Below, piece after piece: positions 1-40,090 of a stretch of 40,090 nt of DNA. The notes beneath the pieces were generated by a model. That model saw nothing but the letters and a program-made list of their open reading frames with translations. It was not told the DNA's origin and did no database searches. Source of the DNA: Clostridia bacterium (lineage in GTDB: Bacteria > Bacillota > Clostridia > Oscillospirales > UBA644); contig JAFSAH010000049.1 in NCBI GenBank assembly GCA_017441125.1, forward strand, positions 1 to 40,090. The letters are read 5' to 3'. The position numbers and the translations under genes were made by a program. Positions within the stretch are counted from its first letter, which is position 1. Each line of letters starts with the position of its first letter.

Positions 1-30
1 ATTTTCCAAATTCCGCCTGTTTTTAAATTT

Positions 31-59
31 GAATATACAAAAATCTCCTGCAAATAATA
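31..59 (+). promoter_or_regulatory. Possible forespore sigma-G/sigma-F-type promoter of the spoVT-type gene
   Basis: GAATA (31-35), 17 bp, AATAATA (53-59) resembles the sigma-G consensus GHATA-N17/18-CAWAHTA. spoVT is a sigma-G gene in B. subtilis. The match is short and AT-rich. Confidence 0.35.
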
Positions 60-98
60 TGGAAGTAAAAGCAAGATTTAACAGGAGGTTTTTAAAAT

Positions 99-272
99 AT
101 GAAAGCAACGGGAATTGTCAGAAGGATTGACGATCTGGGGCGTGTTGTCATTCCAAAAGAAATCAGAAGAACCATGAGAATAAGAGAGGGCGACCCTTCA
201 CAGACAACATTGAAAAACTGGCAAAAATACTGTTTTTCCATGTTGGATTTTGCCAGTCGCAGCGGCATTTGA
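99..272 (+). pseudogene. spoVT: 5' fragment of a SpoVT (AbrB-family) regulator gene, interrupted after codon 33
   Basis: RBS AGGAGG at 83-88 and ATG at 99. Translation MKATGIVRRIDDLGRVVIPKEIRRTMRIREGDP matches the SpoVT N-terminus. It then continues SQTTLKNWQK...GI* instead of LEIF... Not in the ORF track (57 aa). Confidence 0.9.
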
Positions 273-394
273 CTGTACATATTGACGAAAAACGGTGCTT
301 TTACCGTGAATATTCGGGAAGGGTGACACGATATTTTTCGTCATTTTTAGATTTAATGCAATATTTTTCGATGTTAAAAATGTTTGACTGTAAA

Positions 395-448
395 ATTATT
401 CGCTCTAAAAAGTGTAAAATACATTGATTATTCGCTATGAAAAGTGTA
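395..448 (+). repeat. Imperfect 22-bp direct repeat, 32-bp period
   Basis: ATTATTCGCTCTAAAAAGTGTA (395-416) vs ATTATTCGCTATGAAAAGTGTA (427-448), 2 mismatches. Confidence 0.75.
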
Positions 449-572
449 TCGGTCATTTGCCTCTGAAACCTTTAGGTGCTTAAAATAATAAAAACATACA
501 TTTTAGATATAACATTCTAAGTCTATTTTAAATAATTTTAGACAATATTTTGAAGTGTATTTACAATATTAG

Positions 573-601
573 TTGACAAAAATTAAAAGTATAGTTATAA
601 T
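573..601 (+). promoter_or_regulatory. Consensus sigma-A/sigma-70 promoter
   Basis: TTGACA (573-578), 17 bp, TATAAT (596-601), 21 bp before the ATG at 623. Confidence 0.9.
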
Positions 602-622
602 ACCTGTGAAAGGTGTGATTAT

Positions 623-2071
623 ATGGCAATAATCAGCAAAGAACAGATTCTTAAAGTTTTAAGCGCATACAACCCCTGGTGGAAAACAGGTACAACAAAC
701 CCGACTCTTACGAAAACATACAAAAGATTTGCGTTCTATGAAGCAATGAAAAGATTAGAACAAACCGATATTAAGAGGACAGTTGTTTTGACTGGAACCA
801 GACGAGTTGGGAAAACCACCATCCAGTATCAGATGATTGATACCTTGTTGAAAAAAGGTGTGAATCCCCAAAAAATAGTTTTCATTTCGCTGGATCATCC
901 CCTGCTCAAATTGAGCGCTTTTAATGAAATTTTAGATTGTTACCACGAGAATATTTATCCTAATCAGGATGTCTATTATTTCTTTGATGAAATACAATAT
1001 GCTTCGGATTGGGATAAATGGCTGAAAACAATATACGATATGCAACCTGAGACAAATATCGTTGCAACCGGTTCGGCAAGCCCTGCACTTATCAAGGGAA
1101 GTTCTGAAAGTGGTGCCGGCAGGTGGTCTGTTATCAGTGTTCCTACAATGTCGTTTTATGAATATTGTGAACTTGTAGGCGTCCCAACACCTAATTTCGA
1201 AAAGAATCTTAAAATTAGCTCTTTTTTAAATCTTGACAGGGTAAAACAAACCGAAATTATGCTTAAACTTTCGGAAATACAAAAGCATTTTGCAAGATAT
1301 CTGCAAATAGGAGGCTTCCCAGAACTTGCTCTCGCTAATGATGATATTATGGCTCAGCAAACCATGAGGGAAGATGTTGTTGATAAGGTGTTAAAAAGAG
1401 ATTTACCATCCCTGTATAATATTCGCAACTCCACGGAACTCGAAAGGATATTCCTTTATCTTTGCAATGTTTCTTCGGAAATTGTGTCAATAGAAGCTTT
1501 AGCAAAGGAACTTCAGGGCGTATCTCGTCCTACAGTTGAAAATTATATTAAGTATCTTGAAAGCGCAAATTTAATATATCAGAGCTGGCCTATCGATATG
1601 GATGGAAAAAAGCCTTTAAAAGCCAGCCCCAAAATTTATATTGCTGATGCAGCAATACGAAATGCTGTTTTGATGAATAACGATGTTTTAACCGATCCAA
1701 CTGAAATGGGTAAAATTGTTGAAACTGCAGTATATAAACACATAGCTGCGTTTTATTATCAAAAAGCCACTTCTGTAGGTTATTACAGAGGAGGAAGAAA
1801 AGATAAAGAAATTGATATTGTTGTTGAGTATCCACAAATTAAAAATATTTTGATAGAAGTAAAATACCGGGAAGGTGCGCCTATTCCGAACGACAGCGCG
1901 ATTTGCCAATTGGCAAATTGTGCTTCCGCTGCAATTATAGTTACAAAAACACCTGACGATTACGGCATACACAATGCACCGGATGGAACAAAACTTATTC
2001 GTATGCCTGCTTACGCTTTCTTGTATTTACTTGGGCACGCGGAGAAAAACGGTTACAAAGGAATAGAATAA
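623..2071 (+). CDS. AAA+ ATPase (AAA_14 type) with C-terminal DUF4143 / PD-(D/E)xK-like domain
   Basis: Walker A GTRRVGKT, Walker B FFDEIQ, TGSAS, GGFPE, wHTH-like VSRPTVENYIKYLE, KIYIAD and a C-terminal EIDIV...IEVK motif. Confidence 0.85.
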   Translation: MAIISKEQILKVLSAYNPWWKTGTTNPTLTKTYKRFAFYEAMKRLEQTDIKRTVVLTGTRRVGKTTIQYQMIDTLLKKGVNPQKIVFISLDHPLLKLSAFNEILDCYHENIYPNQDVYYFFDEIQYASDWDKWLKTIYDMQPETNIVATGSASPALIKGSSESGAGRWSVISVPTMSFYEYCELVGVPTPNFEKNLKISSFLNLDRVKQTEIMLKLSEIQKHFARYLQIGGFPELALANDDIMAQQTMREDVVDKVLKRDLPSLYNIRNSTELERIFLYLCNVSSEIVSIEALAKELQGVSRPTVENYIKYLESANLIYQSWPIDMDGKKPLKASPKIYIADAAIRNAVLMNNDVLTDPTEMGKIVETAVYKHIAAFYYQKATSVGYYRGGRKDKEIDIVVEYPQIKNILIEVKYREGAPIPNDSAICQLANCASAAIIVTKTPDDYGIHNAPDGTKLIRMPAYAFLYLLGHAEKNGYKGIE

Positions 2072-2086
2072 AAAAACAACGCGAAA

Positions 2087-2395
2087 GTGCCAAACCGAAA
2101 AGGTGAAGCTATTTTTGTAAAATCCGGTTATCAGCTTTATTATTACAAACGGGAAGATTCCACCCTTGAGGAAGATTTCTTTGTTCGCACCGCAAATGAT
2201 CTTATTCCTGTTGAGGTTAAAGCGAAAAACGGGAAAGCAAAATCACTTTGCCAACTTATTCAAAGCAAAAAGTACCCGGACATATCTTATGGAATTAAAC
2301 TTTGTTCCGGAAATATAGGTTTTGAAAACAATGTATATACTTTTCCCTATTTTTGCTCGTTTCTTGTGAAAAGATATCTTAAAGAGAAAATCTGA
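2087..2395 (+). pseudogene. C-terminal remnant of a second AAA+/DUF4143-type protein
   Basis: LYYYKREDSTLEEDFFV...IPVEVKAK is the typical tail of this family. There is no ATPase part, and the GTG start has no clear RBS. Confidence 0.7.
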
Positions 2396-2460
2396 ATCAA
2401 AATTAAATTTATATCCTATTGATTTAATGCAGTTAGAATAAACCGCATGAGCATCAAACA

Positions 2461-2499
2461 AAAAAGCACCCGTGCTCAATATGAGCACGGGTGCTTTTT
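2461..2499. terminator. Bidirectional intrinsic terminator (part of a ~55-bp repeat also at 17721)
   Basis: AAAAAGCACCCGTGCTCA-ATA-TGAGCACGGGTGCTTTTT lies between convergent genes. Confidence 0.85.
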
Positions 2500-2516
2500 A
2501 TGCCTTTTAAACCAAA

Positions 2517-2756
2517 TTATAGCATTTCTTTTATTTCGTTAATGCAGTCTTGAACAGAATAATAAAAGCCATCAAGTCTAAATGCGCTGTAAAGTTGCAA
2601 CATAAAATCAATAGCATTATCTTCTTCGGGCATATTATAAGTTTCATTTAAAGCTCTTGCAATTTCCCAAAGTTTATCATCATCTACTTCTTTTAGAAAA
2701 GATATAAGTATTTCCTGTTCTTCTTCGATGTTTTCCATTAATTCTTCATCACACAT
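2517..2756 (-). CDS. Small acidic hypothetical protein (79 aa)
   Basis: GGAGG RBS precedes the ATG at 2756 (MCDEEL...), so the start is moved from the track's 2771. It ends just before the terminator. Confidence 0.65.
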   Translation of the reverse strand: MCDEELMENIEEEQEILISFLKEVDDDKLWEIARALNETYNMPEEDNAIDFMLQLYSAFRLDGFYYSVQDCINEIKEML

Positions 2757-2851
2757 ATAAAATCCCTCCAAACATTATTCGTCTCCATTATATCCCCCCG
2801 AATTTTTTTGCAATATGCGGGGAGTTTAGACACTATAAAAATTTTCTTTTG

Positions 2852-2871
2852 GTGCTGTTTTGGGACAGCAC
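2852..2871. promoter_or_regulatory. Palindromic operator-like site
   Basis: GTGCTGT-N6-ACAGCAC in the divergent intergenic region, 55 bp upstream of the -35 box. Confidence 0.45.
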
Positions 2872-2917
2872 TTTATTAATTTTCAACAAAACCGCTTTGC
2901 AATCAATATTAAACTGT

Positions 2918-2954
2918 CAGCATAGTTTACAATCAAAAGCGATGGGTCTATAAT
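2918..2954 (+). promoter_or_regulatory. Sigma-A promoter P1 of the vWA/MoxR/LRR operon
   Basis: TTTACA (2926-2931), 17 bp, TATAAT (2949-2954). A near-identical copy lies at 21873-21909. Confidence 0.8.
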
Positions 2955-3008
2955 AATATTATCTATAAATTTTTATACAGATTTTAATGTAAAAAGGAAC
3001 GCAATGCC

Positions 3009-4391
3009 ATGAACGAAGAACGAACCGAAAAACTGAATAAGCTTGCGTTGGATGTCCTGCGTCTTTCAAGGAACACTCTGCTTGTAAATCTGCGTTTTCT
3101 TGATTCTGCGCTGAGCCGCTTTGAATATATTCCGACGGACGAATCCACCTTGCTGACCGACGGCGAACACCTGCTTTATAACCCGGAGCATATCCTCAAA
3201 CGCTATAAGCACGAAAAGGAACGTCCTGTTCGCGACTATCTCCATATTGTTTTCCATTGCATTTACCGCCATATGTTCATGGATCCAAGCCTTGATCGAC
3301 CGCTTTGGGACCTTGCCTGCGATATTGCGGTGGAAAACGTTATAACCGAGCTGGGCATTCGTTCCACCACTTCCGAAATCGAAAGCCTCCAGCAAAACTA
3401 CATAAACGAACTGAAAAGCAAAACAAAACTTCTCACTGCGGAAAAAATTTATCGCTGTTTCAAGGACGAAAACCTCGATCCGCTTAAAGCAGCGGATATC
3501 CGCGCAAGGTTTTATGCGGATAACCACGAAATCTGGTATATGACTTCTGAAGAGGCAGAAGCGGCATACGGCGTTTCATTCGGAGGAACGCAAAGCGAAA
3601 GTTCCGACGGCGAGGGTGATTCCGATGAAGGCGAAAGCGGATTCGCAATGACAAAGGCGGAACTTGCACAGATGTGGAAGGATATCTCCGAACGCATGGG
3701 AATGGATCTTGAAACATTTTCAAAAATGCAGGGACGCCATGCCGGAAGCCTTACCCAGAACCTTCTTGCGGTGAACCGGGAAAAATATGATTACACCGCC
3801 TTCCTCAAAAAATTTTCCGTTATGGGCGAACAAATGAGGATAAACGACGATGAGTTCGACTATATTTTTTACACCTACGGGCTTGACCTTTACGAAAATA
3901 TGCCTCTCATCGAGCCGCTGGAATATAAGGAAGTGAAAGCGATAAAGGAATTTGTCATCGCAATCGATACTTCCGGTTCAACTTCCGGAGAGCTTGTTCA
4001 GAAGTTTGTTCAGAAATCATACAACATTTTAAAATCAACGGAGAGCTTTTTCTCCAAAGTTAATATCCACATAATCCAGTGCGATGCGGATATTCAGGAG
4101 GACAAAAAAATCACATCCCAGGAGGATTTTGACGAATACCTGAAAACGATGCGGATTCGCGGTCTTGGCGGAACGGATTTTCGTCCGGTTTTCGAATATG
4201 TGGAAACACTCCGCAAGAACAAGGAGTTCACAAATCTTAAAGGGCTAATCTATTTTACCGACGGTTACGGTGATTTCCCGGCGAGAAAGCCGGATTACGA
4301 TACAGCTTTCGTCTTTGTTGACGATGAATACAACAACACGGATGTGCCGCCATGGGCAATCAAACTGGTTTTACAGAAAGATGAAATCTGA
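3009..4391 (+). CDS. DUF2201-type protein: metallopeptidase-like N-domain plus C-terminal vWA domain (MoxR partner)
   Basis: TDG..L.YNP, LHIVFHCIYRH, WDLACDIAV, an acidic G/S linker, MIDAS DTSGS, GGTDFRP and YFTDGYG. Confidence 0.88.
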   Translation: MNEERTEKLNKLALDVLRLSRNTLLVNLRFLDSALSRFEYIPTDESTLLTDGEHLLYNPEHILKRYKHEKERPVRDYLHIVFHCIYRHMFMDPSLDRPLWDLACDIAVENVITELGIRSTTSEIESLQQNYINELKSKTKLLTAEKIYRCFKDENLDPLKAADIRARFYADNHEIWYMTSEEAEAAYGVSFGGTQSESSDGEGDSDEGESGFAMTKAELAQMWKDISERMGMDLETFSKMQGRHAGSLTQNLLAVNREKYDYTAFLKKFSVMGEQMRINDDEFDYIFYTYGLDLYENMPLIEPLEYKEVKAIKEFVIAIDTSGSTSGELVQKFVQKSYNILKSTESFFSKVNIHIIQCDADIQEDKKITSQEDFDEYLKTMRIRGLGGTDFRPVFEYVETLRKNKEFTNLKGLIYFTDGYGDFPARKPDYDTAFVFVDDEYNNTDVPPWAIKLVLQKDEI

Positions 4392-4403
4392 GGAGGAAGG
4401 AAA

Positions 4404-5345
4404 ATGAGTAACGTAAACGATTTTGTAATAGAAAACGGAGTTTTGAAAAAATATAACGGCAAAGATAAAAATGTTGTGATTCCTGAAGAAGTCAGAGAAA
4501 TCGGGGAGAATGCTTTTTCAAGAAAACATATAAAAACCGTATCCATGCCTGACAGCGTTGAGGTAATAGGTTGGAACGCTTTTGAAAGTTGCAGGTACCT
4601 CGAAAAAGTTTCCTTTTCTGATAATCTCAAAGAAATATTGCCTAATGCTTTTGGAAATTGTCAGGCATTGGAATCCGTTTCTTTGCCAAATTCATTGAAA
4701 AAAATTGATATCTGCGCTTTCAGTGGATGTTTCAATATAAAAGAGCTGATTTTGCCAGAACATGATTTTGAAATTGGAGAAAGCGCTTTTTCAGGGTGCG
4801 AATCACTTGCTGACGAAAATGGCTATGTAATTGTTCGGGATGTCCTATATAATTACACAAAAAATGATTCCGACAAAATCCAAATTGCTCAAGGTGTTAA
4901 ACATATTAACCGTACCCTGCTGTGGAATAACTACACGATTATTCACAGTCTTCATATTCCCGCCTCAGTGGAAACTATCCAAGATAAAACGTTTGAAACT
5001 TGTACAAACCTCCGGGAATGTTTTTTTGCATTCACCGTAAAAGATTCAAAGCAAGCCGAACTTATAATCAAAAAGGCTTTTTCTTTGGAAGGTCTGGCAT
5101 ACGCTTTTCTTTCTGGAACTTTTTTAGCTGATCCACTTATAATTGATGCCCTTAAAAAGCAAATTGCCTCAAAATCTTTTCGCGTGAGTTTTTTGCGCAG
5201 AATGATATATTGTAATAATGCTGAAGCTATCAAAAAACTTTTGGAGTGCACCAAAAAGCTGCCTTTAAATGAACTGGATGAATATATTGATTTGTCTGAT
5301 GATCCATCCGTTCGCACCGTATTTATGGAATATAAAAACAGATGA
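4404..5345 (+). CDS. BspA/TpLRR-type leucine-rich repeat protein (LRR-1), probably C-terminally truncated
   Basis: Repeats of IPxxVxxIGxxAFxxCxxL; starts MSNVNDFVIENG; no signal peptide. The stop is followed in frame by a relic FVAE*. Confidence 0.88.
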   Translation: MSNVNDFVIENGVLKKYNGKDKNVVIPEEVREIGENAFSRKHIKTVSMPDSVEVIGWNAFESCRYLEKVSFSDNLKEILPNAFGNCQALESVSLPNSLKKIDICAFSGCFNIKELILPEHDFEIGESAFSGCESLADENGYVIVRDVLYNYTKNDSDKIQIAQGVKHINRTLLWNNYTIIHSLHIPASVETIQDKTFETCTNLRECFFAFTVKDSKQAELIIKKAFSLEGLAYAFLSGTFLADPLIIDALKKQIASKSFRVSFLRRMIYCNNAEAIKKLLECTKKLPLNELDEYIDLSDDPSVRTVFMEYKNR

Positions 5346-5372
5346 TTCGTAGCGGAATAAGGAGGATTAAAA

Positions 5373-5843
5373 ATGCCATCCGAACTTAATATTCAGAAAT
5401 ATGAAAACTATAAAGAACAGATGAAACGCCTTGACCGCGCGTTGACAAACGGTTTTAATCTTGAAGCCATGTTTATCGAATATGCGATAATGGAAGACCG
5501 CACTGAATCAATTTTGCGCCATGGCGATTTATGGGAAGCGTATCTTAAAAAACGCGGCCGCTTCCAGCCAAGTATCGAATCTAAAATCAATTATATACAG
5601 GCAAGATCAACCGATAAAACAACTCTGTTGTACAAATATTTTGATAATGATCTTCTTGCAATGGTTCTTGAGTGGAAAGAAGAACGCAACCGCCTTATCC
5701 ATGCTCTTTTAAAACAGGAATTTGCACATAACGAAGTAAGTGAACTCGCCCAAAAAGGTAAAAAACTTGTTGATGAACTAAAAAAACGCTCCGGAAATTA
5801 CAGCCGTGCCATTGAAAGGCAGAAAGCGAAGGCAGAAAAATGA
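5373..5843 (+). CDS. Putative HEPN-domain protein (possible RNase effector)
   Basis: All-alpha 156 aa. N-terminal LEAMFIEYAIMEDR and an Rx4H motif RNRLIH (5685-5702). GGAGG RBS; ATGA overlap with the next gene. Confidence 0.6.
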   Translation: MPSELNIQKYENYKEQMKRLDRALTNGFNLEAMFIEYAIMEDRTESILRHGDLWEAYLKKRGRFQPSIESKINYIQARSTDKTTLLYKYFDNDLLAMVLEWKEERNRLIHALLKQEFAHNEVSELAQKGKKLVDELKKRSGNYSRAIERQKAKAEK

Positions 5844-7351
5844 ACATAAAAGAAGCAAAAGAACAGATTCAGAACGCCATAAAAGCATATTTCACCAAGG
5901 ATGAATTCGGCGGATATGTTATTCCAATCGAACGTCAGCGCCCGATTTTTATGATGGGTCCTCCCGGAATCGGAAAAACCGCCATAATGGAGCAAGTGGC
6001 TTCGGAACTTAACGTGGGCCTTGTTTCCTATTCCATGACCCACCACACCCGCCAGTCCGCTCTGGGTCTGCCGTTTATCGAAAAGAAAAACTACGGTGGA
6101 AAAGAATATTCCGTTTCGGAATACACCATGTCCGAAATCATCGCGTCCGTTTACGATATGATCGAAAAAACCGGCCATAAAGAAGGAATCCTCTTCCTCG
6201 ACGAGATCAATTGCGTTTCCGAAACCCTTGCGCCGGCAATGCTCCAGTTCCTCCAGTATAAAATCTTCGGACGTCACACCGTTCCGGAAGGCTGGATAGT
6301 CGTTACTGCCGGAAACCCGCCGGAATATAACAATTCCGTCCGTGAATTCGATATCGTAACCTGGGACAGACTTAAACGCGTTGATATCGAACCGGACTAC
6401 AAGGTCTGGAAAGAATACGCATATAAAAAGGGCGTCCACGCCGCAATCACCACATATCTCGATATAAAAACCAACGATTTTTATAAAATCGAAACCACCG
6501 TTGACGGAAAAACCTTTGTAACCGCCCGCGGCTGGTGCGATCTTTCGGATATGATGAAGCTTTATGAACTCCACAGTATCAAAATTGACGAAAAACTTAT
6601 CGGCCAGTATCTCCAGAACAAAAAGGTCGCGAAGGATTTCGCCATATATTATGATTTATTTAATAAATATAAATCCGATTATCAGGTGGACAAAATCCTC
6701 GACGGAAAAGCGGATGCGGAAATCAAAAACCGCGCGAAAGCCGCAAAATTTGATGAACGCCTTGCGCTGCTCGGACTTCTCATCGACGGAATTACCGAAA
6801 AACTGAAAGCGTGCTCAAATTCCGAACAGGTGCTCAGTGGTCTTGTAACTGTGCTCAAAAACTACCGTATGGAAATTGCAAGACCCGGAACCAACCCCGT
6901 TGCTGCAATGAAAAAAGCAATCCTCGCAAAAGAAAAAGACCTTGAAAAAGGAAAACTCGCTTCTTCAATGTCTGTGGATGCTCAGTATGTTTGCAACGGA
7001 ATAATCGCCGTGCTCGAAGAGCAGAAAGCAATGCTCAAGGCAGAAAACCCCGCAGACGGAAATGCCGCTTTTGCGCTCGTTAAAGCGGATTTTGACAAAC
7101 GCACCAAGGAATTCAAAAAGCAGGCAGATACCGCCGGAAAGCAGCTTTCCAACGTGTTCATCTTCTGCGAAGAGGTGTTCCCGGACGGACAGGAAATGCT
7201 TATCCTTGTTACGGAACTGACCATCAGCTACTACGGTGCTCATTTCATCAGCCGCTATGGCTGCAAGGAATATTTTGCACACAACAAGGAGCTTCTTTTC
7301 TATGAAAGACAGAAGAAAATCATAACCGAGCTTGAAAACCTTGAACTTTGA
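5840..7351 (+). CDS. MoxR-type AAA+ ATPase with long helical C-terminal region
   Basis: Walker A GPPGIGKT, Walker B ILFLDEIN, VTAGNP, DR arginine-finger region and TARGW. Confidence 0.9.
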   Translation: MNIKEAKEQIQNAIKAYFTKDEFGGYVIPIERQRPIFMMGPPGIGKTAIMEQVASELNVGLVSYSMTHHTRQSALGLPFIEKKNYGGKEYSVSEYTMSEIIASVYDMIEKTGHKEGILFLDEINCVSETLAPAMLQFLQYKIFGRHTVPEGWIVVTAGNPPEYNNSVREFDIVTWDRLKRVDIEPDYKVWKEYAYKKGVHAAITTYLDIKTNDFYKIETTVDGKTFVTARGWCDLSDMMKLYELHSIKIDEKLIGQYLQNKKVAKDFAIYYDLFNKYKSDYQVDKILDGKADAEIKNRAKAAKFDERLALLGLLIDGITEKLKACSNSEQVLSGLVTVLKNYRMEIARPGTNPVAAMKKAILAKEKDLEKGKLASSMSVDAQYVCNGIIAVLEEQKAMLKAENPADGNAAFALVKADFDKRTKEFKKQADTAGKQLSNVFIFCEEVFPDGQEMLILVTELTISYYGAHFISRYGCKEYFAHNKELLFYERQKKIITELENLEL

Positions 7352-7370
7352 TACATAAGGAGGAACAAAA

Positions 7371-8519
7371 ATGAGCGATTTTGTAATTGAAAACGGAATT
7401 CTTAAAAAATATACCGGAGCGGGCGGAGATGTTGTTATTCCTGAAGATGTTAAGGAAATTGATTCGCACGCTTTTGAAGGAAACAAAAAAATTAAAAACG
7501 TGATTATTCCTGCTGGCGTTGGGCTGATCGGCTATTGTGCATTCAAAGGCTGTTCCGCTTTGGAATCGATTCATATTCCGGAAAGTATTCTCAGGTTTGA
7601 AAATATGTCTTTTTCCGGATGTACAAAGCTCAAAAAAGTTTTCATCCCAAATCCTCATGCTTTTGCTTATGGAGCTTTTGAAAACTGCCGTACTCTTGAA
7701 TACATAAAAGCTTCTGAAGAAACTCTTGAAGGAATTTTCCGCGGTGCCGGCGACAAACTTAAAATAAACATATCTTATGGATATCTTTGCAGTGATGATA
7801 AAAGTGAAAAATACGAAGAAACCTGCAAATGGTTCAAGAAAAAAATTCTTCCGATAATTTTCGAAAATGATAACTCAAAAGCTCTTTCTAAGCTTTTCGG
7901 AATGTATAAGAAACCAATAAAAATCAATGATATCGACGAATATCTTTCCTTCGTTACCGAAAAACCGGAATTGACCTCTTTTTTGCTTGAATATAAAAAC
8001 AAGTATTATTCTTCCGAACAGGTCAATAAAAATGCAGAAACCAATTCTGAAAAGGAACTTGGAATCAAGCCTAAAACCCTTGCAGAATGGAGAAAAGTGT
8101 TTGCAATTTCTGATATAGGTGGAAAATGGGTGCTTGAAAAATATAAAATTAAAGAAGCCTTTGTAGAAATCCCCGAAAAAATCGGAACAAAACCTGTTAT
8201 AGAACTTCAGAATACTTTCGAAAACCACGAAGAAATAACTTCCGTTTTGATTCCAAACAGTATTGAAATAATCGGATGGAACGTTTTTGACGGAACTTCC
8301 ATTGAAGAAATATCCATACCGGAAAATGTTATGGGGTTAGGAATGTTTTCATTTGCTAATTGTGAAAAACTTAAAAAAGTAACATTCTGCGGCAATAATT
8401 GTACTGAAATTGATGAAACCGCTTTCCGGAACAGTACAAACGTTGTAATCCACGCTCCAGCAGGTAGCTACGCCGAAACTTATGCAAAAGAAAACAACAT
8501 TCCGTTTGTGGCGGAATAA
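7371..8519 (+). CDS. BspA-type LRR protein (LRR-2): LRR, central helical module, LRR
   Basis: MSDFVIENG start, LRR_5-like repeats, central ...LLEYKNK...EKELGIK..TLAEWRK.F, and an IHAPAGSYAETYAKENNIPFVAE end. Confidence 0.9.
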   Translation: MSDFVIENGILKKYTGAGGDVVIPEDVKEIDSHAFEGNKKIKNVIIPAGVGLIGYCAFKGCSALESIHIPESILRFENMSFSGCTKLKKVFIPNPHAFAYGAFENCRTLEYIKASEETLEGIFRGAGDKLKINISYGYLCSDDKSEKYEETCKWFKKKILPIIFENDNSKALSKLFGMYKKPIKINDIDEYLSFVTEKPELTSFLLEYKNKYYSSEQVNKNAETNSEKELGIKPKTLAEWRKVFAISDIGGKWVLEKYKIKEAFVEIPEKIGTKPVIELQNTFENHEEITSVLIPNSIEIIGWNVFDGTSIEEISIPENVMGLGMFSFANCEKLKKVTFCGNNCTEIDETAFRNSTNVVIHAPAGSYAETYAKENNIPFVAE

Positions 8520-8531
8520 GGAGGAACAAAA

Positions 8532-9671
8532 ATGAGCGATTTTGTAATTGAAAACGGAGATTTGATCAACTATACCGGAAAAGGCGGAGATGTTGTCATC
8601 CCGGAAGGCGTCACTAAAATCGGAAGCTTCACATTTTACGGATGTGAAAATCTCCGAAGCATCGTAATTCCGGAAGGTGTTACTGAAATCGGATACAACG
8701 CATTTTACGGATGTGAAAATCTCCAAAGTTTTATTATTCCAAAAGGTGTCACAAAAATCGGACCTTTGGCTTTTTCTGGTTGTCATAATCTCAGGAGTAT
8801 TGTCATTCCGGAAAGTGTAAATGAAATCGAAATCAAAGCATTTTCCGGATGTAAAAATCTCCAAAGTGTTGTAATTCCGGAAAGTGTTAATAAAATTGGA
8901 AATGGAGCGTTTTGCGGATGTGAGAAACTTGCTGATGAAAACGGATTTGCGATAGTCCGAAATGTTCTTTACAGCTATCACGGAAATGATTCGAATGTTG
9001 TTATCCCAAAACATGTTGAAAAAATAGGAAAATCTTCATTTTTCCATTGCGAAAAACTCCAGAGTATCGTTATCCCCGAAGGAATAACCGAAATTGAGAG
9101 TTCAGCATTTGTTGGTTGTGAAAATCTCCAAAGAGTAGTTATTCCAAATAGTATTATTAAAATCGGAGAATCGATTTTTGACAGTTGCCCGAACATTTTG
9201 TACGTATATGCCGAAAAAAACATAATTAATATAATCAGCAACAAAAATATGCAAAAAACATGCGCTGTTGTTGTCACATCTTCTGAGAACAATGTTTCTT
9301 TTTTAGCTTATTGTTCAAAAGCAAAAACTGATAACTTTACCAATTTTGTTAAAACCGGTAAATGGAACGCTTATGATATCGAGCTTTTGAATAATGGACC
9401 AACATATAAATATAAACCCGGAGTCCGTTTCCTCGGCGCTCTCGGAAGGCTCAACGACCCGGTTGATTTGACCGATGAATGCAAAGAGCTTTACATGGAA
9501 CTTCTCGTTAAAAACGCGAAGAAACTCATCCCCATTGCGGAAGAAATCGACTGTCCTGAAATCGTCGAAATGATGATAAAACACGAAATTATTAACGACG
9601 GAAACAGAAAAGCCATCAACAAATTGCTTGCTGCTTCCGCAAATGAAAAAATTGCCGCTTTTGCGGAATAA
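8532..9671 (+). CDS. BspA-type LRR protein (LRR-3)
   Basis: 23-aa LRR units visible as 69-bp DNA repeats. The C-terminal ~160 aa are shared with LRR-4. Confidence 0.9.
   Translation: MSDFVIENGDLINYTGKGGDVVIPEGVTKIGSFTFYGCENLRSIVIPEGVTEIGYNAFYGCENLQSFIIPKGVTKIGPLAFSGCHNLRSIVIPESVNEIEIKAFSGCKNLQSVVIPESVNKIGNGAFCGCEKLADENGFAIVRNVLYSYHGNDSNVVIPKHVEKIGKSSFFHCEKLQSIVIPEGITEIESSAFVGCENLQRVVIPNSIIKIGESIFDSCPNILYVYAEKNIINIISNKNMQKTCAVVVTSSENNVSFLAYCSKAKTDNFTNFVKTGKWNAYDIELLNNGPTYKYKPGVRFLGALGRLNDPVDLTDECKELYMELLVKNAKKLIPIAEEIDCPEIVEMMIKHEIINDGNRKAINKLLAASANEKIAAFAE
8598..8930 (+). repeat. 69-bp tandem repeat units encoding LRRs
   Basis: CATTTTACGGATGTGAAAATCTCC occurs exactly at 8632-8655 and 8701-8724. 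About five degenerate units. Confidence 0.85.
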
Positions 9672-9682
9672 GGAGAAAAAAC

Positions 9683-10762
9683 ATGAGCGATTTTATAATT
9701 GAAAACGGAACACTTATTAAATATGCAGGAAAATCCAAGAGAGTTGAAATTCCAAAAGATGTTGCTGTAATAGGGTCGGAAGCGTTTCGTTTCTGCAGAA
9801 ATCTTCAAACTGTTGTTATTCCCGAAAGTGTAACCGAAATAGGGGACAGTGCTTTTAGTGATTGTGAGAATCTGCGAAATGTCGCTATTCCTGAAAGTAC
9901 CCAAAAAATAGGTGGCTGTGCTTTTTGGGGATGCGAAGGCCCTCAAAACATCACTATTTCAAATAATGTTACAGAAATAGGGTATGGCGCATTTTTCCAT
10001 TGTAAAAGTCTTAAAAGTATATCCGTCCCAGCAAAAGTAACTAAAATTGAGGAAGGTACTTTTAATTGGTGTGAAAACCTTGAAAATGCCGTAATTCCCG
10101 AAGGTGTTGTTAAAATCGACAAAGAAGCATTTCATTGGTGCCAAAATCTTCAAGCTGTTATTATTCCTGAAAGTGTAACAATTGTTGAGAACAGAGCATT
10201 TGATGGGTGTGAATCATTGAGAAAAATCGTTATTCCACAAAAAATTGCTAAAATCGGTGAATATGCTTTTTATGGTTGCCCCAACATTTCTTACATATAT
10301 GCCGGCGAAAACATAACCAGCATGATCAACAATAAAAACATGCAAAAAACATGTGCTACTGTTGTTACTCATTCCGAAAACGGTATAGGTTTTGTTGCTT
10401 ATTGTTCTAAGGCGAATTCGGACAATTTTACCGATTTCCTTGAAAATAATAACTGGAATGCATACGATATTGAGCTTATTAATAATGGACCTACTTACAA
10501 ATATAAACCTACTGTCCGTCTTCTCGGCGCTCTCGGAAGACTCAACGATCCGGTTGAACTGACCGACGAATGCAAAGAACTTTACGTTGAGCTTCTCGTT
10601 AAGAACGCAAAGAAACTCATCCCCATTGCGGAAGAAATCGACTGTCCCGAAATCGTCGAAATGATGATAAAACACGAAATTATTAACGACGGAAACAGAA
10701 AAGCCATCAACAAACTGCTGAAAGCTTCGGCAAACGAAAAAATTGCCGCCTTTGCGGAATAA
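9683..10762 (+). CDS. BspA-type LRR protein (LRR-4), paralog of LRR-3
   Basis: MSDFIIENG start, LRR units, and a C-terminus nearly identical to LRR-3 (...LLVKNAKKLIPIAEEIDCPEIVEMMIKHEIINDGNRKAINKLL...). Confidence 0.9.
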   Translation: MSDFIIENGTLIKYAGKSKRVEIPKDVAVIGSEAFRFCRNLQTVVIPESVTEIGDSAFSDCENLRNVAIPESTQKIGGCAFWGCEGPQNITISNNVTEIGYGAFFHCKSLKSISVPAKVTKIEEGTFNWCENLENAVIPEGVVKIDKEAFHWCQNLQAVIIPESVTIVENRAFDGCESLRKIVIPQKIAKIGEYAFYGCPNISYIYAGENITSMINNKNMQKTCATVVTHSENGIGFVAYCSKANSDNFTDFLENNNWNAYDIELINNGPTYKYKPTVRLLGALGRLNDPVELTDECKELYVELLVKNAKKLIPIAEEIDCPEIVEMMIKHEIINDGNRKAINKLLKASANEKIAAFAE

Positions 10763-10786
10763 ATTTTCATCCGAAAGGAGAAAAAC

Positions 10787-12307
10787 ATGGAAACGGATTA
10801 TGCGGAAAAATATAAAGCCATAAACGGAAACAAAATCCTTGCTTCGATGAAGCTTCTCGGTGTAGCTTTGCCGAAAGTGAAACTTAAAGACGGAACCGAA
10901 GCGCCTGCGGAACTTTTTAAGTTTATCCTTGTTTCCTATGGCCAGATGTTCAAAAAGTTAAAACCGGAAATTGTTCCGGAAGCGGACGAAGCTGCCGCTT
11001 TGCTTTCTTACGATTCTCTTTGCGAAGCAATGGAACAAGTGAGCGGAAATATGAACTGCGCCGCATACCCTTGCTTCATTCCGCTTCTTTGCCGCTTCGG
11101 AAGCGCAAAACAGATAAAATATATGATTTCCGAGTTCAAAAGATGGGGCGAATGGTCGCAATTTGGCGCAAAAGGTAGAAAAGCGCAGGATATCTTCAAA
11201 ATCTGCATTGTTCTGAGCAACACCCATGAAGCAGTCGTCTTTTGTGAAAAGCAGGGTATGCTCCCTGCATATGCAAACCTTCGGGGCGTTTCCGTTGATG
11301 ATATTTATGAAAACAATCTTTTTGACTTTGGTTTTGACGAAAACGGAATCCGCATTTTTGATCTCGGCATCGCCAAAATTGAAGTCAGCCTTACGGATGA
11401 GCTGACCCTTTTCCTTTTCAACACCGCCACCGGAAAAGAAGTGAAATCCATTCCGAAAAAGAACATTGATCCGGAAGTTTACGCGAAGGCATCCGCCGAT
11501 TTTGCGGATATGCGCCAAAATCTTAAAAAGGCCGTAAAAATCAAAAACGACAAACTTTTCAGCGACTTCATCGAAGGAACGGAATTTGAAGCGAAAAAAT
11601 GGAAAAACAGTTATTTTAAAAATCCACTCCTCAATAAAATCGGAAGCATTCTTGTCTGGTCGCAAGGAAAAAACACTTTTATTCTTAACAGAAAAAGCGT
11701 TTTCTGCGCCGACGGGACAGAATATTCCCTTACCGATGAAAAAATAAAACTTGCGCACCCCATGGAGATGAGCACCGAAGACGTCAGTGCGTGGCAAAAG
11801 TATTTTACTTCCCATAATCTGAAGCAGCCTTTCTCCCAGATCTGGGAACCGATTTATGATGAGAAAGATATCAAACCGGACAGATACAAGGATTGCAAAA
11901 TCCGCGCACTTTATCTTAAAAATCAGCAAAAACGCGGAATAAGCTGTGAATGGTATGAAGGTGAATGGTACGAATCCCATGAATTTTATATAAACGGTTT
12001 TTCTGCTGATGCAAGAGGAACCGACGAACCGGACAGGCTCGAAATTGCTGAACTTGTTCCTGAAAAGTGGAACAGAAGAGCTAATATGATTATCGCCTAT
12101 CTTGACCGCATTACGGTTTATGACAGGATAAAAAAGGACGACGCAAGCGTTATGAACCAGATGGAGCGGTTCACCCTTGCACAGATAACCGAATTTATCA
12201 GGATTGCGCAGGAAAACAACGCAACAAACGTAACGGCGCTTCTGCTCAATTATAAAAATGAAAACTTCGGCGATTTCGACCCTATGGCGGAATTCACTCT
12301 TGATTAA
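10787..12307 (+). CDS. DUF4132-domain protein with C-terminal helical module shared with the LRR proteins
   Basis: FDFGFDENG...K..KSIPK, W...Y..NPLL...LVW and IKLAHP.EM...W...F....KQPF.Q are characteristic of DUF4132. It ends ...VTALLLNYKNENF. Confidence 0.8.
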   Translation: METDYAEKYKAINGNKILASMKLLGVALPKVKLKDGTEAPAELFKFILVSYGQMFKKLKPEIVPEADEAAALLSYDSLCEAMEQVSGNMNCAAYPCFIPLLCRFGSAKQIKYMISEFKRWGEWSQFGAKGRKAQDIFKICIVLSNTHEAVVFCEKQGMLPAYANLRGVSVDDIYENNLFDFGFDENGIRIFDLGIAKIEVSLTDELTLFLFNTATGKEVKSIPKKNIDPEVYAKASADFADMRQNLKKAVKIKNDKLFSDFIEGTEFEAKKWKNSYFKNPLLNKIGSILVWSQGKNTFILNRKSVFCADGTEYSLTDEKIKLAHPMEMSTEDVSAWQKYFTSHNLKQPFSQIWEPIYDEKDIKPDRYKDCKIRALYLKNQQKRGISCEWYEGEWYESHEFYINGFSADARGTDEPDRLEIAELVPEKWNRRANMIIAYLDRITVYDRIKKDDASVMNQMERFTLAQITEFIRIAQENNATNVTALLLNYKNENFGDFDPMAEFTLD

Positions 12308-12319
12308 GGAGGAAAAAAC

Positions 12320-13807
12320 ATGAGCGATTTTGTAATTGAAAACGGAGTTCTTAAAGAATACACCGGTACAGACAAAAATGTTGTAATTCCGGACGGAGTA
12401 ACAACAATCGGAATTGCTGCTTTTATTCATAGTAATCTTACAACTGTTTCCATTCCACAAAGTGTTACTAAAATTAAAGTATGCGCTTTTTCGTGTAGCA
12501 ATCTTAAGGAAATAGCAATACCTGAAAACGTTACCGAAATTGAAGAAAGAGCTTTTATAAATTGCAAAAATTTAAAAAGCGTATTTCTTCCCTCACATTT
12601 AGAGGTTTTCGGTAAAGGAGTATTTGAAGATTGCAGCCAGACGCTTGAAATTTATTGCAACGAAAAAATTTTTACTATGCTTGATGGAAAAGCCAAAGAT
12701 AATCTGGCAATTCTTTGGCTGACTAACCAAGCAACTTTTGAGAAAAATGAAGTTGCAGCAATTGAAAAGTATATCAGCCGAACCGGAAAAAGGCTTATTT
12801 CGCTGATTTCTGGTGATGACGGTGAAGCTGCTTCAAAACTTCTAAACTGTTGTAAAATTAAACTTGAAGATCTTAATGTTTTAATTTCCGAATATAACGA
12901 TTGCAAACACAATGAAATTCTGGCAGCTCTTATGGACTATAAAAACAGAAATTATTCTGTTCAGGAAGAAGAAGCTCTGGTAAATGAAAAGCTTGAAAAA
13001 GATTTGGGAATCAAAGAGCTTACTTTAGCTGATCTTAAAAAAATCTTTAAATTTAAAGAAGTTAATGGTGCTATTTGCATCAGCGGTTATAAAGGAAACG
13101 ATTCTTTCGTCAATATTCCTGCATTTGTTGACGGAAAACCGGTAAAATCCATCCACGACAAAGCATTCCAAGGTTTAGAAGAAGTCACAACCGTTATTCT
13201 TCCCGAAGGCATAACAGATATTGGTAAAAACGCTTTTTCAGGTTGTGGCATTACCGATATCACACTTCCGGAAAGCATTGAAACTATTGGCAACAATGCT
13301 TTTTCCGGTTGTGCGTTGGAGCGAATAGTGATCCCGAATAATACCATAAGTTTGGGGTGGTTTGTTTTTGCACACTGCAATTTACTTAAAGAAGTTATTC
13401 TTCCGGATAGTCTTCAGGAAATAGGATGTTATGCGTTCCTTTTCTGCGAAGCTCTAGAAAACATTGTTCTGCCTGATGGAATTAAAAAAATCGGAACCGA
13501 AGCTTTTGCAAACTGCTGCAATTTAGCAAATGTTATACTGCCCGATTCCAAAGCAAAAATTGGAAACGGCATTTTTACAAACTGTGAAAAGCTCGAAAAA
13601 ATCGTGATTCCCAAAAACATAAAATTACTTGATAACTATGCTTTTGATGGATGCAATAAACTCAAAAAAGTCACTTTTGAAAGCGCAAAAACAAAAATTG
13701 GGGAGAATGTTTTCCGTTATTGCAAGAAAGTTGAAATCCACGCTCCTGCTGGAAGTTTTGCGGAAGCCTACGCAAAAGAAAACAACATTCCGTTTGTGGC
13801 GGAATAA
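12320..13807 (+). CDS. BspA-type LRR protein (LRR-5): LRR, central helical module, LRR
   Basis: MSDFVIENG start, central ALMDYKNRNYS...LEKDLGIKELTLADLKK, and an IHAPAGSFAEAYAKENNIPFVAE end. Confidence 0.9.
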   Translation: MSDFVIENGVLKEYTGTDKNVVIPDGVTTIGIAAFIHSNLTTVSIPQSVTKIKVCAFSCSNLKEIAIPENVTEIEERAFINCKNLKSVFLPSHLEVFGKGVFEDCSQTLEIYCNEKIFTMLDGKAKDNLAILWLTNQATFEKNEVAAIEKYISRTGKRLISLISGDDGEAASKLLNCCKIKLEDLNVLISEYNDCKHNEILAALMDYKNRNYSVQEEEALVNEKLEKDLGIKELTLADLKKIFKFKEVNGAICISGYKGNDSFVNIPAFVDGKPVKSIHDKAFQGLEEVTTVILPEGITDIGKNAFSGCGITDITLPESIETIGNNAFSGCALERIVIPNNTISLGWFVFAHCNLLKEVILPDSLQEIGCYAFLFCEALENIVLPDGIKKIGTEAFANCCNLANVILPDSKAKIGNGIFTNCEKLEKIVIPKNIKLLDNYAFDGCNKLKKVTFESAKTKIGENVFRYCKKVEIHAPAGSFAEAYAKENNIPFVAE

Positions 13808-13827
13808 AATGGTGGAAAGAGGTAACC

Positions 13828-14952
13828 ATGAAATTTTTACATTTATCAGATCTTCACATCGGAAAAAGAGTTAATGAAATTCCCATGATAGAAGACCAAA
13901 AATATATTCTTGACGAAATATTGAAAATTGCAGATGATGAAAAACCAAAAGCAGTTCTTATTTCCGGTGACGTTTATGATACCGGAGTTCCTTCTGCCGA
14001 AGCCATTTTGCTTTTTAACGAGTTTATTTGCAGCCTTGCGGAAAAAAATATCGAGATTTTGATTATAAGCGGAAACCATGACAACGCCGCAAGACTTTCG
14101 TGCTACGGAAGCCTTGTAGAAAATTCCGGTGTACATATTTCTCCTGTTTATAGCGGATCCGTAAAACCCGTTGTTCTTAATGATGAATACGGAAAAATAA
14201 GTTTCTGGATGCTGCCTTTTATAAAACCCGCAAATGTAAAAAGCGTTTTTCCGGATGCGGAAATTGAAAGCTATACCGACGCCTGCCGCATCGCTGTTGA
14301 AAATATGGATATTAATGCCGAGGAAAGAAACGTTATTCTTACTCATCAGTTTGTAACCGGCGCAAAAACCTGTGGAGACGAAGAAATCAGCGTAGGCGGA
14401 ACGGATAACGTAAGTTCTGCAGTTTTTGATGTGTTTGATTACGTTGCTCTTGGACACATTCATGGGCAGCAGAATATCGGTTCAAACCGCGTGCGTTATT
14501 GCGGAACCCCTCTTAAATATTCTTTTTCTGAAATAAAGCACCACAAAAGTGTAACCGTTGTTGAACTTAAAGAAAAAGGCAATCTTGAAATTCATCTTGT
14601 TCCGCTGAATCCGAAACACGACCTTCGTGAAATAAAAGGATTTTTTAACGTGCTTTATAACAGGGAACTTTATAGTGAAGATTATATCCATGTGATTCTT
14701 ACCGATGAAGAAGATGTTCCGGAAGCTGTCGGACGTCTTCGCACGGTTTATCCCAACATAATGCATCTAAGCTATGAAAACACAAGGACAAGCCAGAATC
14801 AAGTGATAGATTTTTCAAATGATGTGCAAAGCAAATCTCCGATAGAACTTTTTGAAGAACTTTATTTCAAACAGAACAACCGGAATATGAGCGAAGTTCA
14901 AAAGAATTTCGCAATCGAACTTATTGAGGAAATAAAGGAGGGCAAAGCATGA
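13828..14952 (+). CDS. sbcD: Nuclease SbcCD subunit D (Mre11-like metallophosphoesterase)
   Basis: HLSDLHIG, SGDVYD, SGNHD, YVALGHIHG, RYCGTPLKYSFSE. Confidence 0.95.
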   Translation: MKFLHLSDLHIGKRVNEIPMIEDQKYILDEILKIADDEKPKAVLISGDVYDTGVPSAEAILLFNEFICSLAEKNIEILIISGNHDNAARLSCYGSLVENSGVHISPVYSGSVKPVVLNDEYGKISFWMLPFIKPANVKSVFPDAEIESYTDACRIAVENMDINAEERNVILTHQFVTGAKTCGDEEISVGGTDNVSSAVFDVFDYVALGHIHGQQNIGSNRVRYCGTPLKYSFSEIKHHKSVTVVELKEKGNLEIHLVPLNPKHDLREIKGFFNVLYNRELYSEDYIHVILTDEEDVPEAVGRLRTVYPNIMHLSYENTRTSQNQVIDFSNDVQSKSPIELFEELYFKQNNRNMSEVQKNFAIELIEEIKEGKA

Positions 14953-17720
14953 GACCTTTAAAACTTATAATGTCCGCTTTCGGACCTTATGCCGGGGTTG
15001 AGGAAATAGATTTTGCTACCTTCGGAAGTTCCGGAATCTATCTTATAACGGGTGATACCGGCGCCGGAAAAACAACAATTTTTGATGCGATAACATTTGC
15101 ACTTTTCGGTAAAGCCAGCGGCGACAACAGGGAAAACGATATGCTCCGTTCAAAATATGCCGATGCAAAAACAAAAACTTTTGTTGAGCTTGATTTTGAA
15201 TATCGCGGAGAAACTTATAAAGTAACCCGCAATCCTTCCTATACCCGTCTGAAAGAACGTGGAGAAGGCGAAACAACACAGCAAGCGGAAGCAACTCTTA
15301 ATCTTCCGTCCGGAGATGTTGTTACAAAAAACGGAGACGTTACAAAAAAAATCGAAGAAATCATAGGTGTTGACTGCGATCAGTTTTCCCAGGTTGCAAT
15401 GATTTCCCAGGGAGCTTTCCGGGAACTTCTTCAGGCAAGCACCGAAGAACGCCAGAAAACTTTCCGCAAAATTTTCAAAACCGGTGATTATGAAAAACTT
15501 CAGGAAAAGCTTTCTAAAAAAGCAAACGAGGTAAGCAGGGAATGCAGTTCTGAAAACGATTCTATAAAGCAATCCATAAAAGACATTGAAATCGGAGAAG
15601 GTTCTTCTTACAAGGAAGAAGTGGAAAGTCTTAAAGAAAATTCTTTCCCTTCATGTTCGGAAGCAATTGAACTCCTGAAAAAAATAATTTCCGAAGATAC
15701 GGAGCTTAAAGAAAATATCGAGAAAACAAAAGACGAACTTTCCAAAAAGAAAGAGGTAATCATCAAAAAACTGGCGGAATCCGAAGCATACGATAATGCA
15801 AAACGCCAGTTGGATGGAAACACGGAAAAGCTTGAAAATGAAAAAATAAACCTCGAGGATTTTAAGACAAAACTTTCTGAAGCGGAAAATTCAAAACCGA
15901 GGCAAAAAGAAATATCCGAAACCATTGCGGTAATAAACGCTCTTTTGGAAGATTATGCAAAGCGCGATACCCTGATTTCCGAAAGAAAACGCGCCGAAGA
16001 GGAAAAACAGAATGAAGAAAACGCAAAGGAGAAGGCCGTTGCTGAACAGGAAAAATATAAAGCGGAATTCGATGAACTGAAAAAAGAATCCGAAATGCTC
16101 AAGGATTCTGCTGTTAATTTCGAAAAACTCGAGAACGCAAAAAGAGAACTCAATATCCGCAAAGAAAAATACGAAACGCTCATAACGGATATCAAAAATT
16201 ACAATCGGGAAAAAGAACTTCTCACCAAAAAACAGGATGCTTATGCTGAGGCTGCCAAAGAATGCGAACATCTTGGAAATGAATACAGCAGAAGAAACAG
16301 CGCTTTCCTTGATGAACAGGCCGGAATAATTGCTTCGAACCTTACCGACGGAATTCCTTGCCCCGTTTGCGGTTCTATTCACCACCCGAACCTTGCACAG
16401 CTTTCCGAAAACGCTCCGACAGAAGCGGAAGTTAAAGCATCAAAAAAACTTTATGAAGAGGCAAACAAAAAATCCTCTGAACTCAGTTTGGAGGCCGGAA
16501 AGCAAAACGGAATTGTTGAAACCGCTAAAAAGGCAATTGAAGACAAACTTTCCGAGCTTCTTTGCGGAATACTTTTTGAAGAAGCAGAATCTGCCACAAA
16601 AGAAAAAATCTGTGCTTTAAACGAAGAATTTGATGGTTTGGAAAAGCAATCACGTTCCGAAAAAGAAAACGCAGAAAGAAAAAAGGAACTTGACGAAAAT
16701 CTTATTCCGAAAGCAGAAAACACAGTTAAAGCGGCGGAAGAAAAATATCGCGAAGCTGATAAAAACATCGGAATGCTTTCTGAAAAAATAAAAAGCTTTA
16801 TTGAACAGACGGAAGATCTTAACAAAAAACTTGAATTCAAGGACAAAGCAGAGGCGGAAGCAAAAATCGAAGTTCTTGATGCTGAACGCCGGAAACTTGA
16901 AGAAACATATAATGCAGCAAAAAAAGAGTGTGATGATTGCCAGAACAGAATTTTCGTTCTTTCCGGAAGCATCGAACAGCTTGAAAAACAGCTTGAAAAA
17001 GCTCCGGATATCGGAACAGATGACCTTAAATCAGAACAGGGAAGAATTGAAGTTTCGCTTTCTGATGCCGAGGGTGATTTTGGTGCTGTAAATACCAGAA
17101 TCGCAATAAACGGTAAAATCCGGGATGAAATTTCTCATAAGTCGAAGAAAATTGAAGAACTTCGCGAAAAAGAATCCTGGCTCAGAGCGCTTTCCGATAC
17201 CGCAAACGGAAATCTTTCTCAGAAGAAAGAAAAAATCACACTTGAAACTTATATACAGACTTCCTATTTTGACAGAATACTTCGCCATGCGAATATACGT
17301 CTTCAAAAAATGTCCGGAGGACAGTATGATTTTGTCAGAAAAGAAAAAGCGGACCAGTTCAAATCCAAGTCCGGACTTGAACTGAACATCATCGACCACG
17401 TTAACGCGACGGAACGCAGCGTAAACACCCTTTCCGGCGGTGAATCCTTCCTTGCCTCCCTTGCGCTGGCGCTTGGACTTTCCGACGAGGTACAGATGTC
17501 CACAGGCATTCGCATAGATACTCTCTTCATTGATGAAGGATTCGGTTCCCTTGACCCGGAAGCTCTCCGTAAAGCATACAACACTCTTGCAAGCCTTACC
17601 GAAGGCAACCGCCTTATCGGAATAATTTCCCACGTTTCGGAACTTAAAGAACGCGTCGATAAACAAATCGTTGTCAAAAAAGATAAATCCGGCGGAAGCA
17701 GCGCAAAAGTCGTTGTTTAA
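14949..17720 (+). CDS. sbcC: Nuclease SbcCD subunit C (Rad50-like SMC ATPase)
   Basis: GDTGAGKT, coiled coils, Zn-hook CPVCGS, LSGGE, FIDEGFGSLD, ISHV; ATGA overlap with sbcD. Confidence 0.95.
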   Translation: MRPLKLIMSAFGPYAGVEEIDFATFGSSGIYLITGDTGAGKTTIFDAITFALFGKASGDNRENDMLRSKYADAKTKTFVELDFEYRGETYKVTRNPSYTRLKERGEGETTQQAEATLNLPSGDVVTKNGDVTKKIEEIIGVDCDQFSQVAMISQGAFRELLQASTEERQKTFRKIFKTGDYEKLQEKLSKKANEVSRECSSENDSIKQSIKDIEIGEGSSYKEEVESLKENSFPSCSEAIELLKKIISEDTELKENIEKTKDELSKKKEVIIKKLAESEAYDNAKRQLDGNTEKLENEKINLEDFKTKLSEAENSKPRQKEISETIAVINALLEDYAKRDTLISERKRAEEEKQNEENAKEKAVAEQEKYKAEFDELKKESEMLKDSAVNFEKLENAKRELNIRKEKYETLITDIKNYNREKELLTKKQDAYAEAAKECEHLGNEYSRRNSAFLDEQAGIIASNLTDGIPCPVCGSIHHPNLAQLSENAPTEAEVKASKKLYEEANKKSSELSLEAGKQNGIVETAKKAIEDKLSELLCGILFEEAESATKEKICALNEEFDGLEKQSRSEKENAERKKELDENLIPKAENTVKAAEEKYREADKNIGMLSEKIKSFIEQTEDLNKKLEFKDKAEAEAKIEVLDAERRKLEETYNAAKKECDDCQNRIFVLSGSIEQLEKQLEKAPDIGTDDLKSEQGRIEVSLSDAEGDFGAVNTRIAINGKIRDEISHKSKKIEELREKESWLRALSDTANGNLSQKKEKITLETYIQTSYFDRILRHANIRLQKMSGGQYDFVRKEKADQFKSKSGLELNIIDHVNATERSVNTLSGGESFLASLALALGLSDEVQMSTGIRIDTLFIDEGFGSLDPEALRKAYNTLASLTEGNRLIGIISHVSELKERVDKQIVVKKDKSGGSSAKVVV

Positions 17721-17778
17721 AACCGCATTAGCATCAAACAAAAAAGCCCCCGTGCTCAAATGAGCACGGGGGGTCTTG
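17721..17778. terminator. Bidirectional terminator; second copy of the 2441-2499 repeat
   Basis: AACCGCATTAGCATCAAACAAAAAAGCCCCCGTGCTCAAATGAGCACGGGGG vs AACCGCATGAGCATCAAACAAAAAAGCACCCGTGCTCAATATGAGCACGGGTG. Confidence 0.8.
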
Positions 17779-17784
17779 TTATCG

Positions 17785-20700
17785 TCATTCGACAATATAA
17801 TATACCTTTCTTCTTTCCTCAACTCTTCTGATTTTTCCGGATATATAAAGTCGTCTGAGATTATCAGAAAACAAAAAACTGTTTTCAATTCCAAGGTTTT
17901 CAGCAATCTCTGGCACGGTGAAATATGTGCCTTTGTTCAGGCAAAGAAAAGCATATGCTGCTTCCGATAATGCCTCGCTTGATAATCTTGGCACCTTCGG
18001 TTCTTTAGGAAGCAAAGTTCCGCTTTTATCAAGATCGATATTCTTTGCATACTTGCCAACATTTGCCGGAATCATTTTTTTAGCGGCCTCGAACTTTTCT
18101 TTAGCTTCGGCTATTTTTTTGTTTTCATCTGTTATGTTACGTTCGAGAGTATTAATCTCTTTTTTCTTTTCACTTTTTTCGCCGAATGCAAAAAAGCCCA
18201 GATGTTCCAATTCGTTTTTTAATGTTCTTATCTGTTTTTCATAACCATCGATTCTTTTTTGGGATTTGCTTACTTCTGAATCACGTTTCTGTTCAAGTTC
18301 TTTTTCAAGTTCCTCACTCTTTTTGGAAATCATTTTTTCTTTCCAGGCTTCACGCTTTTCCTGTGCTTCTGCAAATGCCGCTTCCCATTCTTTATGTTCC
18401 TTTATTCTTTTTACAAAAGTTCTAGCTTCTTCCTGTAATTTCCGCTCGTGTTCCTCTCTCTCCAAACGGCGTCTTTCTTCTTCCTTACGTCTTTCTTTTT
18501 CAGCCTTGCGAGCTTTTTCCTCCCGAATACGCTTTTCTTCTTCTCGACGCTTTTTTTCCAAAAGACGTTCTTCTTGGCGTTTTTCCTCCAAAAGAAGTTT
18601 TTCTTCCCGCTTCTTTATTATTTGTTTTTCATTCTTTTCGGAATTTTCGGACGGTCCTTTATACTCATCCGACATCATAAACCAAAAGTCATTTTCGCTC
18701 AAAGCTTTTATCGATTTACCTTTGGCTTGATTGAGTTCTATCGCGCGTTTTACTTTATTTGTATTTCCGGAACTGTTATCGCCGATTATTATATAATCTG
18801 TTGCAAGAACTGTTGTGCTTTTGATTTCTCCGCCATTTTGTAAAATGTAATTTTCCATTATATCATAATAGAAAATTTCGGTAAGCACAAAAATTTTACC
18901 TTTAATCAATGGCTTTTTTGTACACTGTCCTATTTTTTGTATAGTGTCTTTTACTTCGGGTGCGGTTTTAATTTTAGACGGAGAAATTCTTCCTTTGCTG
19001 TCTACTTTTGGAGAATTGTCAACAAAATCATCTTCTGAATCTTCGTTATCTTCATCATAGAGTTTATTTTTGTAGTTCTCAAGTAACTCTTGGCGTCTGC
19101 TTTCGTAATCTTCAAGCAATTCCTGTGCTTCTTCGTCACCGGAATCAGCAAGATCAATTACAAAATCCATATATTCCGTTACATTTTTCAGATTACCGTA
19201 ATATTCGTCAACATCGGCCTCGATTATCATTCCGGGTTGACCTGCTTTTTTGCCGTCTACTTTGACTATGTCGCCGATTTTAAGGTAACCGTATCCTCTG
19301 TAAACGTAAGAACGGTTATCCGCAAATTTTACTTTGACGTTTCTGTAATAATATCCCGGACGTTCGGACGCCTTTACCCATTTGTCGCTTTCCTTGCCAT
19401 TAACAACATATTCTTCGAATTTTTTTGCAAAAACCGCAGAGGCAATATCTTTAATAACTTTGTTTTTTATGTCATCGCTGCATTCATAAAATTCAACATA
19501 AGGGATGCCCGCCGATTTGCATGCTTTTCTGATATTTCTGAATTCTTCCATTTTTTCAAAAAGACCGTTTGTCACCCGAACAACAGCTTTTATGTCATCT
19601 TTTTTATAAAGAACAAACGTTGCTTTCGCACAAGGTTTTTTGAAATCCGGGGCGAATTTTTCCGAAGGAACATTCTCTTCAATTTTAAATTCTTTAAATT
19701 CTTCAAAAATTATTTTTCTGAAGAACTCAAGATTAATAAGAGTGGGTTCCGGTGGAACATATTCTTTAAATGCAAGCTGCTTTTTACCGTCTTTTTCAAA
19801 AACATAATCAACAGTATTCCATTCTTCTTCAAACGGGAAATTATATACCACAGTTTCCCGGTCACCGGTTTGTATATAGTCAAAAGATTCACGGTAATGC
19901 TTGATGTCCGGATGGCAATCATAGAACCACTGCCGATCCGCTTTAGGATCGAAGCCCCCGATAAATTTACTTGATGTAACAAAAGGATACCCGGAAGCAG
20001 AATAGACCGCCTTAACATCCCACATTTTAAAATCGTAGAAAAAAGCAATCATCTTAAGATTCGGAAAGGTTTTCAGTATATCTTCGGCAAATCCGGGTCG
20101 GACTTCAAAAATGCCTTCAATATCAGTCGCACATTTTCTTTCTTTCATACCTTTTTTGTCAAGGTATTCGATTGCCGCATCAATCTCATTTTCAAGTCCC
20201 CGGAAAACAGGGTTACAGAACTTTTTATTATCGTTTTCGATATAAAAAATATCGTACCCGTCAAAATAATTCTTATTATTTTTCGGATCATAATCCGTAA
20301 TTTCAAAAAGTTCTTCGATAGGCTTGTTCTCTGTTTTAATGGGAACACCGTTTTTATAGCAAATATGTTTTGGATCCATTTCTTTTACATTCACCTTTGT
20401 GTTGCGGATTATATATTTGGTTTTGCTGACAGGATATGGAGCATCCATTCCGAGGCATTTTGTTACATTAGAAACTTCTTTTACGCATTCTCCGCCCCAA
20501 CCGAAATCAACAAAAACAAGATCTCCGACTTTTACTTCATCTTCCGATTTTGCAATATAGTTCCATCCTTTCCCGTCAACAGTAATGGAACAATATATGT
20601 ATTCTTTAAGTTCCCATTCTTCCGTTTTTAAAATATGATTTCGTTTGTAAAAATTTTCTGCTTTGTTTTCAATATTTTCTCGGATATATTTATTCATTTT

Positions 20701-21477
20701 TCTGATTGGAATATCCGGATTCTGTTCTGCAAGTTCTGCAAGGTTTGCAGGAAGAATATCTTTGTTTTCATAAACTTTTTTTAGCTCACAAAGATATTTT
20801 TCAAAATCCTCCGGGGAAGAAACCATCGCTTCAGAAGGCCTTTCTTTTTTACAAAGCAAACCGTTTTCTATAAGGATTTTTGCTGCAGTTTCTCCGCATT
20901 GTTTGGCAACAAGGTTGGAAAAACCGGAATTAACGATATCTCTGTTGTCATTTATTAATTCATTGATCGTTTCCGGAGGTTTTTTATCGGAATAACGCTT
21001 TTTCAGCTCGGCGATTATATCATCAATTGAGCCGCTGCTTCCTTTAAGTATGCCAATCTTTATGAGGTAATCTTTAAGAGACGTTCCGAAAAGTTCCGTT
21101 GCATTATTTGCCATAGTTTTTAAAGATGGTGCAAGATCCGGGTTTGCTTTTTCAAGGTCACCAACTTTGCTGAATTTGGGACCATCCGGATAGCGTTTTT
21201 TCAGTTCTTCAATAATAGCGGCATAATCGTTGCTTTTCGGGCGGCCGGTGATATTGCGTTCAACGGTAAAACCATAGGCATTAAGGAAACTGTCACCATC
21301 CGGATAACCCAGTTCGCGATAAAGAAAAGTTACTTTCTCTGCCCATTTTTTGTGGTCACGCTGAAGGTTACGAACAATTCCGTCGGGATATGTTGCTTTG
21401 AGATCATTCAGAAGGTTGTTGAGTTTTGTCTTTACGTTCAGCGGTTCATTACCCTTTGCTATCGGCATTATATCCAC
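17785..21477 (-). CDS. Large multidomain protein: N-terminal helical repeats, two beta-barrel-like units, BRCT, coiled coil, C-terminal winged helix
   Basis: Repeats I(I/L)xELKKRY. BRCT-like KGKIFVLT...NGG....V...TDYIIIG...K...A...LSENDFW (~18680-18910). E/K/R-rich coil. Terminal FTVPEIAENLG...LRRLYISGKIRR...VYY. The true start may be the ATG at 21468. Confidence 0.75.
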   Translation of the reverse strand: MDIMPIAKGNEPLNVKTKLNNLLNDLKATYPDGIVRNLQRDHKKWAEKVTFLYRELGYPDGDSFLNAYGFTVERNITGRPKSNDYAAIIEELKKRYPDGPKFSKVGDLEKANPDLAPSLKTMANNATELFGTSLKDYLIKIGILKGSSGSIDDIIAELKKRYSDKKPPETINELINDNRDIVNSGFSNLVAKQCGETAAKILIENGLLCKKERPSEAMVSSPEDFEKYLCELKKVYENKDILPANLAELAEQNPDIPIRKMNKYIRENIENKAENFYKRNHILKTEEWELKEYIYCSITVDGKGWNYIAKSEDEVKVGDLVFVDFGWGGECVKEVSNVTKCLGMDAPYPVSKTKYIIRNTKVNVKEMDPKHICYKNGVPIKTENKPIEELFEITDYDPKNNKNYFDGYDIFYIENDNKKFCNPVFRGLENEIDAAIEYLDKKGMKERKCATDIEGIFEVRPGFAEDILKTFPNLKMIAFFYDFKMWDVKAVYSASGYPFVTSSKFIGGFDPKADRQWFYDCHPDIKHYRESFDYIQTGDRETVVYNFPFEEEWNTVDYVFEKDGKKQLAFKEYVPPEPTLINLEFFRKIIFEEFKEFKIEENVPSEKFAPDFKKPCAKATFVLYKKDDIKAVVRVTNGLFEKMEEFRNIRKACKSAGIPYVEFYECSDDIKNKVIKDIASAVFAKKFEEYVVNGKESDKWVKASERPGYYYRNVKVKFADNRSYVYRGYGYLKIGDIVKVDGKKAGQPGMIIEADVDEYYGNLKNVTEYMDFVIDLADSGDEEAQELLEDYESRRQELLENYKNKLYDEDNEDSEDDFVDNSPKVDSKGRISPSKIKTAPEVKDTIQKIGQCTKKPLIKGKIFVLTEIFYYDIMENYILQNGGEIKSTTVLATDYIIIGDNSSGNTNKVKRAIELNQAKGKSIKALSENDFWFMMSDEYKGPSENSEKNEKQIIKKREEKLLLEEKRQEERLLEKKRREEEKRIREEKARKAEKERRKEEERRRLEREEHERKLQEEARTFVKRIKEHKEWEAAFAEAQEKREAWKEKMISKKSEELEKELEQKRDSEVSKSQKRIDGYEKQIRTLKNELEHLGFFAFGEKSEKKKEINTLERNITDENKKIAEAKEKFEAAKKMIPANVGKYAKNIDLDKSGTLLPKEPKVPRLSSEALSEAAYAFLCLNKGTYFTVPEIAENLGIENSFLFSDNLRRLYISGKIRRVEERRKVYYIVE

Positions 21478-21483
21478 TTCCTT

Positions 21484-21705
21484 TTATCTTTTTAGTCTTC
21501 TTTCAAGTCTGTCTATGTCTGCCTGTGTGAAATTTTCGGAATCAATACAGCACTTCATGCAGGCGCGTTCAAAAACGGTGTTATCAACGTAAGAAACGTC
21601 CATGTTCTCAATTTCTCTTGCGACCCGCTCTATGTGGTCATCGCGGATTCCGTTGTAACCCGCTTCGTCAATAAGTCCAAGCTGCCAGCCGTCGAACATT
21701 CTCAT
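21484..21705 (-). CDS. Small hypothetical protein (73 aa), first gene of the divergent operon
   Basis: GGGAG RBS. A TTGATT-N16-TATAAT match lies upstream on the minus strand (21759-21732). It is 6 bp from the next gene. Confidence 0.7.
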   Translation of the reverse strand: MRMFDGWQLGLIDEAGYNGIRDDHIERVAREIENMDVSYVDNTVFERACMKCCIDSENFTQADIDRLERRLKR

Positions 21706-21872
21706 GCACTCCCTTGCTTTAATCTGATTCCATTATATAACTTTAATTTAAATAATCAATAAACGAACTGCATAATTGGAGAGGAAAAGAAAAACAAAAT
21801 GTTATCGGTGCGATTTTGGAACAAATTTATGTATATTTTCGACAAATTCCTCTAAAAATGGCGATGAACCGA

Positions 21873-21909
21873 CAGCATAGTTTACAATCAAAAGCAAAAA
21901 GTCTATAAT
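21873..21909 (+). promoter_or_regulatory. Sigma-A promoter P2 (copy of P1)
   Basis: CAGCATAGTTTACAATCAAAAGC is identical to 2918-2940. TTTACA (21881-21886), 17 bp, TATAAT (21904-21909). Confidence 0.8.
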
Positions 21910-21938
21910 ATTCGTATACTAATATAACTCAGAAAAGT

Positions 21939-22805
21939 GTGGCTGCGATGACTTATTTTGATGAATACGAAAACCTTGTTTTTACAAATTCCGTTGATAA
22001 ATCCGATCCGGAATGGAGGAATTTTATCGCCTCAATAAAGCGAAGAAAAAGGCACTTTGCGGAGCTTCTTGTTCTTGAAAAAAGCGGGGAGAAGATGAAG
22101 AATTTTCTTTTACTTTGGAAAAAAGTTTCGCTCGATGACATAAACGAGTATCTTGAGATGAGCACGAAAAATGATGCCGGCGAAGTTACAGCTGTTTTAC
22201 TCGAATACAAACGGGAAAACTATTCCGACGAAAAAATCGAAAAACATGAAAACGAGAAAGCGGAAAAAGCTCTTGGCACAAAGGAACTTTCCCTTGCGGA
22301 CTGGCGGAAAACTTACAGAGTAAGAATAGAAAACGACGAAGCTGTAATCTCAAAATATAAAGGCTGTGATTCTTATGTGGAAATTCCCGCTTTTATCGGT
22401 AAAAACAAAGTAATAAAGATTGGTGAGCAGGCTTTTAACTGCAATCAGGAAATTGAAAGCGTAACCGTTCCGGAAGGTGTTAACGAGATAGAATTTTATG
22501 CTTTTTCAAAATGCAAAAACCTGAAAAACGTCACTATTCCCGAAACGGTTACAAAAATGGGGTTCGGAATCTTTTTCGGCTGCACAAATCTTGAAAAAAT
22601 CACCTTGCCGGAATATCTTGAAGAAATTTCACAATGCACCTTTGATAAATGTCCGAATCTGAAAGAAGTTCATATCCGCGGAAAAAACACGAAAATTCAT
22701 TGGCATAATTTCAAAGGATCGAAGGATTTTACAATTTATGCTCCGGAAGGAAGCATTGCCGAAGATTTTGCATTAAAGCACAAAATATCTTTCATTGCAG
22801 AATAA
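21939..22805 (+). CDS. LRR protein (LRR-6): helical module at the N-terminus, then BspA-type LRRs
   Basis: VTAVLLEYKRENYS...AEKALGTKELSLADWRK, LRR units, IYAPEGSIAEDFALKHKISFIAE. The start is uncertain (GTG 21939 or ATG 21948). Confidence 0.85.
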   Translation: MAAMTYFDEYENLVFTNSVDKSDPEWRNFIASIKRRKRHFAELLVLEKSGEKMKNFLLLWKKVSLDDINEYLEMSTKNDAGEVTAVLLEYKRENYSDEKIEKHENEKAEKALGTKELSLADWRKTYRVRIENDEAVISKYKGCDSYVEIPAFIGKNKVIKIGEQAFNCNQEIESVTVPEGVNEIEFYAFSKCKNLKNVTIPETVTKMGFGIFFGCTNLEKITLPEYLEEISQCTFDKCPNLKEVHIRGKNTKIHWHNFKGSKDFTIYAPEGSIAEDFALKHKISFIAE

Positions 22806-22817
22806 GGAGGAATAAAG

Positions 22818-24092
22818 ATGAACAATTTCGATATCAAAGACGGAATTTTATACAGTTACAAAGGTGACGAAGAAATTGTTGAAATTCCCGAAGGCGTCAA
22901 AGAAATAATATGTGATGCATTTGTTTGCCGCTACAATTTAAAAAGCGTTATTATTCCGGAAAGCGTTTCAAAAATCCACTCTAATGCCTTTTACGAATGC
23001 AGAAATCTTAAAAATATAACATTAAAAAATGATAATACTGAAATCGATGGATTTTCTTTTCATAATTGTCCATTGGTGGGAGGTTATATATCGTACGGAA
23101 ACACTCTTGTCAAATACAATGGAAATCCCGGCAATAATGAACCTGAAAGTATTATCATTCCGGATGGAATAACGAAAATCGATGAAGGAGTATTCAAAAA
23201 ATTTTTTTCACTTAAAGATGTTGTTATTCCCGAGGGCGTTACTGAAATCGGAACGAGTGCATTTGAATATTGTTTGAATCTTGAAACCGTAAAAGTTCCA
23301 AAAAGTATAGAAATAATTAAGAGCAATGCATTTTACGGGTGCTGTAATCTCAAGAAAATTTCGCTTCCAAGAAATTTCAATAACATCGGCAAAGGAGCTT
23401 TCCGTCAATGCCGAAAACTTGCAAAAAAAGGTCTTATAATAGTGAAAAATATCCTTTTTGGCTCTTCTTATGGGACAAGTGATGTTATCATTCCGGAGGG
23501 AACAGTTAAAATAGATGATTGCGCATTTTACAAAGATGTATCTGTCGAAAGCATCGTTATTCCGGAAAGCGTCAAAGAAATCGGGGAGCATGCTTTTTAT
23601 GGTTGCACTAAACTGAAAAGTGTTCAGCTTAACGGAAATGTTGAAAAAATCGGGAGATATGCATTTTGCGAATGCAGAAAACTTGCTAAAGACGGTCTTG
23701 CTATTGTAGGTGATTATTTGTTTGACGCTTTCGGACTGGATATGATTGATATTGTTGTGCCCAACAACGTAAAAGAAATCGGACCCGGTACATTCGGCAA
23801 TTGTCTTAACCTTCGCAGAATTACACTTCCGGAAGGGCTTGTTAAAATTCACGGAGATTTCAGCGGTCTTTCTCTTCTTGAAGAGGTTCGGGTTCCTGAA
23901 GGGGTTACGGAAATCGGTGATGAAGTATTTTATGAGTGCCGCAGTCTCAGAAACATTTTTCTTCCGAAATCACTTGCTAAAATTGGTGATGATGCTTTCA
24001 AAAAATGCAAAAAACTTACAATTCACGCTCCCGCCGGAAGCTATGCGGAAACCTATGCAAAAGAAAACGGTATTCGGTTTGTGGCGGAATAG
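22818..24092 (+). CDS. BspA-type LRR protein (LRR-7)
   Basis: TAAGGAGG RBS, MNNFDIKDG start, many LRR units, IHAPAGSYAETYAKENGIRFVAE end. Confidence 0.9.
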   Translation: MNNFDIKDGILYSYKGDEEIVEIPEGVKEIICDAFVCRYNLKSVIIPESVSKIHSNAFYECRNLKNITLKNDNTEIDGFSFHNCPLVGGYISYGNTLVKYNGNPGNNEPESIIIPDGITKIDEGVFKKFFSLKDVVIPEGVTEIGTSAFEYCLNLETVKVPKSIEIIKSNAFYGCCNLKKISLPRNFNNIGKGAFRQCRKLAKKGLIIVKNILFGSSYGTSDVIIPEGTVKIDDCAFYKDVSVESIVIPESVKEIGEHAFYGCTKLKSVQLNGNVEKIGRYAFCECRKLAKDGLAIVGDYLFDAFGLDMIDIVVPNNVKEIGPGTFGNCLNLRRITLPEGLVKIHGDFSGLSLLEEVRVPEGVTEIGDEVFYECRSLRNIFLPKSLAKIGDDAFKKCKKLTIHAPAGSYAETYAKENGIRFVAE

Positions 24093-24174
24093 TTAATTGC
24101 AGAAATAATATTTCCATATACATATTTTCGACAAAATTCAATGTTAATAGACAATTAGAAGCGGAGGTAAAATA

Positions 24175-27100
24175 ATGCCCAAAAACATTACTCCAATGGA
24201 AAGACTTACAAAGAGAATAAAAAAGGAGTTTTGCAAGAAACGTCTTATCGGAGATATTGCAATCAACGATGAAGAGTTTGAACTGCTCAAAATATATCTC
24301 CGCGAAAGATTTATTTATATGTATAACAACAGTAAGCATGTTATATATGATGAAATGTTTTGTGCGGCCCTTGTTCAAATCGGAATAAGATTTTATGATG
24401 GTAAATTTTGGCCCCATGTAAAAGAGATAATTTCGCGTGACGAATTCAACAGCAATCATCATTCCTGGTTTGGAAAATCTTTTGTTGATACGCTTATATT
24501 GAACGGAAAATCTGAATATGAAAAAGGAAACTGGATGAACAGCATACTTATGCATTGTTTTGTTTCCAACGATTACGCCAAAAACTTTTTTAGCTTCCTT
24601 TTCGCATTCTATCGTATAGATCTTGACAGAGATATTTCAAGACTTGACCGTGATACAATGAATGATCTTGTTGAAATAATGAAGCGCAACGATAATTCGG
24701 GCCGAACTTACTGGCTGGTTGAGCATACTGCCGATGCGGTAAGGAATAATACCCGCGGTGCAAAAACAAGAATAAGACGCTATCTTAAACTTATCGATAA
24801 AGCTTTTTGGGGCGATTCTCTCCCGGAAAATTCTGAAAACAGACTTACTAAACTTTTCCTTGATTGGACAAAAACATCCGATGATTTCATTTCCGAAAAG
24901 AAAAACCAACTCGGACCAAGAAAGCACGGAAGAAAAAGCTTCGCATCGCCATATATCAAGTTTAATACCGGAAGTTTTTATTTTGATCTTGTTTTGCCGC
25001 AGCAGATAATCCGTTTTGATGATTTTAACGATCTTTACTGGAAAATATGCATTGGAGACAAAACAAAATTTATTGAAATCAATCCATATTCCCAAGGTGT
25101 TACGGGCTATAAAACAGATGAGGAAAGAATCGAACTTGGACAGACTGATATTTTTTCTCCGATTACAGCTGAACTTTTCAATTCTTCCGAACGCATACGC
25201 CTCTTTAAAATTGCCGCGGAACCAATAAGATTTTTCGATGACGAAGGCGATTACATAAACACTGAATCCGTTCCGACGGGCGAAGTTTTTTCGTTTACCC
25301 CAAGAAATTTCAAGCCTGAATCCGAAGCTATTCTTGAGTCTGAAAGAATGGGTGAACTTTTATACACAAGATTTGATTTTGTTGAAGGAGATATCGTTCG
25401 TTTCCCTGATGGGAAACCCATATCTGTTGGAAGAAAACTGCAGGAAGGATTGCTTCCAAGGGGCATAATTTCCGGAGTACATGGAATTTTCGATGAGAAA
25501 AAAATTCCGGTATATTCTTCCGTACCTACGATTTTTATAAAAACTTCTCCAAAAAAAATTAACGGTACAGCTTTTTCAATCAACGGCAAAAAAACACATA
25601 TTTCGGACGAAAATGGGCTTTGTGCCGGAATCACAAAATTTGATTTGCTCGATCGAAGCGGTGATTGTGGATATCTTTTTGACTTGAGTTTTTTTGGTTG
25701 CAAAGAGAATGGTATCTATAATATAGAAATTGATGTCCCCAATGATCGAAGCATCAGGAACTGGAACCTTGCATATATTAAAGATTTCTCATATGAATTT
25801 GAAGATGCTCCATACATTTTCAAAACAAGGGGCACTCTTTCTATACCTAAAAGATTTGAAGCAAAACCCGTTTCAAAAATGTCGCTTGAACAGGATGAAA
25901 TCAATGATTATTTCAACTTTGACATATTTGCAGAAGAAAACAAACTGCAGATAACAGTTTCGGATATTCTGCTTGAATTCGAAATTCCAATGCTCAGCTA
26001 TGCATTTGCGGATGCTGAATGGGAAACTGCTTTGCATGAAGATATATGGCATTCCGAATTTGAGCCCAGAATTTTTGTAAAATATCCTTCCGATAAAATA
26101 AAATTTTTCATTGAAGAAGACGATGACGAAGATTCTGACGATGATTGTTCTGTAGAATTTATTAAGAATAAATCCAGCGATATGTTTGAGTGTGATCTGA
26201 ATAAATTCAAATCATGGTTCGGACACGAAAAGGCAAGAAAAATTCTTTATCTGGAACTTCCGGATGTAAAAGGACCTCTTCCATTTCTTGGAATCGTTAT
26301 GAAGAGTTTTCTTATTTCAGCTATGCTTCAGGGAGATTTCGACAAAGATGTTCTTATAGGAAACTTTGATATAATCGGAAAAGCAGAATATTACGCCGAT
26401 ATCATTTACAACGGAAAAGTTATTGCAGAAAAAGAACCGATAAACAACGGAAAAATTGTCTTTGATTCGGAACTTGAAACAGGAAAATACGAAGTTCGCA
26501 TATTTGAATCCGAAGAAGATGAATTTGGATTTGGAGATAATGTTTTCTATGAAATAGGCAGAAAAGAGCTTGATCTTATAAATCCTTTGGATCTTAACGG
26601 AAAAAGTATTGTGATTTCCTCAATCTATCCTGCGGAAAGGAAAAACGCAAAGCTTTCTCTCGGATGTACATACCGAATTCAGCGTCTTAAATCTATTTCA
26701 AAAGAAGACAAGCACAATTATCGGGGAACGATGGTTGTTGAAAGCAAATTTGGAAACGTGCTTTCGGTTTTCCCTGTAAATGTCGAAATATTTGATTTCA
26801 GCAAACTTTATCAGGCATATATCACTTTTGTTGAAGACGGTGACAACCTTGAATTCCTTTATGATGAGGCAAGAATGTCCATTGTAAAAGAAGAAGACTC
26901 ACATCTTACCAAATCTCAGGCATATCGCAGATATAAACAAAGCCTTTATCCGGAAGATTATATTTTCAATATCGATTTCACAGAAGAAAAAAGTCTTCCC
27001 GAAAATTTTGAAAGATATTTTGAAAACAACCACAACAAAAATATCGTTTCTAAAACAGACGATGAAATAAAAATCAACAGCATGGGTTTTTCATCCAAAA

Positions 27101-27558
27101 CATATCACTCTCTTGTTGGTTGTGGAATAGAAACAGCAGAAAAAATATCGGAATATACATTCAAAGAACTTTTGGAAAACAAAAATCTTAAAAAAAGCTG
27201 TGTTTGTGAAATTATTGAAAAAATGGAATATTTTGGCTTTACTGTTTGGGCGAGAAAGCGAAATGCAGAACTTGCAGAATTTGAAAAGCCCAAATATACG
27301 AACATAAGTAAGGATTTTGAAGAACTGGTTATGCCGAAAACAATAAACGATTCCAAACACCAAGGAACCTTGCTTTCTACATACGAACTAAGTCCTATGG
27401 CATACAACTGTTTAAGAGAAAACAACATCTGGACATTTGAAGAACTTACAGATTTTATTAAGGCAAGAGGAATAAAAGGTCTTCAAAATCTCAATAAAAT
27501 GAATTCCAATCTTCGCGACGAAATAATTCGTTTTGTAAGACTTAATGTAACTATCTGA
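24175..27558 (+). CDS. Large hypothetical protein with two C-terminal RNA polymerase alpha-CTD-like domains; DruH-like position
   Basis: GGAGG RBS. INSMGFSSKTYHSLVGCGIETAEKI...ELL..KNL.K.CV.EI and LSTYELSPMAYNCLRENNIWTFEEL resemble the alpha-CTD fold. Size and position match Druantia type III DruH (inference). Confidence 0.65.
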   Translation: MPKNITPMERLTKRIKKEFCKKRLIGDIAINDEEFELLKIYLRERFIYMYNNSKHVIYDEMFCAALVQIGIRFYDGKFWPHVKEIISRDEFNSNHHSWFGKSFVDTLILNGKSEYEKGNWMNSILMHCFVSNDYAKNFFSFLFAFYRIDLDRDISRLDRDTMNDLVEIMKRNDNSGRTYWLVEHTADAVRNNTRGAKTRIRRYLKLIDKAFWGDSLPENSENRLTKLFLDWTKTSDDFISEKKNQLGPRKHGRKSFASPYIKFNTGSFYFDLVLPQQIIRFDDFNDLYWKICIGDKTKFIEINPYSQGVTGYKTDEERIELGQTDIFSPITAELFNSSERIRLFKIAAEPIRFFDDEGDYINTESVPTGEVFSFTPRNFKPESEAILESERMGELLYTRFDFVEGDIVRFPDGKPISVGRKLQEGLLPRGIISGVHGIFDEKKIPVYSSVPTIFIKTSPKKINGTAFSINGKKTHISDENGLCAGITKFDLLDRSGDCGYLFDLSFFGCKENGIYNIEIDVPNDRSIRNWNLAYIKDFSYEFEDAPYIFKTRGTLSIPKRFEAKPVSKMSLEQDEINDYFNFDIFAEENKLQITVSDILLEFEIPMLSYAFADAEWETALHEDIWHSEFEPRIFVKYPSDKIKFFIEEDDDEDSDDDCSVEFIKNKSSDMFECDLNKFKSWFGHEKARKILYLELPDVKGPLPFLGIVMKSFLISAMLQGDFDKDVLIGNFDIIGKAEYYADIIYNGKVIAEKEPINNGKIVFDSELETGKYEVRIFESEEDEFGFGDNVFYEIGRKELDLINPLDLNGKSIVISSIYPAERKNAKLSLGCTYRIQRLKSISKEDKHNYRGTMVVESKFGNVLSVFPVNVEIFDFSKLYQAYITFVEDGDNLEFLYDEARMSIVKEEDSHLTKSQAYRRYKQSLYPEDYIFNIDFTEEKSLPENFERYFENNHNKNIVSKTDDEIKINSMGFSSKTYHSLVGCGIETAEKISEYTFKELLENKNLKKSCVCEIIEKMEYFGFTVWARKRNAELAEFEKPKYTNISKDFEELVMPKTINDSKHQGTLLSTYELSPMAYNCLRENNIWTFEELTDFIKARGIKGLQNLNKMNSNLRDEIIRFVRLNVTI

Positions 27559-27571
27559 AGGTGGTGTATTT

Positions 27572-30500
27572 ATGGGATTTTCTCCCGTTGAAGCATCTGA
27601 ACATATAACAAAAAAATACAAGCGTTATCTTAAAACAATTTTTTCCATTGATAACGATATATACAACAAACAGTTCCATGATCTGCTTTCTGACCAGAAA
27701 TCTCTTGCGGCAGGACCTTTTCTTGATGTTTCAGATTCTTTCGAAAAAGGAAAAAGTATATCTGAACTTATAGAAGAAGGCATTCTTGCGGAAGGTTTCA
27801 AAAAAATAAATATTCCTATCGAAAGACCTCTTTATAGGCATCAGGAAGAAGCGATAAGAAAAGTTTCTCAAAACAATAATCTTATTGTTTCAACCGGTAC
27901 TGGTTCCGGTAAAACAGAAAGCTTTATGATCCCGCTTCTTAATCATATAATCCGTGAACACGAAGGCGGAACCCTTGACAGCGGAGTCAGAGCTCTTCTT
28001 ATATATCCCATGAACGCTCTTGCAAATGATCAAATTGAAAGACTTCGCGACCTTCTTGCGGATTATCCTGAAATTACATATGGAAGCTATACCGGACAAA
28101 CCAAGCAGAAATATGGCGATGCACTTGCGGAATACAAGCAACTTAACGAAGGGAAAGAACCTCTTTCAAATGAATTGATTTCCCGAGAACAAATTAAAAA
28201 TACGCCTCCTCATATTCTTGTAACAAACTATGCAATGCTCGAATATCTGATGGTTCGTCCTGGAGATAATGTTTTCTTCAGTGAAGAAAATGCAAACAAA
28301 TGGAAATTTATAGTACTCGATGAAGCGCATGTGTATAATGGCAGTTCCGGAATTGAAGTAGCGATGCTTTTAAGAAGACTTAAAGCAAAGCTTAAAAATG
28401 ACAATATAAACTATATCCTCACGAGCGCAACCTTGGGAGATGAGAAATCTGACGGTGAAGTTGCCGACTTCGGTAAAAACCTTTGCAACAGCTATTTTGA
28501 TAAGAAAAACATCGTACGTGCTTTCAGAAAAGAACCTGAAATAAAGAAAAACTGTGAAACCCTTCCAATCAGTTTTTACCGGGATCTTGCCGAACTGTAT
28601 CACAACGATGATGAAGAAGAAATCAAAAAATATCTTTCTGAAAATTTTGGATTTTCCTCCATCAACAACATAGAAGAAACACTATTTGATATCATAATAA
28701 ACGATAGAAATTATGCCGAAATCAAAAACCTTGTGAGTGAAACGAGAACCCTTTATGATATAGCTGCCAAAAAAGGTTGGAGGCCGGAAGATCTTGCATC
28801 TTTTGTAACAGTTGCTTCAAAGGCCGAGAAAAACGGAGAAAGACTTTTTGACGCAAGGTATCATATGTTCCTTCGTGCAACAGAAAGTGTATTTATCACT
28901 CTTAATCCAAGCAATAAACTTTTCCTTACACGCAAAAAGAAACATTTTGAACCGGACGGAACAGATTATCACGTTTTTGAAATTGCAACCTGCAGTGTAT
29001 GTCATGCTATTTATCTCATAGGAACCATAAAAAATGATCATCTTGAGCAATCAACTTTTAACAACGAAGAAGATCTTTGCTCCGTTTTTCTTCTCCGAAA
29101 CGAAATATCTGATACAGATGAAGACCATTCGATGGAAAACGAAAATATCGAAGCGGAAGAATATGAAATATGCGCAAGGTGCGGTTTTATAAGGAAGGCC
29201 GGAAGAAGCCGCGAACAATGCTGCGAGCATGGGAATGACTACATAATAAAGGTCCAGAAAGTACAGACCAAAAACGGCAAAAAAACTCTTACAAAATGTC
29301 TTGCATGCGAAAACACAAACTCTTCCGGAATTCTGAGAATGTTCTTCAGCGGTCAGGAAGCTGTTACAAGCGTAATTGGAACCGCTCTTTATGAAGAGCT
29401 TCCTTCCTATAAAACAGTTACGGAAGTCGTTGAAGATGAAGATGAATTCGGATTTGGCGGAGAACAAACCACAGTTAAACACAAAATATCCGAAGCAAAA
29501 CAATTTATGGCTTTTTCCGACAGCCGACAAGCAGCCGCGTTTTTTGCAAGTTATTTTGATCAGACATATCGCAATATTCTTTATAAAAGACTGATTGTTG
29601 AAACTTTAAATCTTTACTCTGCGGGAGAAAAGATTCCGGTAAACCAATTTATAGATGATCTGGCTTCAAATTTTGAAAAATATGGCGTTTTGAAAAATTC
29701 TTTGGAACAAAGCAAAAAAGAAGCATGGAAAGCATTTTTGCAGGAAATTGTTGACAACAACGGAACAACTTCCCTCTATAATATGGGACTCATCGGATTT
29801 ACTTTCGATCCGGATTCCGTAAGCCAGAATGTCAAGCTTAATCTTTCCAAAGAAGATGTGTGCAATCTGTGCAATGTTTTTGCTTTAGGAATGATGAGCG
29901 ACGCCGCAATTCATTATAATTGCAATATGAATGAGGCTGACCGACAGTTTTTTGCCCATAATGGAATCGAAAACTCCTACACACTTTCCGACCCGGATGT
30001 TATAAAACACAGAAAAGCATTCATTCCAAGATTCATTGATAAAAGTAATAAAAGAGCTGACTATCTCGGAAAAGTGCTTAAAAAAGCCGGAAAGCCAATG
30101 GAACAGGAGCAGATTAATAAAGCTTTGGAATCCATTTGGAAAGGACTTTTTCTAAAAAACGGATACATAAAACCGTTTGAAGGTTCTTATAAACTCGATT
30201 GCGATAATCTCTATGTGATAAAACCTGAAAAATGGTATATATGTCCCAAATGCAAAAAAATAACCCCTTTTTATTCAAAGGGAGTCTGCCCTTCTTATAA
30301 ATGCGACGGAGAACTTATACCGATAGATCTTGAAAAAGTTTTAAGCGATAACCATTATTATGAACTCTATCAGAATCTCGATATAAGAGGGCTTAAAGTT
30401 GTTGAACATACGGCACAATTAAATAAAGAAACCGCATACGAGTATCAAAAACAGTTCAAACGCAAAGAAATTGATGTCCTCAGCTGCTCTACCACTTTTG

Positions 30501-32269
30501 AAATGGGCGTTGACGTTGGTAGTCTTGAAACGGTTTTCATGCGGAATATGCCGCCTTCTCCGGCAAACTATGCTCAAAGAGCCGGCCGTGCTGGTCGTAG
30601 TAAAAAATCTGCCGCGTTTGCTCTTACCTTCTGTAATAAAAGCAACCACGATTTTTCTTTCTTTACAAACCCGGTTAAAATGATAAAAGGAAAAATAGAT
30701 CCGCCTAAATTTGCTGTAGATAATGAAAAAATTGCAATAAGACATGTATATGCCTCTGCACTTTCTTTTTTCTGGAACAAATATCCGGATTATTTTTCCA
30801 ACGCATCCACAATGATGGAAGGCGAGGAAAATTCCGTTAACGGAATAGAAAAATTCAAAATATATCTTGAATCAAAACCGGATGATTTGAGAGAATTCCT
30901 GAAAGATTTTCTTCCGTCCAATCTTTCTATTAAGTTTGGGGTCGATGATTTCAGCTGGCTAAATATGCTTTTTGGCACAGAAGAAAATCCTGGATTGTTT
31001 AAAAAAGCCGAGTTGGAATATAACTATGAGGTTGGGATTTTAAAAGAAGCAAAGGAAGAAATTATAAGGAATGACGGTTTTGTCGATAAAATCACTCAGC
31101 GAATCCGCGTTTATCAAAAAGAAGATATTCTTTCATTCCTTTCAAGAAAAAATATCATGCCAAAATACGGATTTCCTGTTGATACTGTTGAAATGTCCGT
31201 TGTCGGCAAAAATGCTTCAGGAAGAATAGGTCTTCAGCTTCAGAGAGATCTGTCTATAGCAATTTCCGAATATGCCCCAGGTTCACAAGTCGTTGCAAAC
31301 GGAAGCCTTCTTACAAGTCGTTATATCAAAAAAGTCCCTCGGATGAGCTGGAAAATGTATGATTACATAATGTGCGATTGTAAAACGCTTAATATTGAAC
31401 CTCATGTTGACGATGTTGATCTTTCCGGACTTTCTGTTTGTCATCGCTGCGGCAAAGAACTCGAACCTTTCAAGAAAAGAGTTTTTCTTGTTCCGGAATT
31501 TGGCTTTGAAGCAGACGGAGATAAAATTGAAAAACCGGGTCTTAAGAAACCGGAAAGAACGTACCGCGGAGAAACTGCTTATGTCGGGTACCGTGCCGAC
31601 ATAAACACCGAAAGGTTCTGCATTGATAATGCAACCGTTGAAATTGCAATGAGCCGCGGTGATGAAATGGCGGTTATAAATGAATCCAACTTCTTTGTCT
31701 GTGAAACTTGCGGATTTACCGATCTTGACGAAGGTACTTTTACCAAGACAAAAAAGATGAAACATAATAATCCGTCCGGTTATCCTTGTAAAAACAACGG
31801 GAACAATATATTAAAGCGTTTTTCTCCTGGATATCGTTTTGAAACCGATGTTCTGCAACTCCGTTTTATCAATCCTGATATAGAAGATTGGGATACTGCA
31901 ATTTCTATACTTTACGGTGTTCTCAAAGGAGCTTGTTCCTATCTGAATATTGAGGAAAACGATATATCCGGATGCGTTCAGTATTTTTTCAATGACGTTA
32001 CAAGGCGCGCAAACTTTGCTCTTATTCTATATGATAAAACTCCGGGAGGAGCCGGACACGTCTGTCGCCTTGGAAATGAACGCACCTTGAAAAATGTTCT
32101 TTGTCATACTTTAAGTATGATGGAATCATGCACTTGCGGCGGAGAAGCCGGTGATTCCTCCTGCTATTCCTGCCTTAGAAATTATTATAATCAGAAATAT
32201 CACGACATCCTCAGCCGTGGAAAAGTTATCGAATTTATCAGAAGTTTTATTTCTTCCGAAAGCAATTAA
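27572..32269 (+). CDS. Large DEAH-box SF2 helicase with Zn motifs and C-terminal DUF1998 (DruE-like)
   Basis: LYRHQ, TGTGSGKT, YPMNALANDQ, LDEAH, TSAT, FSDSRQ, STTFEMGVDVG, QRAGRAGR, YDKTPGGAG and CTC...CYSCL. Confidence 0.88.
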   Translation: MGFSPVEASEHITKKYKRYLKTIFSIDNDIYNKQFHDLLSDQKSLAAGPFLDVSDSFEKGKSISELIEEGILAEGFKKINIPIERPLYRHQEEAIRKVSQNNNLIVSTGTGSGKTESFMIPLLNHIIREHEGGTLDSGVRALLIYPMNALANDQIERLRDLLADYPEITYGSYTGQTKQKYGDALAEYKQLNEGKEPLSNELISREQIKNTPPHILVTNYAMLEYLMVRPGDNVFFSEENANKWKFIVLDEAHVYNGSSGIEVAMLLRRLKAKLKNDNINYILTSATLGDEKSDGEVADFGKNLCNSYFDKKNIVRAFRKEPEIKKNCETLPISFYRDLAELYHNDDEEEIKKYLSENFGFSSINNIEETLFDIIINDRNYAEIKNLVSETRTLYDIAAKKGWRPEDLASFVTVASKAEKNGERLFDARYHMFLRATESVFITLNPSNKLFLTRKKKHFEPDGTDYHVFEIATCSVCHAIYLIGTIKNDHLEQSTFNNEEDLCSVFLLRNEISDTDEDHSMENENIEAEEYEICARCGFIRKAGRSREQCCEHGNDYIIKVQKVQTKNGKKTLTKCLACENTNSSGILRMFFSGQEAVTSVIGTALYEELPSYKTVTEVVEDEDEFGFGGEQTTVKHKISEAKQFMAFSDSRQAAAFFASYFDQTYRNILYKRLIVETLNLYSAGEKIPVNQFIDDLASNFEKYGVLKNSLEQSKKEAWKAFLQEIVDNNGTTSLYNMGLIGFTFDPDSVSQNVKLNLSKEDVCNLCNVFALGMMSDAAIHYNCNMNEADRQFFAHNGIENSYTLSDPDVIKHRKAFIPRFIDKSNKRADYLGKVLKKAGKPMEQEQINKALESIWKGLFLKNGYIKPFEGSYKLDCDNLYVIKPEKWYICPKCKKITPFYSKGVCPSYKCDGELIPIDLEKVLSDNHYYELYQNLDIRGLKVVEHTAQLNKETAYEYQKQFKRKEIDVLSCSTTFEMGVDVGSLETVFMRNMPPSPANYAQRAGRAGRSKKSAAFALTFCNKSNHDFSFFTNPVKMIKGKIDPPKFAVDNEKIAIRHVYASALSFFWNKYPDYFSNASTMMEGEENSVNGIEKFKIYLESKPDDLREFLKDFLPSNLSIKFGVDDFSWLNMLFGTEENPGLFKKAELEYNYEVGILKEAKEEIIRNDGFVDKITQRIRVYQKEDILSFLSRKNIMPKYGFPVDTVEMSVVGKNASGRIGLQLQRDLSIAISEYAPGSQVVANGSLLTSRYIKKVPRMSWKMYDYIMCDCKTLNIEPHVDDVDLSGLSVCHRCGKELEPFKKRVFLVPEFGFEADGDKIEKPGLKKPERTYRGETAYVGYRADINTERFCIDNATVEIAMSRGDEMAVINESNFFVCETCGFTDLDEGTFTKTKKMKHNNPSGYPCKNNGNNILKRFSPGYRFETDVLQLRFINPDIEDWDTAISILYGVLKGACSYLNIEENDISGCVQYFFNDVTRRANFALILYDKTPGGAGHVCRLGNERTLKNVLCHTLSMMESCTCGGEAGDSSCYSCLRNYYNQKYHDILSRGKVIEFIRSFISSESN

Positions 32270-32298
32270 TTGCAGTATTCCGGTATGAAGAGTATAAT
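32270..32298 (+). promoter_or_regulatory. Sigma-A promoter for the NYN gene
   Basis: TTGCAG (32270-32275), 17 bp, TATAAT (32293-32298). Confidence 0.55.
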
Positions 32299-32404
32299 TA
32301 AAACAAGGTTATTGTCATACTTTGTATAATTTACTCGACAGTATAAGGTGCTCTGTCGAAAAACAGGGCACCTTTATAATATATTAAACGGAAGGAGAAA
32401 AAAC

Positions 32405-33790
32405 ATGGATTTATCCGATCTTGCAGCATTAATTGAAAATCAACCCCAAAATTTCAAAGAAAATACGTTTGACCTGGTATCAAAAGTAGCATATTTGATA
32501 GGCGTTCCCAAAACAATATTCGAAAACGAACACGAACCGCCGCAGATAGAAATATATAAGCAGCTGGAAAAGGATAAAACCGCAAGAATAGTCCGTAATC
32601 TCTGCGTAATAAGAAACGCCATTGAACGAAATTATAAAAATATAAATAATGCTATGCGTTTTGAAAACAAATCGCTGTTTTATATGTCAGATTTTATTCC
32701 GCAGGACAGCATGAAACAGCTTTCCGCAGACGGAGTCAGTTTTATAAAAGGTTCGAACAACAAGCTTAATCAGCATATAATTGAAATAAACAGACTTATT
32801 TCCGACAGAATAAACAACTGCAAAGGTCTTTTTCCTCTGTGGATAAACTGGGATTATATTAAAAAGTTGTTTATTATGGAAAACGGGCTTAAAGATGAGG
32901 GAGTAAAAGCCGCTGCAGAACTTTTTTACAGCAACATGTCCTATTATCCGTATAAGGTTTATATGAACTGGATTCCCGCTGATGAAGGCAATGTGTTTTA
33001 TAATGACCGCAAATTTGCCGAACTTCTTTATATGTGGAACAACGATTATTTCGGAGAAATGAGCAAAGTTTCTGACGCCGGTGATTACGTAAAAAGCAAT
33101 ATCTATGATTATATTGAAGAAAGCAAGAAAATTGTTGTTGCCGTTGACTGCGAAAACTCCGACCCATATAAGCTCGCCGCAACAATTAAAAATCTTGATG
33201 ACGAATATCTCAGTAAAATCAGCTCCATCATTCTTTTTGACGATATACATACTGCTTCCGCATGGAGAATTCTTGAGCAGTTCACGGATATTCCCGTTGA
33301 GCACGAACTTATTGAAAGGGTTAAAGAAAACAAATCTCTTGTTGATATAAAACTTACCGCGAGAGCCTGTCAGGAGCATTATGCCAACGGCGTTGATTCT
33401 TTTATCATCTGCTCCAGCGATTCGGATTATTGGGGACTTGTAACAACTCTTTCCACGGCACGTTTTCTTTTTATGATAGAGCATGAGAAAAGTGGCCCAG
33501 ATATCAAAGCCGCTCTTTCAGACTCCGGAATATTTTTCTGTTATCTGGATGATTTCTATTCCGCAAATGCTGAGGAAATCAAACAGGTTGCGCTTTTCAG
33601 TGCAATGCGTGATTATATTGACGAAAACGTTCATCTTAATGTCAACGATATGTTGAACGAAGCATTGAAAACCACAAGAATTGAAATGGGAACTTCCGAG
33701 AAAAATCAGTTTATCAACCGTTACATAAAAACTTTGCAGATGTCCATTGCTGAAAACGGCGACCTTGTTGTGGAATTCAAAAGAAAATAA
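32405..33790 (+). CDS. NYN (PIN-like) domain protein, putative RNase, with uncharacterised N-terminal domain
   Basis: VAVDCENS, KSLVDIKL and ICSSDSDY acidic motifs. An AAGGAG RBS supports the ATG at 32405 rather than 32348. Confidence 0.8.
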   Translation: MDLSDLAALIENQPQNFKENTFDLVSKVAYLIGVPKTIFENEHEPPQIEIYKQLEKDKTARIVRNLCVIRNAIERNYKNINNAMRFENKSLFYMSDFIPQDSMKQLSADGVSFIKGSNNKLNQHIIEINRLISDRINNCKGLFPLWINWDYIKKLFIMENGLKDEGVKAAAELFYSNMSYYPYKVYMNWIPADEGNVFYNDRKFAELLYMWNNDYFGEMSKVSDAGDYVKSNIYDYIEESKKIVVAVDCENSDPYKLAATIKNLDDEYLSKISSIILFDDIHTASAWRILEQFTDIPVEHELIERVKENKSLVDIKLTARACQEHYANGVDSFIICSSDSDYWGLVTTLSTARFLFMIEHEKSGPDIKAALSDSGIFFCYLDDFYSANAEEIKQVALFSAMRDYIDENVHLNVNDMLNEALKTTRIEMGTSEKNQFINRYIKTLQMSIAENGDLVVEFKRK

Positions 33791-33833
33791 AATAAACACC
33801 CCCGTACTTTAATACGTACGAGGGTGTTTATTT
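33790..33833. terminator. Bidirectional intrinsic terminator
   Basis: AAATAAACACCC-C-CGTAC ... GTACG-A-GGGTGTTTATTT between convergent stop codons. Confidence 0.8.
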
Positions 33834-35946
33834 AAATAAGTCCGTTTTTACTTGCTTCAAACAAAATCTCATCGGGGGACATGCTTTTTATACGGACTAA
33901 ATCCCCGTAAGCTGCGGGGCAAAAATGACACGCTGTTCCATAATAATCATAAAGCTGGCTTCTGGCATATTTGACTGTTGCCCAATATTCCTGCCTTTGT
34001 CTTCGTTCTTCTTCCCACTCCGGATGGCCTGTATTCTTAGAATCCTTAAATTCCTTTTCGAATTCACAATCGGGTTCGAATCTCTTATCAAAATCGCTTC
34101 TGTCGATATCCAAATACTGGGATTCTGCAGCCTCTCTAACAAAACGTGATATGTGTTGAGATGAAAGCTCATACGTCATATAAAGGTTTTGTTTTGCCCT
34201 TGTTACAGCAACATAAAAAAGCTTCCTTTCATCTTCAAAATCACTGCGATATTTGTCCTTGTTTTCTTCGAACACTCCGCCAAGCACTTGCCAGTATTTT
34301 TTGCCTCCCATATTTCCAACCGGAAATTCACGCTCCATAAGCTCGGGCAAAAATACAGTATTGAACTCAAGACCTTTTGCTTTATGAATAGTCATAATAT
34401 GAATAGCATCGGCATTCGGATCTTTCGGAACAAAACTATGATATTTATATTCTTCCGCTGCCTGAGTTCCAAGAAATTTTAGTACTCCTGTAATTCTTGC
34501 AGAAAGCTGCCAGTCGCTGTAAATCTCATCGTAATCATCAAGAATCTTTTCAAATCCCTCAAGATCTATGCGCCGTGTTTCAACGTCCTCGGCCTCATTA
34601 TTCAAAAAGTCTGTTTTTTCACAAAATTCATGAATAATAGTACTCAGGCGGAAGTTTCCTCCTCTTACACAACTTCTCAAATACTTGAATCCAATGTTAA
34701 ACCTTTGAGCATCCAAAAGATCTTCCCAGTACTCATAAAGTTTTGCTTTATCCAAATCGTCAAGAATCTGTAATGTTCCCACAAACCTTCTGAAATAATC
34801 TCCGGCAAAAAAATGTTCCGCACTGTCTGTTTCAAAAGGAATCCCAAGTTTTTTAAGAGTTGCAGATAAGGGCGCAATTACTTTGCCTTTTCTGACAAGG
34901 ATGGCAATTTCTTTATATAGAACCCCCTTGCTGTGCAAATCGGATATTTTTTCTGCGATTGCTTTATATTGCTCTGGTTTTCCGGAAAAATTTCTTCCTG
35001 TGATTTCCGAAGGTTTATCCGAAACACCTGAGATCATTTTTTTGTCAATTCGTTTATTGTTGTGGCTGATAACATAGTCTGCGATATCAACAATTTCCGG
35101 AGTACAGCGGAAATTCTTTTCCAGTTTAATTTGCCGCACATTACTGTATCTTTCCGGAAAGGATATCATATTGTTGGCATTACTTCCGCGGAATTGATAA
35201 ATGGTCTGATCATCATCGCCGACAACACAAATATTTGCACCGAATTTCACAATACTCGAAATCAGTTTTTCCTGCAGATTATTTATATCCTGATATTCAT
35301 CGACAACAAGATATTTGATTTTGGAAATATATTCTTTGACGGCAGAATCGGTTTCAATCTGTGCAAGTGTTTCAAAAATCATAAGAGAAAAGTCGATATA
35401 ACCATGGTTATACAGACAACTTCTGTATTTTTCCAAAACATTGCGCTGTGCCTGAGTCCAGAAATCCGCGTTGTCGTAGTCATCGATCATTTTATCTATG
35501 CATTGCAGAAACAAATTGATATTACGCGGGTACGGCTCAAGATTCAGATCACTCATTCCGCATTTGTCACTGTATCTTGTAACAAAATGATGGTTTTTAA
35601 CCGTGTCAAGAATTTTATGATTCTTAAAACATTCAGAATAGTTTTTTAGAATATTATTGCAAAAACCATGTATTGTGCCTATATACATTTTTTCAATGTT
35701 GCATACATTGTTTTCACCGAGAGCTTTTTCTATGCGATTTTTTAATGATGCGGCAGCTTTTTCGGTAAAGGTGAATGCTACAATATTTTCGGGCAAAACA
35801 TCTTGCTTGTTTTGAAGAATATTTGCAATTCTTCTGGATATTACTTCAGTTTTTCCGGAACCTGCGCAGGCAATAATCTGTAAATTGTGATCGATTTCAG
35901 AAACAGCTTCCTGCTGTTCAATCGTTAAAACTACTTTGTCGCTCAT
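33832..35946 (-). CDS. UvrD/Rep-family SF1 DNA helicase
   Basis: ACAGSGKT, FTFTEKAA, VDEYQD, VGDDDQTIYQFRGS, LEKNFR, TIHKAKGLEF, LFYVAVTRAK; extra C-terminal tail with CHFC. Confidence 0.92.
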   Translation of the reverse strand: MSDKVVLTIEQQEAVSEIDHNLQIIACAGSGKTEVISRRIANILQNKQDVLPENIVAFTFTEKAAASLKNRIEKALGENNVCNIEKMYIGTIHGFCNNILKNYSECFKNHKILDTVKNHHFVTRYSDKCGMSDLNLEPYPRNINLFLQCIDKMIDDYDNADFWTQAQRNVLEKYRSCLYNHGYIDFSLMIFETLAQIETDSAVKEYISKIKYLVVDEYQDINNLQEKLISSIVKFGANICVVGDDDQTIYQFRGSNANNMISFPERYSNVRQIKLEKNFRCTPEIVDIADYVISHNNKRIDKKMISGVSDKPSEITGRNFSGKPEQYKAIAEKISDLHSKGVLYKEIAILVRKGKVIAPLSATLKKLGIPFETDSAEHFFAGDYFRRFVGTLQILDDLDKAKLYEYWEDLLDAQRFNIGFKYLRSCVRGGNFRLSTIIHEFCEKTDFLNNEAEDVETRRIDLEGFEKILDDYDEIYSDWQLSARITGVLKFLGTQAAEEYKYHSFVPKDPNADAIHIMTIHKAKGLEFNTVFLPELMEREFPVGNMGGKKYWQVLGGVFEENKDKYRSDFEDERKLFYVAVTRAKQNLYMTYELSSQHISRFVREAAESQYLDIDRSDFDKRFEPDCEFEKEFKDSKNTGHPEWEEERRQRQEYWATVKYARSQLYDYYGTACHFCPAAYGDLVRIKSMSPDEILFEASKNGLI

Positions 35947-35947
35947 A

Positions 35948-37225
35948 TTAATTACCGTAATTCATTAAATAATCATACAATTGTTTGTTTATTCTTGCTT
36001 TCTCAAGGGCAGATTCACCCTCTGTGATAGAAAAATTTATAAGCAGATATTCCCTTGTGTTATTTGCAAGATCGAATTCTGCGGAGGTATCTGCAGCCAG
36101 GTCTAAAAGATCATAGAACTCATTTTTTATTTCTCGCATTCCTGTGTATCTGGCAGCACGAGAAATAAGTTTTGCCTGATTTCCCAAGGCTCCGGTAGAA
36201 ACAAGTATATCATCACCTACAAAATCAAAGAATTTTTTCATTACTTGATCAACGTCCTCTGCGCCTTCAATAACAGACAGTTCAACCCTTGCTTTTCTTG
36301 CGGCATCTTTTCTTCCGGCTATTCCGTCCCATGGACGGATAAGGCTTTGGAATTCATCGATAATTTTCCCGTTATGTATTTTTACAGCAGCAATCTGGTA
36401 AATGGGTTTCGCTGCAACCATGCTGAATGCTTCGGAACACCAGAACGTACAATAATCCTTCAGTTCATCTTCAAAGCATTCTTTAATCGGAGTAAATTCA
36501 TCTTCTTTGATTTTTTTGGGTTTGCCTTCAATAGCAGGGTGATTGATTCCTTTCTCATCATAAAACATCGCTACCACGCGACGGCGTTCCTCCGTAGATG
36601 GCCAATATGGTTTTTTTGTACGGTATTTGTTCGTATCTTCTTTTTGTCTACTTAGTATAGATATCATATATTCAGGAGAATAAAAAAGCAATTTTCTTCT
36701 ATCAACATCGTTGCAAAGTTCGATAGCTTTTTCTGTAATGGTATCAGCCATTTCGTATTCACCAATCATAGCAAAATATTTTGCCGCTTCAGCATATATT
36801 TCACAGTAAAGATTATCAGATTCTGCGATGATTTCACACCACTGTTTTGCTTTAATTAAATCATTTGGGATATATTTTTTAATCAAATTATACAAAACAT
36901 TTTGAGCACGGGTATCAGTAATTTTATGTGATTTAAGATATTCTATTGCAGCATTTTCAAAGCGTATATCTCGGCGTATTCTGTAACATTCGCAAAGATA
37001 GTAACCGATATCTTCGTAATCACAATAATTGGAAATTTCAGAAATGAGGTCAACTCTCGCCATCTTATCTTCAAGTCCTGCAACATATTCAAGCAGATAA
37101 GGATTTTCACATTTATCTATTCTATAATAAATAATTTCATTAAAGAGTTTATTCAAATTATCCGGAGATGCACATTTTTGGCACAAATGTCTATCATTTT
37201 CGCAACCGCAGTTCAAACATTTCAT
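35948..37225 (-). CDS. Zn-finger, TPR-like and degenerate DEDD (DnaQ/PolC-like) exonuclease-fold protein
   Basis: N-terminal CLNC...CQKC and a TPR-like AKYFAMIGEYEMA..ITEKAIEL. IYQIAAVKIHNGKIIDEFQSLIRP and VMKKFFDFVGDDILV match the DEDD fold, but the catalytic acidic motifs are missing. Confidence 0.7.
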   Translation of the reverse strand: MKCLNCGCENDRHLCQKCASPDNLNKLFNEIIYYRIDKCENPYLLEYVAGLEDKMARVDLISEISNYCDYEDIGYYLCECYRIRRDIRFENAAIEYLKSHKITDTRAQNVLYNLIKKYIPNDLIKAKQWCEIIAESDNLYCEIYAEAAKYFAMIGEYEMADTITEKAIELCNDVDRRKLLFYSPEYMISILSRQKEDTNKYRTKKPYWPSTEERRRVVAMFYDEKGINHPAIEGKPKKIKEDEFTPIKECFEDELKDYCTFWCSEAFSMVAAKPIYQIAAVKIHNGKIIDEFQSLIRPWDGIAGRKDAARKARVELSVIEGAEDVDQVMKKFFDFVGDDILVSTGALGNQAKLISRAARYTGMREIKNEFYDLLDLAADTSAEFDLANNTREYLLINFSITEGESALEKARINKQLYDYLMNYGN

Positions 37226-37309
37226 TTTATTTCTCCTTGGTTCGTTAGAATTTTTTGCAATACTCTTAACGTATTATAAACAAAAAACTTATATATTGCT
37301 TTATAACTA

Positions 37310-37337
37310 ATTATAGCACGGTATATAAAAAATTCAA
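37310..37337 (-). promoter_or_regulatory. Extended -10 sigma-A promoter for the DEDD-like/UvrD pair
   Basis: Minus strand TTGAAT-N16-TATAAT, with TG immediately upstream of the -10 (TGCTATAAT). Confidence 0.6.
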
Positions 37338-37435
37338 TTGAAGCATTTTATTACATTAGCCGCATTTATCTTTCCTTACTACACATTCGTAAAAGCAGAC
37401 TTCATTTGCTAAAATGTAGTAAAGGAGGTTTTATT

Positions 37436-37813
37436 ATGCAAAGTACAATTCATAATGAACAAAACGGCCTTGATTACACTCTTTGCGGAGAATATTATCC
37501 CCCGAATCTTCTTCCACCACAAATTGAAGAAAAAGAAATAGGTATTTGGGGTATGCGGCACCTCAGATATATAAAACAGCACAAAAAAGTACGTTACACA
37601 AATCTGATGACAACTGGAAAATTGAATGTATACCTTGTGGAGATTGACGAGCGTGCTCAAAATATGAAAGCTGTGCTCATCAAACAAATGTCAGAGCACA
37701 AAGGCGTAAATGAAATGCTCAAAAAACGAAATCAGATTGAATGGGTTCGGAAAATGAACAATATCCGTAATAGGGTCGATGAAATAATCAACAACGAAAT
37801 CATCTTCAATTAA
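37436..37813 (+). CDS. tnpV: TnpV family transposon-encoded protein
   Basis: NGLDYTLCGEYYPPNL...IGIWGMRHLRYIK...LMTTGKL...EW V..MNNIRNRVDEII..E. An AAAGGAGG RBS supports the ATG at 37436. Confidence 0.88.
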   Translation: MQSTIHNEQNGLDYTLCGEYYPPNLLPPQIEEKEIGIWGMRHLRYIKQHKKVRYTNLMTTGKLNVYLVEIDERAQNMKAVLIKQMSEHKGVNEMLKKRNQIEWVRKMNNIRNRVDEIINNEIIFN

Positions 37814-37816
37814 AGT

Positions 37817-37855
37817 TTCTGGCTAAAATACGATGCCATCGTATTTTAGCCAGAA
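37817..37855. repeat. 39-bp palindrome (perfect 19-bp arms, 1-nt centre)
   Basis: TTCTGGCTAAAATACGATG-C-CATCGTATTTTAGCCAGAA. Confidence 0.95.
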
Positions 37856-37882
37856 GACTGCAAATCTTATTTTTTTATTTTG

Positions 37883-37924
37883 CAAATATCCCCCGAAGTA
37901 TATCCTTCGGGGGATATTTGTTTA
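37883..37924 (+). terminator. Intrinsic terminator-like hairpin after tnpV
   Basis: 16-bp stem CAAATATCCCCCGAAG / CTTCGGGGGATATTTG, 6-nt loop, followed by TTTA. Confidence 0.75.
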
Positions 37925-37937
37925 TGCGGATATCAAG

Positions 37938-38284
37938 TGGTTCTGCAAGAACCATAAACTGGTTCTACAAGACCATTAAAATTCTTTTTCAGATGGTTTA
38001 AAATTAAGTTGTAGAGCGAACCCGGACTTAGAGTCCGGATTTTCGATGAAAAAACAGCCAAAAACCGGACTACAAGGCCGTAAAAATTTCCGGCTTGTTG
38101 TATTAAAATATATTTAGGACACAAACAAAATCTTTTTGATTTTGCCATGACTTGGCCTGCGAGGCCAGGTAAAACAGGCCTGCAAGACAGTAAAAAAATC
38201 AGTTCTGACAGTCTATAATTAAAATGTGACCCAACGGGTCCTTTTTTACCCTTAAATCTGTCTAAAAAAGGACCTACAAGGCCG
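37938..38284. repeat. Array of ~7 short palindromic repeats (core GG-N1/2-CT-N3-AG-N1/2-CC) upstream of parM; parC- or iteron-like
   Basis: TGGTTCTGCAAGAACCA 37938, TGGTTCTACAAGACCA 37960, CCGGACTTAGAGTCCGG 38022, CCGGACTACAAGGCCG 38065, TGGCCTGCGAGGCCA 38153, CAGGCCTGCAAGACAG 38175, GGACCTACAAGGCCG 38270. Confidence 0.7.
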
Positions 38285-38361
38285 TTTTAAGCTTTCCCAA
38301 AACAGAGTAATATTTAATTACATACAAAACTGAATAACATCATCAGATACGCAATAATGAT

Positions 38362-38470
38362 ACTCCTGCCCAGTCACAGTCCGAGCGAGATAAAACCGTC
38401 ACAGGCAATGAGGGCAGCCGGCAGTGATCTGCCGGCGGTTTAATTCCCGTGGGCTGAAAAGCCGTCTGAT
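38362..38470 (+). ncRNA. Candidate structured RNA / leader upstream of parM (family unassigned)
   Basis: GC-rich island in AT-rich intergenic DNA. Stem GCCGGCAG-TGAT-CTGCCGGC (38417-38436) and GGCT-GAAA-AGCC GNRA hairpin (38452-38463). Confidence 0.4.
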
Positions 38471-38531
38471 GAAAAAAACAACAAAATGTAAACCAAGAAA
38501 CCCGTTTTAATTACGAAAGGAGCGAATGCAA

Positions 38532-39449
38532 ATGAAAAGAATCAATGACAAATTCATTATCGGAATCGACCACGGTTATGGGAACATCAAAACGGCAAAC
38601 TGCTGTTTTGAATCGGGACTACTTAAGTTTGATAATGACCCTCCCATTACCATAAATATGCTCATCTTTGAGGGAAAGAAGTATCTCATCGGCGAAGGAC
38701 ACAAGGAATTCATCCCTGAAAAAGGAATAGATGAGGATTACTATATCCTGACCCTTGCGGCAATTGCAAGAGAACTTTCCGAATATGGGATGACAGAGGC
38801 AGATGTTATTATCGCCGCAGGACTTCCCCTCACCTGGTTCGGTACTCAGAAAGAGGAATTCATAAAATATCTTATGAAAAACAGAAAGGTAGATTTTGTT
38901 TTCAGAAGTACGGAATATCACATCACAATTTCGGATGTACGCGTTTATCCCCAGGGCTATGCGGCTGTTGTTGAAAATATATGCTATCTCAAAGGTCTTA
39001 CCATGGTTGCAGATATCGGAAATGGAACCATGAACATCTTCTATACCCAAAGTGGCAAGCTGAAGGCGGAACATATGTTCACCGAGAAATACGGGACTTA
39101 TCAGTGTACCCTTGCGGTAAGGGAAAAATTCCTGCAGAAAACCGGCAGAGAGATAAACGATTCAATCATCAATGAGGTTTTACAAAAGGGTGCTGCCGAT
39201 ATTGATGAGACGGATCTTAAAATCATCCGCGAAGCTTCGGAAGAGTATGTCCGTAATATATTCAGAAAGCTTCGTGAACACGGTTATGACGAAAAGACCA
39301 TGAATCTTTGCATTGCCGGCGGCGGAGGCTGCCTTATCAAAAATTTCTTTGATACCAACGGAAAACGCATAAAGTTCGTTGAAGATATCAAAGCCGCGGC
39401 AAGAGGTTATGAATACATGGCTCTGCTGCAGCTTTACAACGGAAGATAA
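38532..39449 (+). CDS. parM: ParM/StbA-family actin-like partition ATPase
   Basis: IGIDHGYGNIK, AGLP, YPQGYAA, ADIGNGT, IAGGGG. RBS AAGGAG spacing favours ATG 38532 over 38526. Confidence 0.9.
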   Translation: MKRINDKFIIGIDHGYGNIKTANCCFESGLLKFDNDPPITINMLIFEGKKYLIGEGHKEFIPEKGIDEDYYILTLAAIARELSEYGMTEADVIIAAGLPLTWFGTQKEEFIKYLMKNRKVDFVFRSTEYHITISDVRVYPQGYAAVVENICYLKGLTMVADIGNGTMNIFYTQSGKLKAEHMFTEKYGTYQCTLAVREKFLQKTGREINDSIINEVLQKGAADIDETDLKIIREASEEYVRNIFRKLREHGYDEKTMNLCIAGGGGCLIKNFFDTNGKRIKFVEDIKAAARGYEYMALLQLYNGR

Positions 39450-39450
39450 C

Positions 39451-39735
39451 ATGGTTATCCGCAGAATAAATCTCCGTTTTGACCTTGAAAATCCGCTTGA
39501 GCGCAGGATATATGAATACCTTGAAGATTACGACGGCTCCCGTAATCAGCTTGTTATTGAAGCACTGAACGAATACATAGAGAACGAAACGGATAACGAA
39601 ACCTGGCTTCTCGGCAGGATAAGAAGAATCGTTCGGGAAGAACTTAAAAATGCGGATTTTTCATTTGAGGAAGAAAAGCGGAACACAGATGATAACGGTG
39701 CATCGGTTCTTGAAGATCTGAAACTTTTTGGGTGA
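39451..39735 (+). CDS. ParR-like ribbon-helix-helix partition adaptor
   Basis: The ATG lies 1 bp after the parM stop. RINLRF...SRNQLVIEALNEYI RHH-like pattern, and an acidic tail ending LEDLKLFG. Confidence 0.7.
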   Translation: MVIRRINLRFDLENPLERRIYEYLEDYDGSRNQLVIEALNEYIENETDNETWLLGRIRRIVREELKNADFSFEEEKRNTDDNGASVLEDLKLFG

Positions 39736-39736
39736 T

Positions 39737-39797
39737 GTGAGCCACTTTTGGCTCACGAAAAGATAAAAATTGGGGACTTTGAGCCATTTTTGGCTCA
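39737..39797. repeat. Two copies of the palindrome TGAGCCA-N4-TGGCTCA
   Basis: 39738-39755 and 39780-39797. Confidence 0.85.
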
Positions 39798-39886
39798 GAG
39801 CAAAATGACCCCTATTAAAAGATATTGAAGGTGATAAAACAAAAAACATAGACTTACCGGGAGGGAACGGTCTGTCTTATGCAATA

Positions 39887-39943
39887 ACAAGCAGGGAACT
39901 TGTACGGCAAGTTCCGCTTGTCAGGGGTCACCCCTGAAACCCC
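39887..39943. other. Putative oriT
   Basis: Nested hairpins ACAAGC..GGAACTTG-TACGG-CAAGTTCC-GCTTGT and TCAGGGG-TCA-CCCCTGA directly upstream of mobC. Confidence 0.55.
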
Positions 39944-39966
39944 GATAAGGAAAGGAGCTGATTTTA

Positions 39967-40090
39967 ATGAACAGGAATGAAAAAGAAAGGACAATGCGGC
40001 TGGATTTGAGAGTATCGCCGCAGGAAAAGAAAAAGATAGAAACCACCGCAAAGAAATGCGGTATATCCGTTTCGGAATATATAAGGCAGA
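39967..40090 (+). CDS. mobC: MobC-like relaxosome RHH protein (5' part, runs off the window)
   Basis: AAGGAG RBS; MNRNEKERTMRLDLRVSPQEKKKIETTAKKCGISVSEYIRQ... Not in the ORF track. Confidence 0.8.
   Translation, partial: MNRNEKERTMRLDLRVSPQEKKKIETTAKKCGISVSEYIRQ

What the first reader, a model, noticed from the sequence alone, without database searches (positions are those of the whole stretch)
5200..22320. Shared unnamed helical module ending L/M-(E/D/N)-YK in five different proteins
Seen: LRR-1 LNELDEYIDLSDDPSVRTVFMEYKNR (C-term); LRR-2 INDIDEYLSFVTEKPELTSFLLEYKNK (middle); DUF4132 LAQITEFIRIAQENNATNVTALLLNYKNE (C-term); LRR-5 LEDLNVLISEYNDCKHNEILAALMDYKNR (middle); LRR-6 LDDINEYLEMSTKNDAGEVTAVLLEYKRE (N-term). 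Three continue with EK.LG.K...LA(D/E).(R/K)K. Inference: a position-independent adaptor like the effector-associated domains of ternary conflict systems, coupling sensors and effector to each other or to MoxR/vWA.
Basis: partly seen in the sequence, partly recalled or inferred. Interest (0 to 1): 0.8.

Follow-up and report, generated by a model that had tools for sequence, protein, structure and literature searches.

The report
Shared ankyrin-like handle on MoxR-vWA partner proteins
Five neighbouring proteins share a small helical, ankyrin-like end-piece that elsewhere marks the repeat-protein partner of one particular ATP-driven MoxR/vWA machine in gut and rumen Clostridia, so it is probably the constant handle by which variable binding proteins attach to that machine.

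Summary
The 30-residue motif is the last hairpin of a 60-95 aa all-helical domain with no Pfam match. Predicted structure and profile comparison point to about two divergent ankyrin-like repeats.

It is not a generic LRR cap. In an even sample of about 400 Clostridia genomes it occurs only in genomes with this window's MoxR subfamily (5 of 19 against 0 of about 380), each time beside the vWA-MoxR pair. A more divergent form ends the adjacent LRR protein in 12 of the 16 remaining MoxR loci. In this terminal form a short tail follows, ending hydrophobic-x-Leu at the C-terminus. One clade of DUF4132 proteins carries the same domain and tail.

The internal and N-terminal copies are best explained by gene fusion and truncation within paralogue arrays.

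The effector-associated-domain analogy is only partly met: there is no copy on MoxR or vWA, no enzymatic partners, and neighbouring copies are not each other's closest kin.

Docking to MoxR-vWA is inferred, because the complex predictor was unavailable. Earlier agents of this scan had already noted the MoxR-vWA-LRR triad on other DNA. The shared handle, its tail and the DUF4132 link are new here.

The parts
3009..4391 (+). vWA partner protein. It has an N-terminal DUF2201_N zincin-like domain without the catalytic Glu, and a C-terminal vWA domain with an intact MIDAS motif (DTSGS...T...D).
   Evidence: Pfam PF13203 and PF09967. In 30 homologues H79, H83, H88, E109, D171, H173 and D320-T-S-x-S324 are invariant, and the residue after H79 is I or M, not E.
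4404..5345 (+). LRR-1: a BspA-type LRR_5 protein lying between the vWA and MoxR genes. The module forms its C-terminus and it ends at YKNR without the usual tail.
   Evidence: Pfam; the stop context reads YKNR*FVAE*.
5157..5342 (+). Module copy 1 (LRR-1, C-terminal)
   Evidence: Left out of the HMM, it is found at E 2.2e-9.
5373..5843 (+). 156-aa protein with no family match. It recurs upstream of MoxR in two other loci.
   Evidence: No Pfam, NCBIfam or PADLOC hit. Homologues in L018 and L030.
5840..7351 (+). MoxR-type AAA+ ATPase of 503 aa with a helical C-terminal extension of about 210 aa that ends LEL
   Evidence: Pfam AAA, AAA_5 and a weak bpMoxR hit. Walker A GPPGIGKT and Walker B LDE are visible. 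C-termini are shown.
7818..8108 (+). Module copy 2 plus linker (LRR-2, between two LRR blocks)
   Evidence: Left-out E 2.3e-8. In the AF2 model helices 156-165, 169-176, 185-194 and 199-212 form the module, followed by helices 215-229 and 237-243; pLDDT 94.5.
9438..9653 (+). Divergent module-like C-terminus of LRR-3, without YKN
   Evidence: E 0.044 with the HMM built from other genomes only; 1.1e-5 in a 7-sequence search. Weak.
10529..10747 (+). Divergent module-like C-terminus of LRR-4
   Evidence: E 0.008; 2.1e-6 in a 7-sequence search. Weak.
10787..12307 (+). DUF4132 protein of 506 aa with no LRR
   Evidence: PF13569 at 88.4 bits over aa 216-358. AF2 model pLDDT 91.5.
12077..12304 (+). Module copy 3 plus the 14-aa tail NFGDFDPMAEFTLD (C-terminus of the DUF4132 protein)
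   Evidence: Left-out E 1.5e-3. Helices 430-449, 453-461, 464-476 and 480-494. Ankyrin-repeat proteins lead the structure matches to aa 436-506.
12764..13054 (+). Module copy 4 plus linker (LRR-5, internal)
   Evidence: Left-out E 4.4e-4.
13828..17720 (+). SbcD and SbcC, co-directional and 20 nt downstream of LRR-5. This neighbour recurs beside such arrays.
   Evidence: Pfam.
22032..22322 (+). Module copy 5 plus linker (LRR-6, near the N-terminus, ahead of one LRR block)
   Evidence: Left-out E 1.8e-10.

Best explanation
The module is a 60-95 aa all-helical domain made of about two divergent ankyrin-like helical hairpins. It is the conserved C-terminal domain of the cytoplasmic BspA-type LRR protein that forms the third gene of a vWA(DUF2201)-MoxR-LRR triad in Clostridia. 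In that terminal form a tail of 8-15 residues follows it, ending hydrophobic-x-Leu at the C-terminus. One clade of DUF4132 proteins carries the same domain and tail.

Shown: homology of the copies, a helical ankyrin-like predicted structure, restriction to genomes and loci with this MoxR-vWA pair, the conserved tail, and presence on DUF4132.

Inferred: the domain and tail are the constant handle that docks variable binding heads (LRR blocks, DUF4132) onto the MoxR-vWA machine. The likeliest docking site is the vWA protein, either its MIDAS site, which binds acidic extended peptides, or the cleft of its catalytically dead zincin domain. Internal and N-terminal copies arose when neighbouring array genes fused or were truncated, so that the old tail became the linker EK.LG.KE.TLA(D/E)W.K leading into the next LRR block.
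For: Homology: (17 of 17 C-termini of LRR partners from other genomes are recovered when left out, E 7.5e-22 to 7.4e-4 against 5909 ORFs).

Fold: both AF2 models give four helices with high confidence. VIA-align rows for the DUF4132 model fall almost entirely on aa 436-506. The best is the OspC3 ankyrin domain (7wr1_C, Z 6.5, rmsd 2.7, 59 aligned), and at least 13 of 50 rows are titled ankyrin, DARPin, gankyrin or OspC3. hhalign against Ank_2 regions of Clostridia gives probability 68%, P 4.7e-5, score 29.3; the reversed alignment scores 15.3 and the best of 30 column shuffles 13.0.

Linkage: the module was found in 5 of 399 other sampled genomes and the MoxR subfamily in 19 of 398. All 5 module genomes are among the 19, and in 5 of 5 the module ORF abuts vWA-MoxR. 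In the other 14 genomes, 12 of 16 loci have an adjacent protein ending in the domain. MoxR or vWA lies in the flank of 21 of 36 DUF4132-module loci and of 5 of 8 metagenome loci.

Tail: 14 of 17 LRR partners end [FYWL]-x-L, as do 104 of 110 database relatives, with the domain within 5 residues of the end in 104 of 110. 88 of 90 DUF4132 C-termini carry EF(T/S)L(E/D).

Not part of DUF4132 as such: E. coli YehI matches the DUF4132 core (E 5.6e-8) but has no module.

Fusion reading: MAFFT aligns the DUF4132 tail DPMAEFTLD with the internal linker G.KELTLAD. Among the 148 newly returned representatives of the top 150, 137 of 155 copies are internal, 13 N-terminal and 5 C-terminal.
Against: No binding was tested. 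LRR-7 in the window shows no module. LRR-1 lacks the tail and was missed by the HMM built from other genomes. 15 of 36 DUF4132-module loci show neither MoxR nor vWA within the fetched flanks, including 7 of the 19 loci of 15 kb or more. 4 of 16 MoxR loci have no adjacent carrier. The ankyrin signal is weak: no Pfam Ank hit, every Z is under 8 (the tool warns that such values can reflect a common helical arrangement), and hhalign with two other module alignments gives only P 0.0046 and 0.055. The genomes compared are related to each other, so the 5-of-19 against 0-of-380 contrast overstates independence.
Confidence: 0.5

Rival explanations
1. The module is a passive structural spacer. It would be simply part of the ancestral LRR partner, such as a helical stalk or cap that stabilises the neighbouring domain, inherited through paralogy, gene fusion and one transfer to DUF4132. 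Contact with MoxR-vWA, if any, would be made by other parts of the protein.
For: Four of the five carriers are paralogues. Most copies elsewhere lie between two LRR blocks (137 of 155). The LRR-type copies are very divergent, 23-41% identical. LRR-7 does without it.
Against: The window's DUF4132 protein and 31 of the 97 DUF4132 carriers listed (my count of its table) have no LRR_5 to cap. In the DUF4132 clade the domain and tail are the most conserved stretch, with 29 invariant columns of 107. A conserved motif at the very C-terminus is typical of a docking peptide rather than a spacer. LRR_5 blocks have their own C-terminal cap, AP.GSYAE.YAK.N.IPF.
Confidence: 0.22
2. The module works by homotypic coupling, like an effector-associated domain. 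Modules on different proteins would bind each other and assemble the LRR proteins and the DUF4132 protein into one complex.
For: Several adjacent genes carry the same small non-enzymatic helical domain, which is the architectural pattern behind the EAD proposal (PMC7159879, section 30). In relatives LRR and DUF4132 are fused in one chain (66 of the 97 DUF4132 carriers, my count), so they probably act together.
Against: Minimal triads have a single carrier, so there is nothing to pair with. The window's LRR copies group with LRR copies from other loci, not with the window's DUF4132 copy. Fused LRR-DUF4132 proteins still keep the C-terminal module and tail.
Confidence: 0.1
3. The ankyrin-like repeats belong to the target-binding surface and recognise the unknown ligand together with the LRR blocks. 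They would not be the link to the machine.
For: Ankyrin repeats are general protein-binding modules (established knowledge, recalled). The LRR-type copies vary a good deal.
Against: The DUF4132-type copy is nearly invariant across Oscillospiraceae, Lachnospiraceae, Solobacterium and Negativibacillus, which is the opposite of a diversifying recognition surface. The strict link to one MoxR subfamily also fits a system-internal contact better.
Confidence: 0.13

Closest known systems
Ankyrin repeats (Pfam Ank, Ank_2)
   Same: Stacked helix-turn-helix hairpins with a period of about 30 residues. The register matches ..L..A.....E....LL.. as in the ankyrin consensus. It is a non-enzymatic protein-binding fold.
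   Different: No Pfam Ank match at E<=10. There is no TPLH or GxTPLH signature and no obvious beta-hairpin finger (by inspection). There are only about two repeats, and the unit ends in a family-specific LL.YK(N) plus tail.
Effector-associated domains (EADs) of MoxR-vWA and GTPase conflict systems (Kaur et al. 2020, PMC7159879; section 30 read)
   Same: A small helical non-enzymatic domain repeated on several adjacent proteins of a MoxR-vWA locus. An adaptor role is proposed for both.
   Different: No copy on the core MoxR or vWA. No enzymatic effector or signalling partners. Neighbouring copies are not closest kin. A single carrier is present in minimal loci. The fold is ankyrin-like, not Death-like.
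MoxR-vWA ternary systems (VMAP, iSTAND, FtsH and beta-propeller types; iSTAND2 and TERNS3 in PMC8195603; passages read)
   Same: A MoxR ATPase and a vWA protein with an intact MIDAS site, plus a conserved third component built on repeats. The locus diversifies and sits in a defence-island-like setting.
   Different: Here the third component is a cytoplasmic LRR_5 protein with the handle, or a DUF4132 protein. The vWA protein carries an N-terminal dead zincin domain (DUF2201_N) and no C-terminal effector. These main texts do not describe an LRR or DUF4132 third component and do not mention DUF2201 or DUF4132. Their supplements could not be opened.
MoxR-vWA remodelling pairs CbbQ-CbbO, NorQ-NorD and RavA-ViaA (recalled, not read here)
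   Same: The vWA protein acts as the adaptor that presents a client to the MoxR hexamer through its MIDAS site.
   Different: The client here is unknown. A family of interchangeable LRR and DUF4132 proteins with a common handle has no counterpart in those pairs.
E. coli yehI (DUF4132)-yehL (MoxR)-yehP (VWA)-yehQ (SWIM) cluster
   Same: DUF4132 sits next to a MoxR-vWA pair, as annotated in K-12. The DUF4132 cores are homologous (E 5.6e-8).
   Different: YehI has no module or tail. YehL and YehP are not close to the window's MoxR and vWA (E 0.08 and 0.12). There are no LRR genes.

Membership tests
Ankyrin repeat (Pfam Ank clan) | Match to a Pfam Ank model | tested here: not met
   No Ank family at E<=10 on six module-bearing segments. 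No Ank_2 match at E<=1e-8 in the window's own genome.
Ankyrin repeat (Pfam Ank clan) | Stacked helix-turn-helix hairpins of about 33 residues; structural superposition on solved ankyrin domains | tested here: inconclusive
   Four helices in two hairpins. The best match is the OspC3 ankyrin domain at Z 6.5, rmsd 2.7 over 59 residues, with many ankyrin rows, but all Z are under 8.
Ankyrin repeat (Pfam Ank clan) | Profile-profile similarity in the ankyrin register | tested here: inconclusive
   hhalign gives probability 68%, P 4.7e-5 with the diverse C-terminal alignment, but P 0.0046 and 0.055 with two others. Reversed and shuffled controls score at most 15.3 against 29.3.
Ankyrin repeat (Pfam Ank clan) | TPLH-type signature and beta-hairpin finger | tested here: not met
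   By inspection of the alignments, no TPLH or GxTPLH. No strands are predicted within the module.
Effector-associated domain (Kaur et al. 2020) | Small non-enzymatic, mostly helical domain | tested here: met
   no Pfam enzymatic family.
Effector-associated domain (Kaur et al. 2020) | [quoted passage not shown] | tested here: not met
   MoxR and vWA do not match the module HMM (E 0.56 and 0.17 in a 7-sequence search).
Effector-associated domain (Kaur et al. 2020) | Further copies fused to effector or signalling (usually enzymatic) domains | tested here: not met
   93 of 94 carriers are LRR_5. 97 of 120 carry DUF4132. The rare others are a ProQ_C-like domain, a TsaD fragment and DUF6273, and one hit that lists two phosphoglycerate-mutase families. 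No typical conflict-system effector was seen.
Effector-associated domain (Kaur et al. 2020) | Copies in adjacent genes are each other's closest relatives | tested here: not met
   In the FastTree of 81 copies the DUF4132 copies form one clade, and the window's LRR copies group with LRR copies from other loci. The alignment is short and the tree poorly resolved.
Effector-associated domain (Kaur et al. 2020) | Homotypic interaction | not testable with these tools
MoxR-vWA ternary conflict systems | Adjacent MoxR AAA+ and vWA genes plus a conserved third component | tested here: met
   vWA and MoxR lie next to an LRR protein carrying the handle in 5 of 5 and 12 of 16 loci.
MoxR-vWA ternary conflict systems | The third component is VMAP, iSTAND, FtsH, beta-propeller, iSTAND2 or TERNS3; effectors sit at the vWA C-terminus | tested here: not met
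   The third component is LRR_5 or DUF4132. The vWA protein ends just after the vWA domain. Definitions are taken from passages.
DUF4132 (PF13569) | Is the module part of the DUF4132 domain itself? | tested here: not met
   The Pfam match covers aa 216-358 only. E. coli YehI has the core but no module.
Generic LRR cap | Found on LRR proteins whatever their genomic context, and only on LRR proteins | tested here: not met
   Not found in any of about 380 sampled genomes that lack this MoxR subfamily. I did not count LRR_5 proteins in those genomes. The module is present on DUF4132 proteins without LRR.

The most novel reading that the evidence does not exclude
The handle and its hydrophobic-x-Leu C-terminal tail are a docking code. 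Through it, one MoxR-vWA(dead-zincin) machine of gut and rumen Clostridia would accept a diversifying repertoire of cytoplasmic LRR and DUF4132 receptor proteins. This would be an immune-receptor array whose sensor and ATPase sit on separate proteins, an NLR split into parts, possibly acting with the recurrently adjacent SbcCD nuclease. It would also give DUF4132 (E. coli YehI/MolR) its first mechanistic role, as a client or adaptor of MoxR-vWA.
Probability: 0.15. Interest if true: 0.85.

Novelty: new variant of a known kind. Interest (0 to 1): 0.6.

Why it matters
MoxR-vWA pairs are widespread, but their clients are mostly unknown. Here a recognisable, searchable handle marks the proteins that belong to one such machine. 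That turns a vague LRR array next to an ATPase into a system with a testable docking interface between the handle or tail and the vWA MIDAS site or dead-zincin cleft. The handle also ties DUF4132, a family with almost no literature (5 papers in the library mention the word), to the same machine. It explains how the hypervariable LRR arrays of these islands grow, by fusion of handle-bearing cassettes. A profile of this domain would let annotators separate these cytoplasmic LRR proteins from BspA-type surface LRR proteins.

Tried and rejected
1. Complex prediction, vWA protein (alignment A9) against the DUF4132 C-terminal module and tail (A2, residues 27-107). The queue was full for many tries, the job was accepted, it was lost on the remote machine, and the tool was then declared unavailable. 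There is no result and no verdict.

2. Structure search with the LRR-2 model. All 50 rows are LRR proteins and the helical part was not tested. Both fold jobs had gone to full-length proteins, so the module was never folded alone.

3. Foldseek of the DUF4132 model against the PDB: nothing at E<=0.001. Sequence searches of the PDB: no hit for the DUF4132 protein, and only chance-level hits (E>=0.13) for the module profile.

4. ESM Atlas look-up of the LRR-2 helical region: scores of 0.88 or less, unnamed clusters, uninformative.

5. Forty genomes of the same genus, family and order: no module.

A 5-sequence alignment gave only 8, mostly short, loci.

7. PADLOC has no model for the vWA protein, the LRR proteins, DUF4132 or p156.

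8. The plasmid collection has no MoxR homologue. The phage collection has 7 short unannotated faecal virome contigs with one, which is not interpretable.

9. Rejected idea: that YK is catalytic. It is invariant only within the window and varies (YR, YQ, HK, RL and others) in the LRR partners of other genomes.

10. Rejected idea: that the module belongs to DUF4132 in general.

Full report
**Setting.** The window is a whole 40-kb contig of a 57%-complete, 0.87-Mb assembly. From 3009 to 17720 eleven genes run head to tail on the + strand, separated by gaps of at most 27 nt or overlapping by 4 nt:
- a vWA protein with DUF2201_N and DUF2201 domains
- LRR-1
- a 156-aa protein with no family match
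- a 503-aa MoxR-type AAA+ ATPase
- LRR-2, LRR-3 and LRR-4
- a DUF4132 protein
- LRR-5
- SbcD and SbcC (Pfam)

LRR-6 and LRR-7 lie at 21939-24092, beyond a 1230-aa gene on the other strand. None of the LRR or DUF4132 proteins begins with a signal-peptide-like hydrophobic stretch (by inspection), so they are probably cytoplasmic. The rest of the contig looks like a defence island: a DruE-like helicase (E 1.7e-171), a PDC-S01 ATPase and a GajB/UvrD-like helicase.

**Observation.** All five quoted segments exist at the stated places. Leave-one-out HMMs recover each segment from the 6518 ORFs of the window's own genome at E 1.8e-10 to 1.5e-3. The best non-member scores 0.013 or worse. No Pfam family matches the segments even at E<=10. 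LRR-2, LRR-5 and LRR-6 continue with the EK.LG.K..TLA(D/E)W(R/K)K stretch.

**Anatomy.** AlphaFold2 models are confident: LRR-2 pLDDT 94.5 and the DUF4132 protein 91.5. In LRR-2 the module is helices 156-165, 169-176, 185-194 and 199-212. It lies inside a nine-helix region (116-243) between two LRR blocks. Two further helices, 215-229 and 237-243, carry the EK.LG...LAEWRK stretch and run into the beta-hairpin that starts the second LRR block. In the DUF4132 protein the module is helices 430-449, 453-461, 464-476 and 480-494, followed by the tail.

**Fold.** When the DUF4132 model was aligned to 48,161 PDB chains, nearly all top rows fell on residues 436-506. The best is the OspC3 ankyrin domain (Z 6.5, rmsd 2.7, 59 residues). 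At least 13 of the 50 rows are titled ankyrin, DARPin, gankyrin or OspC3, and several others are TRP channels and similar proteins that I recall as having ankyrin domains. PPR proteins also appear, and no Z reaches 8. The DUF4132 core found no convincing match.

I built an alignment of Ank_2 regions from Clostridia genomes and compared it with the module by hhalign. The diverse C-terminal alignment gives probability 68%, P 4.7e-5, score 29.3, in the register ..L..A.....E....LL... The reversed alignment scores 15.3, and the best of 30 column shuffles scores 13.0. Two narrower module alignments give the same register but only P 0.0046 and 0.055. My reading is about two ankyrin-like hairpins, too divergent for membership by sequence models.

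**Distribution of the YKN form.** A search with the five window segments over 5.8 billion proteins gave 165 hits, of which 120 are listed.
- In 107 of the 120 the module lies within 21 residues of the C-terminus.
- By my count of the table, 97 of the 120 carry DUF4132; 66 of those also have N-terminal LRR_5 and 31 do not.
- This clade's C-terminus is extremely conserved...FTLAQITEFI..A.ENN..NV.A.LL.YKN.NF.DFDPM.EF.LE.

A longer profile of 97 columns, including the linker, found 1388 cluster representatives at E<=1e-3 and 309 at E<=1e-10 among 1.84 billion. Of the top 150 listed, 148 were newly returned proteins. I could scan 94 of these against Pfam within the residue limit, and 93 carry LRR_5. 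In all 148, 137 of 155 copies are internal, 13 N-terminal and 5 C-terminal. Rare other partners are a ProQ_C-like domain, a TsaD fragment and DUF6273. No typical conflict-system effector domain was seen among the carriers.

**Link to MoxR-vWA.** No module was found in 40 genomes of the same genus, family or order. In an even sample of Clostridia it occurs in 5 of 399 other genomes. The window's MoxR subfamily occurs in 19 of 398. All 5 module genomes are among the 19, and in 5 of 5 the carrier abuts the vWA-MoxR pair, without any DUF4132 gene.

I then fetched the 16 MoxR loci of the other 14 genomes. In 12 of them a 300-530-aa ORF lies beside vWA-MoxR, and its last 90 or so residues align with the window modules. 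Ten of these ORFs match my LRR probe; the ORFs in L066 and L067 do not. Four loci (L063, L065, L068, L070) have no adjacent carrier.

Left out one at a time, 17 of 17 such C-termini are recovered at E 7.5e-22 to 7.4e-4 against 5909 ORFs. A model built from these 17 alone finds, in the window's own genome, only LRR-6, DUF4132, LRR-5, LRR-2, LRR-4 and LRR-3, and nothing else at E<=10. LRR-1 is missed. LRR-3 and LRR-4 thus probably carry a degenerate copy at their C-termini.

For the loci found through the DUF4132 C-terminus, MoxR or vWA lies in the fetched flank of 21 of 36 (both in 11), and of 12 of the 19 loci of 15 kb or more. For metagenome loci found through the LRR-type module the figure is 5 of 8; the three without either are 2.4-6.3 kb long. 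The genomes compared are related to each other, so these contrasts overstate independence.

**The tail.**
- 14 of the 17 LRR partners end exactly [FYWL]-x-L (FEL, YEL, FDL, FSL, FAL, LEL); all 17 have such a motif in the last six residues.
- Among 110 database relatives of these C-termini, which are LRR_5 proteins apart from a few short fragments with no Pfam entry, the domain ends within 5 residues of the C-terminus in 104, and 104 end hydrophobic-x-Leu.
- The DUF4132 clade ends EF(T/S)L(E/D) plus 0-2 residues in 88 of 90 non-redundant sequences.
- MAFFT aligns that tail with G.KELTLAD of the internal copies.

I infer that internal copies are former C-terminal copies whose gene fused with the next LRR gene. 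LRR-1 ends at YKNR, and FVAE follows in frame after the stop codon. It looks truncated.

**What DUF4132 adds.** In E. coli K-12, yehI (DUF4132), yehL (MoxR), yehP (VWA) and yehQ (SWIM) are annotated side by side. YehI shares the DUF4132 core with the window protein (E 5.6e-8) but has no module, and its MoxR and vWA are of another subfamily. DUF4132 therefore keeps company with MoxR-vWA pairs in general. The Clostridial clade has acquired the handle that this particular pair's LRR partner uses. In a tree of 81 copies the DUF4132 copies form one short-branched clade among long-branched LRR copies, which fits a single acquisition followed by strong constraint.

**Mechanism.** *Shown:* a conserved, helical, non-enzymatic domain with a conserved C-terminal peptide, confined to proteins encoded beside one MoxR-vWA subfamily, and shared by two unrelated kinds of head. 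*Inferred:* it is the docking handle. The vWA protein keeps an intact MIDAS motif (D320-T-S-x-S324, T389, D418 invariant) and a zincin-like domain with three invariant histidines but no catalytic glutamate. Kaur et al. describe MIDAS sites as binding extended peptides (passage). An acidic hydrophobic tail is a plausible ligand for either site. In close relatives MoxR itself ends LEL, FEL or LDL; this is curious but not conserved further out. I could not test binding, because complex prediction was full, then lost the job, then became unavailable.

**Comparison with EADs.** It fails on the other defining points read: there is no copy on a core component, no enzymatic partners, and adjacent copies are not closest kin. 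In addition, minimal systems have one carrier only.

**Literature.** Only 5 papers in the library contain 'DUF4132' and 4 contain 'DUF2201'. None of the titles or abstracts listed deals with this system. Two papers contain MoxR, leucine-rich repeat and von Willebrand together. In the one I opened (PMC8195603), the 12 of 17 passages shown give LRR only as a general sensor repeat. The other, PMC11090510 on McrBC-type restriction systems, I saw only as title and abstract and did not open. The main text of PMC7159879 has no 'DUF2201' or 'ankyrin', and its only 'LRR' is in a reference. Supplements were closed and may list more.

**Earlier notes of this scan.** Other agents had already described the MoxR / dead-peptidase vWA / cytoplasmic LRR triad on other DNA. 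I confirmed the triad and the missing catalytic residue independently. The shared handle, its tail, the DUF4132 link and the fusion reading are new here.

Noticed in passing
window 13828-17720; loci L008, L010, L012, L037/L044, L040, L041/L020, L050, L066, L070: SbcD-SbcC lies directly downstream of the array (20-nt gap), and SbcCD homologues flank such arrays in at least eight other contigs, sometimes 3-11 nt from the vWA or DUF4132 gene. In G400, G270 and G065 the only SbcC match in the genome is the one beside the MoxR-vWA locus. In G246 it lies elsewhere, and G192 has none. This is either an insertion hot spot or a functional link.
   Followed up: partly
window 24175-32269: A DruE-like helicase (PADLOC DruE1, E 1.7e-171) is preceded by a 1127-aa protein whose only Pfam hit is an RNA-polymerase alpha CTD-like domain. 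This may be a Druantia-type system with an unusual partner.
   Followed up: no
window 5343-5360: After the LRR-1 stop codon the frame reads FVAE and then a second stop. F(V/I)AE is the C-terminal ending of LRR-2, LRR-5, LRR-6 and LRR-7, and LRR-3 and LRR-4 end in FAE. It looks like a relic of recombination or truncation.
   Followed up: partly
window 5840-7351 and MoxR homologues in the loci: In close relatives the MoxR protein ends ..E.LEL, FEL or LDL, which resembles the hydrophobic-x-Leu tail of its partner proteins. This is not conserved in more distant homologues.
   Followed up: partly
window 5373-5843: A 156-aa protein with no family match lies between LRR-1 and MoxR and overlaps the MoxR start by 4 nt. 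Homologues sit upstream of MoxR in L018 and L030.
   Followed up: partly
window 17785-21477 (-): A 1230-aa protein with no Pfam, NCBIfam or PADLOC family. It has a long Lys/Glu-rich coiled-coil-like stretch and, by eye, a BRCT-like segment. No homologue was found in any fetched locus.
   Followed up: no
L018:4250-4588: In one LRR protein of another genome the module is followed by what looks by eye like a BRCT-type segment instead of a second LRR block.
   Followed up: no
L019/L025 (one Solobacterium contig): A tandem run of at least five DUF4132-plus-module genes with no MoxR or vWA within the fetched 20 kb. This is a satellite array of handle-bearing proteins.
   Followed up: no
window 35948-37225 and 33832-35946 (-): A UvrD/GajB-like helicase is followed by a 425-aa protein with a DEDDh exonuclease-like C-terminal half. 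This may be a two-gene defence pair.
   Followed up: no

Follow-up and report, generated by a model that had tools for sequence, protein, structure and literature searches.

Integron cassette arrays carry their genes in the same orientation behind one promoter, vary in content and have one partly palindromic 3′ element per cassette; their recombinase is IntI, and attC is an imperfect palindrome of 57–141 nt. At pilE/pilS and vlsE, conserved flanks guide homologous exchange involving silent fragments without a site-specific recombinase. Reports on TLR1/TLR6 (PMC2077338) and the plant RPP8 NLR clusters (PMC6771003) describe, in their accessible parts, tandem receptor paralogues that undergo concerted evolution and ectopic gene conversion. 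Ternary conflict systems combine MoxR and vWA proteins with a third component, which in the available text is VMAP, iSTAND, FtsH or a beta-propeller (Kaur et al. 2020, PMC7159879); this text mentions LRR once and DUF4132 not at all. Proteins with LRR_5 repeats (Pfam PF13306) appear in the accessible part of a report on the Trichomonas BspA-like family (PMC2843621) as expanded and variable surface proteins.

The window analyzed here, a stretch of 40,090 nucleotides, is a contig of an 873-kb genome bin that is 57% complete. It contains an operon with the order VWA/DUF2201 – L0 – small ORF – MoxR – L1 – L2 – L3 – DUF4132 – L4 and, 8 kb downstream, a second pair of LRR genes, L5–L6. All LRR genes and their conserved ends, termed handles in the following, are in direct orientation (Table 1). 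The surroundings of the two promoter-like sites (2912–2955 and 21867–21910) are 86% identical. Besides DUF2201/VWA_2 matches, the VWA protein has a MIDAS motif (D320-T-S-G-S324), in which D-T-S-G-S is invariant among 42 sequences, and an H79xxxH83xxxxH88 motif. The small ORF and the MoxR start share 4 nt; in the nearest relative, this ORF has been replaced. A bpMoxR profile reaches 23 bits, below its cut-off of 27. The operon is neighbored by the defense genes DruE (Druantia-like) and a GajB-like helicase (Gabija-like).

The seven LRR genes all match LRR_5, with 91–298 bits (gathering cut-off 27.7) and E-values of 5e-26 to 6e-90. They are tandem BspA-type LRR_5 paralogues with predicted cytoplasmic location; the proteins begin directly at the LRR cap, and neither signal peptide nor anchor is visible in the sequences. 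Within the 873-kb, 57%-complete bin, LRR_5 genes and handle motifs were found on this contig only.

Table 1. Features of the LRR operon and of the downstream LRR pair (window coordinates)
Feature	Position	Strand	Remarks
Promoter-like site	2926..2954	+	TTTACA-17-TATAAT; best one upstream of the VWA operon
VWA-like protein	3009..4391	+	DUF2201 and DUF2201_N profile matches
L0, LRR_5	4404..5345	+	N-terminal LRR and helical linker only; ends at linker motif EYKNR, then TGA
Remnant of type-A 3′ handle, in frame	5346..5360	+	TTCGTAGCGGAATAA (FVAE-stop); behind L0 stop, followed by the next gene's Shine-Dalgarno
Small ORF	5373..5843	+	156 aa, no Pfam family
MoxR-like AAA+ ATPase	5840..7351	+	AAA and AAA_5 matches
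5′ handle, copy 1	7355..7397	+	Shine-Dalgarno TAAGGAGG, spacer AACAAAA, ATG plus 8 codons (MSDFVIENG)
L1, LRR_5	7371..8519	+	N-terminal LRR, helical linker, C-terminal LRR
3′ handle type A, copy 1	8484..8519	+	AKENNIPFVAE-stop; hairpin ATTCCGTT-TGT-GGCGGAAT
5′ handle, copy 2	8516..8558	+	Exact 43-mer match to copy 1
L2, LRR_5	8532..9671	+	69-nt LRR units (8593-8937), C-terminal domain B
Domain B of L2	9104..9671	+	80.6% identity to 10195-10762 in L3
L2/L3 junction, 5′ handle variant	9667..9709	+	8 mismatches ungapped; 88.6% over 35 nt aligned
L3, LRR_5	9683..10762	+	With domain B
DUF4132 protein	10787..12307	+	Profile match
5′ handle variant	12304..12346	+	3 mismatches, all before ATG, two in spacer
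L4, LRR_5	12320..13807	+	Architecture as L1
3′ handle type A, copy 2	13772..13807	+	Exact 36-mer match to 8484-8519
Promoter-like site, second copy	21881..21909	+	Upstream of L5
L5	21939..22805	+	Linker and C-terminal LRR only; ends FIAE-TAA-GGAGG
L6 5′ handle, divergent	22802-22844	+	
L6, LRR_5	22818..24092	+	
L6 3′ handle variant	24057..24092	+	5 mismatches

The repeats on which the initial annotation was built could be reproduced. Both the 43-mer at the 5′ ends and the 36-mer at the 3′ ends occur in two exact copies, and neither has a match in dinucleotide shuffles (100 in case of the 43-mer). The 5′ variants reported at ~9668–9709, ~12305–12346 and ~4418–4439 are present as well, the last of them (4418–4439, L0) as a partial variant preceded by three extra codons. 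The short end shared by further LRR genes, GCGGAATAA, closes L2 (9671) and L3 (10762), and the two unrelated types of C-terminal domain both finish with the same TTTG(TG)GCGGAATAA. Within domain B, the identity between L2 and L3 climbs toward the 3′ end, TTTGCGGAATAA. At five junctions the distance from stop to start is 11–12 nt, and each contains TAAGGAGG or a close variant of it. The terminal GAA-TAA leads directly into TAAGGAGG, which we take to be the perfect complement of the anti-Shine-Dalgarno sequence, and the next ATG follows after ~8 nt. From this arrangement we infer a compact design for translational coupling. The spacer variants are spread in a mix-and-match manner over array positions and between the two genomes compared. 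Behind the L0 stop, the in-frame FVAE-stop remnant was counted as a trace of recombination; in run X7, the gene before the small ORF has an intact type-A end (joint 8503>5345).

The gene ends also have a role in the protein. In a structure model of L1 (mean pLDDT 96.5), two beta-solenoid domains each open with a beta-hairpin, with a helix and a strand closing off the second. The cap strands comprise residues 4–7 and 10–14, the helical linker residues 116–241, and the C-terminal elements are a strand (359–362), a helix (367–374) and another strand (379–381). In an alignment of 37 sequences, columns that are fully or almost invariant concentrate at residues 4–24, 205–244 and 360–381, and LRR genes of many species encode these N- and C-terminal peptides again, with differing codons. 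The ends thus encode the caps that the LRR fold has throughout the family, a beta-hairpin at the N-terminus and a helix with a strand at the C-terminus, and much of their conservation is that of a protein cap.

Nevertheless, the identity of the ends at the DNA level exceeds what protein constraint and codon bias would predict, and the reported combination of synonymous and non-coding identity at the ends with divergent interiors is borne out by codon counts. At positions with identical residues, identical codons are used in 53 of 59 cases (0.90) within the first 15 codons of L1–L4 and in 34 of 39 (0.87) within the last 15 codons of L1, L4 and L6, compared with 877/1760 (0.50) in the interiors (all 21 pairwise comparisons among the seven LRR genes). 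Between species, the corresponding values are only 843/1491 (0.57) for the 5′ end, 290/596 (0.49) for the 3′ end and 8452/20659 (0.41) for the interior, so that protein constraint together with codon bias does not fully explain the ends, as a refutation of the initial annotation would have required. The probability of identical codons under codon bias is 5.3e-4 for the 5′ tract and 7.7e-5 for the 3′ tract, which uses the rare codons CCG (0.16), GTG (0.10) and GCG (0.21). Because codon identity falls to 52/103 by codons 16–30 (all 21 pairs), the homogenized tract is short, ~45–60 nt at the 5′ end and ~36–45 nt at the 3′ end. An exact 26-mer is present in the records of only two other species (one genome per species, 185,579 species). 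At neutral sites, the paralogues thus share tracts of identity above background, as expected under concerted evolution. The 3′ handle also contains a hairpin with an 8-bp stem and a 3-nt loop inside the last 21 coding nucleotides. For both end types it is more stable than 98–99% of synonymous recodings, which hints at selection on structure that the recombination explanation does not need; across the family, 5 of 130 ends have a fraction ≤0.05, about chance level.

The array was then compared with its nearest relative, an independent assembly from another host species with ~91% DNA identity. The scaffold proteins are strongly conserved (VWA 94%, MoxR 97%, DUF4132 95% identity), whereas L0, L2 and L3 are replaced or remodeled, with 39% (first 136 residues of L0 only), 50% and 55% identity, respectively. 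The relative carries two extra LRR genes after L4, between two 3′ handles. The two arrays are therefore not collinear. For this array, the data come from a single close relative and from a divergent set of short contigs, which leaves gain and loss of genes unpolarized. Two of five breakpoints lie at handle edges, directly after the L0 5′ handle and exactly at the L4 stop; the other three fall on the MoxR start, inside the LRR repeats and on a domain border. Beyond the handle, 13 sites in the L1/L4 quartet comparison support orthology between the genomes versus none against it, which places the paralogues before the split from the relative. Quartet sites in domain B are divided into 8 orthologous, 9 within-genome and 5 of the third pattern. 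The core 5′ handle shows no concerted site in three quartets with the relative, so purifying selection at the nucleotide level could explain this tract as well as conversion does, and its nine codons are without synonymous change between three orthologue pairs. Along the L1 orthologues, dS ranges from 0 to 0.48, and dN/dS is 0.15–0.19 for LRR genes versus 0.06–0.10 for scaffold genes.

In other lineages, hypervariable LRR genes are likewise found in a fixed scaffold, with changes that are intragenic rather than swaps of whole genes. The loci L014 and L015 share 98.7% identity in VWA and 99.2% in MoxR but 75.9% in the LRR proteins, and L120 and L123 share 97.4%, 98.4% and 74.8%, respectively; L118 carries LRR genes absent from L120. 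Blocks with a pS of 0.25–0.45 adjoin blocks with a pS of 0, and whole repeats are inserted or deleted without substitutions. This variability is not universal, since a human-gut species with two LRR genes has an unchanged ORF map over ~25 samples. Contigs of four runs are ~1 kb long and break at repeats; among near-identical strains from three samples, in which every joint has one side of ≤30 nt, neither circles nor alternative junctions could be reliably identified, the contigs being too short to exclude them. Of the insertion, loss and reordering of genes proposed in the initial annotation, the comparison with the relative shows two genes gained or lost, besides the changes in L0, L2 and L3; no reordering was seen.

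We consider it probable, at roughly 60%, that the LRR genes are paralogues under ordinary homologous recombination and conversion, which supply the variable part of a conserved VWA(DUF2201)–MoxR–DUF4132 operon and have similar ends for three stacked reasons. These layers are the LRR caps, the junction with its putative coupling function and the ~40–60 nt that are identical around each junction within this lineage. Identity at synonymous and spacer positions probably stems from exchange among paralogues and alleles, by ectopic gene conversion or unequal homologous recombination, because it is far above the codon-bias and cross-species baselines and because site patterns conflict. Any shared stretch could serve as crossover, be it caps, junctions, LRR units or domain B, and recombination between relatives would result in gene replacement, chimeras, truncations and gain or loss, every product being kept translatable by the junction design. 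Such exchange would be evolutionary and not programmed, and a dedicated recombinase would not be involved.

It is unlikely that constraint alone suffices, acting on the cap peptides, on the Shine-Dalgarno and the A/T-rich initiation region and on an RNA hairpin before the next ribosome-binding site. Such selection would fit the family-wide caps, the presumed full anti-Shine-Dalgarno complement, the raised values of the first 15 codons even between species (0.57 vs. 0.41), the unchanged nine-codon core and the stable hairpin of both end types. It leaves unexplained why between-species codon identity stays far below that within the array, why the 26-mer is confined to this lineage and the hairpin is no family feature, why spacer variants are mixed across positions and genomes, why the domain B sites conflict and why a non-coding remnant is kept behind the L0 stop. 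Recent tandem duplication, with interiors diverging very fast under diversifying selection and ends that have not yet diverged, would agree with the co-oriented tandem genes and the somewhat higher dN/dS of the LRR genes. We regard it as very improbable, given that this ratio is well below 1, that interior synonymous positions are already at baseline (0.50) and that the paralogues are older than the split from the relative.

The initial annotation had favored an integrase-free cassette system, in which the stop–Shine-Dalgarno–start junction with its flanking tracts is a selected handle for the insertion, deletion and reordering of whole sensor genes. Handles identical at non-coding and synonymous sites, the remnant behind L0, the common end of unrelated C-terminal domains, two breakpoints that coincide with handle edges and the position of two extra genes between two 3′ handles in the relative all suit this idea, and the predicted freedom from integrases agrees with the window, which contains no integrase, resolvase or reverse transcriptase. 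The cassette idea is thereby supported in part, for the outcome and not for a dedicated mechanism. Nothing shows selection of the junction as a recombination handle. Three breakpoints lie elsewhere, the ends are protein caps anyway, other lineages vary within genes, no reordering was seen and the near-identical samples gave no reliable alternative joint. Moreover, with 36–48 nt the homology would barely suffice for efficient RecA-type exchange. A dedicated cassette system is therefore quite improbable. Mis-joining of repeats or gene order in a metagenome bin seems hardly credible, even though the window is a contig of an incomplete bin and the short-contig assemblies of other samples break at repeats: the relative is collinear over the L1/L2 and DUF4132/L4 junctions with the same handles, and contigs from three other samples differ by 0–2, one of them spanning the L2/L3 junction.

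Homologous recombination and conversion in tandem paralogues is itself a familiar process. For the operon setting, the literature searched at title and abstract level contained no description of VWA(DUF2201)–MoxR–DUF4132 operons with LRR_5 genes, and it thus appears to be undescribed there. In gut Clostridia of several independent lineages, hypervariability within this strongly conserved ATPase–VWA operon is confined to the LRR genes. Together with the defense neighbors, this matches what would be expected if the LRR genes determined specificity in a conflict or recognition system, which makes the operon a concrete candidate, open to testing, for LRR-based sensing in the bacterial cytoplasm. 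The compact junction, with its predicted coupling, shows a way for recombinant genes to remain expressed. A more far-reaching and rather doubtful idea is that the operon is an intracellular recognition or immune-type system with LRR_5 proteins as exchangeable sensors, and that junctions and caps, here together with the rare-codon hairpin, are selected splice points for recombination. Homologous recombination would then swap, add or drop whole sensors, each product being in frame and translationally coupled; if true, bacteria would thereby have a counterpart to LRR-cassette receptor diversification that works without a recombinase.

Compared with known systems, the LRR genes resemble integron arrays in their common orientation, their position behind one putative promoter, their conserved and partly palindromic 3′ ends and their variable content between relatives. 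Unlike there, the repeat is coding, 36 nt long and has an 8-bp hairpin, and all cassettes are paralogues of one family. An IntI-type recombinase (PF00589) had no match in the window or the 57%-complete bin, with controls matching in 14/14 genomes; no recombinase domain was present in 20 proteins scanned, and Rfam yielded no element in the array; in place of an attC site there is only the 8-bp stem with its 3-nt loop. Two further candidates were rejected: a diversity-generating retroelement (PF00078 had no match in the incomplete bin, and the repeats found are all direct paralogue repeats) and a shufflon or invertible cassettes (PF00239 and PF00589 had no match, and genes and handles are all direct). 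As in pilE/pilS and vlsE, conserved flanks surround variable segments without a site-specific recombinase; in contrast to these, the array copies are complete, translatable genes without signal peptides, and the data, short contigs breaking at repeats, give no evidence of high-frequency switching. With the BspA-type surface proteins, as far as the accessible text describes them (PMC2843621), the family shares the repeat type, expansion and variability, but it has no visible signal peptide or anchor and accompanies an ATPase–VWA pair. The MoxR AAA+ ATPase, the vWA protein with intact MIDAS, further highly variable components and adjoining defense genes are shared with the systems covered by the available text of PMC7159879; here, the partners are DUF4132, LRR_5 and the small ORF instead of VMAP, iSTAND, FtsH or a beta-propeller. 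The accessible accounts of TLR1/TLR6 and RPP8 likewise feature tandem LRR paralogues in which exchange, here a probable one, keeps short tracts identical while ligand-facing parts diverge, with mosaic alleles and birth and loss of genes. Unlike in those accounts, the genes belong to a bacterial operon and encode cytoplasmic, VWA–MoxR-coupled LRR_5 proteins, and the homogenized tracts are not internal domains but inter-gene junctions that include the ribosome-binding site.

The window spans contig C47 completely; the contig belongs to a genome bin of 873 kb (57% complete, 41% GC), and the relatives, found in animal guts, are Oscillospiraceae and further Clostridia. An ORF listing combined with Pfam searches gave a co-oriented row in which genes for a VWA-like protein, a MoxR-like ATPase and a DUF4132 protein are interspersed with LRR genes. 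All seven LRR proteins, L0 to L6, are of the BspA-type LRR_5 family (Pfam E-values 5e-26 to 6e-90); no signal peptide was read at the translated start of any of them, and no further LRR_5 gene was found elsewhere in the bin. L0 corresponds to an N-terminal half, ending at the linker motif EYKNR, and L5 to a C-terminal half, starting within the linker. SbcC was named from a reading of its translation, and the 1230-aa protein encoded on the minus strand behind SbcD/SbcC matched no Pfam family. In a consensus scan, the top promoter-like site lies at 2926-2954, downstream of a bidirectional terminator-like hairpin of 18 pairs (2461-2499); inside the array, the plus strand holds only short terminator-like hairpins of 6 pairs each (8942-8959 and 10987-11002). 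The stretches 2912-2955 and 21867-21910 are 86% identical and both contain TTTACA-17-TATAAT. It appears that a promoter module was duplicated and is shared by the L5-L6 pair and the VWA operon.

Genes of the window, with collinear blocks and breakpoints relative to the nearest relative, an independent bin with the same operon (percentages for genes are protein identities)
Feature	Position	Identity to relative	Remark
VWA-like protein	3009-4391	94%	DUF2201_N + DUF2201
L0	4404-5345	39%	first 136 residues only (313 vs 691 aa)
156-aa ORF	5373-5843
MoxR-like AAA+ ATPase	5840-7351	97%
L1	7371-8519	94%
L2	8532-9671	50%	379 vs 310 aa
L3	9683-10762	55%	359 vs 516 aa
DUF4132 protein	10787-12307	95%
L4	12320-13807	83%
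SbcD, SbcC, 1230-aa gene	13808-21501		after L4; 1230-aa gene on opposite strand
L5	21939-22805
L6	22818-24092
Collinear block	3009-4488	91.7%
Collinear block	5829-8889	91.4%
Collinear block	10418-13807	88.7%
Collinear block	37385-39952	87-90%	ParM region
Breakpoint a	~4436		immediately past 5′ handle of L0 (base-resolution alignment)
Breakpoint b			few bases upstream of MoxR start
Breakpoint c	~8780-8890		within LRR units of L2
Breakpoint d	10418		start of domain B in L3
Breakpoint e			exactly at stop codon of L4

The 5′ handle, a 43-mer comprising a Shine-Dalgarno sequence, a spacer and ATG plus eight codons, occurs exactly at 7355-7397 and 8516-8558 and with three mismatches at 12304. The type-A 3′ handle, a 36-mer encoding AKENNIPFVAE and the stop codon, is exact at 8484-8519 and 13772-13807. 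Weaker copies were found at other LRR gene ends (9667, 22802 and 24057), and TTTGCGGAATAA also forms the 3′ end of L2 and L3; apart from the additional copy at 22802, this agrees with the initial annotation. BLAST comparisons among the L genes showed 78-86% similarity across ~90 nt at the 5′ ends and 76-85% across 80-115 nt at the 3′ ends, and L2 and L3 have a C-terminal domain of 568 nt in common (domain B, 80.6%). Two unrelated C-terminal domain types lead into one common ending, ...TTTG(TG)GCGGAATAA. At five junctions, stop and start are separated by 11-12 nt: the final GAA-TAA continues into GGAGG, forming TAAGGAGG about 8 nt ahead of the ATG, which we take to be fully complementary to the tail of the 16S rRNA. 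This layout is typical of translational coupling, and we infer a coupling function from it. Behind the TGA of L0, TTCGTAGCGGAATAA (FVAE-stop) lies in frame ahead of the next Shine-Dalgarno sequence, and a contig from the pig-gut sample X7, a public sequencing run, links an intact type-A end to the gene behind L0 (joint 8503>5345, side 38).

Similar termini are encoded in many other species, where LRR genes adjoining MoxR genes start with M..DF(V/I)IENGVL.KY.G and many end in AE.YAK..NIPF.AE, with differing codons. In an alignment of 37 L1 homologues, the columns with no or almost no variation are concentrated at residues 4-24, 205-244 and 360-381. An AlphaFold model of L1 (mean pLDDT 96.5) has an N-terminal β-hairpin (strands 4-7 and 10-14) opening a first LRR solenoid, a helical linker (116-241) followed by a hairpin (244-258) that opens a second solenoid, and a closing strand (359-362), helix (367-374) and strand (379-381). 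By this model, the conserved ends are structural caps. An LRR gene in the array of another species (L018, 16766-18484) ends in ...KIHSRIKEYC-stop versus the usual ...KIKFIAE-stop, and appears to carry a frameshift near its end, reading through the FIAE-stop junction.

The share of identical amino acids written with an identical codon was 53/59 in the first 15 codons of L1-L4 and 34/39 in the last 15 codons of L1, L4 and L6; over all 21 pairs, it was 52/103 in codons 16-30 and 877/1760 in the interiors. These counts bear out that divergent interiors lie between ends identical at synonymous sites, and place the homogenised tract at about 15 codons per end plus the spacer. With the bin's own codon usage, the probability of two genes having all codons in common is 5.3e-4 for MSDFVIENG and 7.7e-5 for AKENNIPFVAE, and the 3′ tract contains the rare codons CCG, GTG and GCG. 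The identity of the ends is not accounted for by codon bias. Between the window and the LRR genes of other low-GC loci, the first 15 codons gave a share of 843/1491 (0.57), the last 15 gave 290/596 (0.49) and the interiors 8452/20659 (0.41). This marks a mild general constraint on the 5′ end; the values at the two ends within the array, 0.90 and 0.87, are far higher. Protein constraint plus codon bias, named in the initial annotation as a full explanation that would refute its reading, do not account for the end identity. The ends are also elevated within the arrays of other loci, with totals of 350/501, 4563/8484 and 187/261 over those 21 of the 160 loci examined that contain two or more such genes, the relative and some near-duplicate loci included. 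The exact 26-nt start, allowing two degenerate positions, was found in the records of only two other species, the nearest relative and a water-deer gut bin. A water-deer gut genome (G042, with locus L184) contains at least five copies of a ~60-90-nt stretch 75-89% identical to the 5′ end of L4, on contigs C162, C20 and C99; the remaining operon is dissimilar at the DNA level.

A hairpin of the form ATTCCGTT-TGT-GGCGGAAT (free energy -7.5 kcal/mol) forms in the type-A 3′ handle. This 8-bp hairpin (8493-8512 and 13781-13800) ends at the stop codon, just upstream of the next ribosome-binding site, and is built with the same three rare codons; just 0.6-1.6% of synonymous recodings are as stable, and the type-B end of L2 reaches -6.9 (1%). 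The relative's copies behave alike, one E-to-G change retaining a wobble pair, with all hairpin sequences compared being related to each other. We rejected the hairpin as a family-wide element, as a fraction of at most 0.05 was found in only 5/130 ends and 2/18 AE-terminated ends; an RNA feature specific to this lineage and chance are both possible.

In the nearest relative (sheep-gut locus L011, genome G041), two additional LRR genes follow L4, and the 156-aa ORF has no match. In line with the proposal that array content is fluid, L0, L2, L3 and the gene number differ; the VWA/MoxR/DUF4132 frame is collinear. Orthologues show dN/dS of 0.06-0.19 and dS of 0.19-0.48; because dS swings from 0 to 0.48 along L1, we consider this gene a mosaic. 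Searched at the DNA level, 40 relatives yielded no more than weak matches.

Where the window has SbcD/SbcC and the 1230-aa gene (13808-21501), the relative instead carries a pair of LRR genes together with different ORFs; the SbcCD stretch gave no DNA match anywhere in the relative's genome, and no protein match within the 56 kb compared of its contig. A 15.7-kb block (21697-37384) is missing between conserved flanks, 22431-22625 and 22705 onward being adjacent in the relative. This block holds L5-L6, an 1127-aa protein with an RNA-polymerase alpha-CTD-like domain, a DruE-type helicase (27572-32269, E 1.7e-171), an NYN-domain protein, a GajB-like UvrD helicase and a DEDDh exonuclease, and looks like a defence island. 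A pemK RNA motif (38354-38452; Rfam RF02913, 45 bits) upstream of a ParM/ALP-type actin-like gene (38526-39449) hints at a plasmid- or element-borne contig; megablast of 2900-14000 against a plasmid collection gave no match.

With MoxR as an anchor, the best match among metagenome contigs was 76% identical, and no strain of the same species was found among them. About 14 public runs, many of them pig-gut or faecal, contained 20-28% of the sampled words of 4300-14000. In three samples the array is present, each listed contig showing 0-2 differences, except for one 924-nt X5 contig on the 1230-aa gene, outside the array, with 68 differences. Contigs from public runs are ~1 kb long and break off at repeats, and joints in runs X3, X4 and X5, with sides of 20-30 nt, were left out of the count. 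Run X7 (~93-95% identical) contains the joints 7444>10523 and 7459>10520, with sides of 72 and 87 nt, found only there among the runs examined. They link an L1-type 5′ end with domain B, the intervening sequence being unseen, and suggest a different LRR arrangement in the X7 relative.

Most of the 160 loci have a VWA–LRR–MoxR core, and the number of LRR genes per locus ranges from 0 to 6. Within close locus pairs, the LRR gene is far more divergent than its neighbours: identities of VWA, MoxR and LRR are 98.7%, 99.2% and 75.9% for L014/L015, 97.4%, 98.4% and 74.8% for L120/L123, 97.2%, 97.6% and 74.6% for L118/L120 (with extra LRR genes in L118), and 86%, 84% and 36-38% for L108/L110 (four vs three LRR genes). 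Swapping of whole-gene cassettes, as originally envisaged, is not borne out in these lineages, since close pairs differ inside the LRR genes, where blocks with pS 0.25-0.45 and pN 0.16-0.21 adjoin unchanged blocks. In the near-identical loci L120 and L123, the LRR genes (6653-8134 and 8363-9982; 493 vs 539 aa) are distinguished by whole-repeat indels only, the substitutions amounting to a single synonymous and a single non-synonymous one. This is variation in repeat number, through intragenic recombination. A human-gut species with two LRR genes has the same ORF map in ~25 samples, based on ORF lengths only.

In quartets with the relative, domain B gave 8 sites for orthology, 9 for within-genome grouping and 5 for the third grouping, a conflict that looks typical of exchange; because of it, we regard gene conversion at domain B as well supported. 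Beyond the 5′ handle, L1 and L4 gave 13 to 0 sites for orthology and are, by this count, clearly old orthologue lines. An origin of the last 130 nt of L4 from an X2-like donor was dropped (72% to the orthologue vs 59% to X2). For the short handles, conversion would be needed for identity above the baselines; alternatively, lineage-specific selection on the handle core may be the source of its identity, and the core 5′ handle gave zero informative sites in the quartets.

The initial annotation had seen the stop-RBS-start junction as the recombination handle of an integrase-free cassette array. Breakpoints a and e do lie at handle edges, whereas b, c and d lie elsewhere. Neither a tyrosine or serine recombinase nor a reverse transcriptase was found in the window or the incomplete bin, which agrees with an integrase-free array; no recombinase domain was present in 20 proteins scanned, Rfam found no element in the array, and its repeats are all direct. 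The observation of conserved ends is confirmed; they are cap-coding tracts plus a junction of coupling layout, homogenised over 40-60 nt within the lineage. From sequence comparison, we regard the LRR genes as the variable parts of a conserved operon, with exchange between relatives probably using the handles among other homologous stretches. The pattern is consistent with general homologous recombination; a cassette system that works without a recombinase and is itself under selection is possible but less likely.

In the VWA-like protein, the H79xxxH83xxxxH88 cluster and the MIDAS D320-T-S-G-S324 are invariant among 42 homologues, and the protein probably has an active metal-dependent N-domain as well as an active ligand-binding VWA domain. 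PADLOC and NCBIfam returned no informative family for the VWA, MoxR, LRR or DUF4132 proteins: MoxR had a single weak IetA match (25 bits, no stretch passing), and the LRR proteins matched only LRR adhesin models, far under cut-off. A predicted complex pairing the VWA protein with L1's C-terminal LRR domain scored 0.00 against a mark of 0.32, which speaks neither for nor against the pairing. No title or abstract on this VWA–MoxR–DUF4132/LRR_5 operon type was found in the literature library searched. Other MoxR–vWA systems are described by Kaur et al. 2020 (PMC7159879), with a general model in which the vWA domain captures a peptide and MoxR remodels the complex; the role that we would assign to the present operon follows this model by analogy.
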